Virus record (IMG/VR): IMGVR_UViG_3300033076_001226
Span: 1-49,549 of that record
Direction: 5' to 3' (one strand)
DNA length: 49,549 nucleotides
From: a virus
Lineage: Duplodnaviria > Caudoviricetes
In this document: piece after piece, positions 1 through 49,549 of the stretch
Numbering within the stretch: the stretch's first letter is position 1
Layout of the letters: each line of letters starts with the position of its first letter
Translations under genes and position numbers: made by a program
Notes under the pieces: model-generated
The model's input: only the letters and a program-made list of their open reading frames with translations
Databases searched by the model: none
What the model was told of the DNA's origin: nothing

Positions 1-77
1 TCCTCTGGCTCATCGACACACGGCCACCAGCAACGCGCCGACGGCCACCAGTCCCAACACCCACGCCAGGCGGATCG
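1..77. repeat. 77-bp exact repeat, copy 1 (copy 2 at 48622-48698)
   Basis: tcctctggct...ccaggcggatcg is identical in both places and diverges at the next base (a vs c). Confidence 0.95.
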
Positions 78-126
78 ACCAAGCCATCAGCCACCAGCCC
101 CACACACCGCGTTGGTACGGGGTCAC
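10..126 (-). CDS. Small hydrophobic membrane peptide, 38 aa (MTPYQRGVWGWWLMAWSIRLAWVLGLVAVGALLVAVCR)
   Basis: Manual translation; GTG start preceded by GAGGG; C-terminal half shared with 48631-48750. Confidence 0.55.
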   Translation of the reverse strand: MTPYQRGVWGWWLMAWSIRLAWVLGLVAVGALLVAVCR

Positions 127-139
127 AGATTGCCCTCAT

Positions 140-238
140 TGACCACGCCCGGAGTCGAACCGGGTCGGTGCGTCGTGTGTGCAGTTGCCCCTTGGGCCGG
201 CCGCACACCTCGACGCCACCGAGGCCCTCGCCGTGGTC
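140..238 (-). ncRNA. tRNA-like structured RNA (acceptor stem plus T arm, long central helix, no anticodon arm)
   Basis: GACCACG/CGTGGTC-A acceptor stem; CCCGG-TTCGACT-CCGGG T arm; central helix TCGGT/ACCGA, GCGTCG/CGACGC, GTGTGCGG/CTGCACAC, GCCC/GGGC. Confidence 0.7.
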
Positions 239-542
239 AGGCTGCCGCGTCGTGGATGCTGATAATCTCGTGGCTGAGCCCGGTTGCCGGCAGCGGGTTC
301 TCCAGCGACCCTAGCGCGAAGGTATGCGTCTCCGAGCTGGCGCTGAGCCCGTCGGCGTTGATGACCACCACCTGGAACCGGACGGTAGAGGACGCCGCCA
401 CATCCACCGTAATCGACTCCACCTCCGGACCAACCGACACCGCCGTCTCCGCACCATTAATCGCCGTCACCACCCGGACATGCTGGATGTCCTGGGAAGG
501 CGACTTGACCCAACTCAACTTCACCGTCGCAACATTCGCCAT
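237..542 (-). CDS. Fibronectin type III-like beta-sandwich protein, first gene of the late-strand operon
   Basis: VKLSW...RFQVVVINADGLSASS pattern typical of Fn3 folds. Confidence 0.55.
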   Translation of the reverse strand: MANVATVKLSWVKSPSQDIQHVRVVTAINGAETAVSVGPEVESITVDVAASSTVRFQVVVINADGLSASSETHTFALGSLENPLPATGLSHEIISIHDAAA

Positions 543-595
543 CGCTAGCCCCCGTTCGAGTAACCACCGGCCAACACAGCCAGCGGCAGTGACAG

Positions 596-623
596 ATTAT
601 CACCGGCAGACTGCAAGTGCCAA
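596..623 (-). promoter_or_regulatory. Putative sigma70-type promoter of the minus-strand operon
   Basis: TTGGCA-16 nt-GATAAT on the minus strand, about 55 nt upstream of the 542 start. Confidence 0.35.
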
Positions 624-648
624 CCGGCGGTGGTCCGGGCGAGGACGT

Positions 649-684
649 GTCACTTTGCAAAGTGACCAAAGTGACCAAAGTGAC
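649..684. repeat. Perfect 18-bp palindrome GTCACTTTGCAAAGTGAC merging into three tandem CAAAGTGAC units
   Basis: Read directly; lies in the divergent intergenic region between the two arms. Confidence 0.85.
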
Positions 685-931
685 GGGGATGACGGGAGGG
701 TCTTAAGCACCCCAGGAGTCCCTCGCGACCCCCCGGGGGGTGTGGCTCAAGGCTCCGGGGCCTGGCCGGCGAGCGGGCCTGGGAAGGCCGGCCGGCGGGG
801 TCTGGCGGGGGTCTGGCGGGTCGGAAGGCATCGCGTGCGATTTGACGTAAGTCCTTGACTGTGACAGGGTTGCATAGTGCGGGAACATGACCATTTCACA
901 CCATCGGCACATTGTGCAAGGCAGGTGACAG

Positions 932-1156
932 ATGGACCCAACGGCGTGTGCAAAGCGGATCAAAACGGCTATGGCAGACGGCGACCATACGGAAGTGATT
1001 GCGGGCGTTCGGGATTTGACACGGTGGCTTGACCGTGGCGGGTTCCTTCCTGTGGTCCCGTGGGCTACGGGATGGGACAGGAAGGCTTGGCAGTGGTGGT
1101 GTGTGGAGATGGTACGGGACGCACGTGGGATGTTGCGTGCTTTATCCATTCGCTAA
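932..1156 (+). CDS. Hypothetical early protein
   Basis: ORF with AGGTG RBS; first gene of the plus-strand arm. Confidence 0.65.
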   Translation: MDPTACAKRIKTAMADGDHTEVIAGVRDLTRWLDRGGFLPVVPWATGWDRKAWQWWCVEMVRDARGMLRALSIR

Positions 1157-1243
1157 CCGTTCTCCTCATCCTGCACACTCGACATCGGGGCCGGGTGTGA
1201 CGGGGTCGGAGGTGGTGGGATGACACACTTCAGGGGGCCGGTG

Positions 1244-1486
1244 ATGCGACTGTACAACCTGGGTTCGGTGGTTCGGGTGACTGTCAGCGAGCGTGAGGTT
1301 GACGCCTTCAATAGTCGGTGGCCGGGGTCGTCCCTGGCCGGGCTTCACGCGTTCGAATTCGAGGTCCGGTCGGGTGACTTGGTCGGGCATGACGGTCGGG
1401 GAGATGGGCCGGAAGCGGTTGCGTTGGCCGATGACGCGCAGCGGTGGGCGTGGAAGCGGTTGGGGCTCAAGTTGGTTGGTCGGTAA
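1244..1486 (+). CDS. Hypothetical early protein
   Basis: ATG after a CAGGGGG RBS; protein-like composition. Confidence 0.65.
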   Translation: MRLYNLGSVVRVTVSEREVDAFNSRWPGSSLAGLHAFEFEVRSGDLVGHDGRGDGPEAVALADDAQRWAWKRLGLKLVGR

Positions 1487-1514
1487 CTCAACACACATTC
1501 AAGGGGGTCGCACG

Positions 1515-1928
1515 ATGTGCGTTCATCGTTTGCTGCGGTCGGCGCGTCGTCGGTACTCACACATGATGGCCCACGCGGGCTACTCCTACACCGAAGCCGA
1601 AGGGCCGGAGCGGGGCCAGCGTCGGTGCTCTCGGGAGCTGGCGGCGGCTGTTGTGCGGTTCCGGGAGTACGGGGGCGAGTTCCTGTGGTCAGTGGACCAT
1701 GAGGCCACTGCGGAGCGGGGCGAGCGGCGGGACGCTCCGCTCTACCAGTGCGGGGCGGTATTGCCTGCGTGCCCGGATGGCGGGTGTGACGACAGGTGGT
1801 GTGGTGGGGCCGGTGGGCGGGGAACCAGTCTTGGTGCCGTCGACCTGGGGCCGGACGGGGACGGGCCGCATCGGGAAGTGGTAGAAGCCCAGTTGGCTTT
1901 GGAGCTTATGGGGAGGGTTCGGGCGTGA
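1515..1928 (+). CDS. Hypothetical early protein
   Basis: ATG after AAGGGGG; ends SLGAVDLGPDGDGPHREVVEAQLALE. Confidence 0.6.
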   Translation: MCVHRLLRSARRRYSHMMAHAGYSYTEAEGPERGQRRCSRELAAAVVRFREYGGEFLWSVDHEATAERGERRDAPLYQCGAVLPACPDGGCDDRWCGGAGGRGTSLGAVDLGPDGDGPHREVVEAQLALELMGRVRA

Positions 1929-2149
1929 CGTACCCAGATGGTTCGGGCGTGGTGGTGGTGGACGGTGTCCGGCTATCGGTCGGATGCCGTCGGCTCGATG
2001 GTTCGCGACACGTGTACGCTCTGAGCGACTGGGGCCGCGTGTCGGAGTTGGTGGCCGCCGGTGTTCTGGCGGTTGACGTGTGGCACGGCGACGGCACGTG
2101 TGGGCACGACAATTACCGTCTGTTGGGGGATCACTGTGAACCGTCGTGA
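1925..2149 (+). CDS. Hypothetical early protein
   Basis: GTGA start/stop overlap with the previous gene. Confidence 0.5.
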   Translation: MTYPDGSGVVVVDGVRLSVGCRRLDGSRHVYALSDWGRVSELVAAGVLAVDVWHGDGTCGHDNYRLLGDHCEPS

Positions 2150-2318
2150 AATCGAGGAAGCCGAAGCGGCTGTTCTCGCGCTGGAAGTGCAGCTACGCCT
2201 AGCGCGTGAGCGGCTGCGTGAACTCCGCCTGGCGGCCGGCCGGCGACCGGGTGATGGATCGGACCAGTTGACTTTGTTCGGGGGTGAGTCGGCCCCCGTG
2301 ACACCGTCGATGTTTTGA
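2136..2318 (+). CDS. Small coiled-coil protein with a QLTLF motif
   Basis: GTG after GGGGGA; heptad helix followed by DQLTLFG. Confidence 0.55.
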   Translation: MNRREIEEAEAAVLALEVQLRLARERLRELRLAAGRRPGDGSDQLTLFGGESAPVTPSMF

Positions 2319-2360
2319 ACACACGGGCCGGGAAACCCGGCCTTACTTTCAGGAGCACAC

Positions 2361-2750
2361 ATGCGACACGAGCGGGCAGCACACGTGCGGTTCTGGTCAT
2401 GGGAGAACGGTGGATGGGTCAAGGTGGCCATTCCGGCCACCGCGACTCAAGACGACCCCGTTTGTCATGGCACGGGCGGGCAGACAGACGAGGGGTGGGC
2501 GTCGTCCTTGCGGTACTGGTGGCGTGATGTGATCGACGGTGAAGAGTGGGTGTACGAAGCGAACGTCGACGAGGGTAGCGACTGTGACGGCGGCTACTCC
2601 CACGTTACCGTTTGCCGGTTCCGGGTGGCCGATGGCCTCCGGCCGGCAGTGTGGGATGACCACGACGTGCCCGGGGTGATGGTTCCCGCTGACTGGCAGC
2701 GGATCACGGCGAGTCGGCGGGACCAGTTCGCAGAGCTGGCCGGCTACTGA
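2361..2750 (+). CDS. Hypothetical early protein
   Basis: CAGGAG RBS; includes DEGSDCDG and RDQFAELAGY. Confidence 0.75.
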   Translation: MRHERAAHVRFWSWENGGWVKVAIPATATQDDPVCHGTGGQTDEGWASSLRYWWRDVIDGEEWVYEANVDEGSDCDGGYSHVTVCRFRVADGLRPAVWDDHDVPGVMVPADWQRITASRRDQFAELAGY

Positions 2751-2807
2751 CCCCTCCTACCGCTCCGTGGGTGGCACCGGGGCGATGGGAGCGGCCAATT
2801 CCGGCCG
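2751..2807 (+). repeat. Structured intergenic element, copy A
   Basis: CCCCTCCTAC-(variable stem)-GATGGGAGCGGCC. Confidence 0.75.
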
Positions 2808-2871
2808 GTGTGACAGGGGTAGATAGCTCGGTGGCACAATGTGCCATCCGACACATTCACGAGGGCGAAAC

Positions 2872-3405
2872 ATGACGACGACATCGGGCAACGACTGGGT
2901 TTCGACCGTGGGCCGGCCGGCCTACGAATCGCTCCGGGACATGGTTGCGGCCGCGGATGTCGACTGGGAGCGGTTGGAGGAACTGCGCGACGACCGGGAC
3001 CGGGCAGACTCACCGGAAGCGTGGGCGGCAGAGTCTCCGGAGGATGCGGAGGAACTGGCGGAGTTAGAGGAGTTGGTAGGCGACTGTGCCGACTGTGCCG
3101 ACCGCGACGACGCCGAAACGCGCATCGCGGAAGACCCGCTGTCGGTTGAGTTCCGGTCGGGCTGGTGCACTTCCCCCGACGATTTCGAGCCGGAGGAATT
3201 TTGTGTGCTCCTGACGACCGGCGGGCCGGCGGTGCGGATCATCGGCGAGTTAGACCGCGGGGAACCGACTTCGGCACTATTGGAGGTTCAAGACTGGGGC
3301 AAGCCGTGGACGGAGTACATTCCACGTGATGAATCGGGCACGGTGTGCCCCGGCTGGCGGGATGTGCTGGTGAGCTACTGTCGGCGGGTGGTTTGTGTGG
3401 GCTGA
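2872..3405 (+). CDS. Acidic phage hypothetical protein
   Basis: PLSVEFRSGW...EEFCVLLTTGGPAVRIIGEL motif that I recall from phage hypothetical proteins. Confidence 0.75.
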   Translation: MTTTSGNDWVSTVGRPAYESLRDMVAAADVDWERLEELRDDRDRADSPEAWAAESPEDAEELAELEELVGDCADCADRDDAETRIAEDPLSVEFRSGWCTSPDDFEPEEFCVLLTTGGPAVRIIGELDRGEPTSALLEVQDWGKPWTEYIPRDESGTVCPGWRDVLVSYCRRVVCVG

Positions 3406-3407
3406 GC

Positions 3408-3474
3408 GGCGGCCCCTCCTACCCCTCCGGTGCCAGTGGCCGGGTGGGTGGGAGCGGCCGACGTTTCGACCGCG
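3408..3474 (+). repeat. Structured intergenic element, copy B
   Basis: GGCGGCCCCTCCTAC-(stem)-GTGGGAGCGGCCGAC. Confidence 0.75.
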
Positions 3475-3492
3475 ACACGACAGGGGGATGCG

Positions 3493-3840
3493 ATGGGAAA
3501 CGGCGTGCGGGTGGCAGTTAACGGGGCGAGTGTGTGCACCGGGCCTGGGGCCGATGCCCCCGGGGATGGCTGGTATTCGATGCTCGACGTTCAGAACGTG
3601 ACCCCCGAGGAGCTGGGGCGGATCATCGCCGAGGAGTTGGCCGTCTGTGACCTGTCGAGCGGCGGGTATGGGGAGCCGACCGCGCTGGAACGGGGCGGCA
3701 CGTTGTACCTCAACCTGACCCTCAAGATTCGGCGGGGGGAGGTGTTCGGCGACGACGAGGAGCACGACGAGCGGGAGAAGCGGAAGGCCAGTGCTAAGGA
3801 GTTCGCCGACTTCATACACGGGCTGCTGAATGACCGCTGA
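3493..3840 (+). CDS. Hypothetical early protein
   Basis: ATG after CAGGGGG. Confidence 0.65.
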   Translation: MGNGVRVAVNGASVCTGPGADAPGDGWYSMLDVQNVTPEELGRIIAEELAVCDLSSGGYGEPTALERGGTLYLNLTLKIRRGEVFGDDEEHDEREKRKASAKEFADFIHGLLNDR

Positions 3841-3841
3841 G

Positions 3842-3900
3842 GGCGGCCCCTCCTACTGCCCCCGTCGTGCGGGGGCGATGGGAGCGGCCGACATCCGGCC
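3842..3900 (+). repeat. Structured intergenic element, copy C
   Basis: GGCGGCCCCTCCTAC-(stem)-GATGGGAGCGGCCGAC. Confidence 0.75.
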
Positions 3901-3919
3901 CGTATCAGGAGTACCTATC

Positions 3920-4114
3920 ATGTGCGAGTTCTGCCCGTCTGTTGGCGGTTCCAAGTGTGTCGTTTGTGGGCACGATCACCGGCCGGCCGTTCGCACGGTC
4001 GCCGACGTTCGGCGGTCGCAGGAAGGCCGGGTAACGCCGGTTACCGATGCCCGGCCGCTGGCGGCCCGCATTCGGCAATGCACCTCCCCCTATTTTGCGG
4101 AGGGCGGGCGATGA
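3920..4114 (+). CDS. Small Zn-ribbon protein
   Basis: CAGGAG RBS; CEFC...CVVC. Confidence 0.55.
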   Translation: MCEFCPSVGGSKCVVCGHDHRPAVRTVADVRRSQEGRVTPVTDARPLAARIRQCTSPYFAEGGR

Positions 4115-4788
4115 AGGCAGCGGAGCGGATCAAGGCCCCGTGTCCCCAGTGCCACGCCCCAGTAGGCCGGCCATGTGTTGACCCGCTGGGCGAGCCGATG
4201 GGCCGGCCCCACAAAGTGCGGGGGCCTGGCCAACTTGAGGCACACAAGGCGCAGCAAGCCGACCGTATCAACACGAGCACCCGGCAAAGCTACGGCCCGT
4301 TGTTCGCGCATCTGGCGGAGGCGGAGGCCGTCACGGCAGCCGACTTGATCGAACGGGATCGGCGTGCGGCCGCTGGGCGGTTCGACCGGCCGGAACCGCT
4401 GGGCGTGTTGTTGCTCCGGTCGTGCAACCGGTTCATCGAAACGCTCTATGTGTCGCACCTCGCCCGGGAGTTGGAACGGCTTGCCCCGGGTGTCGGCGGT
4501 CGGTTGGCGGCTCACGCTCTGGCGACCTACCCCCGGGATTACCTCCGCTCGATGCTCCGCCGGTTGTTCACAACGACCGAGCGGAAACAGATCGAGCCGG
4601 TTCGCGTCGAGGCCGACAGCGCTGTTGGCTGGCGGCTGGAGTACCGAACGACCTGGGAGCCCCAGGCCCCGCTTATGTCGAACGAGGAGTTCGACCGGTT
4701 GTACCGGGCGCCGGATCACGTCGGCGGCCTGGGCGATACCGATGATGACCCGGCCGGCCTCTTTGCCCGGACCATCGGGCGCTTGTGA
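4111..4788 (+). CDS. Protein with an N-terminal zinc finger
   Basis: ATGA overlap; CPQC-x7-C...H pattern. Confidence 0.7.
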   Translation: MKAAERIKAPCPQCHAPVGRPCVDPLGEPMGRPHKVRGPGQLEAHKAQQADRINTSTRQSYGPLFAHLAEAEAVTAADLIERDRRAAAGRFDRPEPLGVLLLRSCNRFIETLYVSHLARELERLAPGVGGRLAAHALATYPRDYLRSMLRRLFTTTERKQIEPVRVEADSAVGWRLEYRTTWEPQAPLMSNEEFDRLYRAPDHVGGLGDTDDDPAGLFARTIGRL

Positions 4789-4858
4789 CACCATCCCAGA
4801 CTATGCCCCGGGCACATTGTGCCACGGGGCGGAAACCTCATGCACACAGGAGCCTGAC

Positions 4859-5077
4859 ATGACCGCGACCCGATCTACAGCCACCGTGACCGCGTTCGGT
4901 GAAACCCTGTCCGTTGAATGGACCATCGAGAATGTATGGAATGCCGGCGTGTTCGGTCGACACGCGACGGCCCGTGAGGCTCTCCGCGGGCCGGTTGAGG
5001 GCCTGATTTCGAACAGCGGGGACGACCCCGCGGATTACGACATCGACGAGATCCTCGACGGAATTGTGATCGACTGA
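4859..5077 (+). CDS. Small acidic hypothetical protein
   Basis: CAGGAG RBS; stop codon falls in the first units of the GACT array. Confidence 0.65.
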   Translation: MTATRSTATVTAFGETLSVEWTIENVWNAGVFGRHATAREALRGPVEGLISNSGDDPADYDIDEILDGIVID

Positions 5078-5115
5078 CTGACTGACTGACTGACTGACTG
5101 ACTGACTGACTGACT
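5072..5115. repeat. (GACT)11 simple sequence repeat
   Basis: 44-bp perfect tetranucleotide array. Confidence 0.95.
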
Positions 5116-5165
5116 CACCTTCACCCGCCCGGCTCCACAGCCGGGCCAGACTTGGAGCAACGATC

Positions 5166-5735
5166 ATGACCAGCGTGATTGATCCGTGTGACTGGTACTA
5201 CGGCCCGGTGCGCATTGGTGCCTCCCGCGGGGTGCTGGCCCACACTCCGACTACATCGGCCATATTTGGGAAGAGTGGCGACCGGCCAGCCAAAAATAGT
5301 AACCGGGTCCGCGCCCTCAAGAGCCATTGCGGCCGGCTCGCCCGAGCCGGCTGGAAACAGTTGGCCCGGCTCGTGTGGCGGGCCGCGACCACACGAGCAA
5401 CGTATGAGGACGACAGCGTCCATGAGACGCTGGGGGTTATCGAAAGGAAGTTAGAAGATCTAGCTCGGGCATACCACTACCAGCAGGGCGGGATCGTCGC
5501 CGGCAGCGTCTCCATTGAGACTCTGGAGGCTATGATGGGGCGGAGGCCGATCGTGTATCACGATGGCCGTAGACACATTGCCGCACGTGCCGCGGATGGC
5601 TACTGCCGTGATGAGGACGGTCAGTTGTTTGCCCGTCGACACGTAATTCCCGCGGTCCCGGATATCCCGGAATTAGCTGAGGATATAGCTCGCTTCCGGG
5701 CAGCCCCCGCATACCGCGATCCGGCCACAGCCTGA
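5166..5735 (+). CDS. Hypothetical protein
   Basis: GGAG RBS; 189 aa. Confidence 0.7.
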   Translation: MTSVIDPCDWYYGPVRIGASRGVLAHTPTTSAIFGKSGDRPAKNSNRVRALKSHCGRLARAGWKQLARLVWRAATTRATYEDDSVHETLGVIERKLEDLARAYHYQQGGIVAGSVSIETLEAMMGRRPIVYHDGRRHIAARAADGYCRDEDGQLFARRHVIPAVPDIPELAEDIARFRAAPAYRDPATA

Positions 5736-5801
5736 CCCCAATCCTAAGCGACACGGCCCCGGGCTCAACACCCGGGGCCGCTCACATTTCAGGAGTTCCC
5801 G

Positions 5802-6653
5802 ATGGTTCCGGAGGAATGGTCGTTCATTCTGCACATTGTGCAGAACCCCACCGACCGCTTTGCGCGCGGCGTGTACGCGGATTGGTTGATTGAGCGCGGC
5901 GACGAGGAGGGCCAGCGGCGAGGGCGGTTTATTCTCGACTGCGTGTACGTGCGGGCTTCGCAGTGCGTGTGCCAGGACATGACGTGCGCGTGGTGTGAAT
6001 CGTTGGATCGGATATACCGCTATCTTGCCGAATGCCCGCCCATCTGGCTGGGCCGGGGTGTGGACGTCGAGATTGTGACCTCGGGCCGGCCGGCCTGGTA
6101 TCACACTGGCAGCCACACGGGCCAGTCGCTTTTTGCGATGTCGCACCTGATACGCCCCCAGGATTTACTCGACGCCCTAAGTCAACCGGTCGTAATTTTC
6201 ACCCGGCCGCAGGAATACCGATTCGCGGCCGTCGCCGATGGGTTTTCGGCGTCGCTCTTGTTACCGCGGCTTATCGATGAGCCGGTTATTGCGGTGGGCG
6301 ACATGCCGCCCAATGGGTTGGTTACTGTTCAAGAGCGCAGATCGACCGCAATGCAATGGTTTCGACGTTTTCGAGATCAGGCATGGGCCACCGTGGACAA
6401 GTTGAGCCAGCCGGGCAACTACCAGGTGATTCTCCGCACTCACGCCGGGCCGCGGTTGGCCGATCCGCTGGGCACCTCCGGTCGGCTGGTACACGTCGCG
6501 TTATCGCATCGCTTGGCATCGGTCGGCCCCGATGGCGTGAAGACCGAGGCGGCGACGGCGTGGGTCAGGCCGTCCGAGATTCGGGAGATAGTGGAGTTGA
6601 GGGCGGGCAGCGAGCGAATTACTTCCACACAAAAATACATCGAGCTATTCTAG
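5802..6653 (+). CDS. TIGR02996-like domain protein (divergent)
   Basis: FILHIVQNPTDRFARGVYADWLIERGD...RGRFI resembles the AIxxxPDDxxxRLVYADWLEE...RAEFI signature. Confidence 0.7.
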   Translation: MVPEEWSFILHIVQNPTDRFARGVYADWLIERGDEEGQRRGRFILDCVYVRASQCVCQDMTCAWCESLDRIYRYLAECPPIWLGRGVDVEIVTSGRPAWYHTGSHTGQSLFAMSHLIRPQDLLDALSQPVVIFTRPQEYRFAAVADGFSASLLLPRLIDEPVIAVGDMPPNGLVTVQERRSTAMQWFRRFRDQAWATVDKLSQPGNYQVILRTHAGPRLADPLGTSGRLVHVALSHRLASVGPDGVKTEAATAWVRPSEIREIVELRAGSERITSTQKYIELF

Positions 6654-6790
6654 TTGATTTTGAGATTTTCCGCGAAATTCTCGCCCGGCCGGGCTTGTCT
6701 TGGCCGGGCGAGTCGCGTTAAATGGCCACACCGCCAGCGTGCACAATCAGCAATTCCAAGCCCGGGCGGTGCCACGCACAGGAGCAACAC

Positions 6791-7156
6791 ATGAGCAAAT
6801 TGGGTCAGCCGACCCAGCGGGTACAGATTCAGATTCCCGGCCGGCACTTGTGGGCGGAACTGTACCGCAGCCCACACCGGCCAGGGGGAGTTGTCGCGGT
6901 CGTTCGGGACGGGGAGCGGATCGTGTTCGAGACGACCGCATACGACAAGGCTAACGGTGTCGACGCAATTGAGTGGTGGCTGGCGGCCAACACGCCGCCC
7001 CCACCGACCCTGTTGGCAAAGTTCGTCAACGGCTGGGAGCCGCCTGCCGGCGGGCCGGGGGCGTCCAGCAAAGAGCGAGTCTATTACGAAGCGTGGGCCG
7101 CCCAACAGCGGCGAGCCATGCCGCCGGTCGAGCAGGAGACCGGTGGGGAAGGTTGA
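6791..7156 (+). CDS. Hypothetical protein
   Basis: CAGGAG RBS. Confidence 0.65.
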   Translation: MSKLGQPTQRVQIQIPGRHLWAELYRSPHRPGGVVAVVRDGERIVFETTAYDKANGVDAIEWWLAANTPPPPTLLAKFVNGWEPPAGGPGASSKERVYYEAWAAQQRRAMPPVEQETGGEG

Positions 7157-7191
7157 TTGATCGATCGACAACTACACACCAGGAGACCGCG

Positions 7192-7920
7192 ATGAGCAGC
7201 ATTGTCCCGGCCGCAGGGCCGGACCCCCTCTCCATTCTCGACAAGGCCATCACCAGCGGCGTCGGGTCGGCCGACCTGACCCGTCTCTACGAACTGGTCG
7301 AACGGCATCGTGCGGCCCAGGCCGCCGAGGCGTTCGCGAGGGCGGTGACCTCGTTCCAGGCGGAGTGCCCGGTCGTCAAGAAGTCGCGGCGAGCAGAAAT
7401 CCGGGGCAAGACGGAATACGGGTACAGCTTCGCCTCATTCGACGATGTGATGGCTGCCGCGGCCCCGATCCTGGCACGCCACGGCATCGTCGTCACGTTC
7501 TCGTTCCCGCCGGCCGAAGGGCCGATGATCCGGGTCATCTGCCGGGTCCGGGTTGGGACCCACGTTGAAGAGACGGAGATGACCGTCCCCGTGCCGGTGA
7601 TGTCGGTCAACGACACCCAGCGGCTCGGGGCGGCCGTCAGCTACGCGAAGCGGTATGCACTTTGTGCCGCATTGAACATCGTCGTGAGCGACGAGGATGA
7701 CGACGCCGAGCGGCTGGTAACCCTGGCGTCGGAAGCCGACATCCGCCTCATCCGGGAGTTGATCCAGTCGAAGCGGGTGGACCTTGCGAAGTTCTTGACG
7801 TTTGCCGGGGTGCCTGACCTGGATTCGATTACAGCGGCCCAGGCCCCCGCCCTCATCCAGACCCTCCGCCGCAAGCCCGTCGTTGCGACGGCTACACCAT
7901 CGAAAGGAGATAAGTCGTGA
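7192..7920 (+). CDS. erf: ERF-family single-strand annealing protein
   Basis: YSFASFDDVM...ILARHGI and QRLGAAVSYAKRYALCAALNIV..DEDDDA match the ERF signature; adjacent to an exonuclease. Confidence 0.85.
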   Translation: MSSIVPAAGPDPLSILDKAITSGVGSADLTRLYELVERHRAAQAAEAFARAVTSFQAECPVVKKSRRAEIRGKTEYGYSFASFDDVMAAAAPILARHGIVVTFSFPPAEGPMIRVICRVRVGTHVEETEMTVPVPVMSVNDTQRLGAAVSYAKRYALCAALNIVVSDEDDDAERLVTLASEADIRLIRELIQSKRVDLAKFLTFAGVPDLDSITAAQAPALIQTLRRKPVVATATPSKGDKS

Positions 7921-8567
7921 AGTGCTACATGATGGCCCAGTACACGCCCGAGTGGTGGGAGATTCGCAGGGGCAAGCCAACCGCATCGGCATTTGACCGG
8001 ATCGTGACCCCGGGCGGGAAGGCCTCGTCTCAGGCCCGCAAGTATCTCACCGACCTGATCGGTGAGATGGTGCGGTACGATCCCGCGTTCCTCTCGTCGC
8101 GGCCGGTCACACGAGACATGGAGTACGGCACACAGTGCGAGCCCCAGGCCCGCAACTGGTACGCGATGGAACGCGACGAGGCGACCATACAGCAGGTGGG
8201 ATTCTGTACGACCGACGATGAGCGACTGGGGTGCAGCCCTGACGCGCTCGTGAACCCGGTGTACGACGGCACCCAGATCGTCGCCACCGAGGGAGTGCTG
8301 GAACTGAAATGCCCATCGGCCGGCACACACGTCGGCTACATCGAAGACCCTGAATCGCTCCTGGCTGATTACCGGCCGCAGGTGCACGGTCACCTGATCG
8401 TCACCGGTGCAAAGTGGGTGGACCTCGTCTCGTTTGCCCCCGAACTACAGCCGGTCATCGTCCGCGTGGTGCCGGACGAATACACGGTTCGGCTGGGGCA
8501 GGCACTTATCGAGTTCGCCGAGAGCCTGGCTGCCCGTCGCCGGGTGATCCTGGAGGGCGGGAAATGA
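7917..8567 (+). CDS. YqaJ/lambda-exonuclease family 5'-3' exonuclease
   Basis: QYTPEWWEIRRGKPTAS, MEYGTQCEPQAR, GCSPDALV, LELKCP, YRPQV. Confidence 0.9.
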   Translation: MKCYMMAQYTPEWWEIRRGKPTASAFDRIVTPGGKASSQARKYLTDLIGEMVRYDPAFLSSRPVTRDMEYGTQCEPQARNWYAMERDEATIQQVGFCTTDDERLGCSPDALVNPVYDGTQIVATEGVLELKCPSAGTHVGYIEDPESLLADYRPQVHGHLIVTGAKWVDLVSFAPELQPVIVRVVPDEYTVRLGQALIEFAESLAARRRVILEGGK

Positions 8568-8685
8568 CCAACCCATTTGGCGAGTGGGCGAGTATCGGCA
8601 GCACAAATCACTACGTTTTGAATGGTGGCACATTGTGCAAAGCGGCCGGGGCTCAAGACCCTCAACACCCTCAGATGGAGATTCG

Positions 8686-9501
8686 ATGGCCCCAAAGAAT
8701 AGATTCGTCGTGGCGGATGTACCGCCGATTGTCGATCCGGAGTTCAAGGCTGTCCTGGAGGTGCACGACGAGGAGACTCGAAAGGCTCTCCGGGAAAAGA
8801 TCATGGCCGAGGGGTTCCGGGAGCCCCTGACAGTTTGGGGTGATCCAGACACGCCGGAGCATTTGCCCAACATCCTGATCGACGGGCACAACCGGCTCGA
8901 CATCGCGAGCGAGTTGAAGGTCCGGTACACGGTGCGATATCTGAAGTTGCCGGGCATGGACCCGCAGAACCCGGAGCACCGGGCCGCAGTGGTGAGTTGG
9001 ATCATCGAGAACCAACTCTGCCGCCGAAACCTCAGCCCGACCCAGCGGACGTATTTGATCGGGAAACTGTTGCACGAATCGAAGTCGGGTAAATTGCCGG
9101 ACCTGAACGGTGAGGATCTTGCCGAGCGGTTCAAGGTGTCACGGCGGACCGTGTCCTACGCGGCGAAGTTCGCGGAGGCGGTGGATGCTGACCCGCAGAT
9201 GAAGCAAAAGGTGCTCGAAGGTGGGAAGGTACCCAACCCTCTCCGCCAGAAGCCCAAGCCGGCCCCCAAGCCGGCACCGGCCCCAGGATCGAAGCCGGCC
9301 GTCCAACCGCACACACTCAATTGGGACCAGTGGAAGGCCGGGATGGGGACATGTGTGAGGGTGGCGACGGCGTTCTACACACAGCACGGTCGCCAGACCG
9401 ATCAAGGTTTGGAAGACCTGACCAATCTTCTGCAACAAGCGGAGGCCCTTATGCGTGAGGAGTATCACGCAATCACCGGCCGCAAGGCCCCGGGGGTGTG
9501 A
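8686..9501 (+). CDS. ParB-like N-terminal domain plus helix-turn-helix protein
   Basis: REPLTVW..ILIDGHNR (ParB/Srx box), NQLCRRNLS, then the HTH LAERFKVSRRTV. Confidence 0.8.
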   Translation: MAPKNRFVVADVPPIVDPEFKAVLEVHDEETRKALREKIMAEGFREPLTVWGDPDTPEHLPNILIDGHNRLDIASELKVRYTVRYLKLPGMDPQNPEHRAAVVSWIIENQLCRRNLSPTQRTYLIGKLLHESKSGKLPDLNGEDLAERFKVSRRTVSYAAKFAEAVDADPQMKQKVLEGGKVPNPLRQKPKPAPKPAPAPGSKPAVQPHTLNWDQWKAGMGTCVRVATAFYTQHGRQTDQGLEDLTNLLQQAEALMREEYHAITGRKAPGV

Positions 9502-9503
9502 GC

Positions 9504-9932
9504 ATGGCGAAGAAGGCGAAGTCAGAGCCGGAGGCGAAGTCAGAGCCGGGAGGTTTCAAACTGTCGGCTGAGTACGGCAACGTGTCATTTGGTGATGGTA
9601 CATGCCGGATCGGCCTCAAGGTCGACCGGTCGCGACTGTCGCCGCAGGACGCGGATGAACGGCTCTGTGGCCGGCGACTGACCGGCTCGATCTCGTGTTC
9701 CGCGGGGAACGCGAATCCCGAGCAGGGTCAGATTTTCGAGGGAGGGGCGGAGGTCGATGGGACGTTCGACGTGAAGTCAGTCGGGTTTACTCGCAAGGCC
9801 ATCACGTTTGGGCTGACGTTTTCGACTGAGGGGTTCGACGTTGCGGCCCTGGCGGGGTTTGCCAAACGGGCTGGCACCCTGACCATCACCGGGTCCGAGG
9901 ACATCCCACAGGGAGGCGAGGATGACGAATGA
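9504..9932 (+). CDS. Hypothetical protein
   Basis: Operon-coupled ORF. Confidence 0.7.
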   Translation: MAKKAKSEPEAKSEPGGFKLSAEYGNVSFGDGTCRIGLKVDRSRLSPQDADERLCGRRLTGSISCSAGNANPEQGQIFEGGAEVDGTFDVKSVGFTRKAITFGLTFSTEGFDVAALAGFAKRAGTLTITGSEDIPQGGEDDE

Positions 9933-10251
9933 AATGCGTGACGCCTACGCCAAAGAGGCTGCTGTCCAAGCGGCAATCGCGGAGGCGGTCACCGCGACGA
10001 TGAAGCTGCTGAAGACGATTTCCGAGCAGGACGACGCCAAGGAGATTGGCGAGTTTCACGCTGCCGCGGGATTTGCTGCACTGATTGCCTCCGCGTTCAA
10101 CAAGTCGCCGCCGACGGCGGTGTTTTACAGCGGGCTACAACAGGCATTGCAATCGTACTTTTGCAAGTGCAAACAGTGCAAGCAAGAACGACGAATGGCC
10201 AAACGTCGAGCAGACGCTGCAAAGGCGGCTATGGAGCAGAAGCCCACCTAA
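9922..10251 (+). CDS. Hypothetical protein with a CxCxxC motif
   Basis: GGAGG RBS; overlaps the previous gene. Confidence 0.65.
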   Translation: MTNEMRDAYAKEAAVQAAIAEAVTATMKLLKTISEQDDAKEIGEFHAAAGFAALIASAFNKSPPTAVFYSGLQQALQSYFCKCKQCKQERRMAKRRADAAKAAMEQKPT

Positions 10252-10267
10252 CCACACGGAGTCAACC

Positions 10268-11881
10268 ATGCGAGCGCTCTGGCCCATCCAAGAGAACGGT
10301 GTCAACGGTGTCTGTGGTCTTATCCACGACGGAGCTACCCGGATCCTGTTGACCTCGCCGACTGGAACGGGCAAGAGCGTCATGATGATGACCCTAATCC
10401 GGATTTTCCGAGAGAGGGGCTGGCTGGCGGTCGTGTACTCGAACCGCAGGCTACTCACCGCCCAGCTGGTGGCCAATCTGCGAGCCGAGGGGTTCAAGGT
10501 TGGGGTGCGGGCGGCCGGGCACACCGACCAGCGACATCTGCCGATCCAGGTCGCCTCACTGCCGACCGAGCAGCGGCGGCAGGACGAGTACGGTGGCTGG
10601 GAAATCCACGGGACCGGGCAGAAGTGCCTGGTTCTGGTGGACGAGGCCCACAACCAGAAGGGGCCGAAGACGCTCAACATCCTGAACAAGCACGTTCAGG
10701 CCGGGCATGTGGTTGTCGGCGTGACGGCCACACCCATCGACCTCGGGGGGCTCTATGACCACCTGGTCATTGCCGGGGGCACGTCGGAGGGCCGGCGGTG
10801 CGGAGCGCTTGTGCCAGCGGCCCACTTTGGGCCAGACGAGCCGGACCTGGCCAAACTCAAGAGGCACCGCGAGGGCGAGGATTACACAGAGAAGGAGGTG
10901 CGTCAGGTCATGCAATCCTCGGTCATCTGGGGCCGGGTGATCGAGTATTACCGGCTGCTGAATCCGGCGGGCAAGCCCGCCATCTTGTTCGGCCCGGGAG
11001 TGAAGGAATCACTCTATTTCGCCGAGCAGTTCACAAAGGCCGGCATCCCCGCCGCACACGTCGACGGCGAGGATGTCTGGGTCAATGGCCGGATGTGGCA
11101 GTCGAGCCCCAACCTCGTTGGGGAGATTTTGGAGATGAGCCGAAACGGCCAGATTAAGGTGATCTGTAACCGGTATGTCTTTCGCGAAGGAATCGACTGC
11201 CCGTGGTTGGAGCATGGAATCTTCGCCACGGTGTTCGGCTCTCTGCAATCCTACATCCAGTCGGGCGGGCGGCTCTTGCGGGCGAGTCCGTCAACCGGCA
11301 AGACGCAGGCCGTGATACAGGATCATGGGGGTCACTGGCACAGACTGGGGAGCCTGAACTGCGATTGGCCGTGGTCGATCGACAGCACGACGGCCAGTGT
11401 GGTTGGGGTGCGGGCCGACCGGCTCCGCAGGAAGCGGGAGACCGGGGAAGTCGAGCCGTTCCGGTGCCCACAGTGCACACGGATTCTGACGGTGCGGGTG
11501 TGCCCGTGCGGCTTCGAGCCACGCAAGCGATCGAGAGTCGTCGTGCAGGTCGACGGCACATTGAAGGAGTTGATGGGCGACATCTACCGGCCGAAGGCGG
11601 TTGCCAAAGGCAGCGGTGCCATCGGGAAGTGGGTGGCCATGTACTGGCGGTCGGTACGGATGAAGAACAAGCCGCGGACGTTTGCCCAGGCGTTCGCTTT
11701 GTTTGCGGCTGAAAACAATTGGCAGTGGCCCGACCGGTCCTGGCCACTCATGCCCAAGCGGGACATCGACGTGTACAACCGGGTGTGCGATGTGCCCTTC
11801 AAGAATCTGGTCGACGGGGGGCGGTATGAGAACACGAAGGTTCAGGATGTGGCAGTCGATCCTGAGTATGAATCGGCGTGA
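10268..11881 (+). CDS. Superfamily 2 DEAH helicase with a C-terminal Zn ribbon
   Basis: SPTGTGKS, LVDEAH, TATP, EGIDCP, QSGGRLLR, CPQC...CPCG. Confidence 0.92.
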   Translation: MRALWPIQENGVNGVCGLIHDGATRILLTSPTGTGKSVMMMTLIRIFRERGWLAVVYSNRRLLTAQLVANLRAEGFKVGVRAAGHTDQRHLPIQVASLPTEQRRQDEYGGWEIHGTGQKCLVLVDEAHNQKGPKTLNILNKHVQAGHVVVGVTATPIDLGGLYDHLVIAGGTSEGRRCGALVPAAHFGPDEPDLAKLKRHREGEDYTEKEVRQVMQSSVIWGRVIEYYRLLNPAGKPAILFGPGVKESLYFAEQFTKAGIPAAHVDGEDVWVNGRMWQSSPNLVGEILEMSRNGQIKVICNRYVFREGIDCPWLEHGIFATVFGSLQSYIQSGGRLLRASPSTGKTQAVIQDHGGHWHRLGSLNCDWPWSIDSTTASVVGVRADRLRRKRETGEVEPFRCPQCTRILTVRVCPCGFEPRKRSRVVVQVDGTLKELMGDIYRPKAVAKGSGAIGKWVAMYWRSVRMKNKPRTFAQAFALFAAENNWQWPDRSWPLMPKRDIDVYNRVCDVPFKNLVDGGRYENTKVQDVAVDPEYESA

Positions 11882-11892
11882 TGGAGGCCGTG

Positions 11893-12153
11893 ATGGCTGA
11901 CAAGATGCCGAGGGAAGAAGTGATTCGCCGGGCCAAGTATGCCATCGTCGGGCTTGTGACCGACGGGATCGTGTCGCGGCGAAGCGGCGGCGAGTTGGCG
12001 ATGTACCTCGAAGCCGCCATCAAAACAGTCGAGACCACAATCGGCAGGGTCTACGACGCTGGTGCCCAGGATGCCGATGCGAGGGCGGCGCGTCCCGCCC
12101 AACGGGGGAAGACCAATGGCAGCGAAGGACAAAACGGCCAAGCCGGCGGGTGA
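11893..12153 (+). CDS. Hypothetical protein
   Basis: GGAGG RBS. Confidence 0.6.
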   Translation: MADKMPREEVIRRAKYAIVGLVTDGIVSRRSGGELAMYLEAAIKTVETTIGRVYDAGAQDADARAARPAQRGKTNGSEGQNGQAGG

Positions 12154-12382
12154 TTTGGCACAATGTGCCAACAAGCCCAAACCGATGACTTGGTGGCAGC
12201 GGGCGGCGAGGATCGAGAAGCTTCTGGAAGGGCTGAATCCACAGCAAAAGGTGACGCTGCTAAACTCGATCCGCGACCAAGTCTACATGAGCAGCATCCC
12301 GACAGGCAGCGAGCAGTCCCGGGCCGTGGTCGCCGGGACGGCCGAACAACCCGCTTCCTTTAACCCGGTGGGTGGATCATGA
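12116..12382 (+). CDS. Hypothetical protein
   Basis: Operon-coupled ORF; ATGA overlap with the next gene. Confidence 0.6.
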   Translation: MAAKDKTAKPAGDLAQCANKPKPMTWWQRAARIEKLLEGLNPQQKVTLLNSIRDQVYMSSIPTGSEQSRAVVAGTAEQPASFNPVGGS

Positions 12383-12807
12383 AAGGGCAGACCGTTGGCG
12401 AGGCAATAGCTGCGGCACTCGCGAGCGGTCAGGCGGTTGAGGGGGCGTCGGTGCGGATCGAGGCCGCGCCCCCTCGGCTGGCTGCGGACGTGAGCGAGAA
12501 GGACTTCCAGCAGACGGTTATCGAGTTGGCGCAGAACTGTGGCTGGATGGTCGCACACTTCCGGCCGGTGCGAATTCAGCGGGCAGACGGGTCGGTGTAC
12601 TACGAGACTCCGGCAGCGGCCGATGGGGCTGGGTTTCCCGATCTAGTGCTTGTGCGGGATCGGGTGATCTTCGCCGAGTTGAAGGCCCAGAAGGGGCGGT
12701 TGAGCGAGGGTCAGCTGGAGTGGAAGGCGGCCCTGTTGGGGGCCGGGGCAGTTTGGCGGCTGTGGCGGCCGTCAGATATCGAAACCATTCACGAGGAGCT
12801 GAGATGA
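12379..12807 (+). CDS. VRR-NUC domain nuclease (possible Holliday junction resolvase)
   Basis: SEKDFQ...GFPDLVLV...FAELKAQKGRLSEGQLEW. Confidence 0.88.
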   Translation: MKGQTVGEAIAAALASGQAVEGASVRIEAAPPRLAADVSEKDFQQTVIELAQNCGWMVAHFRPVRIQRADGSVYYETPAAADGAGFPDLVLVRDRVIFAELKAQKGRLSEGQLEWKAALLGAGAVWRLWRPSDIETIHEELR

Positions 12808-13079
12808 ACGCGATTCCGGAACTTGAAGCGGCAAACGTGGCGGTGACAACAGCCAGGTCTGCCCGGCATGAACTGATGAGCCGGTACTTCACAAAAGGCT
12901 CGGAATGGCTGTATGACGGCCTGAAAGTCAAACTCTCCAGCGTTACGCCTACCGGGATGTTGTGGGTTACTCTGGTCGACTGTCCGGCTTGGCAGAAGGA
13001 GGTGCACTACACGAGCTTGGAGCCCATCCCGGAAAAATCTGCGGCGGGTGCCGTTGACGAAGCGAAGCCGGGCGGGTAA
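12804..13079 (+). CDS. Hypothetical protein
   Basis: GAGGAG RBS; ATGA overlap. Confidence 0.65.
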   Translation: MNAIPELEAANVAVTTARSARHELMSRYFTKGSEWLYDGLKVKLSSVTPTGMLWVTLVDCPAWQKEVHYTSLEPIPEKSAAGAVDEAKPGG

Positions 13080-13421
13080 AGAAAATCGGCCGGCGATTGA
13101 AGACGCCGGCCGACCCTAAAAAAATCAGCGAAGTGCAGGAATCTTATCACTGCACTTCGTGTTTTCAAGGTCGCAACAGGCTCAGGTTGCCAAAGGCAGC
13201 GGCAAGACGCAGGGCCGAACCTGCTGTCGGGCTGGACCGGTCCCCCTCCCGGGGGATAGCGAATCAGGGGATCACCCCCTCCCGGTGCCAGCATAGCCGC
13301 CAGACGACTTCTCCGAGGGGAGGGGTTTGGGGTGGGGTGCGTACCCAAGCAATTCCCGGATACACCACCCCACGGAAAACCGGCCCGGACGGGCGTTGCA
13401 CACCACACACAGGGGGCTGAG

Positions 13422-13862
13422 ATGAGCGAGCCGACATCGGCAGTCAGCGAACGCGGGGACGGCCCGGTCGATCGCGCGGCGTGGGCTGCGGCCATCGACC
13501 CCGCAGCGGCCCTTGAGGCTTGGGCGGACCAGCCGCGACGGCATTATCAGCTCACTTGTTCGGCCGGGTACTCGCCAGTCGTCTACCTTCGGGATGACAC
13601 TCGGCAGGTGGTTGTCAATCGCTTTGACCTGCCCGACTCCGAGAAATGCACGCTGGCCGCACTGATCCGGCTGGCTCTTGAGCAGTGGCGGGAAGGTGAA
13701 AAGCGGCTGGTGAGTGTCGACGCCCCAGATGGCTTCCCATTTGAGAGCCTTCCGCCGCAAGGGCGAGTGTTCCTGACCTACAGCGACGGCGCCGCAGAAC
13801 GACGGGTCATGACTGAGCAGCAGTATCGGGAACTCAGGGCCAAGATGGAGGCCGGCCAATGA
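13422..13862 (+). CDS. Hypothetical protein
   Basis: AGGGGG RBS. Confidence 0.65.
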   Translation: MSEPTSAVSERGDGPVDRAAWAAAIDPAAALEAWADQPRRHYQLTCSAGYSPVVYLRDDTRQVVVNRFDLPDSEKCTLAALIRLALEQWREGEKRLVSVDAPDGFPFESLPPQGRVFLTYSDGAAERRVMTEQQYRELRAKMEAGQ

Positions 13863-14683
13863 CCGACGGTGACGCGATCTATGCCGCGATCCTGGCCGAG
13901 CCCGGGGAGGATCTGCACCGGCTGGCCTACGCCGACTGGCTGGAGGAGACGGCGGGGCAGATGACGTGCCCGTGGTGCCAGGGTAGTGGGTGGCGTGATT
14001 CACGCACCCGCACGGCTGAGATGGATGCCGACGAATACGGCGTCAGTTCGGCGAGGTGCGACCGGTGCGGCGGGAACGGCACGGTCGACAATGGACACGA
14101 GCGGAGGGCGGAGTTTATCCGGGTCCAGGTGGAGTTGGCCCGGTTCCCAGAAAGGGAAGACGACTTCGCCAGACTACCAGTAGAAATGCGGAGCGAGTTT
14201 CACAGATTACTGTCGCGAGAAGACTTGTTGTTCTCAGAACACAAAAATGAGTGGTTCGACGTGCCGGCGATTTTGTATCACGGCAGCGAGTCAGAGGACG
14301 CCGACCAGTACGAGGATTTGGGAGCAGCCATCGTTCGTTGCGGATTCGTCTACGAAATCCGCATGACTCACGACTCGTTCCTCGCCCACCTGCCCGCGCT
14401 GGCCCGGCATCCAATCACGAGGGTGGTGCTGACGGACCGGGAGCCCCTCAATAACGCTGGTGTGGGCACGTACTTCGGCGAGGCTCCCGGTCCGGCCGAC
14501 ACATGGTACTGGTTACGGGGCCGCGGGCTACAGTGGGAGGTGCCGCCCGAAATGTGGGGGCCGGAGTTGGGGGAGCCGTTCGCGTCGGAGCAAGCCGCCC
14601 TCGACGCCCTGTCCGCCGCGTGCGTCCGACTGCTGGCCCAGACGCGGGCACAACACACAGGAGTCTCGCCCAGCAAGGGCTGA
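13859..14683 (+). CDS. TIGR02996 domain protein with an inserted DnaJ-type Zn finger
   Basis: AIYAAILAEPGEDLHRLAYADWLEE-[CPWCQGSG...CDRCGGNG]-RRAEFIRVQVELA. Confidence 0.88.
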   Translation: MTDGDAIYAAILAEPGEDLHRLAYADWLEETAGQMTCPWCQGSGWRDSRTRTAEMDADEYGVSSARCDRCGGNGTVDNGHERRAEFIRVQVELARFPEREDDFARLPVEMRSEFHRLLSREDLLFSEHKNEWFDVPAILYHGSESEDADQYEDLGAAIVRCGFVYEIRMTHDSFLAHLPALARHPITRVVLTDREPLNNAGVGTYFGEAPGPADTWYWLRGRGLQWEVPPEMWGPELGEPFASEQAALDALSAACVRLLAQTRAQHTGVSPSKG

Positions 14684-14762
14684 TTTCACCGTCAACCGGC
14701 CCTGGGCACATTGTGCAGGGCACACATTCAGGAGTGCAACATGACCGTGAAAAGGAACCAAC

Positions 14763-15149
14763 TTGAAGCGGCGATTGATCAACCGGGACCAAGCCATTCG
14801 AGCCGCCATGCGGGGGCCAATGGCCCCGAACAGGGATCAGGCCGAAAGCATGATCCCGTCCCCCGGCATCCACTGGGTCATCGTGGGCGGCGAGTCAGGC
14901 CCCGGTGCCCGGCCGTGTCGCGTCGAGTGGATCAGGGATATCGTCCGGCAATGCCGGGACGCGGGGGTGCCGGTGTTTGTGAAGCAACTGGGGGCTGCGG
15001 CCACTGGAGGCGTTGCTGGCGACTGGACCCCCCAGGGCGTCCAGTTGGCCCTTCGCGGCGGTATTCGTCTCGGCGACCGCAAGGGTGGCGACTGGTACGA
15101 GTGGCCGGCCGATCTCCGCGTTCGTGAATATCCGAGGAGGACGGCATGA
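14763..15149 (+). pseudogene. C-terminal fragment of a DUF5131 (phage Gp37/Gp68) protein
   Basis: IHWVIVGGESGPGARPC..EWIRDIVRQC...VPVFVKQLG...LRVREYP; N-terminal Cys cluster absent; the RBS-linked ATG at 14741 is out of frame. Confidence 0.7.
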
Positions 15150-15358
15150 GCACTCCGGAGTCGCGAGCCTTCATCCGTCAGGAAATGTTCGTGATGCCAT
15201 GTCGGTTTTGTGGGGCTGGCTACATGCCACAATCTTTCGGTGTGGGCTATTTGGTGGAATGCAGAAGTCGCTGCCTGCAATCAGAGTTACTGATAAAGGT
15301 TTGCAGTTCGCCAGCGCTGGCCATTGGCCACTGGAGCGACCAAGTCAAGCCGCAATGA
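15146..15358 (+). CDS. Small Zn-ribbon protein (Lar-like)
   Basis: PCRFCG...YLVECRSRC...AIGHW; ATGA overlap. Confidence 0.5.
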   Translation: MSTPESRAFIRQEMFVMPCRFCGAGYMPQSFGVGYLVECRSRCLQSELLIKVCSSPALAIGHWSDQVKPQ

Positions 15359-15392
15359 GCCGATTGCACATTGTGCACACAGGAGAAAACGG

Positions 15393-15827
15393 ATGCCCCC
15401 ACCGAAAGGAGTGAAGTACCACATGATCGGCCTCACGAAGACCGGCCAGGCCAAACACAGGCCGGTTGTGCGTGAGCCAGCGGCCAAACGGAAGCCCGCC
15501 CCCGACACTCTCAGGTACTCCCGATACCGGGCCGCGAAGTTCTTCACCCCGGCACAGATGGAGGCCCGACTGGCGGAGAAGGCGGAGACCGTTGCGGAGG
15601 AAGAGACGCACGAAGTGCCCTGGCATTGCTGGGCGTGCGGCAAGCCGGCCCCATGCCGCAAGACGACGGTAGCAGCGTTCAAGCGGGCGGGGTGGGTGGC
15701 GAGAGAACACCTGACAGAAGGAGGGACGCGTGGAAGCTACCGAGAGATCGAGCGATATTGCCCCGACTGTTTCCGCAAGTACGGATGGCCCGAAGTGCGC
15801 GCATTGCGGGGTAAGGAGGATACATAG
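15393..15827 (+). CDS. Basic Zn-binding hypothetical protein
   Basis: CAGGAG RBS; CWAC...YCPDC. Confidence 0.65.
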   Translation: MPPPKGVKYHMIGLTKTGQAKHRPVVREPAAKRKPAPDTLRYSRYRAAKFFTPAQMEARLAEKAETVAEEETHEVPWHCWACGKPAPCRKTTVAAFKRAGWVAREHLTEGGTRGSYREIERYCPDCFRKYGWPEVRALRGKEDT

Positions 15828-16047
15828 GCCCCGCGGGTTGTGCTGGACGTGCTACTACACGCCGGGGGTCAGGTCTGCCTACGGCAGCGTGGCCCCACAA
15901 GCACGCCGAGGCTTTGGAACGGCAGCGATATCGCGACCGCTGCCGGAGCCGACAAGTGCCAGGCCCGGCACGCCGGAGAAACAGTGGGTTCTGGCAGAGC
16001 GCGCCAGACAAGAGCAGCAGTTGTTTCACCCCGAAGATGCCAGGTAA
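15730..16047 (+). CDS. Small Zn-finger protein of a family I recall from planctomycetes (start uncertain)
   Basis: CAHC...RGLCWTCY and PTSARPGTPEKQWVLAERARQEQQLFHPED. Confidence 0.6.
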   Translation: MEATERSSDIAPTVSASTDGPKCAHCGVRRIHRPRGLCWTCYYTPGVRSAYGSVAPQARRGFGTAAISRPLPEPTSARPGTPEKQWVLAERARQEQQLFHPEDAR

Positions 16048-16067
16048 CACCACAACAGGAGTCGAAG

Positions 16068-16682
16068 ATGGAGAGTGCAATTCTGGTCGGCATCACCGCC
16101 ACGTCGGTGATTGCCATGCTCGGGTTCTGGTGGACCAGCGAGCAGTACAGGCGGCAGGTCGAGAAGTTGAAGCACGAATGGACTGAGGACAGGGGCGAAC
16201 TGGCGGTGGCAAACGCCCAGCACGAAGCGGCCAGGGAGTTGCTGGAAGAAGGTGAGGTAATTCGCAACGGCCAGTTGTCGACGATTGAGCGGCTGCGAAA
16301 TGACCTCGCCGTACACGTGGCAGCCGTGCAGTCCACCGCGAAGGAGCGTGATGATCTGCGGGCCACCCTGGCGGTGCGAGAGGAGCAGTACAACCGATTG
16401 GTCGCCGACGTGGATATGCTCACCCGCTACCGGCTCAGGGAGTTGGAAGGCGTCAACAACATGGCGGTGTCGGAGGCCACAGTCCTGCGTGGGCGAGTGG
16501 GCGAGTTGGTTGCCACAATGGCGGATATGGAGAAGATCAAGGCCAACGACAGGAACAAGATCGCATCGGTCATCGGTGGGATCGCCGAGGCCATGAGCCG
16601 GGTCGGCTCGGAGATTGCTTGGCTCAGATCGCACTTCCGCATCGAGAAGCCATTCAAGCCAACAGGGGAGGCCGGGTCATGA
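16068..16682 (+). CDS. Membrane-anchored coiled-coil protein
   Basis: CAGGAG RBS; N-terminal TM segment then long heptad repeats. Confidence 0.75.
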   Translation: MESAILVGITATSVIAMLGFWWTSEQYRRQVEKLKHEWTEDRGELAVANAQHEAARELLEEGEVIRNGQLSTIERLRNDLAVHVAAVQSTAKERDDLRATLAVREEQYNRLVADVDMLTRYRLRELEGVNNMAVSEATVLRGRVGELVATMADMEKIKANDRNKIASVIGGIAEAMSRVGSEIAWLRSHFRIEKPFKPTGEAGS

Positions 16683-16891
16683 GTTACCCGTTTTCCGCGG
16701 TGGGCACCATTCTTCTCTGGGGGTTCAGCGTGTCGGCGAGTATTGCCGTGCGCGTGAGCTCCCCGTGGGCCAGATGGCTTGCCCTTCAATCGGCAACGAC
16801 GCTCTTTCGCCTGTGGATCGCAACGAACCGCCGGCCCAGCCCGTTGCGACATCTCTCTTCAGTCAAGGTGGAGGTGAGTCATGAGTCTTGA
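16679..16891 (+). CDS. Small hydrophobic protein
   Basis: ATGA overlap; two hydrophobic segments. Confidence 0.45.
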   Translation: MSYPFSAVGTILLWGFSVSASIAVRVSSPWARWLALQSATTLFRLWIATNRRPSPLRHLSSVKVEVSHES

Positions 16892-17327
16892 AACATGCAC
16901 CTACTGCAACGGCGTCAAGGGCCGCGAGCCGGCCGGCAAAGAGTGCTGCATCTGGCGTGACATTGAGAAGGGCGGTTTCTTCCAGCGGGCAATCGGTCAG
17001 GAAGTAATCGAGGATTGGACCCAGACGCGACTGGAGTGCACGTCCGGCCCGGTGCTGCGGGTGACATGGGTGTGGTCCAAGAACATCGACTGGCCCAAGT
17101 TGCCAGTGCAGCCACGATTCGCAACCGGGCCGGCCTACAAGCTGGTGAAGGTGGTGATACCGCCGTTGCGGGGGAGCCCCAGGCGGGTTGAGACGCTGCG
17201 GTATCATGCGTTCGCGTACTCCGCCACGCGGTTCGATCAAGCTCGGACAGACGCCTACCAGGACTCCGAGGGGAAGATGTTCCGCAACCTCGGGGAATAC
17301 TTCGAGCACCAATGGAGGCCATTCTGA
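16881..17327 (+). CDS. Hypothetical protein
   Basis: GGAGGT RBS. Confidence 0.65.
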   Translation: MSLETCTYCNGVKGREPAGKECCIWRDIEKGGFFQRAIGQEVIEDWTQTRLECTSGPVLRVTWVWSKNIDWPKLPVQPRFATGPAYKLVKVVIPPLRGSPRRVETLRYHAFAYSATRFDQARTDAYQDSEGKMFRNLGEYFEHQWRPF

Positions 17328-17725
17328 TGCCAGCCCCAGCCAAGCGGACCCTGCGAGATGTGGTGGCCCAGCAGAAGGCACTGGCCCAGCAGATGGCCAA
17401 GGCCGACCAGCCGGTCACTCGCCAGCCACCGGGCAAAGGTCGCGGGAAGCCCGGAAAGGCTCCGCCGATGGCCCGGCCGAAGCTCCCGCCGCGGTTTGTG
17501 CCACGACTCCCCCACGACTCTCGTTATCACCTTCGCTACGATGGGGCGACGGGAGTATGGACCGGCACCCTGACGGTTCCGGAGGGCGATAAGCCGACGA
17601 TCCTGAACGGCAAGAACGGCGGAGTCATGGGGCTCTTGCGGAAGCTCGACAAGATGTATCGGAAGGCGGTTGCCAAATCGAAGCCGCCAGCGGATAATGC
17701 CCCCGTCGCATCTCGCGACTCCTGA
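17327..17725 (+). CDS. Basic hypothetical protein, last gene of the plus arm
   Basis: TGATG overlap; K/R/P-rich. Confidence 0.65.
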   Translation: MPAPAKRTLRDVVAQQKALAQQMAKADQPVTRQPPGKGRGKPGKAPPMARPKLPPRFVPRLPHDSRYHLRYDGATGVWTGTLTVPEGDKPTILNGKNGGVMGLLRKLDKMYRKAVAKSKPPADNAPVASRDS

Positions 17726-17736
17726 TGTGAATGTGT

Positions 17737-17772
17737 GCCCCCCTCCATCGCACGGGAGGGGGGTTTTCATTT
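17737..17772 (+). terminator. Intrinsic terminator of the plus arm
   Basis: CCCCCTCC-loop-GGAGGGGG followed by TTTTCATTT. Confidence 0.7.
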
Positions 17773-17775
17773 GGC

Positions 17776-17805
17776 CAAGAGGCCCGGCAATCGCCGGGCC
17801 TCTTG
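17776..17805 (-). terminator. Hairpin ending the minus arm
   Basis: CAAGAGGCCCGGC-AATC-GCCGGGCCTCTTG, directly after the stop of the 1890-aa gene. Confidence 0.6.
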
Positions 17806-20800
17806 CTATTTCCGGGGTGCCCCCGGCGGCTTGTCAGACGACTTGATTCCGAGCCTGCCGAGACCCTGCATCGTCCGTTCGTACACATCCTTCTCTTTCT
17901 TCGGCGGCTTCGCACCACTCAACTCTTTCACGATCGGCTCGATGTACGCCTTGGCCAGCGGGTTTAGCTCCCAGGCGGCAGCCATCGCGTTGTTCCACGG
18001 CTGGCTCTCGCCCTTCCCGGCTCTCGTCGAGACGTGTGTGCCCATCGTGTTCTGGCCGGTCAGGGCCACATGCCCAACGTCCACGATTGGCCCGAAGCCC
18101 GGGTGAAGCGCGGCGATCAGCATTTGCTTCAGCCCCTCGCCGGTGCCCGTCTGCCAGTTCGCCCCTGCACGTTGTGCACCGGACCGTTGCGATTCGAGAA
18201 CCGGCAGCACGCCAATCGACCGTAGCCCCCGGCTCAGGCCCGTCAGCCCCATCAAATCGAAATACTGCGTCTTCCCGTTCCGAGTGCCGAGTTTGACCGC
18301 CCCGATCGGCGTCTCGTCGTCCCCATCGACCCGGCCCCACTGTGCGTAATTCGCCACGGCCGCCATCATCGGCAGGAGTGCCAGCCGGCCGATCATCTCC
18401 GCATTCACCCGGGCCGATGCACCCATTGATGTCGTCTTGAGCCCCGGCCGGATGAACACCGCTCGCAGACCATTGATGAGGTAAGTCGACCCGGCCGTCG
18501 CGAACGGCCCGAGGCCCGTGTCTCGCAGGAGTGCTACCAGTCGGTGCTGGGTCGCCTTGTTGTAATTGCCGAGTTGGTTCACGAAGTCCCGCCGCCCCCC
18601 CTCTGTATCGACAATGTCTCCCCGCTTCACCATCCGGTCATACGCCCGGTCCATCGTCAGCCGCATGGCCCGGTCCATGAGGGTGAGGAAGTTGCCGACG
18701 TGCGTGAATGGGTTGAGCTTGCTGACAAACCCGCCGCCGGTGTCGGCACCATGTTCCCGCATGGAGCCGATCCGGGCGAGTTCCGCAACCCGCTTCATGA
18801 CCTCGGGTTCTTTGTAAACCAAGTCCTTCATGAACCGGAATACGTCCAGCACCTTTGCCCCCGGTCGCACCAGGAGTGAGCCGAGGTTGACGGTGTGGCT
18901 GGTGGCTTCACCCAGGGAGTAGATGGCTGCGGTCGTCGCCGCTGCTGCCGCTGGCAGGCGGATCGGGGATTGATCGGTCTTGAGCACTTGCCGCACTTCG
19001 CCGTAGGCATCGGGGTGAATGTACAGGTTGATTTCCCCGGCCTTGGCCGCCTGCGTGTTAGCCGGCGGGGTGACATTTGGAAGTTTGACCCAGCCCTCGT
19101 GTGTCGACTCCTCCCCGGGGGCTCGCCATTCCGCCAAGCCGGCGTCGACGAGTGCCCGGTACATCTCCGCCTGTGCCGCCAGCGGGAGCCGGTCTGCCAT
19201 CGTCTCTTCGAGCATCCGCCCGAGGTCGATCACATACCCGGCCTTGCTGGCACCGGTCGCCGCTGTGGCCGCCCGGAGACGACGAGCCTTCTGTGCAACG
19301 AGGTTTCCGCGGGAGGGGGCCGTGATGTCGAGGACGTTCGGCCCTTCCTGCAAGAGCACACCGGTATAAGCGCTCTCGCCAGGTTTCTTCCGGACCAGGG
19401 TGATTGGCAGGTCTGGTATCTGCGTCGGGGCGTTAATCGGGTCGGCATCCGGGATGCCCTGAGCCCGCTTGAAGGCATCGTCGAGGATCGGGCCAACGTG
19501 CTTCTTGTACCGGTCGATGGCCCCCTGAACCATCGGGTCTTTGAGGGCCGCCTGATAGTCGCCTTCGGTGAGAAGGGGGTTTGTGGCCCACTCGTCCGGC
19601 GTCTTCCCGCCGATCACTGTGCCAACATCGGCGGCCTCCGCCAGCCGTGCCGCAGCCTCCGCCTCTTTGGCGTCGATGGCATCCTGGCTGGCCCCCTGCC
19701 GCTGGAGAAGTTGGGCCTCCTGCTCAAGCCGCTGGGACTCGCCGACAAACCAGTCCCGCATGTGCCGCAGTCGCATTTCCACAAGCACCGCACCCACCAG
19801 GGTGCGATCGGTCAACCGGTGGGCCTTGCCCATCACGACATCGAGAAGGAACGGCGCCAGTTCTCTTGCCCATTGCTTTGCACTGCCGGCCCGCGCCACA
19901 GCATCTCCGGCCGCTGGCGAATGGCGAGAGGTGTGTGTGGCCGATGCACCGCCCAGCTTGCGGAAGATGTCCACGATGTCGGTGGCAAACTTGACGGCTC
20001 GCTCCCGGAACGTCGGCCCCACTGGATCGGGCGGAGCCTGCTGGAATGGCATAGCCGTCGAGAAATCGTCTGGCGTATTCAACTTCTCGCGCAACATCTG
20101 CTCGGCGATCTGCTCGGCGGTCAGTCGCTCTCCTCCGATGGCGGAGTCGATGACGGCCCTGGCATCTGCTGCTGCTGATTCGGCGACATGGTCTGTAAAC
20201 TCTCGCCCCCTGGCGTCAGCTGCGGGGTCGTTGAACCCAAAGTCGAAAGAAGCATCTGCGCCCGGCGGGATGGGTTCAGCAAGCTCTGCGCCGTCCGCAG
20301 CCTCATCCGCTGCTCGAATAACCTCCTCAATTTCGGCGGGAGTATGCTCGGATCGAGCGTCTTGAACCGTCGCATCGAATTCCTCCTGTTGTTTGCGCCA
20401 GTATTCCTCGTAGGCCAACTCGGCACTACGGGCTGAGTCGAACGCCAGAGACTTGTGCCGTGCCACCAGGGCATCGGCAAACGCTTGCATGTCGTCAGAT
20501 GGCAGGTCGCCGGTGGTGTGAAGTTCCTTGGCCAGAAGATCGAGCGGCCGGCCGTTCTTGCTGAGGGCCTGCGATGGGAAGCCAAGTTCGATGGCGTGCT
20601 GTCGGCTGCCGAATATGGACTTGAACGCGGGGTCGTTGTAATTGATCCCGCCGTAGCCGATGATGACTTTCATCAGGTCGCCCTGCCGTTCATCGGCCGC
20701 AGCCATCTCCTTCAGCTTCCTGAGCCGGCCGGCCTCCTCCTTGGCCTCCTCACGAATCCGCTTCGCTTCGGCCCTCGCCAACTCTCGCTTCTCCTTCTCG

Positions 20801-23478
20801 GTCCGCCGTGCCGCGGCCCTGGCTTCCTTGGCGGCCTGTTCCTCGGCTTGCTTCTTGGCCCTCGCCGCTTCCTTGCTCTCGGCTGCCTGCTTTGCCCGCC
20901 ACTCGGCTTCCTTGGCCGCATACTCCGCCTCCGTCAGTTCCCGAGGGGCCTCGGTCGGCTTGGCAGGCTCCGCTGGGCCAGGGCCAGCCTTGCCTTCCTG
21001 ACTTTCTGCCCGATTCGCAAGAGCCTCAGAGACTTCACGTACACGTTCGACAACCTCGCGTCGAGCGGGTTCTGGTCGAATACCCCTCTGGGCAGCGATG
21101 TCCCCGGCAAGCCTTTCGATTTCACCTGCGATCTCCTTTCTGAGTGCGGCCATCTCCGCTTCTGCGCGGGCGATGGCTTCGGGTGTGGGTTCAACGTCCT
21201 GGACCGGTCGCTCCAGTTCTTCCTTGATCCCTGGGTTCTTCTCCAGCCATTCCGCTTCCGCTTCCTTGGCACGCCGTGCCAGGTCATCCAGTCGTTGCAA
21301 CCGGCGACCAGTCGGCCCTTCCACATGCCGCAGCTCCTCTGGCCGAACCCCGGCCGCATCGGCACGTTCGGCGACCTCGGTAAGCCCAGCCACTCGCCGC
21401 ACTTCGTGCACGCTGCCGCCGAAGTCTTTCCCGGCCAGTCGGCTGAGTTTCGCAATGGCCCGCTGTTCGAGCCGCCGCAGCGACTCGTACGAGTACGGCT
21501 TGCCAGTTTCCGGGTTGAGGAACCTGCCCGTGTCAGCGAGTGCCCGGAGTGACGGATACTCGCCCGGCTGAAGCCGCGAGATGAGGACATCCTTCTCACC
21601 ACGGGACAGGCCGGCCTTGTCGAATGCAGCCCGCAGGTCGATCTGTGGCCGCGGAGCCTGGGGCTCCTCCGGTGGTTCGAGGAACCGGGCGTCGGCGGCT
21701 TCCTTCACCGCTTCCGCCGATCGCGACTCCTCCGACGGGCGGAATGGTTCCTTGACTGGAATCGGCTCAACCGCCTGCTGGCGGAGTCGCATTCTGGCGA
21801 TGCGATCCTGAACCGACAGTCGCGGCCTGGCACTTTGTGCCAAACCGGGTTCCGGGCTGGCCGGCGGGGGCTCTGGCGGAGCGACCGCTTCAACAACCCG
21901 GTCGACATATTCCCGCACTTCGGGCACGTTCGTCTGCCGCTTGATCTCCTCGGCAACATCCGGCAGTCGCTCCGGTGCCCGTTCGATGGCGGCCCCAAGT
22001 TCGGCGTTCACCTCGGTCAACACCCGGCCCGCGGCCTCCCGGCTGGGGGCTGCGTCGATCAGCCGGCGGGTCGCCAACATGATCCCGGTGGCCCCCTCGC
22101 CAAACTCCAACTGCCGCGACCGTGTTTCCTCCTCCGTCAGGGGCTTCTCCGGAATCTCGATCCCACGCACGGCACGTTCGGCCTCCGCAATGCGGTAGCC
22201 GGCCTCATCGGCAATTGCCGCAGCCGCCTTCCGGCCGCCCTCAACAACCGCCTCCCGCGCCGCCCCAACTCCCTCCCTTGCACTTTGTGCCAAATCAACC
22301 GCCCCGGTCCGCAATCCCCTGGCCAGTTTGGCCACTGCCCCCGGTGTGGCTGCCACGGCATCCCGCACCGACCGGCCTTCGTGCAAGGCGGGGAACATGG
22401 CGAACGTGGCCGCTTGCACGATCCCATGCTTGATGGCGTCGTCGGTCTGGCCCCGGGCCAGGTCGCCCAGCACGCCGTACCGGGTCTTGAACTGCCATGC
22501 CGGAGCCAGGGCCTCGTCCGCCAGCCCGGTGACTATGTCAACTCCCTGTTGCTCGGCGGTGCCGATGACTCCCTTCACGCCCGCCCGGCCGGCCGCAGTG
22601 ATCCGGTCGCCGATTCCGCCCGGCAATTTCTGCTGCAATTGTCCGAGGACGATGTTGTTGGCCGCCGCCAGGGTGAGGGGCGGGATGATGTTCTGGGGGG
22701 CGGTTGGGTCGGTGCCAGTCTCTTTCGCCCGGATGAACGGCTCTTTCCCGTACAGGGCCGGGATGAGCGGTGTCGATGCAACCTGCCGGCCGACGAATGT
22801 GCCCGCCTGGGCAAGACGGCTGGACTCCTTTGCCGCCCCAATCCCGAGCCGGGCGCCCACCTGCCGGGCAACGCCAACGCCCGACAGGGTCTCGATCAAG
22901 AACGGAACAGCCCGCCGTGCCGCCCGGCCGATGGCCTCCGCCGTCGACTCCTTCTTTTTGATCTCCTCCAGCCGCTCATACTGAGCGACGAAGTCATAGT
23001 CTCTCTGCTCTGCGTTGCCGGCGTCGATCCGTTTGCTGGCCGCGTTGTACTCCCGGGCCATCAAGATTTCGGCGGCCGTCCCGGCACCCGGGATCATTTC
23101 GAGAGCCTTCAGAGCCCGCGGCTCCTCCATCCCTGCCGCGGCTTCCTTGGCCTTGCCCAGTCGGTACTGCCCCTCCGCCACGCGAGCCGGGATGCCCAAC
23201 TCGTTTTGCACACGAGTCCCGAACTCACCGGGGTCGGTCCCCGCCCGCGTGTGGGCATCCTGGAAGGCACGCAACCGCTCCTCGGCTGGCCGCGACGGAT
23301 CACGCCATTCCGGCCGGAACCCGGTTGTCGGGTCCATACCCAACTGGTCGAGGATTTCCCCAAGCGGCGAGCCTCCGCCACGCGGAACGCCGACGACCGG
23401 CGGGATCGGTTTTTCCCGCTGGCCGCCAAGGGTCGGCTCGGTGCCAAAGGCTTCGAGGAGCGATGAGAGCCCGTCCAT
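17806..23478 (-). CDS. Large internal virion/ejection protein, 1890 aa, multidomain
   Basis: Last and largest gene of the structural operon; helical and A/E/R-rich; position typical of podovirus ejection proteins. Confidence 0.75.
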   Translation of the reverse strand: MDGLSSLLEAFGTEPTLGGQREKPIPPVVGVPRGGGSPLGEILDQLGMDPTTGFRPEWRDPSRPAEERLRAFQDAHTRAGTDPGEFGTRVQNELGIPARVAEGQYRLGKAKEAAAGMEEPRALKALEMIPGAGTAAEILMAREYNAASKRIDAGNAEQRDYDFVAQYERLEEIKKKESTAEAIGRAARRAVPFLIETLSGVGVARQVGARLGIGAAKESSRLAQAGTFVGRQVASTPLIPALYGKEPFIRAKETGTDPTAPQNIIPPLTLAAANNIVLGQLQQKLPGGIGDRITAAGRAGVKGVIGTAEQQGVDIVTGLADEALAPAWQFKTRYGVLGDLARGQTDDAIKHGIVQAATFAMFPALHEGRSVRDAVAATPGAVAKLARGLRTGAVDLAQSAREGVGAAREAVVEGGRKAAAAIADEAGYRIAEAERAVRGIEIPEKPLTEEETRSRQLEFGEGATGIMLATRRLIDAAPSREAAGRVLTEVNAELGAAIERAPERLPDVAEEIKRQTNVPEVREYVDRVVEAVAPPEPPPASPEPGLAQSARPRLSVQDRIARMRLRQQAVEPIPVKEPFRPSEESRSAEAVKEAADARFLEPPEEPQAPRPQIDLRAAFDKAGLSRGEKDVLISRLQPGEYPSLRALADTGRFLNPETGKPYSYESLRRLEQRAIAKLSRLAGKDFGGSVHEVRRVAGLTEVAERADAAGVRPEELRHVEGPTGRRLQRLDDLARRAKEAEAEWLEKNPGIKEELERPVQDVEPTPEAIARAEAEMAALRKEIAGEIERLAGDIAAQRGIRPEPARREVVERVREVSEALANRAESQEGKAGPGPAEPAKPTEAPRELTEAEYAAKEAEWRAKQAAESKEAARAKKQAEEQAAKEARAAARRTEKEKRELARAEAKRIREEAKEEAGRLRKLKEMAAADERQGDLMKVIIGYGGINYNDPAFKSIFGSRQHAIELGFPSQALSKNGRPLDLLAKELHTTGDLPSDDMQAFADALVARHKSLAFDSARSAELAYEEYWRKQQEEFDATVQDARSEHTPAEIEEVIRAADEAADGAELAEPIPPGADASFDFGFNDPAADARGREFTDHVAESAAADARAVIDSAIGGERLTAEQIAEQMLREKLNTPDDFSTAMPFQQAPPDPVGPTFRERAVKFATDIVDIFRKLGGASATHTSRHSPAAGDAVARAGSAKQWARELAPFLLDVVMGKAHRLTDRTLVGAVLVEMRLRHMRDWFVGESQRLEQEAQLLQRQGASQDAIDAKEAEAAARLAEAADVGTVIGGKTPDEWATNPLLTEGDYQAALKDPMVQGAIDRYKKHVGPILDDAFKRAQGIPDADPINAPTQIPDLPITLVRKKPGESAYTGVLLQEGPNVLDITAPSRGNLVAQKARRLRAATAATGASKAGYVIDLGRMLEETMADRLPLAAQAEMYRALVDAGLAEWRAPGEESTHEGWVKLPNVTPPANTQAAKAGEINLYIHPDAYGEVRQVLKTDQSPIRLPAAAAATTAAIYSLGEATSHTVNLGSLLVRPGAKVLDVFRFMKDLVYKEPEVMKRVAELARIGSMREHGADTGGGFVSKLNPFTHVGNFLTLMDRAMRLTMDRAYDRMVKRGDIVDTEGGRRDFVNQLGNYNKATQHRLVALLRDTGLGPFATAGSTYLINGLRAVFIRPGLKTTSMGASARVNAEMIGRLALLPMMAAVANYAQWGRVDGDDETPIGAVKLGTRNGKTQYFDLMGLTGLSRGLRSIGVLPVLESQRSGAQRAGANWQTGTGEGLKQMLIAALHPGFGPIVDVGHVALTGQNTMGTHVSTRAGKGESQPWNNAMAAAWELNPLAKAYIEPIVKELSGAKPPKKEKDVYERTMQGLGRLGIKSSDKPPGAPRK

Positions 23479-23481
23479 TGG

Positions 23482-24909
23482 TCACCACGAAAAGGGTTGA
23501 AGGTTGGGGCTGTTGTCGGTCGCTGGCGAAGTCCGGCCAAACGGATCGCGGCTTGTGTTCGGTGCGGAAAGCATCTGCTGAAGGTGCGTGAGCGACTGCT
23601 GAATCCTCATGAAGTGCCCGAAGTCTTCCGGTGACTGAACCCGCATCCGCTGCACGCTGCCGTACTTCTGGTACAGGCCCTTCGCGACCTCGATCTGGTC
23701 GCCGTACATTTTCCGCTGCTCGGCACTGAGCGATTTCTCGCTTTGCACATTGTGCATCGCTTTCTCGAACAGCCCCACATTGGTCCGTTGTTCAGGGGTC
23801 GCATCCTCCAGTTTCGCAAATCCTGGCGGGGTCGCCGTGACCCGCGGATCGTCCGGGCGAGGCCCCGGCCGCTGGTCGACACCGAACGGTGTGCGGTTGG
23901 GGCCGCCTGGCCGTTCACCCGCCCGCTGGCGGAAGGCTGCCATGTGCTCGTCCCGGTTTTCGGTTCCAACAAGTTGAACCATCATCCGGCGAACAGCTTC
24001 CTGGTAGACCTTCGGGTCTTGGTACTGATTGGGCATCTCCTTGCCGGCCGCGTCCATCTGTTTGTGGTTCGCCCACCCGGTCACGATTGAGTGAGCCCTC
24101 TCCAGGGCCTTGGTGTACCTCTCGAAGTGATCGGCCTCCGCCTTGTCGTAGTGCGTTTGCTCGGTGTGGAGGAGTTTCTGCTGGGCGAGGGCCGCATCAC
24201 CCTTCCCACTGGCATCCCGACTGTGGGCGAAGGGGTCGTAATACTCCCCGTTGGCTTTCTGAAGGAGGCGAAACTGCTGCCCGGTGACGGGGTCGGTCAC
24301 CAGCGGGAGGTTGTCGACTTGGTTGAGCGCGAACGCTTGGTTTGCCGCCTGCATGGCCTGCTGCTGGGCCATCTGATTCATCATGCCGCGGGTCTGCTGA
24401 GCTTCCTGCTGGGCTTGCTCCAATCGCAGGCGTGACTGGATCGGGCTCACCTTGCCCATGATCTGAGCCGTCAAATCCTGCCGAACTTCCTCGGGCAGAT
24501 TGCTCTGCCGGTTTACCCACGCCAGGGCGTTGTTGAGTTGATCGGCCCGCCGCCGCTCTTCCTGCGAAATGAGCAACTGCTGTTCGCCGAACCGCTGCGC
24601 TTCAAGCTGAGCCCGCAGATACGGCTCTGCCATCTGCGTGTTGGCGTTCTGCTGGGCGATATCGAGCCCCCGCCCCTGCATCTCCAGTTCGGCCGCCCGG
24701 CCATATGTGGCAAGGGCCGGGTTCCCCCCGCCTCCGCCGCCGCCCCCACCCCCGGCAAACGACAGTCGGGCCGCAGCCTCACGCTGCCCAGCGACGGCCT
24801 GTGCCGCCGAGAGCAATCCGCCAAAGTCTTGGTTCCACTGAAGGGCTGCCCCGTAGTCCCGCGAGGTTCGCTCGTCATACGGCTGGGGCGATTCAAAGTT
24901 GATTGGCAT
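23482..24909 (-). CDS. Internal virion/ejection protein (Q-rich, helical)
   Basis: GGGGAG RBS; position and composition. Confidence 0.65.
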   Translation of the reverse strand: MPINFESPQPYDERTSRDYGAALQWNQDFGGLLSAAQAVAGQREAAARLSFAGGGGGGGGGGNPALATYGRAAELEMQGRGLDIAQQNANTQMAEPYLRAQLEAQRFGEQQLLISQEERRRADQLNNALAWVNRQSNLPEEVRQDLTAQIMGKVSPIQSRLRLEQAQQEAQQTRGMMNQMAQQQAMQAANQAFALNQVDNLPLVTDPVTGQQFRLLQKANGEYYDPFAHSRDASGKGDAALAQQKLLHTEQTHYDKAEADHFERYTKALERAHSIVTGWANHKQMDAAGKEMPNQYQDPKVYQEAVRRMMVQLVGTENRDEHMAAFRQRAGERPGGPNRTPFGVDQRPGPRPDDPRVTATPPGFAKLEDATPEQRTNVGLFEKAMHNVQSEKSLSAEQRKMYGDQIEVAKGLYQKYGSVQRMRVQSPEDFGHFMRIQQSLTHLQQMLSAPNTSRDPFGRTSPATDNSPNLQPFSW

Positions 24910-24948
24910 AACTCCCCCTGGTGTGTGACCCAGGGGAATTGTCACACA

Positions 24949-26496
24949 TCAGGCAATTTTCTTCCACAGGGCCGACCCGGTTGAAGCCCGAACGCACACG
25001 TAGACAAAGGTGGATGTCGTGTCGAGCCACATCTTCCCGGGGTAATACCCCTGTGTCTGATCGTCGTTCACACCCGGCGGAACAGGCTGCACTTCGATGT
25101 CGTTGGTCAGACTCCAGGTGCCGTCGGGCATCCGGTGCATCCGGCCCCGCCGCTGCAAGTCGTTCACCTGGGCACCGACGACTTCCGTGAACCGCCGCAG
25201 CCTGGGCTCATACTGCTGCGGATCGAGCCGCGGTGCGAATTGCTTGTCGCTGCCAGCAAAGCCCGCCGCCGCCGAGTTGGGTGGAGGAGGCGGTGGAGGA
25301 GGCGGTGGAGGAGGCGAGACGCCCGGGGGCAGAAGTACGCCGTACTGGAGGCCGACCGCGGCCCGGCCGATCCCTGGCCCGTGCCAGGGCGCTCCGGTGC
25401 CCGGCCCCATCCGGACCTCGGGGTACGGCGTGTTTCTGTTTCCAGCCACCGGCGGGGGCTGAGGGGCTTGTACCAGCGAGTTTTCCGGTGGCGTGAACCG
25501 GAAGAAGAACGGCCCCGGGATTGGTGGCCCGTGACTGATTTCGGGAGCGTACCGCTGCACGTTGAGCGAACTCGGAACCGGCGGGTTGTAATTGGCCGCG
25601 GGCTCAACCGGGAGAATCTGGGCATACGGGCACCCCCGCATGGGTGGCCCGTGGCTCACCTCGGGGGCGGTCGCCTGTGCATAAGCCGGGGGAGGCGGAG
25701 AAGAAGCCGGTCCGGCGACCGGAAGAGTCTCGGTGCGGAGTCGAACAGTGAACGGTGCCCCGCGAAGCGGAGGCCCGCCCCGCACCTCGAACATGGGCTG
25801 CTCGACGGTCACATCGGCCACCGGTGGGTTTGCCCCCTGCCCCGGTGAGCCGACCACCGTGCCGCTGTATGAGCCCACGACGCACGGTTCAGGCGAGGCC
25901 GACCCCTGAAGCCGGGCGTACAGGAACAGGCTCGCCGTCTGCACGTTGACCGGGTTGGTGCCGGCCGCCAGGTTCGAGATGTCTCCGGTCGTGAGTGCCG
26001 TGTTCCAGATGGCCAGTTCGCCCACCAGACCCAACCACTGCCGGTCGGTGCCCGTGTACCCGGTCGCGACTCGCAAGGGTGCCGTGGACCCAGCAATCGT
26101 GGATGTTGGGCCGGGCACGGTCGATGTCACGCTGCCATTGACCGCGAACTTCAACTCTGTCCCAACGGGGGCCGTGCGGTCCCACACGAGGATCATGTTG
26201 AACCACGTGTTGATCGACGGTGTGAAGTATCTGGCCGGTCCGTAGAACGTCCCGCCCGAGGCCATGTAGACCTCGAACGATGGCGTACTCGGCTCCTGAC
26301 GGATCGTGAATATCGAGTTGACAATCGACGTGTCATCAAACACTGTCACCAGATCGCGGAGCCCGGCAATCCCGCCCGAGGCTGTCAGTGTTGTCGTTTG
26401 TGCCCAGATCGAGACCGAGAGTTGGCTGAGCCCCGTCAGAGCGGAGATAGCCCCGAAGTCGATGTACTGCGGTGTCGTCGTGAAACTGCGTGACAT
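24949..26496 (-). CDS. LamG/ConA-like lectin domain virion protein with a Pro-rich repeat linker
   Basis: LSVSIWA...NTWFNMILVWD...GLVGELAIWNTALT; C-terminal PGVNDDQTQGYYPGKMWLDT...YVC module. Confidence 0.75.
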   Translation of the reverse strand: MSRSFTTTPQYIDFGAISALTGLSQLSVSIWAQTTTLTASGGIAGLRDLVTVFDDTSIVNSIFTIRQEPSTPSFEVYMASGGTFYGPARYFTPSINTWFNMILVWDRTAPVGTELKFAVNGSVTSTVPGPTSTIAGSTAPLRVATGYTGTDRQWLGLVGELAIWNTALTTGDISNLAAGTNPVNVQTASLFLYARLQGSASPEPCVVGSYSGTVVGSPGQGANPPVADVTVEQPMFEVRGGPPLRGAPFTVRLRTETLPVAGPASSPPPPAYAQATAPEVSHGPPMRGCPYAQILPVEPAANYNPPVPSSLNVQRYAPEISHGPPIPGPFFFRFTPPENSLVQAPQPPPVAGNRNTPYPEVRMGPGTGAPWHGPGIGRAAVGLQYGVLLPPGVSPPPPPPPPPPPPNSAAAGFAGSDKQFAPRLDPQQYEPRLRRFTEVVGAQVNDLQRRGRMHRMPDGTWSLTNDIEVQPVPPGVNDDQTQGYYPGKMWLDTTSTFVYVCVRASTGSALWKKIA

Positions 26497-26512
26497 CGAC
26501 TCCCCCTATGTG

Positions 26513-26543
26513 AAAACGGCCGGCCCACCAGGGGAGCCGGCCG
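26513..26543 (-). terminator. Internal intrinsic terminator or attenuator upstream of the LamG gene
   Basis: CGGCCGGC-loop-GCCGGCCG followed by TTTT on the minus strand. Confidence 0.55.
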
Positions 26544-26567
26544 CGGACCCGTCTTCACCCCTGCGGG

Positions 26568-27299
26568 TCAGTTCTTGCCATCCACACTCAGGCTCTTGCA
26601 AGTGATGGTGTTCGAGGACGAGGCCGCCGACCACGTTGTCGACAGGTTGACGTACTGAGTGACCGTGTTATCCACGGTACTTGTCCACGTCCCGGTCGGA
26701 GGAGTGGTGGGCGAGAGGGCATACACGTATGGGGCAGCAAAGCCAGCCCCACTGATCAACCGACCGTATCCGCTAAGGGTCGTGTTGCCCGATCCCTGGC
26801 CCGGCGAGCGGCAGGTCAGAACATACTCCAGTTCCCACAGGGCGTTGGTCACGCCAGACGCCGTTGTGATTGCGGCCGTCACCCCGATCGAGGTGCCCGA
26901 CAGGAACGACGAGCCGAGGGTCGTGCCCAGTCGAAGCTGGAAGATGATGGTGGGCGTGCTGGTCGTGCTGAGCACCCCGGCCGCCCGGATGACGATGGTG
27001 CGACCGAAGGCGTTGGCGTAGTTCCAGAACAGGGCCGGGATCGTCGGCTGGTTATTGGTCCCGGCCAACAGGCTGGTTTCGGCCGACGTGTTGGCGTTCG
27101 CAGTAAAATCTGCGGTCGCCGTATAAAGCTGCTCGCTCCAAGTCCCGGTCACACCCGACATCTGAAAGTCGTAGGCCCGCTTCCAGTCGCCGGCCTGACG
27201 CTGTTCCGCCAGAGCCCGGGCGTGTGCCGGGCTGACGGGCTGTTGACGGAGGCGGCCGATCGGTCGGCCCAGCCGGATCATCTCTTTCAACTGCATCAT
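26568..27299 (-). CDS. T/S-rich beta-strand virion protein
   Basis: In the structural operon; composition. Confidence 0.65.
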   Translation of the reverse strand: MMQLKEMIRLGRPIGRLRQQPVSPAHARALAEQRQAGDWKRAYDFQMSGVTGTWSEQLYTATADFTANANTSAETSLLAGTNNQPTIPALFWNYANAFGRTIVIRAAGVLSTTSTPTIIFQLRLGTTLGSSFLSGTSIGVTAAITTASGVTNALWELEYVLTCRSPGQGSGNTTLSGYGRLISGAGFAAPYVYALSPTTPPTGTWTSTVDNTVTQYVNLSTTWSAASSSNTITCKSLSVDGKN

Positions 27300-27301
27300 G
27301 G

Positions 27302-28351
27302 TCAGTACCCCTCGAAGACGTTATCCCACCCGCCGTAATCCCACCCGTAGTCCTGGGCCATCGCCCCGGCATTCCCCACGACTGCCGCCAGAGCATCTCC
27401 GCCGTCGAGCCCCGCGTAGTCAGCCGGGTTATAGCCCCACCAGTCGTCGGTGGTGGCCTGAGCAGGTTGGTCAGAGGCAATCGTATACCAAGACGGGGTG
27501 GTTGACCCATATCCAAATCCCGCCCCGCCCCCAATCCCGCCGCCAGAGCCGAAGTATCCGCCACTTGGGGCGGATGGGGTGTAGTTCGCGGTCGGCGTGT
27601 ACCCGAGGCCCGGAGCACCCCCGCCAAACTGGCGAGCCCGGGGTGGATCGTTGCCTCTGAGTTGATCGAGGTACTGCTGCTGCATGGCCCGGTCTGACGC
27701 CGCCTGCTGCGCCGCCCCCTGCTGCTGGGCCAACTGTGCGTATGCCGAGGCGTTGGGATACGGACTGTTGACGCTGTTCATCCAGTCGAGTTGCTTCACG
27801 CCGAGTGCCGTGTTTGCGGCCACTGCGTTCCCGGTATACCCGAGCCCGGCCAGACCGAGTTGGCTTTGATACCCCGCACTGAGTTGTGCGAGTTGATTGG
27901 CCAGATTGACGTTCGCCTTCTCGCGATCCGCGACAAGGCCCCGCTGCACACTCGCCGCCACGGTCGTGTTGCCGAGCCCCGCCGAGGTGAGGCCCTGTGT
28001 TGCCCGGCCGGCCTGCTGGGCGTAGGCGTCACGAATCGCCTGCCGCTGGCTGTCCCCCACACCCTGAATCCCAGCGAGCACGTTGTTCGCGAGGTCGGTG
28101 TACCCCTGTTTGACGGCATCCTGTGCCGACACCTGAGTGGCCATCGTCTGCTGATACCCGGCCAGGATGTTGTTGTAATTCGTCTGGTTAGCCTTCAGGG
28201 CGGAGTTGTACGCCGAGTTGTAGTCACTGCCGGGCTGGAAGTTGAGCGGCCCCTGGATGATGTTGGGGCCGGAATAAGTACCCCCGGTCGGCTGACTCGC
28301 AGCCGCCGGGGTCGCAATGGCACCCGAGGCACCGAACGCTGGCAATGGCAT
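27302..28351 (-). CDS. Internal virion/pilot-type protein
   Basis: Q/A/G/N-rich; directly follows the nozzle gene. Confidence 0.6.
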   Translation of the reverse strand: MPLPAFGASGAIATPAAASQPTGGTYSGPNIIQGPLNFQPGSDYNSAYNSALKANQTNYNNILAGYQQTMATQVSAQDAVKQGYTDLANNVLAGIQGVGDSQRQAIRDAYAQQAGRATQGLTSAGLGNTTVAASVQRGLVADREKANVNLANQLAQLSAGYQSQLGLAGLGYTGNAVAANTALGVKQLDWMNSVNSPYPNASAYAQLAQQQGAAQQAASDRAMQQQYLDQLRGNDPPRARQFGGGAPGLGYTPTANYTPSAPSGGYFGSGGGIGGGAGFGYGSTTPSWYTIASDQPAQATTDDWWGYNPADYAGLDGGDALAAVVGNAGAMAQDYGWDYGGWDNVFEGY

Positions 28352-28360
28352 GTGTGCTCC

Positions 28361-29998
28361 TTAGTGACCCTGGCCCTTGCCACGTTGCCGGACCTTGCCC
28401 TGGGTCGCGAGCATGGTTCGGATCGTCTCCATCTGCCAGGCTGAGGACGACGACAGTTTCAGGTAGATCGCCCTGGCCGCCACGCGAACGCTCTCGGTGA
28501 ATCCTACCCCGGCACTGAACGTCCCGCTGCACACAGCCGGCAGGTCGAGAGCTTCTTCCGCCGTGTTTCCGGCAAATATCTCCCAGGTCACATCACCGGA
28601 GTGCATTCCGAGGATGCCCTGGATTTCCCGCATCATGATCTCGTCGAAGTCTTTCGTGATAAACGGCCCGATGACCACGTAGCTGTTGATCGGAACGCCA
28701 TCGTCTGTTGTCGCGGTGGGATTGATGGCCCGCACGTACCCGTCCCAGCACCCGAGGAGCGGAACCCGGTCGTTCGGCGTGTTGCCGTCATAGATGAGGC
28801 AGCACAAGGGGTCATGGCCGGTCGACGTGAAGCGGTCTGTCCACCATCCCTGTGTTCGCTGCTCCCAGAAAAAGTGGGTGCTTGCACTTTGTGCATCCAG
28901 CGGGGTGACAAAGAGGTGAAAGCCCTGAAGCCGGTCGTCCCACTGAAGCCGGATCGAGTTGTTCCCGGTGTTGATGTTGAGCAACAGAGACTCGATGGCC
29001 CCGCTGATCCGCTGGGGCTGTTGGCCCGGCACCATTGAGTACACGCCCATCCTGTTCGAGCAGAAGTACACAGTGCCAGCCGGGTCTTTCGTCCAGCAGA
29101 TGCCCCACGTCCCACCAACGATGTCGCTGACGCGGTCAAGCTGGCCGCCAGCAAGCGGATCACCGCGCAGGATGTAGATGGAGTTGGACCCGAAAAAGAT
29201 GAGGGTGTCGTCGTTGTACGGGCAGAGCGACATGATTGTGTCGCCGACCAGCCCGAGTGGCGAGTTGTTCCCGGCGACCGCCTGTGTCGCGGTCTGGGAT
29301 GTGGGCGAGTAATCGAAGTTGTTGGGATCGCCCACCGCCGACATGAACCAGTTTTGCGAATCGAACGTGAGACCGGAGAGAACCGTGCGACCTCGCCATG
29401 TGCAGATGAGCCGAGGCGTGTTGCCGGCCCTGTCGACCGGCAGGACGGACGTGATGGCGTTGCCGTCCAGGTCTTGCGTGCCGGCGACCCAGTTTTCCAG
29501 CGAGTTGGTGAGCGGGATGTACTTCGTGTAATTGACGCCGTCGGCGAAGTACAAGACCTGGCTGTTCGCCGCCGAGAACATGATCCCGGAGTAATTGAGT
29601 GGCTGTGCCCGGCCCGTGTTGTTGACGGCCGGCGTCCACGCGGTTGCCCCGGGCTGGGCGGTGAACACTTGGCCCTGGCTGACGGCGACCAGAACGACCG
29701 CCCGGCCGGATTGCGATGTCTGGCTCACGTCTCCCCCCACGATGACGATGGAGTTCAGTTCTTGAACAACCCAGGTGACACCGGCTGGCTGGGTCGGCAG
29801 GTACTTGATGGTTCCGGGTCGGCTGCCGCCGCGAAGGCGAAGGAGCGAGAAGTCGTAAGCCCGCACGTTCACCGCCTCCCGGCTTGTGCGGGCGTACTCA
29901 TTGTCGGGGCCGACAGGCCGGTTGGTTTGACGAGAGAACGGGCACCCGTTGTCGAGGCCCGCCTTGGGGAAGTGGATGTCTTTCTGGGCTTCAGGCAT
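28361..29998 (-). CDS. Tail nozzle/stabilisation protein (P22 gp10 or T7 gp12-like position, beta-propeller)
   Basis: WRGRTVLSG..NWFMSAVGDPNNFD, LIFFGSNSIYILRG, QRISGAIE; size and position. Confidence 0.7.
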   Translation of the reverse strand: MPEAQKDIHFPKAGLDNGCPFSRQTNRPVGPDNEYARTSREAVNVRAYDFSLLRLRGGSRPGTIKYLPTQPAGVTWVVQELNSIVIVGGDVSQTSQSGRAVVLVAVSQGQVFTAQPGATAWTPAVNNTGRAQPLNYSGIMFSAANSQVLYFADGVNYTKYIPLTNSLENWVAGTQDLDGNAITSVLPVDRAGNTPRLICTWRGRTVLSGLTFDSQNWFMSAVGDPNNFDYSPTSQTATQAVAGNNSPLGLVGDTIMSLCPYNDDTLIFFGSNSIYILRGDPLAGGQLDRVSDIVGGTWGICWTKDPAGTVYFCSNRMGVYSMVPGQQPQRISGAIESLLLNINTGNNSIRLQWDDRLQGFHLFVTPLDAQSASTHFFWEQRTQGWWTDRFTSTGHDPLCCLIYDGNTPNDRVPLLGCWDGYVRAINPTATTDDGVPINSYVVIGPFITKDFDEIMMREIQGILGMHSGDVTWEIFAGNTAEEALDLPAVCSGTFSAGVGFTESVRVAARAIYLKLSSSSAWQMETIRTMLATQGKVRQRGKGQGH

Positions 29999-31116
29999 TA
30001 GGGCACCGGGCCGAAGAAGGATTGGATGTCGGCGAAAATGGCAGACCAGAGGTTTGCCTGTGTCGGGTTGTTCGGCAGTTGCTTTGCCTTGAAGTAGGGG
30101 CCGTTGAACACGGTCGCGAGGATGGCCCCGTAGTTGTTGATAAACGTCCGCTGCCCCGCCGCTCCTGTGAATGTGCCTGGGTAGAAACTCGAAGCGTAAT
30201 CTGGCACCAAAGTTCCCGGTGTCGATCCGCTGGTATCTTCTGACCAGTAGAACCTGCCAGCGTAATCCTCGAACTTGCTCATCACGCCTGGCATGATGGC
30301 CAGCTCATTACTGATCCGCCCGTTGTACACGCAAACCTGGATGTAGCCGCCGGCATTCGGCGGATCGCCGCCATCGGTGAATGTGGCTGTCCCGCCCGGG
30401 CCATCGGGAGGTCGGCCTGCCGTAGACTTTGTTGCCGAGGCCCCATACCCCACGAGGCCCGTCCCAAATGTTGACGATGTGGCAACAAAGACCTTGCCGC
30501 CGCGGTATCTGATCGTCGGCATGGGTGTAATTTGAGGCACACAGCACAATGTGCCATCGCCAAGTGTGAATCCAGAAAATGTGGCTTGTGCGACAGGCAG
30601 GCCGACCCACGGCGCCGACTGGATGTAGGGCGGAGTTCCAGGGTCTCCTCGTCCGCCGTTCGGAAACACGATTGCAACGGAAATGTTCTTGGGTGCGAAG
30701 TACGATGCCCAGGCGCTTGCCACGCCAGCGGAAATCGTCCCATCGTCAAACACCGACAGAATGACCGTGTTTGGGAGCCTTGGCAGAAACCCAGGATTGC
30801 CCCATGCACGCGGCGCATCCCAGAATCGCGTGCTGGTCGCACCCCAGGAAAGCTCTTGTGCATTCGCCCCTCGGTCGGGCAAGCCGGGCAGGTAGCCCGC
30901 CTCATACAGACTGCCGCGAGTCCACAGAATTGGATCGGTGACGCCCGGCCCGACCATCAGTTTGCCGAGTGGCATTGCGTATCCGATGAACCCATCAGTG
31001 ATTTCTGCGGTCGCCCCCGTGCCCGGCACTGGCCCAGTTGGAGCATACGCACTTGCGTACTGCACCTGGCCAACATCCAGGTACGCCTGGGGAAAACTGG
31101 CGAACTTGCGGGTCAT
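29998..31116 (-). CDS. Putative virion protein
   Basis: 372 aa; G/P/aromatic-rich; translationally coupled. Confidence 0.65.
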   Translation of the reverse strand: MTRKFASFPQAYLDVGQVQYASAYAPTGPVPGTGATAEITDGFIGYAMPLGKLMVGPGVTDPILWTRGSLYEAGYLPGLPDRGANAQELSWGATSTRFWDAPRAWGNPGFLPRLPNTVILSVFDDGTISAGVASAWASYFAPKNISVAIVFPNGGRGDPGTPPYIQSAPWVGLPVAQATFSGFTLGDGTLCCVPQITPMPTIRYRGGKVFVATSSTFGTGLVGYGASATKSTAGRPPDGPGGTATFTDGGDPPNAGGYIQVCVYNGRISNELAIMPGVMSKFEDYAGRFYWSEDTSGSTPGTLVPDYASSFYPGTFTGAAGQRTFINNYGAILATVFNGPYFKAKQLPNNPTQANLWSAIFADIQSFFGPVP

Positions 31117-31331
31117 GATTGGTCCGGAAGGAATACGGCCGGGAAACCGAAGTACCCAGTCGAAAGTTGCACAACAAGCATGTAAGACCCAGCCGGTATG
31201 GTCTCAGCTGGATCGACTCCCTGACACTCGCACTGCACCGCCCCTGGCTGTCCGTCGATTTGCACGGTGTACGTCTGGCCCGCCCCAGAAATCACGATCC
31301 CGTAGTGTCCGTTGCGCGCTGGGGCTGGCAT
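31113..31331 (-). CDS. Small beta-rich virion protein
   Basis: Coupled ORF; resembles the C-terminus of 31335-31937. Confidence 0.6.
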   Translation of the reverse strand: MPAPARNGHYGIVISGAGQTYTVQIDGQPGAVQCECQGVDPAETIPAGSYMLVVQLSTGYFGFPAVFLPDQS

Positions 31332-31334
31332 TGG

Positions 31335-31937
31335 TTATTGCTCAAAAAAGAGTGCCGGTTGTGCCACATAACTGGAGCCAAGTTGAATGATGGCCGAATT
31401 CCAGTTCTCTGGCAACGTGCCTATGCCCGACAAGATTCTTACAGAGACAGGCCCGAGTTGGGTTGGGATGTACACCGAGTAACCGCCGGCAGTGACCGAC
31501 CGAACTTTTGACGGATACACATTGCCGACCGAGTCGCCGCCCCCACCCCCGCCACCAGTCGGCAGCACACTCTTGACCGGCGTGCTGCCCGATCCGCCCG
31601 GTGGCCCGACGCCGCCAGAGCCCGGGCCATCTGGACCGGGATACGGGACGCCGTTCGGATCGCTCGCCCAACGTGTCTGCTGTTCCAGGTAGCCGAGGAG
31701 CGATGGGTCAACGTAGGTGACTTGATCGAGCAGTTGGACGCGGAACGGGCCGTTGACCAGTTGGGGGATGTATTTTCTGGTGCCCGGCCGACTCCCGCCC
31801 CGCATCCGCAATTCCAGCGGCTCATTCGCCCGAACATTCACGCCGTCCCGGCACGTCGAGCCGGGTTGCATCTCGAACTCGGTCGAGACGTTGATTCCGA
31901 ACAGCGGGAACCACAGGTCGTGAATGTTCTCGTTCAT
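31335..31937 (-). CDS. Virion protein with a nozzle-like N-terminal module and Gly/Pro linker
   Basis: GAGG RBS; VNVRANEPLELRMRGGSRPGTRKY parallels nozzle VNVRAYDFSLLRLRGGSRPGTIKY. Confidence 0.7.
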   Translation of the reverse strand: MNENIHDLWFPLFGINVSTEFEMQPGSTCRDGVNVRANEPLELRMRGGSRPGTRKYIPQLVNGPFRVQLLDQVTYVDPSLLGYLEQQTRWASDPNGVPYPGPDGPGSGGVGPPGGSGSTPVKSVLPTGGGGGGGDSVGNVYPSKVRSVTAGGYSVYIPTQLGPVSVRILSGIGTLPENWNSAIIQLGSSYVAQPALFFEQ

Positions 31938-31938
31938 C

Positions 31939-32259
31939 TCAACCTCGGTACTTGATGTCGGTGATGACATCAAACTCCTTCGTCCCGTCCTCGAACTCCA
32001 CGCCCACCACAATGTAGCCAGGGTTGACGAGGAGGGCGGGAGTCGGGCGATAGCCGGACGGGATCATGTGGGCCGGCCCGCTGATTGTTCCGGCTGGCAG
32101 CGGACCGGCGACGGTCTCAATCGGCGTGCCGTCGGACCACGCAAACCGCACCTGGGTTACCGGCTTGTTGACCTCGATCCAGGCATAGGCCGGGTTGCTG
32201 GAGGTAACGCCACTTGTCGCCGCCGCTGGTGCAATGCCCTTGTTGATGATGCTCGACAT
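31939..32259 (-). CDS. Putative small virion protein
   Basis: GAGG RBS; coupled. Confidence 0.6.
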   Translation of the reverse strand: MSSIINKGIAPAAATSGVTSSNPAYAWIEVNKPVTQVRFAWSDGTPIETVAGPLPAGTISGPAHMIPSGYRPTPALLVNPGYIVVGVEFEDGTKEFDVITDIKYRG

Positions 32260-32267
32260 GGTTGACC

Positions 32268-32918
32268 TCAGAGTTTGGTGATTGTGATTCGACCTTCCCC
32301 ACCTGCGCCGCCCGCACCGCCTCGATACCCGCCACCACCACCAGCGCCGGGAGAACCGCCGGGAGAGCCGGGGGTGTTGTTGACGAACGCCGCCTTTGCC
32401 CCTCCAATTGCCCCGCCGGGGGCATCGGCCCCGTCGTTGGTAACTGCCGTGTAGCCACCCGTAATCGTGTCGCCAATACACAAGGCCGCCTGACCGATTT
32501 GGGAGACAGGCGTTCCGTTGGCGGTGTCACCATAACAGCCAAACGCACCGGCCGCTTTGACCAAGTTATTCCCAAAAATGCACGGGCCAGCGTCCGTGCC
32601 AGCAGTCGCAGTCTGGCCACCAAGCCCTGGGTCCCCCGGTGCCCCGATCGACAACGCATATGTTCCAGCCGACAGCGTCAGTGTGGATACCACCATTGAC
32701 CCCGACCCGCCCCCCGCGCCTTGAATTGACCGTGACCCGCCGCCCCCACCCGCCCCCGCCGCTTCGCATTTGACCGTATACGTTCCGGCCTCCAAATCGA
32801 CTGCTGACGTGAGTGGTCCGTTGTACACCCAAGACGACACAGGGAGAGCCGGGGAAATCGGCCCTCCCTGCTGAACTTCCCGCAAAGGAGATGACAGTCT
32901 CAGTTCCCTCCGCCTCAT
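32268..32918 (-). CDS. Glycine-rich tail fibre-type protein
   Basis: AAGAGGGGGS...GAGGGSG...PGAGGGGG...GAGGEGRITI. Confidence 0.7.
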   Translation of the reverse strand: MRRRELRLSSPLREVQQGGPISPALPVSSWVYNGPLTSAVDLEAGTYTVKCEAAGAGGGGGSRSIQGAGGGSGSMVVSTLTLSAGTYALSIGAPGDPGLGGQTATAGTDAGPCIFGNNLVKAAGAFGCYGDTANGTPVSQIGQAALCIGDTITGGYTAVTNDGADAPGGAIGGAKAAFVNNTPGSPGGSPGAGGGGGYRGGAGGAGGEGRITITKL

Positions 32919-32919
32919 C

Positions 32920-33468
32920 TCAGACCTCCGCGTACAGGCAATTCGCACTTGTGGCCGATCCGCCGGTGCCGAATCGGACTTCCACAAGCTGAGACCCTTT
33001 GCGGTCCAGGATGATCGAGGCCATCACGTTGCCGGTCGGGCTAATGATCTCGTTCGAGATGTTGGCGTTCCCGACCCCCAGCGTGATTGTCCCGCAAAAC
33101 AGGTGGGTGTTATCGACCGGCGTGCCGGCCACACCCGCCAGTGTGCACAATGTGCACGTGAACGATGCGAGCAGGTACGGCACCCACAATGGAATGATGG
33201 GTGTCGTCGCCCCTTGCCGCTGGCGAACACTCCGCCAGCCGTAGATTTTCATGCTGAACGTGTTGGTGGCCGACCCCACGCCATACGGCACGATGAGCAG
33301 GCCATTGCTCACCTTCCCGCCCTGGCCCGTCTCTCCTCCGCCGATCGACAGAACCCCATCCCCGGTTGGAGTCGTTGCGGTCGGCGACGGCTCCGTGATG
33401 GACGACGTTGTCACGTCGGCCCCGGGGTTGGAGATTGCGAACGGTGGCGAGATGGTTTCGATAATCAT
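32920..33468 (-). CDS. Putative virion protein
   Basis: T/G-rich beta protein in the structural operon. Confidence 0.65.
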   Translation of the reverse strand: MIIETISPPFAISNPGADVTTSSITEPSPTATTPTGDGVLSIGGGETGQGGKVSNGLLIVPYGVGSATNTFSMKIYGWRSVRQRQGATTPIIPLWVPYLLASFTCTLCTLAGVAGTPVDNTHLFCGTITLGVGNANISNEIISPTGNVMASIILDRKGSQLVEVRFGTGGSATSANCLYAEV

Positions 33469-33475
33469 GGTTTAC

Positions 33476-33727
33476 TCAGGCCACAGAGGCCCAGCTGGAG
33501 GAGGTGGATGTGCCCTGGTTGACGTACAGGAGCGAGCCAGCCGACCCCAGCGGGTTGATGAACAGCGCTCCCTTCGAGTAACCGGGGATGCCGTTTGTCG
33601 GCACACCGGTCGATGTGTTGTAAGTGCCCGGTGTGCCGATGGTGGCCAGCATGATGACCGTGCCCTGGCCAGCCATCTCTGCCCGGACCAACTCTCCGAG
33701 GCCGCCGGTGACATCGAGAACTCGCAT
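33476..33727 (-). CDS. Small virion protein (head fibre/decoration-like)
   Basis: GVPTNGIPGYSKGALFIN...LYVNQGT...W. Confidence 0.6.
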   Translation of the reverse strand: MRVLDVTGGLGELVRAEMAGQGTVIMLATIGTPGTYNTSTGVPTNGIPGYSKGALFINPLGSAGSLLYVNQGTSTSSSWASVA

Positions 33728-33741
33728 CGGTCTCTCCCTTG

Positions 33742-34563
33742 TTACCCTGGGACGACGCCGCCGACTGTCACAGTCGGGAAGCCGTACAGCCCAAGTCGTT
33801 GTTGCGGACGATTGTACAGGTCGCTCCTGTCTCCGTTGTAGCCGACAAGTGCCGGCCGCACACGCCGATCCTGGTCGATCGACGACCGCAGCCGCTCCAT
33901 GAACCGCTGCTGCCACAGCCCCGATGTGTCGTTCAGGGCCTCCTCGGCGGCTGCCTTGCACCCAGCCAGCACGGTCTCGGCGTGGGAGGCCCCGCCGTAC
34001 ACATATGGCCGGGCACCGGAGAGGAAGTCCGGGTTGACGTAGTACGTCATCTGGAACACGTACTCGCCATCGGTAATCGGGTACACGAGCAGCTTGTACC
34101 GGTTGCTGGCCTGCGGCGACGTGCCGCGGATCGGCGCGAACGCGATCATCTGCGGCCGACCGGTGGCAGTCGAGTTGGCCTGATATGCCTGGCGAATCGT
34201 GCCCTCATTGCCTGGCCGCAGTTCCCAGGGAAACTGAGCCGGGCTTGTGCCGACCGTGACAATCCCGTTCACGCCCGCAAAGTCGTCGGGCATCTCCCAT
34301 TCCTGCTGGCCGGTCGGAACAGTGATGGACGAGGTGGGCTGGAGGAACGACCAGTCGTGAGTAACGGTCTGCCCGTTCACGATGAGCGTCGGGAAGTAGA
34401 ACCGCCGCAAACCGCTCGCCAGCGTGACGTTGATTGACTGGAGTTGTGTTGCCGTCCACGCCCGGTCGGTGTACGGCGGGGTGTTGCCCCGGCCCCAGCC
34501 AAGAAAAAAACCGACCTCCGCTTGGAGGTCGGCATACCGGAGTGACAGAGTCGATTCCATCAT
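33742..34563 (-). CDS. Head-tail adaptor protein
   Basis: INVTLASGLRRFY..HDWSFL..EMPDDF..GRPQ..VYPITDGEY; position after the capsid genes. Confidence 0.7.
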   Translation of the reverse strand: MMESTLSLRYADLQAEVGFFLGWGRGNTPPYTDRAWTATQLQSINVTLASGLRRFYFPTLIVNGQTVTHDWSFLQPTSSITVPTGQQEWEMPDDFAGVNGIVTVGTSPAQFPWELRPGNEGTIRQAYQANSTATGRPQMIAFAPIRGTSPQASNRYKLLVYPITDGEYVFQMTYYVNPDFLSGARPYVYGGASHAETVLAGCKAAAEEALNDTSGLWQQRFMERLRSSIDQDRRVRPALVGYNGDRSDLYNRPQQRLGLYGFPTVTVGGVVPG

Positions 34564-34688
34564 TTGCCCCGTTTGATTTCAGGAGCCGGCGGTGGCGTCT
34601 TGCCATCCATCACGTGGTTCCCTCGTTTGATGTTACCACAGCACCCTTTGCCACCCTTGCTTTTCCCGCCTTTGCCTTTGCCGTACAT
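34560..34688 (-). CDS. Tiny K/G-rich basic protein
   Basis: AGGAGG RBS; MYGKGKGGKSKGGKGCCG. Confidence 0.5.
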   Translation of the reverse strand: MYGKGKGGKSKGGKGCCGNIKRGNHVMDGKTPPPAPEIKRGK

Positions 34689-34689
34689 A

Positions 34690-35454
34690 TCAGACCCTCC
34701 TGACGCCTTGTTCCCACACCACCGGACCACCCGGGGTGTTCCACACAACCGGCTTCCCATCGCGATACTGTTCCCACTGTTCGCGAGGGAACGCGGTGTT
34801 CCGCTCCGAGCACCAGTGCCAGCCTACCGTGTGGCACGATGTGTCGATCACTGGCTTGATGCCGAGCCGGTGAACCTTCTCGAAAAACGCGAAGTCCTCT
34901 GTGCCGCCGACATCAACCACGCCATCCAGGAACTTGTATTCGCTGGGCTGCGCGAACCAGTTCGGGTTGCCGTACTTGTCCACGCCGATGTCGAGTTCCT
35001 TTATGCACCGGCGGAACACCTCGGTCCGGACGACCGACAGGCCCATTGACCACCCGTAAGCCGTTGTGACCTGGTCTGGCACGAACGGCAGAGTCCCGCA
35101 TCCCGGGCCGGGGAAGATGAGGGGCTGGGCGTTGTCGGTCTTCCCGAAGTACACGCCCGAGGCCACGTCGGCGTTGTGGCTGAGGAGCTTCAGAAGTGCT
35201 CCTGGCGGGCACAACACATCGTCGTCCAAGAAGAAGATGTAGGGCACCGTGTACTGGCCCTGATCTTCGACGTTCAGGATTCGCTGGACGACCACGTTTC
35301 GCCCTTCGGCGATCTGGCCGCCAACCTCGTCCTTCCAGAAGAAGGTGCCCCGGCCACAGTTCATCGGCCAGAGCAGTCCTTCGCGGGCCGCGACCCATTC
35401 AATCGAAAGCCTTCCCAGGGTTGGGAAGGCCATTGCGTACATCTGCTTTTTCAC
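34690..35454 (-). CDS. GT2-like (GT-A fold) glycosyltransferase
   Basis: IAEGRN..V, IFFLDDDV (DxD), ALLKLL..NADVASGVYF, GTEDFAFF, IDTS..VGWH. Confidence 0.85.
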   Translation of the reverse strand: MKKQMYAMAFPTLGRLSIEWVAAREGLLWPMNCGRGTFFWKDEVGGQIAEGRNVVVQRILNVEDQGQYTVPYIFFLDDDVLCPPGALLKLLSHNADVASGVYFGKTDNAQPLIFPGPGCGTLPFVPDQVTTAYGWSMGLSVVRTEVFRRCIKELDIGVDKYGNPNWFAQPSEYKFLDGVVDVGGTEDFAFFEKVHRLGIKPVIDTSCHTVGWHWCSERNTAFPREQWEQYRDGKPVVWNTPGGPVVWEQGVRRV

Positions 35455-35482
35455 GTCATCCCCCGTTTTGGCACATTGTGCC

Positions 35483-36439
35483 TTATTGCCAGGCTTGCTG
35501 GGCCACACGCACCCAGTCCACGTTGTGGTTGAGGCCGGTTGCGGTGGAGGCGTTCATGATGGCCACTGCCGGCCCCATGTACCCTCGCGGGAAGTTGCTC
35601 GCGGCAATGTCACTCCGACCGAGGAAGGCCGCCGCCGGCAGGCCGTTGACGAACACTTGCAGGATCGGCTTCGCGTTGATGCCGAGCGTTGAGTTTCCCG
35701 GTGTGGTGGCAGTCACCAGTTGGGGCTGAGCGTTCGGGTTGTACACGAACCCGAGTTTGTAATAGGTCCCGGCAACGGCAGCCGAGCCGGTGACGGTCGT
35801 GATGAGGGTCTGGAGGTTGGGCGGTCGGACGGCCGCGACTCCCGACGCCTGGAACACGAAGCCTACATCGTTGCCGATCGATCCCACCCGGTGGAATCCA
35901 ATCAGGTTGCAGGAGTTGTACAGGCTCCCGCTGGTGGTTGTGATGGGCTGCCCCGCCGTCGGAGCACCCTTATCGGCCACGCCGTAAAACACGTCGTTCA
36001 CCGACGCGGCAGCCGTCGAAATCTGCCCGAGGGCGATCCGGCACTCGAAGGCCAGAGCCCCTGGCACCGGGGTACTGGTGGAGTCCGCGATCTGCACTGC
36101 CCCGCACATCGTTGTCAGAGCGATGCCCTGGTTAGATGTGGTCCCACACTGCATTGTCAACACGCCGCCGTACTGGCTGGCGTCTGCGACCGTGGCATTG
36201 GCGTAGGCGTACAGAGCCCACTGCCCGAGCGTGCCGGTTGTCGCCGCTGCCCCAAGTGCGGCCGATGGTGCAACGCGGTCAAAGTCGTCGAAGAAGTAAT
36301 AACCGGTGCGAGGGTCGACAATGAAGTCGTTGACCCAATAGCCGGATGGGAGACCCTGGCCACACCAAATGCTTTCTGACGGCCCCCTTTCGGTGTTGGC
36401 CGTCAGGTTGCCTTCAACAATCACACTTTTCACGGTCAT
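35483..36439 (-). CDS. Minor capsid/decoration protein
   Basis: YYFFDDF...FECRI...VDWVRVAQ; directly downstream of the capsid genes. Confidence 0.6.
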   Translation of the reverse strand: MTVKSVIVEGNLTANTERGPSESIWCGQGLPSGYWVNDFIVDPRTGYYFFDDFDRVAPSAALGAAATTGTLGQWALYAYANATVADASQYGGVLTMQCGTTSNQGIALTTMCGAVQIADSTSTPVPGALAFECRIALGQISTAAASVNDVFYGVADKGAPTAGQPITTTSGSLYNSCNLIGFHRVGSIGNDVGFVFQASGVAAVRPPNLQTLITTVTGSAAVAGTYYKLGFVYNPNAQPQLVTATTPGNSTLGINAKPILQVFVNGLPAAAFLGRSDIAASNFPRGYMGPAVAIMNASTATGLNHNVDWVRVAQQAWQ

Positions 36440-36455
36440 GGTTGCCCCTTGTTAA

Positions 36456-36944
36456 TCAGCCCGCGGGCTGTGTTTCGAGAAGGGCCTGCATATCGGCGAT
36501 TTCTTGTTGCTTGGCCGCAAGCTCCCTGCGGAGCCTGACAACCTCGGCGGTCGCCTGATCTGCGTCGGCCGGAATTGGCTCGATCTGTTTACCCGAGGCG
36601 GTGTATTCGCCGATCGGGTACGGGGCCGCCCCTGTGCGGCGGTACACCCGCTTCGAAGTCCCCCGTGTGGCGACAACCAAGTCCCCCTCTTCAACCGGGA
36701 ACGTGAGTTGCGTGTTCTTGCCCTTGCCTCCTGTCTGGTGCCCCACCCGTTCCAGGTCCGGCATGGCCTCGTTTCCGAGAGATTGCCGGACCTCCATCGT
36801 GAGCCCGTCGTTCGTGTACCCGATGAGGTGGCGACATCGCCCGTGCTCATCAAGCAGTTCACCCCGGCAGTTGTAAGGACAGTCGGGGATGGGCGTGGGG
36901 CCTTGTTTTCCAACCGACCAACCACCCTTCAGGGCCACAGTCAT
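36456..36944 (-). CDS. Hypothetical protein
   Basis: ORF between the capsid and decoration genes. Confidence 0.65.
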   Translation of the reverse strand: MTVALKGGWSVGKQGPTPIPDCPYNCRGELLDEHGRCRHLIGYTNDGLTMEVRQSLGNEAMPDLERVGHQTGGKGKNTQLTFPVEEGDLVVATRGTSKRVYRRTGAAPYPIGEYTASGKQIEPIPADADQATAEVVRLRRELAAKQQEIADMQALLETQPAG

Positions 36945-36955
36945 GGTCGAATTCC

Positions 36956-38008
36956 TTAGTTCGGGTATGTCGTCCCGGTCGCAATCACCCAGTTAGGACG
37001 ACGGTTGTAAGCGATGAAGTTGTAGGTGCAGTCGACGAACATTGCCGAGACTGTGTGCTGGCCTGGGTAGATTGGCACAAACGTCTCATGCAGCCACCAG
37101 TTCGTCAGGTAGAACGTCTTGAAGACGCCCCAATTCAGGCCGTACACGGGATTGGTGGTATCCCGTTCCAAGTACGGCACCCACATTACTGGCACACGCC
37201 GGAACATGACCTCGCCGTCGGTCTGGGCGATGTCGTTCCCCAGGTTGTCGTTCTGAGAAGTCAGGATTTCTTCCAGGGGTTGGAGAACCCCGTAGTTCGT
37301 GTACAGGCCATACGACTCGCCTGTGTCGAACGTCGGAATCCCGTCAACGGGTGGCACGAAGTGCGTGAACGTCGCCGCCCGCCGCATCCTGCGGATCAAG
37401 TCGGCGCTCGACACGACCGTGTACTGGTCGGTCCAGTTCTTCCAGGATGGATAGGTCGTCGGATTGAGCCCGATTGACGTGTACCCGGATGGGGCACCGC
37501 CGTTGAACCCCTGCGTGGCGTTCTTGACCACCCAGGTGTTGACACCCCACGGCGTCAATTGGTCGGTGATGGCGACTGGGGCACCCCAGAAGTTCGCCTC
37601 CATCAACTCGACCATCGAGATCATCGCGGCGATTCGCCGGGTCTGGATCAAGTTCACGATCCGGGCCGGCTCTTGGTTCATCTGCTGCTCACGGGCCTCG
37701 TAGGCATACGAGTACACCGTGTTACGCCAGTCGCATTGCGCCTGCGTCATCGTGTCGGGGATGTTGACCGTATCCGGAGCCGCCAGCCCCACGTTGGCCG
37801 CGGCGTTCGCCTGCCCCACCATCACGTCCCACTGAATCCCGACGCCCGACCCGAATTGCAGCTTGTTCTTCTGAAGCAGCGTTCGCATCGCCGTGTAATT
37901 TTGCAAGTTCGCGGCGATCTGCGTGAATCTCCCCCGCCCAAGCTCGCGGAGGGTTGTCTGGACCAAGTCACCGAAGTTCGTGGGGACTAACGCATTCGGA
38001 GGTGCCAT
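36956..38008 (-). CDS. Major capsid protein
   Basis: 350 aa following scaffold and portal; GVGIQWDV, IVNLIQTR, WKNWT, NDNLGNDI, MFRRVPVMW. Confidence 0.85.
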   Translation of the reverse strand: MAPPNALVPTNFGDLVQTTLRELGRGRFTQIAANLQNYTAMRTLLQKNKLQFGSGVGIQWDVMVGQANAAANVGLAAPDTVNIPDTMTQAQCDWRNTVYSYAYEAREQQMNQEPARIVNLIQTRRIAAMISMVELMEANFWGAPVAITDQLTPWGVNTWVVKNATQGFNGGAPSGYTSIGLNPTTYPSWKNWTDQYTVVSSADLIRRMRRAATFTHFVPPVDGIPTFDTGESYGLYTNYGVLQPLEEILTSQNDNLGNDIAQTDGEVMFRRVPVMWVPYLERDTTNPVYGLNWGVFKTFYLTNWWLHETFVPIYPGQHTVSAMFVDCTYNFIAYNRRPNWVIATGTTYPN

Positions 38009-38024
38009 TTCTCACTCCAAGGGG

Positions 38025-38990
38025 TTACTGAAGCAAAGCGGCGACGGCTGCCACGGCTCGCGACGTGGCCTCCTGGTCGCTGTCCTGTCCTTCGTCGCCG
38101 CCCCCCGTGCGGTGACTTGGGCGATTGAGGGCTCCCGCGTTCCACTGGTCGGTGGTGAACCGGCCGGTTGATGGATCACGAGGCCGTTCTTGCTGAACCG
38201 GCTGCGATTGCCCGGCCAAGTCGTATGCACCCCGGGCCTGTGGTGGGGTGGCCGACTGAGGCTGGACATTGAACAGCAGCTCGGCGTTCTGCCGAATTGC
38301 CGCGGTCAGTGCGTGGACATTCGGAACCTCCCCGGGCTTGAGCCCGATGCTTCGCAAAACGGCGATTCGCCGCTGCATTTGAGCTGGCTGAATGGTGGCT
38401 GCCGATCCCTGGCCAAAGTGGTTGGCCCATGCTGGCAACTGGGCAAAGGCCGCCTCGATTGCCGTGTCTGCCGTCAATTGTGCCGTCTGAACAACCCGGC
38501 CCCGGACATCGCCGAGGCCCTGGTCCAGTTCGCCCGCCTTTGCTCGCAGTCGCTTCACCTCGCCGAGCAGCACATCGAACGCCTTTTTGATTTGCGGGTC
38601 GGTGTCTTCGTGCAGGTCAAACGAGGGCTCCGGCTCCGGCGGGAGAGGGGGCGGCTGGATGGCCCTCGCCTGTTGTTGCTGCGGGTTTGGCACATTGTGC
38701 ACAGGTGACTTCAGTGCTCGCGCCGCCGCCCCCACCATCCGCCCAAGTTGGTCCGTTGGGACGTTCAAATCGGCGGGGTCAAAGCCGAGTTGTTCGGCCT
38801 GACGCACAAGCCAATCTGGATGGGCTGGAGTGGTGGGAGCGGACGGCGATTGTACCTGTGGTTGTGGCGGCTGGCCCGTGCCGCCCTCAACCACGGCCCT
38901 CGCCCCGGGGGGAGGCAGAGGTTCCACTGGCTCTGGTGCATCGTAACGGGCCGCCAGTTGTTCGGCTGTCATCGGTTGATCCTGGGCCAT
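38025..38990 (-). CDS. Capsid scaffolding protein
   Basis: P/Q-rich low-complexity helical protein directly upstream of the capsid gene; GGAG RBS. Confidence 0.65.
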   Translation of the reverse strand: MAQDQPMTAEQLAARYDAPEPVEPLPPPGARAVVEGGTGQPPQPQVQSPSAPTTPAHPDWLVRQAEQLGFDPADLNVPTDQLGRMVGAAARALKSPVHNVPNPQQQQARAIQPPPLPPEPEPSFDLHEDTDPQIKKAFDVLLGEVKRLRAKAGELDQGLGDVRGRVVQTAQLTADTAIEAAFAQLPAWANHFGQGSAATIQPAQMQRRIAVLRSIGLKPGEVPNVHALTAAIRQNAELLFNVQPQSATPPQARGAYDLAGQSQPVQQERPRDPSTGRFTTDQWNAGALNRPSHRTGGGDEGQDSDQEATSRAVAAVAALLQ

Positions 38991-39044
38991 GTTCGTCTCC
39001 ATCGGTTTCACTGAGTCTATGGCCGTCCTGGTACGACCACAACA

Positions 39045-39773
39045 CTATCGGGACACCACAAGGTACTCCAGAGAGACACTTCCGCCAACGGCTTGCGCCC
39101 AAAGCCCGGTGTCTCCGAGGGCTGGCGGGGCCGGGTGACCGGTGGACAAAGCTGGTAGCGGATCGGTCATGTCGTAGGTGGTTGTCGTAATCCCGGTCGC
39201 ATACTGACGCGGGTTCGTGAGGCTCGTCGAGGTGCAGTACAGGTTGTACGACGCGACTCCGAGCCCCAGGGCCGGGAAGGTTACCCGCGGGATGTTGGCG
39301 ACGTTGACCGTGAACGACGCCGACTGGGAGAAGCCCACCGCCGACTCGTTCCCATCGACATCCACCACGGTGTAAAAGGCCTGGTACGTCCCGCTTCCAA
39401 GACTCCCGCCCGAGGCACCGCCGCCCGTCGGGTCAACCGTTGCCGCAACGCCCGGGAAGGTGACGTTGTTCGGCAGGGGCAGGCAGGCAACCTCGCCGGC
39501 ATACAACCGGGCGAACGGCTGGGAGTGGAAGCCGAACCGCAGTTCCACGTAGTTCGAGGAGGAGCGGTTGCACACATAAGACCAGTGCGGCTGGGCCACT
39601 GATCCCATCGGAATTTTGGTCAGGCTCTCCAGCACCGTTGTCACGCCGTCGATCCACGAGTTGTTGCTCCAATCGAAAAGGCCGGGGGCTGCGTTACCCC
39701 GGCCGACAGGCATGGACATCGTGGTTTGGCGGTAGACCTGGAGAGCCAGGCTGACCGAGATTTCATCTGCCAT
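39045..39773 (-). CDS. Putative virion protein
   Basis: MADEISVSL...NYVEL...RLYAGE, with a central beta-sandwich-like segment. Confidence 0.6.
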   Translation of the reverse strand: MADEISVSLALQVYRQTTMSMPVGRGNAAPGLFDWSNNSWIDGVTTVLESLTKIPMGSVAQPHWSYVCNRSSSNYVELRFGFHSQPFARLYAGEVACLPLPNNVTFPGVAATVDPTGGGASGGSLGSGTYQAFYTVVDVDGNESAVGFSQSASFTVNVANIPRVTFPALGLGVASYNLYCTSTSLTNPRQYATGITTTTYDMTDPLPALSTGHPAPPALGDTGLWAQAVGGSVSLEYLVVSR

Positions 39774-40177
39774 CAGTCGTACTCCCGGATGATTGGCTTG
39801 ATGTTGGGCTGGGCATCCCCATACCCCGCATTCCGGTCATGGAACCCATACGCCTTACAGTAAGCTTTTCTGTGGCCGCGGGTCCGCAAGATCGGCCGGC
39901 CGGATGGCGTGAAATCGGTCGGCACACCCCGGGCTGCGGCACTCTTGCGGGCCTCCTCGATCTGGCTGGGGTGAACGGCCAGGGCCTCAGATTTCATCGG
40001 CCACACACTGGTCGACACAGACCCAAAGTACACATTCCCCACCTTCTTCGCGGCGGGGAAGTGTTTCCGGTACACGGCTTTTGTGACCACCTTGCCGTCG
40101 ATCCGGTACTCGTCGTACTCGACAAAATCCCCGGTCTTCGGGTTGAGCCGCCGCTTGCTCACAATCTCGCCTTTCAT
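39773..40177 (-). CDS. Hypothetical protein downstream of the portal
   Basis: WPMKSEALAVHPSQIEE...GRPI...HRKAY; coupled. Confidence 0.7.
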   Translation of the reverse strand: MKGEIVSKRRLNPKTGDFVEYDEYRIDGKVVTKAVYRKHFPAAKKVGNVYFGSVSTSVWPMKSEALAVHPSQIEEARKSAAARGVPTDFTPSGRPILRTRGHRKAYCKAYGFHDRNAGYGDAQPNIKPIIREYD

Positions 40178-42015
40178 GCCCTTGCCCTCATTTGGTTGGC
40201 CGGAAAGTTCACACCGGATGAACTCGGGTCGCCGCCCTTGTCCATGCCCATCAGTCGCTCCATCCCATCGTTCACCTCGCCCGCCCCGGTCCGGCCAGAC
40301 CGGTTTTCGCGGATGTAGGTGCGTGTGGTTTGGGGCGACATGGCGCTTTGTGCCTCCGCCCCTTCCTCGCCGCCCCCAGGTGCCAGTTGCGGGGGCTCGC
40401 CGAGCCGCAGAATCTCGTTCAGGTTCGGGATGTTCAGGTACTTGGCAATCCGAGACAGGAACTCCTGGACATCGAACTCCACACCTTGCTGCTGGAGGAT
40501 CGGAAGCATCGGCACCACGATCTGGGTGACGATCTTAATGATCGAGTCCATCTGTTCGCTGGGCGTCGAGTGACGCAGCGAGTACGGGTCTACCGCCAAG
40601 TCGAGCCGTTCGAACGGCATCGTGCGGGCCTGGGGCGGCACACTGTACAGCGAGGACACGTCTTGCACACCCGGCACGGTGAACTCTGCCTGGATCACGT
40701 TGGTCGGGTGGTTCCACCAGTACCACACAAGCGACTTGAGGACGTTCGACGTGAAGTTCACGACGGTGTCCTGCATGTCCTGGATACCGCGGTTGGAGTT
40801 GGTGGCGAGAAGTTGTTCCTGGCTGGCCGTCTTGGCCTGGGGCGATAAGCCGCCCATCGCGTCCAAGTTGCCTGCGGCCCATGAGAACATTTGCTGGAAG
40901 CCCTGCATCACCTGATACAAGGCCGGGTCTGGGCCGCCGAACTTGAGCACCATCGTCGAGGCTGGGTTCTGGACCGAGATGATTTCCCCATCGTTCGCCC
41001 TCATCACCCGATCGCCGTCGTCGGTCTGCCCCTGAACGAGGGTTACTTCCTTCTGCCGTGCTGCCTGGCGGATGATCTTCCGCAGGCAGTTGTTCACCGC
41101 ATTGTGCAGGTCCACAAGGTTCATGATCGGAGCGATCGGCATGATGTTGCCGGGAACAATGTCGTAGCCGAGGACGTGATAAGGGCCGGTGTGTGGCCCG
41201 ACCCACTCTTGTACCCGAAGGGGCTGTTGCCCGGCATAGTCGTCGGCACCGCCCCACCCGCCGTTTACTTGATCGGCCGCCAGGGTGATGACCGTCTTGT
41301 ACCCCGGCAGGTAGATTTCCCACAACTCGACGTGAGGGATGAACTCCTGGGTGCCCGAGATGGTGGTCCGGCCAAACGTGTTGACCCTCTCATCGCCTTC
41401 CGGGTTGTACAGTTGGGCCGGCGACTCGGAGAGCTTCTTCCGGAACCGCGAGTACAGCTTCGAGTCGCGAATCGATTCAAGCGGAACCCGGATGCGATGG
41501 CCGATGAATGAGACCTTGTCAAACCGCTGGGCGTGCAAATCGAACACGAAGTCGTCGAAGTCCACCACTTCCACGAATGGCTGGCCGGCACTCATCCCCC
41601 AACCGTAACTGGCGGAGTCTGCCGGGGTGGCCAGTGCGACCTTGGCAATGCCGAGGGTGAACAGGCTGTCGAGCGTGACTCGCTTCAGGGTCTCCGCCAC
41701 GTTGGTCTTGATGATTTCCTGATTGGCCCACAACTCCATTGCCGCCACGACGCCTTTCGACGTTTTGTCGAACGTCGACATCATGACCCGCGGGTTGTGG
41801 CTGACGAGGTTCCTGACCACGATCTGACAGTACAGCTTCAGCAGGTTGAGCGGCTGGGGCTGAATGGTGGTGGCCGCATCCTGAGACCACCGCGGCCCGG
41901 TGTAAAGTTGGATGGCCGTCAGGCGGTTGATCCGGTACTCCCGCAGTGCCAGCCGGGCAGTCGCAATCGACTGGCAGAGTCGCGGGATGTCGATGTCGTG
42001 GTCGCGGATTCTCAT
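40174..42015 (-). CDS. Portal protein
   Basis: About 613 aa directly after terminase; FDDFVFD, VELWEIYLP, GPYHVL, KTASQEQLL. Confidence 0.85.
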   Translation of the reverse strand: MRIRDHDIDIPRLCQSIATARLALREYRINRLTAIQLYTGPRWSQDAATTIQPQPLNLLKLYCQIVVRNLVSHNPRVMMSTFDKTSKGVVAAMELWANQEIIKTNVAETLKRVTLDSLFTLGIAKVALATPADSASYGWGMSAGQPFVEVVDFDDFVFDLHAQRFDKVSFIGHRIRVPLESIRDSKLYSRFRKKLSESPAQLYNPEGDERVNTFGRTTISGTQEFIPHVELWEIYLPGYKTVITLAADQVNGGWGGADDYAGQQPLRVQEWVGPHTGPYHVLGYDIVPGNIMPIAPIMNLVDLHNAVNNCLRKIIRQAARQKEVTLVQGQTDDGDRVMRANDGEIISVQNPASTMVLKFGGPDPALYQVMQGFQQMFSWAAGNLDAMGGLSPQAKTASQEQLLATNSNRGIQDMQDTVVNFTSNVLKSLVWYWWNHPTNVIQAEFTVPGVQDVSSLYSVPPQARTMPFERLDLAVDPYSLRHSTPSEQMDSIIKIVTQIVVPMLPILQQQGVEFDVQEFLSRIAKYLNIPNLNEILRLGEPPQLAPGGGEEGAEAQSAMSPQTTRTYIRENRSGRTGAGEVNDGMERLMGMDKGGDPSSSGVNFPANQMRARA

Positions 42016-43853
42016 ACCCACTCCTCGTAAAGCCGTCGCCGGTAATCGGCTTCGGCTGCCAGTTGATGCCGCCAGGCCAGAGAGCCGATCTTCACGTCTT
42101 CCTTGGCATCCACAAAGTTGGCAAGGCCCGATGAGACTTGCACCGCCATCTTCCACGCAAGCGCATCGGCGATAACCAGGTCGGCGTGATTGATCCCGCC
42201 GCCCGACGGGTCGTTGTTGGTGGCCTTCCTCGTCGCCTCCACCTCGCCCCTTGGACCATATGCGAACGAGAGGCAGTCTTCGAGGGCCTGGCGGGACGGG
42301 TTGAGCAGTTTACCAGTCTGAATCGCCTGCCGGTATTCTTCGAGTAGCACCCGCTTCGAAGCATCTGTCGGCATAAACCCCGGCCGGGTTGCGGTCGATA
42401 TGGCGATCCCATCCTCCACCGTGCGGAACATGATGTTCTGGTAGCCGAGGGCGAGTACCCGCTTTCCGAAGAGACTCCCCACACCGCCCGCGTGCTCCCA
42501 GGTCAGTTTGGCCGGGATGTTGTCCATCGACCGGAACAACCGGCACAATGCGACCACGAAGTTGGCGAAATCGCCGGGGTCAATGTTGGCGTCGGCGTAT
42601 TCGAGCACCTTGGACCGCGAACTGGCGTCGATGATCGAGAGGCAGGAGGGTGTGGCCCCGGTGCCCGCCGAAATGTCGCACCCGGCCCCATACAGAGACA
42701 CCGGTGCATGGCCGTTGCCAACCGGCAGAATCCACATCTTGATCCGGCCGGATCGGTCCGTGACGAGGCCCCGGGGGATGCCCTTTTCCTTGTCGTAGTC
42801 CAAATTGCCAGTCCAGAGCGGTTCCTGGCTGTGCCGCTGAAGTTTGCGAATCTCGATTGCCGAGAAGAACTGGCTTGTTGACCCTTGTGGGTTGATGTCG
42901 AGGTCCATCGCCACATCGCGGGCACTCGCCCGACGAATGCACTCCGCGTCGTACCACGGCGACCGCAAGCCTGGGTATGGCCCGCCAGTCGGCGAGCCGT
43001 CCATCACGAACCGGAATTCCTCGGGGTACTGGTAGCTCTTGTCATGCACTACCACCCGGTTGGTTTCCTGATCGTAGTGATATGCCCCCTTCCCCTTGTC
43101 CGGGTGCATGCTCCAGTGGAGAACCACCTTCTCCATGTCCACCCGCTGGGAAATTTGGTAGGCCGCGGTCTGCATCCCGATGTGCGTGAAGTTGAAGATT
43201 CGGCAGCCAGTTGTATCGGCCGTGCGACCGAGAATCTGGAAGTCCTCGGCGATCTGCGAGAACTCGTCGACGAACATCGCCGTGCATCGACCACCGACGC
43301 CCGCTTTCCCCGTTGACGCCTGGCCGGTGATTGATGACGTGCCACAGGTGATGACGAACTTGGACCGGTCGATTTGTGGGAACAGCCACTTCGGCTGGTA
43401 GCGACTGATGAAGTCGAGTTTCCAGAACAGGCTGTCGGAGTCGCCGGGCTTGTCCACCGCATCGGCGTTACGGGACACACACAGAAACTTTTTCCCATCG
43501 TGGAACTTGATGAACCAATCCATGACGATGAGGAACAGCCAGGACGCCCCCATCTCCCGGCTCTTCTCGACCGCCAAGTCCCGCTGTCGCTCAATGCACG
43601 ACAGGATCTTGCGAACGGCATCTTCCTGTGCCGGCCATGTGATGAACGGCCCGATCTCACGACCGTTGACCCGCGGGTTGTACTGGAAAACGAAGGTGTT
43701 GATGTAAAAGAGGAGGTCTTCCCGGCAGACGCGGATCAAGTCTTTCCGCAGCCGGGCGTCCTTCGACGATTGCTGGATCACAAAACGACGAAACCTCAGA
43801 TTGTCTCTGAGGTTTCTGGGAACCTGTTTGTGCCACTCTCCAGGGCTAAACAT
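42012..43853 (-). CDS. terL: Terminase large subunit
   Basis: PFITWPAQ, EKSREMGASW (Walker A variant), MFVDEF (Walker B), GCDIS and HADLVIADALA (nuclease). Confidence 0.92.
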   Translation of the reverse strand: MFSPGEWHKQVPRNLRDNLRFRRFVIQQSSKDARLRKDLIRVCREDLLFYINTFVFQYNPRVNGREIGPFITWPAQEDAVRKILSCIERQRDLAVEKSREMGASWLFLIVMDWFIKFHDGKKFLCVSRNADAVDKPGDSDSLFWKLDFISRYQPKWLFPQIDRSKFVITCGTSSITGQASTGKAGVGGRCTAMFVDEFSQIAEDFQILGRTADTTGCRIFNFTHIGMQTAAYQISQRVDMEKVVLHWSMHPDKGKGAYHYDQETNRVVVHDKSYQYPEEFRFVMDGSPTGGPYPGLRSPWYDAECIRRASARDVAMDLDINPQGSTSQFFSAIEIRKLQRHSQEPLWTGNLDYDKEKGIPRGLVTDRSGRIKMWILPVGNGHAPVSLYGAGCDISAGTGATPSCLSIIDASSRSKVLEYADANIDPGDFANFVVALCRLFRSMDNIPAKLTWEHAGGVGSLFGKRVLALGYQNIMFRTVEDGIAISTATRPGFMPTDASKRVLLEEYRQAIQTGKLLNPSRQALEDCLSFAYGPRGEVEATRKATNNDPSGGGINHADLVIADALAWKMAVQVSSGLANFVDAKEDVKIGSLAWRHQLAAEADYRRRLYEEWV

Positions 43854-43859
43854 GGGGCC

Positions 43860-44063
43860 TCACCGACGCAAAGGACACACACCGTTCACGCAGCCGGATT
43901 GCACAACCGGCCCGCTCGACACACCCAGTGTACCGCAACTTCCCACCGTGCAACCGAACGTCGGCTGGCAAGGTTTGCACAATGTGCAACGGCGTCGGCC
44001 GAAGGCACTCGCCTCACTCGAAATGCCCAGGATCGAGACCAGGACCAAGAGTAGCAGTCGCAT
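43860..44063 (-). CDS. Small secreted Cys-rich protein
   Basis: AAGGAG RBS; signal peptide ending ASA; C-terminal CVNGVCP. Confidence 0.6.
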   Translation of the reverse strand: MRLLLLVLVSILGISSEASAFGRRRCTLCKPCQPTFGCTVGSCGTLGVSSGPVVQSGCVNGVCPLRR

Positions 44064-44073
44064 CGTCTTCTCC

Positions 44074-44424
44074 TTAAATCGCCCGTGCATGCGGGCCTTC
44101 TGGAATCGGGTCGGTTGCTCCAACAACCGGCACCCCCCACACGACCGCGTTTCGGCCAGTCGTGCCAAGAGCCTCGTCAAAGTACAGGATCGCCGGCCCG
44201 AGGTCAGGGTCAATCCGGTGAATGACGGCCGCGACCGTGTTCGTGCCGTCAAAGTACCGGAGCCGGTCTCCCACTTGCGGAGACACGTTTGCCGCCAGAA
44301 CGCCGGTGTAGACCGTGTCGGTCGGCTTGTCATACCCCAGGGGGCCTGAGTTCGTCAGGTTCACCTTGGTCGTCGCCGGCCAGCCACCGCCGCCCTCGGG
44401 GGGCGGACCAATCTCGTCAGGCAT
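44074..44424 (-). CDS. Hypothetical protein
   Basis: GAGG RBS; divergent from 44471. Confidence 0.6.
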   Translation of the reverse strand: MPDEIGPPPEGGGGWPATTKVNLTNSGPLGYDKPTDTVYTGVLAANVSPQVGDRLRYFDGTNTVAAVIHRIDPDLGPAILYFDEALGTTGRNAVVWGVPVVGATDPIPEGPHARAI

Positions 44425-44470
44425 TGCACCTCTCCGTTAGAATGAGGGCTCCCAAAAGGAGCCAGATGCG

Positions 44471-44845
44471 ATGAAAAAAATCCTTCTTGCCGTGGCCGCT
44501 GCGATTGTCTTCGGCGTGTCCTGCCACATGAGCGTTGGCAGGCAGGTTGCTCCGGCTGACTTGGTCGCCAGCCCGGAGAGGTACATCGGATCCGCCATCC
44601 AGTTCGAGGCGGCAGAGGGAACCTGGACCATCCGAGACGGCCAGTTCCGGTTTGGCCAGTCGGTGCCCGGGATGCCCGCCCTCATCACCGGCGACCTGGC
44701 GAGCGGCACAACACCGAGTACAACCGGCCGGGCTCTTGTGATGGGACAGGTCGCCGGTCGGGTCAGTGACGGGCGGGATCGGGGTCAGGGAATCACGCAT
44801 GGCGTTCACCTTGTTGATTGTCGTGTTCTCCGGGTCATTCCTTAG
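44471..44845 (+). CDS. Exported protein or lipoprotein encoded antisense to the late operon
   Basis: AAGGAG RBS; TAGAAT at 44438-44443; signal peptide with VSC; paralogue of 49153-49521. Confidence 0.7.
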   Translation: MKKILLAVAAAIVFGVSCHMSVGRQVAPADLVASPERYIGSAIQFEAAEGTWTIRDGQFRFGQSVPGMPALITGDLASGTTPSTTGRALVMGQVAGRVSDGRDRGQGITHGVHLVDCRVLRVIP

Positions 44846-45074
44846 ACTCCTTTGTGCCTCCTTCCTCCTTCCGGTAATTGCTACACCCGCCGTGATTCTT
44901 GGCGATGTCGATTAACTCCTGGATGAGCAGGTTGGTCAACTTGTCCCTCCTCGCCTGGGCCTTCGCCCATGACCGGTAAATGAAACCGGCTGCCCCCGAC
45001 AAGATCGTGGCAGCCGTTCCAAGCCCGCCAACAAGAGCAGTAGCGGGCACATTAATCACCACATTCTCCATCAT
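44835..45074 (-). CDS. Single-TM membrane protein (holin-like candidate)
   Basis: One hydrophobic helix followed by a charged helical tail. Confidence 0.5.
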   Translation of the reverse strand: MMENVVINVPATALVGGLGTAATILSGAAGFIYRSWAKAQARRDKLTNLLIQELIDIAKNHGGCSNYRKEEGGTKESKE

Positions 45075-45283
45075 CCCCTCCCAGGGTCAGGAATCCGGAA
45101 TCCTGGCGGAGCCACAGCGATGCCCGGTTCCGGTGCCGGAGCGAGTTTGGCCCGCAAGTCTACCAGGGCCACATTTATCATGCCCTCCAGAATGAAGCGG
45201 TTGAGGTTCCCCTGGGCCTGACAGATGACACGCCCATCGGGCGTCAACCCGATCATAATCTGGGTCTGCACTTCCACGCTCAT
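45071..45283 (-). CDS. Hypothetical protein
   Basis: GGGGA RBS; coupled. Confidence 0.6.
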   Translation of the reverse strand: MSVEVQTQIMIGLTPDGRVICQAQGNLNRFILEGMINVALVDLRAKLAPAPEPGIAVAPPGFRIPDPGRG

Positions 45284-45317
45284 CGCATCCCCCGGAAATG
45301 GTCTGGGTAGTACGGAA

Positions 45318-45641
45318 TTACCGTACCCCCCGGAAAAAGGAAAGGATTGTCTGAAGCGGACTCCTCGGGCCAGCGACCGGCTCCACGCCAGGTCGGTCTT
45401 CATACACCGGCGGTTTGGGATACCGCCTGCGATACTCGGCTCGCCGCTCCTCCGCCACTGCTTCATCCCGCTCCCGTCGCAGCCGTTTGGCAATTTGTGC
45501 CGCGTGGCACATGAGTTTCCCGGCACTGGCGTCGGGATACTGGGCCTCCGCCTCACTCACCGCCTTGCCGAACAGACTCAGCTCCAGCTCATGAATCCGG
45601 TCAACGCCCCGTGCTCGCCGCAACCTGTTTCGCACGCTCAT
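45318..45641 (-). CDS. Hypothetical basic protein
   Basis: GGGGAA RBS. Confidence 0.55.
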   Translation of the reverse strand: MSVRNRLRRARGVDRIHELELSLFGKAVSEAEAQYPDASAGKLMCHAAQIAKRLRRERDEAVAEERRAEYRRRYPKPPVYEDRPGVEPVAGPRSPLQTILSFFRGVR

Positions 45642-45834
45642 CGACTTCCCCCGGTTTGAGTTCTTGGACCACCGCACACAGGAGCACTCTCAGCCGATCA
45701 TATGGCCACATCGTCCTTGCCCACCGCAGGGCCGCCTCCACCCTGTCCTCCTCGCCATGCCACACCGCTTCCCACATGAGACTGCCACTCTCCGACCACC
45801 GCTCAATCACCGACACCACCGGCATATCAGGCAT
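45601..45834 (-). CDS. Hypothetical protein
   Basis: GGAGG RBS. Confidence 0.5.
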   Translation of the reverse strand: MPDMPVVSVIERWSESGSLMWEAVWHGEEDRVEAALRWARTMWPYDRLRVLLCAVVQELKPGEVDERAKQVAASTGR

Positions 45835-46129
45835 CGGCCTCCGCTCCCTTCTTCCCAACAAACTGCCTGAGCAGCTTGCTCACCAACTCCCCGACAAGAG
45901 CCGCCCCCTCGTCGTCGATCACACCACTGCCCGGCTTGGCGGCCGCCTTCTTCGCCTTGTGCTGACTCTCCAGTTCGAGCAGTTGCTCAATGAACCGGGC
46001 CGGCGACGACTTCAGAAGTGCCCGAGCCGGGGCATGCCTCGGCTGATCCTCGGTCTCCGGATTCTTGTACACATGCCGGAAGTCCATCAGCATCACCGCC
46101 GGATTTGGCACCCCCTTCGGCCTGACCAT
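45827..46129 (-). CDS. Small helical protein, possible terminase small subunit
   Basis: GGAGG RBS; helical; about 2 kb upstream of terL; function inferred from position only. Confidence 0.35.
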   Translation of the reverse strand: MVRPKGVPNPAVMLMDFRHVYKNPETEDQPRHAPARALLKSSPARFIEQLLELESQHKAKKAAAKPGSGVIDDEGAALVGELVSKLLRQFVGKKGAEADA

Positions 46130-46206
46130 GACTGCCTCCAAAAAGACTGGCACCGCCCCACAAGGGAGCGGTGCCGGGACTCCTCCCACATCATGGTGGG
46201 CGAGCA

Positions 46207-46671
46207 TCAATCCCCACTGCCTCCCGGCAGGATGGGGTTTGTTCCCCAGCCGCTTGTGCTGCATGTCGCCGAGGCAATCACCGTGTTGTTGGCGTCCCGG
46301 ATTGCCGACACCGTGAACACATTCGGCGGATCATTCAGGGCGAGCGACCAGCCCCAGGCAGACGCCGGCTCAACCGGGTAGTAGAAGTACGCGGTTCCAA
46401 ACGAATTCGCTGCCACACTCACCGCACCCGGAGACATCCCCGCCTCATCCGGAAACACGATGTTGCACGTCAACGTGCCACCGGTGCCCGCCGTCTCCCA
46501 CCCAACATTGCACCAGTACACATACCGGTCACCCGCCCAGAAATACCCGCCCTCCGATGTGTAACAGTCAGGGGCAACGAGCGGAGCCGCCACACACGCA
46601 TTCGCCGGCACACCCGCCAACGATCCCAGCGATACCACCGCCAGCAACACCGCACACACAGTCGCTTTCAT
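46207..46671 (-). CDS. Secreted protein
   Basis: N-terminal signal peptide; beta-rich with several Cys. Confidence 0.65.
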   Translation of the reverse strand: MKATVCAVLLAVVSLGSLAGVPANACVAAPLVAPDCYTSEGGYFWAGDRYVYWCNVGWETAGTGGTLTCNIVFPDEAGMSPGAVSVAANSFGTAYFYYPVEPASAWGWSLALNDPPNVFTVSAIRDANNTVIASATCSTSGWGTNPILPGGSGD

Positions 46672-46823
46672 GAAATCCCCCGTGAAAAGGAAAAACTGCA
46701 ACCCCCGTCCGCCGGCCTGACGCTGTTAATCTTCGACCGGCGACAAAGGACGAGCCGGGGCAGGAAACAGCAAAAACGCCCACCACACGGCCACCGGAAG
46801 CGGATCAGCCACGGGCCAGCATG

Positions 46824-47315
46824 CTACCGGCATCGGCCTCGCAGCCGCGGGAACAGCACACGCCGCCCACCAGCCACGCCACCGCACCCACTCACACACT
46901 GACCGGACGCACACGCCCCAGCCGGACACGTCGAGCAACTCGCACACGACCCCGACGACACGGCCTGCACGCTCTGCACACCGGACGCCAGGGTAACCCC
47001 CGAGGTCGGCACGAACACCCGGGTACAGACCCCACCAGAGCAGGTCGTCACCCACTCGCCCGAGCTGGCCGCCACCGGCGCGGCGGGGGTCGATGTGGCA
47101 ACCGTCTCGACCGGCACCGGTGCCACCCCGCGCATCAGCACCCGGTCCCCCTCCGAGTACAGCACCCACCGGCCCGGCCGATCCGGCACCAGGCCGCATT
47201 CCACCGACTCGCCGGCAAGAGCCCGGCGATAGGCGTCGAGGTAGCCAACCGGCTCGACTGCCGACGCGGCAGTCGACGCAACGCACAAAATCAGGGCAAC
47301 AAAGATCGGTTTCAT
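46824..47315 (-). CDS. Secreted Cys-rich protein
   Basis: AGGAG RBS; signal peptide ending ASA; CSGGVCT and CASCSTCPAGACASGQC. Confidence 0.65.
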   Translation of the reverse strand: MKPIFVALILCVASTAASAVEPVGYLDAYRRALAGESVECGLVPDRPGRWVLYSEGDRVLMRGVAPVPVETVATSTPAAPVAASSGEWVTTCSGGVCTRVFVPTSGVTLASGVQSVQAVSSGSCASCSTCPAGACASGQCVSGCGGVAGGRRVLFPRLRGRCR

Positions 47316-47325
47316 GGGGCTCCTT

Positions 47326-48615
47326 TCAAGGCTTCGAAGGCATTGCGTCCGGCACCACGCCGAACGGCATTTCAACGGGGTCGCTGACCTTGTTGACCAG
47401 TGCCAGGATCGCCGCGATGTCTGCAATGATCACCCGCGGGGGCGATTTGCTGCGGAGATCCGCGACCAGCTTCAACAAAGCCGCAATCAACTCCGGGGAC
47501 ACGCCAGCCCCGGCCAGGTCGGCCTTCAGTGACTCATCACCCGGCTTGATTTCACCCAGGTACGTTGACTCGTCTGTCAGCTTCCCATCCTTGAACTTCT
47601 GGACCCGGGTAATGGTCCCGGTAAACCCCTTGCCGGGTGTCGGTGTGGGGTCGGGCGGAGGCGGCGGGGGTGGGTCGACCGCCTTCACGCTCGCCCACAT
47701 GGCCCCATACCCACACCGGTTTGCCCCGTACTTGACCCAGGCGTACCCGCCATCTGCCCACGAGGTGCCCCACGAGTTCCGCACCAGGATCGCCGGGGAA
47801 CCGTTGGCCTTGGTGTCGTCGAAGCCCACGGCCATGATGGCGTGATTCACTTGCCCCGACGACGACCCCAAGAACACCTGCCCGGGGCGGATGTTCGAGA
47901 ACGCATTGTCAGCCGCAACGCAAATGCTCAGCGGCCCGTACTGAATCATTGCGGCCTTGAACGACTCATACGGGGGCACGCTGTCATCCTGACCCACGTA
48001 CCCAAAATCGTCGATCTTGAACGTCTTGCTGACCTGCTTGCACTGTCCCGGGGATGCACGGTACGGACCGTACTCAGACGTGAGGGCCAACCCGCCCTTT
48101 TTCGACCACTGACACACTTCCTCCGGCCATCCCCCATCGCAGAAGTCGCGACCCCTCACACAGTCGCCGAACTGCTGTTCGGATAACTGGTCGGCTTGCT
48201 TCAGCACCCCGGCCTTGATGAACGCAGCCTCGCAAGCCCCAACTCCTGCGAAAGAGTAACACGACCCGCAGTTCCCCTGGTTTTTGATTGGCCCGATCAG
48301 GTGTCGACAGTCGTACGACGACACGCCAACGGACCGGGTGACAGCGAACGCCAGATTCGCGCCGTGCCGGGCGAACGAGGCTGCTACTCGCTGTTTGAGA
48401 TCGGCGGGGACTTTGAGCCCGGTCGACCGGGCCTCGATCGGCACGGGTGCCGGCTCCTGGTGTGCAGCCAGCGCCCTCAGTTCGAGCCGCTTGGCCTCGA
48501 CCAGCATTTGGTCGAGTTTGGCCCCCAGGTCAGGGGCTGCCGGCGGACTGGCCGGAGCAGCGGCCACCACTCCGCACAACGCCAGCCACACGATCGCAGG
48601 CGACAACAGACGCAT
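47326..48615 (-). CDS. Papain-family (C1A) cysteine peptidase with a signal peptide
   Basis: IKNQGNCGSCYSFA (oxyanion Gln and catalytic Cys), LSEQQFGDC, CDGGWP, VNHAIMAVGF (His), VRNSWGTSW (Asn). Confidence 0.92.
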   Translation of the reverse strand: MRLLSPAIVWLALCGVVAAAPASPPAAPDLGAKLDQMLVEAKRLELRALAAHQEPAPVPIEARSTGLKVPADLKQRVAASFARHGANLAFAVTRSVGVSSYDCRHLIGPIKNQGNCGSCYSFAGVGACEAAFIKAGVLKQADQLSEQQFGDCVRGRDFCDGGWPEEVCQWSKKGGLALTSEYGPYRASPGQCKQVSKTFKIDDFGYVGQDDSVPPYESFKAAMIQYGPLSICVAADNAFSNIRPGQVFLGSSSGQVNHAIMAVGFDDTKANGSPAILVRNSWGTSWADGGYAWVKYGANRCGYGAMWASVKAVDPPPPPPPDPTPTPGKGFTGTITRVQKFKDGKLTDESTYLGEIKPGDESLKADLAGAGVSPELIAALLKLVADLRSKSPPRVIIADIAAILALVNKVSDPVEMPFGVVPDAMPSKP

Positions 48616-48621
48616 ACATCC

Positions 48622-48698
48622 TCCTCTGGCTCATCGACACACGGCCACCAGCAACGCGCCGACGGCCACCAGTCCCAACACCCACGCCAGGCGGATCG
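48622..48698. repeat. 77-bp exact repeat, copy 2
   Basis: Identical to 1-77. Confidence 0.95.
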
Positions 48699-48750
48699 CG
48701 GCGACAGCGAGCGGCCAGCCCCAGCCAGATTCACAGCCACACCGTCGCAT
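48631..48750 (-). CDS. Small hydrophobic membrane peptide, alternative-N-terminus variant of 10-126
   Basis: GGAG RBS; MRRCGCESGWGWPLAVAA-IRLAWVLGLVAVGALLVAVCR. Confidence 0.5.
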   Translation of the reverse strand: MRRCGCESGWGWPLAVAAIRLAWVLGLVAVGALLVAVCR

Positions 48751-48827
48751 CAGATGCTCTCCAACAGTCAACCCCCGACCGAGCCTCCCCGTGTGTCGCC
48801 GGCACGGCTCAGCCCGGTCGGGGTGTC

Positions 48828-49082
48828 TCACGGCGGTGGCACGTTGGCCACGTAGATCTGTTTCTGGGGCTGGCCCACGAACTGGAGCGGCCCGCCAACC
48901 CCCGCGAGATTGACGGACACGCCCCGGAAGGGGCACCCCGGCGGGCATTCGGCGGGCTCAGTCGGAGGGGCCACAGTGAGCCCGGTGAGCAGTCCCGCGA
49001 CATACACCAGAGTCCCGACCCCCGGGATCACCACAGTCGCATCAACCCCGGCCACTGGCACAGCAGGTTCTGGATCTGGCAT
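48828..49082 (-). CDS. Hypothetical protein
   Basis: AAGGAG RBS; starts MPD like 44074-44424; divergent from 49153. Confidence 0.55.
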   Translation of the reverse strand: MPDPEPAVPVAGVDATVVIPGVGTLVYVAGLLTGLTVAPPTEPAECPPGCPFRGVSVNLAGVGGPLQFVGQPQKQIYVANVPPP

Positions 49083-49118
49083 AGCTTCTCCTTTTGGGAT
49101 GCGAAATCAAATCCCGGT

Positions 49119-49127
49119 TGGTATAAT
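49119..49127 (+). promoter_or_regulatory. Extended -10 promoter element TGGTATAAT
   Basis: Perfect TGnTATAAT about 25 nt upstream of the 49153 start. Confidence 0.55.
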
Positions 49128-49152
49128 GACCGCAAAACCAAACCGGTGACCT

Positions 49153-49521
49153 ATGCACCGAGCCGTTCTTGCTGCCCTGGTCTGCACTGTTGCCGGGTCG
49201 TGCCACCCCTACCGTCAAATCGACTTGGTGTCTATCCACTCGCTGCTGTCCGACCCTGATCCGTATGTCGGTCGGGAAATCGCAGTCACGATCGAGGCCG
49301 GCCGGTACACGGCTCACGAGGATCGGATCGAGGTCCGCACCGGGTTGCCGGGAGCTGCCCCCGTCCTGGTGTTCCGCGGGGCCTCGCTGTCGGCTGCGAC
49401 CGGGGCCATCATCATCCGCGGGGTGGTCCAGGCTCCTGTGCGCGATGGTGTCGACCGCGGGATGGGCTACACGTTCGCGGTCGAGCTGGTCGAGTGTCGG
49501 CTCATGACCCGGCTGAGGTGA
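49153..49521 (+). CDS. Exported protein or lipoprotein, paralogue of 44471-44845
   Basis: Signal peptide with GSCH; LLSDPDPYVG vs LVASPERYIG; DGVDRGMGYTFAVELVECR vs DGRDRGQGITHGVHLVDCR. Confidence 0.7.
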   Translation: MHRAVLAALVCTVAGSCHPYRQIDLVSIHSLLSDPDPYVGREIAVTIEAGRYTAHEDRIEVRTGLPGAAPVLVFRGASLSAATGAIIIRGVVQAPVRDGVDRGMGYTFAVELVECRLMTRLR

Positions 49522-49549
49522 CCGGGAGAGGGGCGCGGTGCGGGCACCC

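What the first reader, a model, noticed from the sequence alone, without database searches (positions are those of the whole stretch)
907..43987. Genome-wide palindrome GCACAWTGTGC, about 20 copies, paired with a ParB-like/HTH protein: candidate new phage DNA-marking or regulatory system
Seen: 14 perfect copies (907, 2834, 4812, 5831, 8628, 12158, 14706, 15366, 23745, 30544, 33145, 35471, 38690, 43977), four GCACTTTGTGC (7657, 21830, 22280, 28884) and near-matches at 1510 and 18167. Symmetry often extends outward (TTGGCACAATGTGCCAA, TTCTGCACATTGTGCAGAA). A rough uniform-composition expectation is 2/4^11 x 49.5 kb, about 0.02 copies. Seven sit just upstream of start codons. The others lie inside genes on both arms and in different frames (read as AQCA, AQSA, HIV, HNV, TLC), so selection is on the DNA. 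One lies about 50 bp upstream of the ParB-like gene (8686). Established analogies: dispersed parS and Noc-binding palindromes bound by ParB-family HTH proteins, and mycobacteriophage L5 stoperators; this sequence matches neither consensus as I recall them. Inference: a phage protein, best candidate the ParB-like one, or a host factor loads at sites spread across the genome to compact, position, silence or protect it, with no ParA or CI-type repressor recognised.
Basis: partly seen in the sequence, partly recalled or inferred. Interest (0 to 1): 0.85.

Follow-up and report, generated by a model that had tools for sequence, protein, structure and literature searches.

The report
Phage ParB's private genome-wide docking sites
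An uncultured soil-type phage repeats one short DNA palindrome 20 times along its genome, and comparison with relatives makes it likely that these are docking sites for the phage's own ParB-like DNA-binding protein, a partner-less variant of a system known from plasmids that would also explain similar unexplained repeats in a lab-grown phage.

Summary
Confirmed: 14 exact GCACAWTGTGC (shuffles 0.06) and 20 with one mismatch (1.07); selection is on the DNA. The motif is not enriched in any relative tested; many relatives have their own palindrome instead (12 of 25 with a ParB-like gene, 1 of 29 without; post-hoc rule; a class-fixed second set alone was not significant). In this ParB family one recognition-helix residue tracks one base of the cognate palindrome (Arg-G 40/40, non-Arg-T 10/10, 11 changes on the tree); the window's protein (Tyr) and motif (T) fit. 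An unrelated phage carries the same palindrome inside its own ParB-like gene. No ParA, integrase or CI was found. Likely mechanism: a KorB-like clamp that loads genome-wide and damps early genes; a replication role is the main rival. Binding and function are untested. Precedents in print: KorB/OB and the unexplained Cluster O mycobacteriophage repeats. This scan has already reported this kind of system on other DNA (28 notes, 27 genomes). Verdict: new variant of a known kind.

The parts
8686..9501 (+). ParB-like gene, 271 aa: ParB N-terminal fold with GxxR box (GHNR, residues 67-70), helix-turn-helix (about 142-168), Lys/Pro linker, two-helix C-terminal hairpin (213-264); likely reader of the palindrome
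   Evidence: phrog_1033 E 2.7e-5; HTH_11 weak, below cut-off; AlphaFold2 model pLDDT 85; Foldseek top hits pNOB8 ParB-N, Noc, Spo0J, Caulobacter ParB, KorB
907..917 (.). palindrome, 15 nt before ORF 932
1510..1520 (.). palindrome variant GCACGATGTGC, on a possible start at 1517
2834..2844 (.). palindrome, 28 nt before ORF 2872
4812..4822 (.). palindrome, 37 nt before ORF 4859
5831..5841 (.). palindrome near the 5' end of the TIGR02996-domain gene 5802-6653
7657..7667 (.). palindrome variant inside the ERF recombinase gene
8628..8638 (.). palindrome 48 nt before the ParB-like gene (likely autoregulatory site)
12158..12168 (.). palindrome in ORF 12116-12382 / on the alternative start 12163
14706..14716 (.). 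palindrome before the DUF5131 gene
15366..15376 (.). palindrome, 17 nt before ORF 15393
18167..18177 (.). palindrome variant inside the 1890-aa late gene
21830..21840 (.). palindrome variant inside the 1890-aa late gene
22280..22290 (.). palindrome variant inside the 1890-aa late gene
23745..23755 (.). palindrome inside late ORF 23482-24909
28884..28894 (.). palindrome variant inside late ORF 28361-29998
30544..30554 (.). palindrome inside late ORF 29998-31116
33145..33155 (.). palindrome inside late ORF 32920-33468
35471..35481 (.). palindrome at the 5' end of ORF 34690-35508
38690..38700 (.). palindrome inside the ORF before the capsid gene (likely scaffold)
43977..43987 (.). palindrome 124-196 nt upstream of terL (inside an unsupported ORF or intergenic)
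10268..11881 (+). SF2 helicase gene; in relatives the ParB-like or DUF3102 gene sits directly before it or one or two small genes away
   Evidence: phrog_16 E 3.6e-51; synteny in 41 of 43 helicase loci

Best explanation
The 20 palindromes are real and are very likely the binding sites of the phage's own ParB-like protein (8686-9501), which would dock on them as a dimer, would likely close into a nucleotide-gated sliding clamp, and would thereby likely damp its own gene and the early genes while spreading over the rest of the genome, as KorB does on plasmid RK2 but with no ParA. Shown: the sites, selection on the DNA, the ParB fold with GxxR box and helix-turn-helix (predicted model), the absence of a recognisable ParA, integrase or CI on the contig, and the co-variation of sites and ParB-like genes among relatives. 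Inferred: that this protein binds these sites (about 0.85). More weakly inferred: clamp behaviour and the nucleotide used, and that the job is transcriptional control (about 0.5 given binding). The family's common state is one site inside the gene itself; in about half of the phages of this clade the site has multiplied into a genome-wide set with a sequence private to each phage.
For: (1) Private motif: GCAC-N3-GTGC occurs 0-2 times in each of 28 terminase relatives and 0-5 times, about control level, in 31 helicase relatives. (2) First set: 6 of 6 relatives with a ParB-like gene have their own dispersed palindrome against 1 of 22 without, Fisher p = 1.9e-5. Pooled with the second set under a stricter rule (6-bp arms, 4 or more dispersed copies): 12 of 25 against 1 of 29, p = 2e-4. 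(3) In 10 of 14 genomes with a dispersed palindrome a copy lies in or within 150 bp of the ParB-like gene (3.2 expected; one of the ten, G018, is a loose two-mismatch copy). (4) 33 of 50 distinct family genes carry a strong palindrome in the linker before the HTH against 3 of 50 control stretches. (5) Code: at helix position 8, Arg goes with G at +-3 in 40 of 40 genes and Asn/Ser/Gln with T in 10 of 10; the non-Arg class needs 11 changes on a tree built without linker and helix, and a near-identical pair (L092 Asn, L126 Arg) differs in both residue and base. The window's protein, left out of the training set, has Tyr; its half-sites rank 4 and 25 of 1024 under the non-Arg matrix, 591 and 727 under the Arg matrix. 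The dispersed sites of G006 and G055, whose proteins have Arg, have G. (6) In an unrelated phage (L047) the same palindrome lies inside a ParB-like gene right after its HTH. (7) Fold: Foldseek E 2e-6 to 8e-4 to ParB, Noc, Spo0J and KorB structures. (8) 7 of 10 early-arm sites lie in leaders, one before the gene itself, the pattern described for KorB (PMC13768133).
Against: No binding or expression data. The second set, classed before the scan, did not reproduce the association with the first cut-off (10 of 19 against 3 of 7, p = 1.0) and gives only p = 0.13 with the stricter post-hoc rule; 12 of its 19 ParB-bearing records have no genome-wide set. The first cut-off was chosen after seeing the scores, and the ParB genes of G010 and G018 were looked for because of their palindromes. 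Only 1 of 80 loci of the wider family showed a dispersed palindrome within 20 kb. Dispersed palindromes also occur where no ParB was found: G008, 28 exact copies in 96 kb, 93% complete, and the fragments G009, G011 and G007, the last with three copies of this very 15-mer. Tyr is not among the training residues, +2 is G in the window but T in 16 of 20 non-Arg arms, and the rule does not carry over to L047's subfamily (Arg with T at +3). 10 of 20 sites are deep in late genes, far from any likely promoter, and no sigma-70-type promoter was found in 600-9000. No clamp-locking KorA-like partner was identified. CheckV rates the contig 66% complete, so a repressor or ParA could be missing.
Confidence: 0.5

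Rival explanations
1. Same reader, replication job: the ParB-like protein is the site-finding part of the replication module and marks many origins or restart points for the SF2 helicase encoded just downstream.
For: In 41 of 43 helicase loci the gene at this position ends in the same two-helix C-terminal hairpin while its N-terminal DNA-binding part is swapped among three ParB subfamilies, DUF3102 and others; in about half it ends 0-60 nt before the helicase match. Even DUF3102 versions carry an in-gene palindrome (L333, L334). A site inside the gene recalls lambda O and its iterons (recalled, and suggested by note e1-6328038).
Against: Sites are single, evenly spread palindromes, not clustered iterons beside an AT-rich stretch; many sit in early leaders. 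The hairpin may simply be the dimerisation domain that ParB proteins have at this place (PMC12704722).
Confidence: 0.25
2. Same reader, genome-positioning job: the coated genome is tethered, compacted or segregated by borrowing host ParA or SMC, for example in a plasmid-like carrier state.
For: ParB fold; roughly even spacing (p = 0.02); no integrase among 73 proteins scanned.
Against: No KGGxGK[TS] ParA motif in the window or 54 relatives; the ParA-binding motif given in PMC12704722 is not in the protein; partition needs few sites, and KorB did not condense DNA in vitro (PMC11790492).
Confidence: 0.12
3. Another reader: an unrecognised phage regulator (as for stoperators) or a host transcription factor binds the sites.
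For: Most early genes have no family match; G008 has 28 copies of a palindrome and no ParB hit; G007 has three copies of the same 15-mer with no protein match to the window; the contig may be incomplete.
Against: The motif is not enriched in 59 relative records; the fit to the ParB helix code and the in-gene copy in L047 would be coincidences.
Confidence: 0.11
4. No protein reader: the copies are chance, codon artefacts, RNA hairpins or scars of a mobile repeat.
For: Short palindromes such as GCGGCCGC are enriched in some relatives without ParB (G045).
Against: Shuffle and synonymous nulls are exceeded many-fold; flanks beyond +-7 are unrelated; an 11-13 bp palindrome with a 3-nt centre is a poor hairpin (inference).
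Confidence: 0.02

Closest known systems
KorB and its OB operators on IncP-alpha plasmid RK2 (PMC13768133: abstract, introduction and passages read; PMC11790492: passages)
   Same: ParB-family HTH protein; a 13-bp odd-centred palindrome at 12 sites over about 60 kb, from a few bp to more than 1 kb from promoters; KorB is among the fold matches (8qa9, E 7.8e-4).
   Different: Here a tailed phage with no ParA/IncC and no identified KorA/TrbA locker; different sequence; short helical C-terminal hairpin; gene in a recombination-helicase module; sequence changes from phage to phage.
Cluster O mycobacteriophage 17-bp repeat, TGTTCGG-N3-CCGAACA (PMC4351075: passages and section 8 read)
   Same: More than 30 copies of an N3-spaced dyad across a phage genome, in and between genes, A/T-rich centre, no integrase or parAB, and an orphan ParB-like gene (Corndog gp90: ParB_N above cut-off); the authors list gp90 among three possible DNA-binding proteins and leave the function open.
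ParB-parS and Noc-NBS (PMC7383237, PMC12704722: passages)
   Same: Same fold and domain order; specificity switched by a few HTH residues; Noc is a ParA-less paralogue with scattered sites (the scatter is recalled).
   Different: Odd-centred 11-13 bp site instead of the 16-bp parS (recalled); no ParA or ParA-binding motif; the position that co-varies here was not mapped onto R173/T179/A184/G201.
Cluster A mycobacteriophage stoperators (PMC6550527, PMC4351075: passages)
   Same: Many sites over a phage genome, in and between genes.
   Different: Stoperators are asymmetric, oriented and read by an immunity repressor of a temperate phage; these sites are symmetric and no repressor was found.

Membership tests
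ParB-CTPase-fold proteins | ParB N-terminal fold followed by HTH domain | tested here: met
   Model pLDDT 85; Foldseek prob 1.00 to ParB, Noc, Spo0J, KorB; PF02195 itself gave no hit
ParB-CTPase-fold proteins | Box II phosphate motif GxxR | tested here: met
   G67-H-N-R70, G and R invariant in 21 homologues; motif definition from PMC12704722
ParB-CTPase-fold proteins | CTP binding, hydrolysis and clamp sliding | not testable with these tools
   PMC12704722 reports that orphan ParBs bind CTP, ATP or GTP and that sequence does not predict which
ParABS partition system | ParA ATPase partner | tested here: not met
   No ParA among 73 proteins in PHROGs and Pfam; no KGGxGK[TS] in 55 records; contig may be incomplete
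ParABS partition system | ParA-binding motif (L/F/I)G[KR]G(L/F/I) in ParB | tested here: not met
   Not in the translation; motif from PMC12704722
KorB/OB global regulation | A dozen or more dispersed odd-centred palindromes, near and far from promoters | tested here: met
   20 sites; 7 in leaders, 12-13 in genes
KorB/OB global regulation | OB sequence TTTAGCSGCTAAA and the IncC partner | tested here: not met
   Different consensus and no ParA-type gene
KorB/OB global regulation | Repression at a distance with a clamp-locking co-repressor | not testable with these tools
   No expression data; no KorA-like protein recognised
Stoperator system | Asymmetric sites oriented with transcription | tested here: not met
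   Sites are palindromic at +-2 to +-5 in 20 of 20
Stoperator system | Immunity repressor and integrase or parABS | tested here: not met
   None recognised among 73 proteins
Host-factor site | Motif enriched in host chromosomes | not testable with these tools
   No handle on a planctomycete genome was obtained; host inferred only from two TIGR02996 domains above cut-off

The most novel reading that the evidence does not exclude
A clade of planctomycete-type phages uses a ParA-free ParB clamp with a rapidly re-coded, phage-private palindrome as a self-mark: each phage writes 4-25 loading sites into its own genome, even inside structural genes, so that its clamp (and, through the conserved C-terminal hairpin, its replication helicase) acts only on its own DNA in a co-infected cell; a one-residue, one-base code makes the site predictable from the protein, and the same logic solves the Cluster O mycobacteriophage repeats.
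Probability: 0.22. Interest if true: 0.85.

Novelty: new variant of a known kind. Interest (0 to 1): 0.6.

Why it matters
Orphan ParB-fold proteins are common in phages and almost none has a known target (PMC12704722). This case supplies a protein, a site and a predicted specificity rule that can be tested with one gel shift and a one-base swap. It also makes a question open since 2015 testable in a phage that grows in the laboratory: whether Corndog gp90 reads the 34 Cluster O repeats. Natural protein-site pairs with different sequences could also serve as orthogonal DNA labels. Four searches aimed at this returned no paper assigning genome-wide palindromes to a ParA-less phage ParB; the library lacks most subscription papers.

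Tried and rejected
Direct searches with the ParB-like protein and with its closest homologue P0003 found no viral contig; the metagenome scan gave two short, distant loci and not P0003's 50.8-kb contig; the genome scan gave 21 loci, none named as a planctomycete, so the host chromosome test could not be run. A scan with the neighbour gene's alignment could not be made. No close cultured relative: the best tblastn hits in the phage collection are 25-36% identical for ParB and 27-30% for the helicase. Sequence search of solved structures gave nothing below E 0.07; only the fold search was informative. A complex prediction of the C-terminal hairpin with the helicase returned no answer (score 0.11) and is not used either way. 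The wide structural search was not run. Sigma-54 promoter and NtrC-type readings were rejected because the spacing does not fit (consensus recalled, not from a call). A restriction-site explanation was rejected: the motif contains CACNNNGTG, but 26 of its 34 occurrences are the longer GCAC-N3-GTGC, and such sites are expected to be avoided. Most single hits of the 15-mer in 57 viral contigs look like chance or codon use in conserved genes. The careful tree did not finish; the quick tree was used. No supplements were read.
Full report
Observation. The window is one whole virus record of 49,549 bases, 60-66% GC. It holds 14 exact copies of GCACAWTGTGC at the stated places (shuffle mean 0.06) and 20 with one mismatch (mean 1.07). 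GCAC-N3-GTGC is found 26 times, other spacers 0-4 times. The core is symmetric at +-2 to +-5 in all 20 sites and fades by +-7. By my own gene calls (adjusted) seven left-arm sites are in leaders, three left-arm and ten right-arm sites are in ORFs, in all three frames. Synonymous shuffling gives 0.22 copies in coding DNA against 8 seen, so the DNA, not the protein, is under selection. Gaps average 2.4 kb and are a little more even than random (p = 0.02).

The phage. Of 73 proteins scanned, PHROGs and Pfam name an ERF recombinase, a YqaJ exonuclease, a ParB-like protein, an SF2 helicase, a VRR-NUC nuclease, DUF5131, terminase, SU10-type portal and adaptor, a capsid protein and a papain-like peptidase; no integrase, CI or ParA. 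Two TIGR02996 domains pass the cut-off, which points to a Gemmata-like host (the link of that domain to Gemmata is from the model's name and my recall). Bases 1-77 recur at 48622-48698, which suggests a circular assembly, but CheckV rates the record 66% complete.

The candidate reader. Gene 8686-9501 has 42 homologues at E up to 0.001, many fused to MT-A70 or Dam methyltransferases; G67, H68 and R70 are invariant in 21 of them. The AlphaFold2 model (pLDDT 85) has a ParB N-terminal domain, an HTH and a two-helix C-terminal hairpin; Foldseek's best solved matches are pNOB8 ParB-N, Noc, Spo0J, Caulobacter and Myxococcus ParB and KorB, and its best viral matches are phage ParB-like proteins.

Relatives, first set. 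None is enriched for the window's motif (0-2 copies of GCAC-N3-GTGC). Six carry a ParB-like gene (G003, G006, G010, G014, G015, G018), and all six have a palindrome of their own in 3-14 dispersed copies; of the other 22 only G011 does (24 copies; its helicase region is not on the contig). Fisher p = 1.9e-5; among 11 complete or terminally repeated records 4 of 4 against 0 of 7. The cut-off (log10 p below -7) was set after seeing the scores, and the genes of G010 and G018 were found because I looked at that locus after seeing their palindromes; a profile of the clade's ParBs then found no further member in the 22. G013 and G019 have a DUF3102 gene at the same locus and no dispersed palindrome.

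Relatives, second set. A helicase alignment gave 43 loci. The gene before the helicase is ParB-like in most, DUF3102-like or other in the rest, with a shared C-terminal hairpin in 41. I classed 26 long records by that gene before scanning them (five were fetched only in part). With the first cut-off the association failed: 10 of 19 against 3 of 7, p = 1.0; the three are short 8-9-mers or a three-copy hairpin. With a stricter rule made afterwards (6-bp arms, four or more dispersed copies) it is 7 of 19 against 0 of 7 (p = 0.13), and pooled 12 of 25 against 1 of 29 (p = 2e-4). So the genome-wide set is found in about half of the ParB-bearing members and almost never without one. Kinship among records was not corrected for. 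In 10 of 14 genomes with a set, a copy lies in or within 150 bp of the ParB-like gene (3.2 expected). The window's motif is at control level in all 31 helicase records searched.

A recognition code. Among 80 viral loci of the wider family only L088 (G006) showed a dispersed palindrome within 20 kb, but 33 of 50 distinct genes hold one strong palindrome in the linker just before the HTH, against 3 of 50 control stretches. In a fuller table (61 distinct rows with a called HTH; 27 hits dropped for lack of an HTH call; 11 rows dropped for a weak palindrome, among them the window and L088), position 8 of the motif VSxxTVx(R) goes with the base three steps from the centre: Arg with G in 40 of 40, Asn, Ser or Gln with T in 10 of 10. 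On a quick tree built without the linker and the helix the non-Arg label is scattered (11 changes, as in shuffles), and L092 and L126, nearly identical elsewhere, differ in both residue and base. The window's protein has Tyr and its sites have T at +3, G at +4 and C at +5; its two half-sites rank 4 and 25 of 1024 under the non-Arg matrix and 591 and 727 under the Arg matrix. Limits: Tyr is not in the training set, +2 differs from most non-Arg sites, and other ParB subfamilies do not follow the rule. One of these, in unrelated phage L047, carries TGGCACATTGTGCCA inside its gene directly after the HTH although it has Arg there: this supports a ParB-like reader for the sequence and marks the edge of the code.

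Results against. Dispersed palindromes are not confined to ParB phages: G008 has 28 exact copies in 96 kb with no hit to three ParB profiles, though PF02195 also misses the window's own protein. G007, a 14-kb fragment with no protein match to the window, has three copies of the same 15-mer; its reader is unknown. No promoter consensus was found near the early sites.

Mechanism. Shown: sites, selection, fold, co-variation. Inferred with about 0.85: the ParB-like dimer binds the sites. By analogy with KorB (12 OB sites over 60 kb, loading at the site, CTP-gated sliding, repression at a distance; PMC13768133, abstract, introduction and passages; PMC11790492, passages) I take clamp loading with damping of its own and early genes as the most likely job, because seven of ten early-arm sites are in leaders and one precedes the gene itself. 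The in-gene late sites would serve as loading points that keep the clamp spread over the genome. The chief rival is a replication role, suggested by the fixed position before the helicase and the conserved hairpin. The nucleotide cannot be predicted from sequence (PMC12704722, passages). Specificity switching by a few HTH residues is established for ParB and Noc (PMC7383237, passages).

Known and new. It works like KorB/OB but is not a member: no IncC/ParA, another sequence. It is not a ParABS or stoperator system (PMC6550527, passages). The closest phage precedent is the 17-bp dyad of Cluster O mycobacteriophages, 34 copies in Corndog, function unknown, in genomes with an orphan ParB-like gene (PMC4351075, passages and section 8); gp90 passes the ParB_N cut-off and exact repeats lie about 135 bp past its 3' end and about 360 bp before its start. 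Searches found no paper that assigns such sites to a ParA-less phage ParB. Earlier notes of this scan report the same kind of arrangement in other genomes (28 notes in 27 genomes; more); they are unchecked and I count them as neither support nor objection. No look-alike of this DNA was on record. Verdict: real, a new variant of a known kind, interest 0.6.

Noticed in passing
window 859-880, 2808-2830 (also 1195): A conserved element TGTGACAGGG-N-T-N2-ATAG lies 26-48 nt upstream of the palindromes at 907 and 2834; candidate early promoter element that is not sigma-70-like.
   Followed up: partly
window 2784, 3447, 3877: Three copies of a 13-mer GATGGGAGCGGCC in early intergenic or leader positions; possible second regulatory motif.
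   Followed up: no
window 1493, 2851, 14722 (+) and 17736 (-): ACACATTCA precedes the ribosome-binding region of several leaders, three of them next to a palindrome.
   Followed up: no
window 1-77 and 48622-48698: Exact 77-nt repeat; the sequences diverge after it, which suggests a circular genome with an assembly branch or a variable terminal segment.
   Followed up: no
window 5067-5122: Tandem (GACT)n tract of about 50 nt at the end of ORF 4859-5077.
   Followed up: no
window 14732-15149: DUF5131 match covers only profile positions 174-220 of 243, so the gene looks like a truncated member.
   Followed up: no
L333:9460, L334:9065: DUF3102-type genes at the pre-helicase locus also hold a strong in-gene palindrome, so DUF3102 may be a site-specific DNA-binding domain.
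   Followed up: partly
G008 (L187-L191): 96-kb phage with 28 exact copies of GTCCG-N5-CGGAC and no ParB hit; reader unknown.
   Followed up: partly
G009 (L192) and G011 (L311-L312): 10 copies of GTAAG-N3-CTTAC in 16 kb, with an HTH-like ORF at L192:3754-4440; 24 copies of GGGGA-N2-TCCCC in 37 kb; both records are fragments.
   Followed up: partly
L014:3257, 6541, 13246: Unrelated phage fragment (intein-like insert in terL, P22-like portal by eye) with three copies of the window's 15-mer.
   Followed up: partly
G045 and L347: The 8-mer GCGGCCGC is strongly enriched (26 copies in G045), unrelated to the ParB pattern.
   Followed up: no
L446:6425-7933 (Corndog gp90): ParB_N above cut-off plus an HTH-like stretch; Cluster O repeats on both sides of the gene.
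   Followed up: partly
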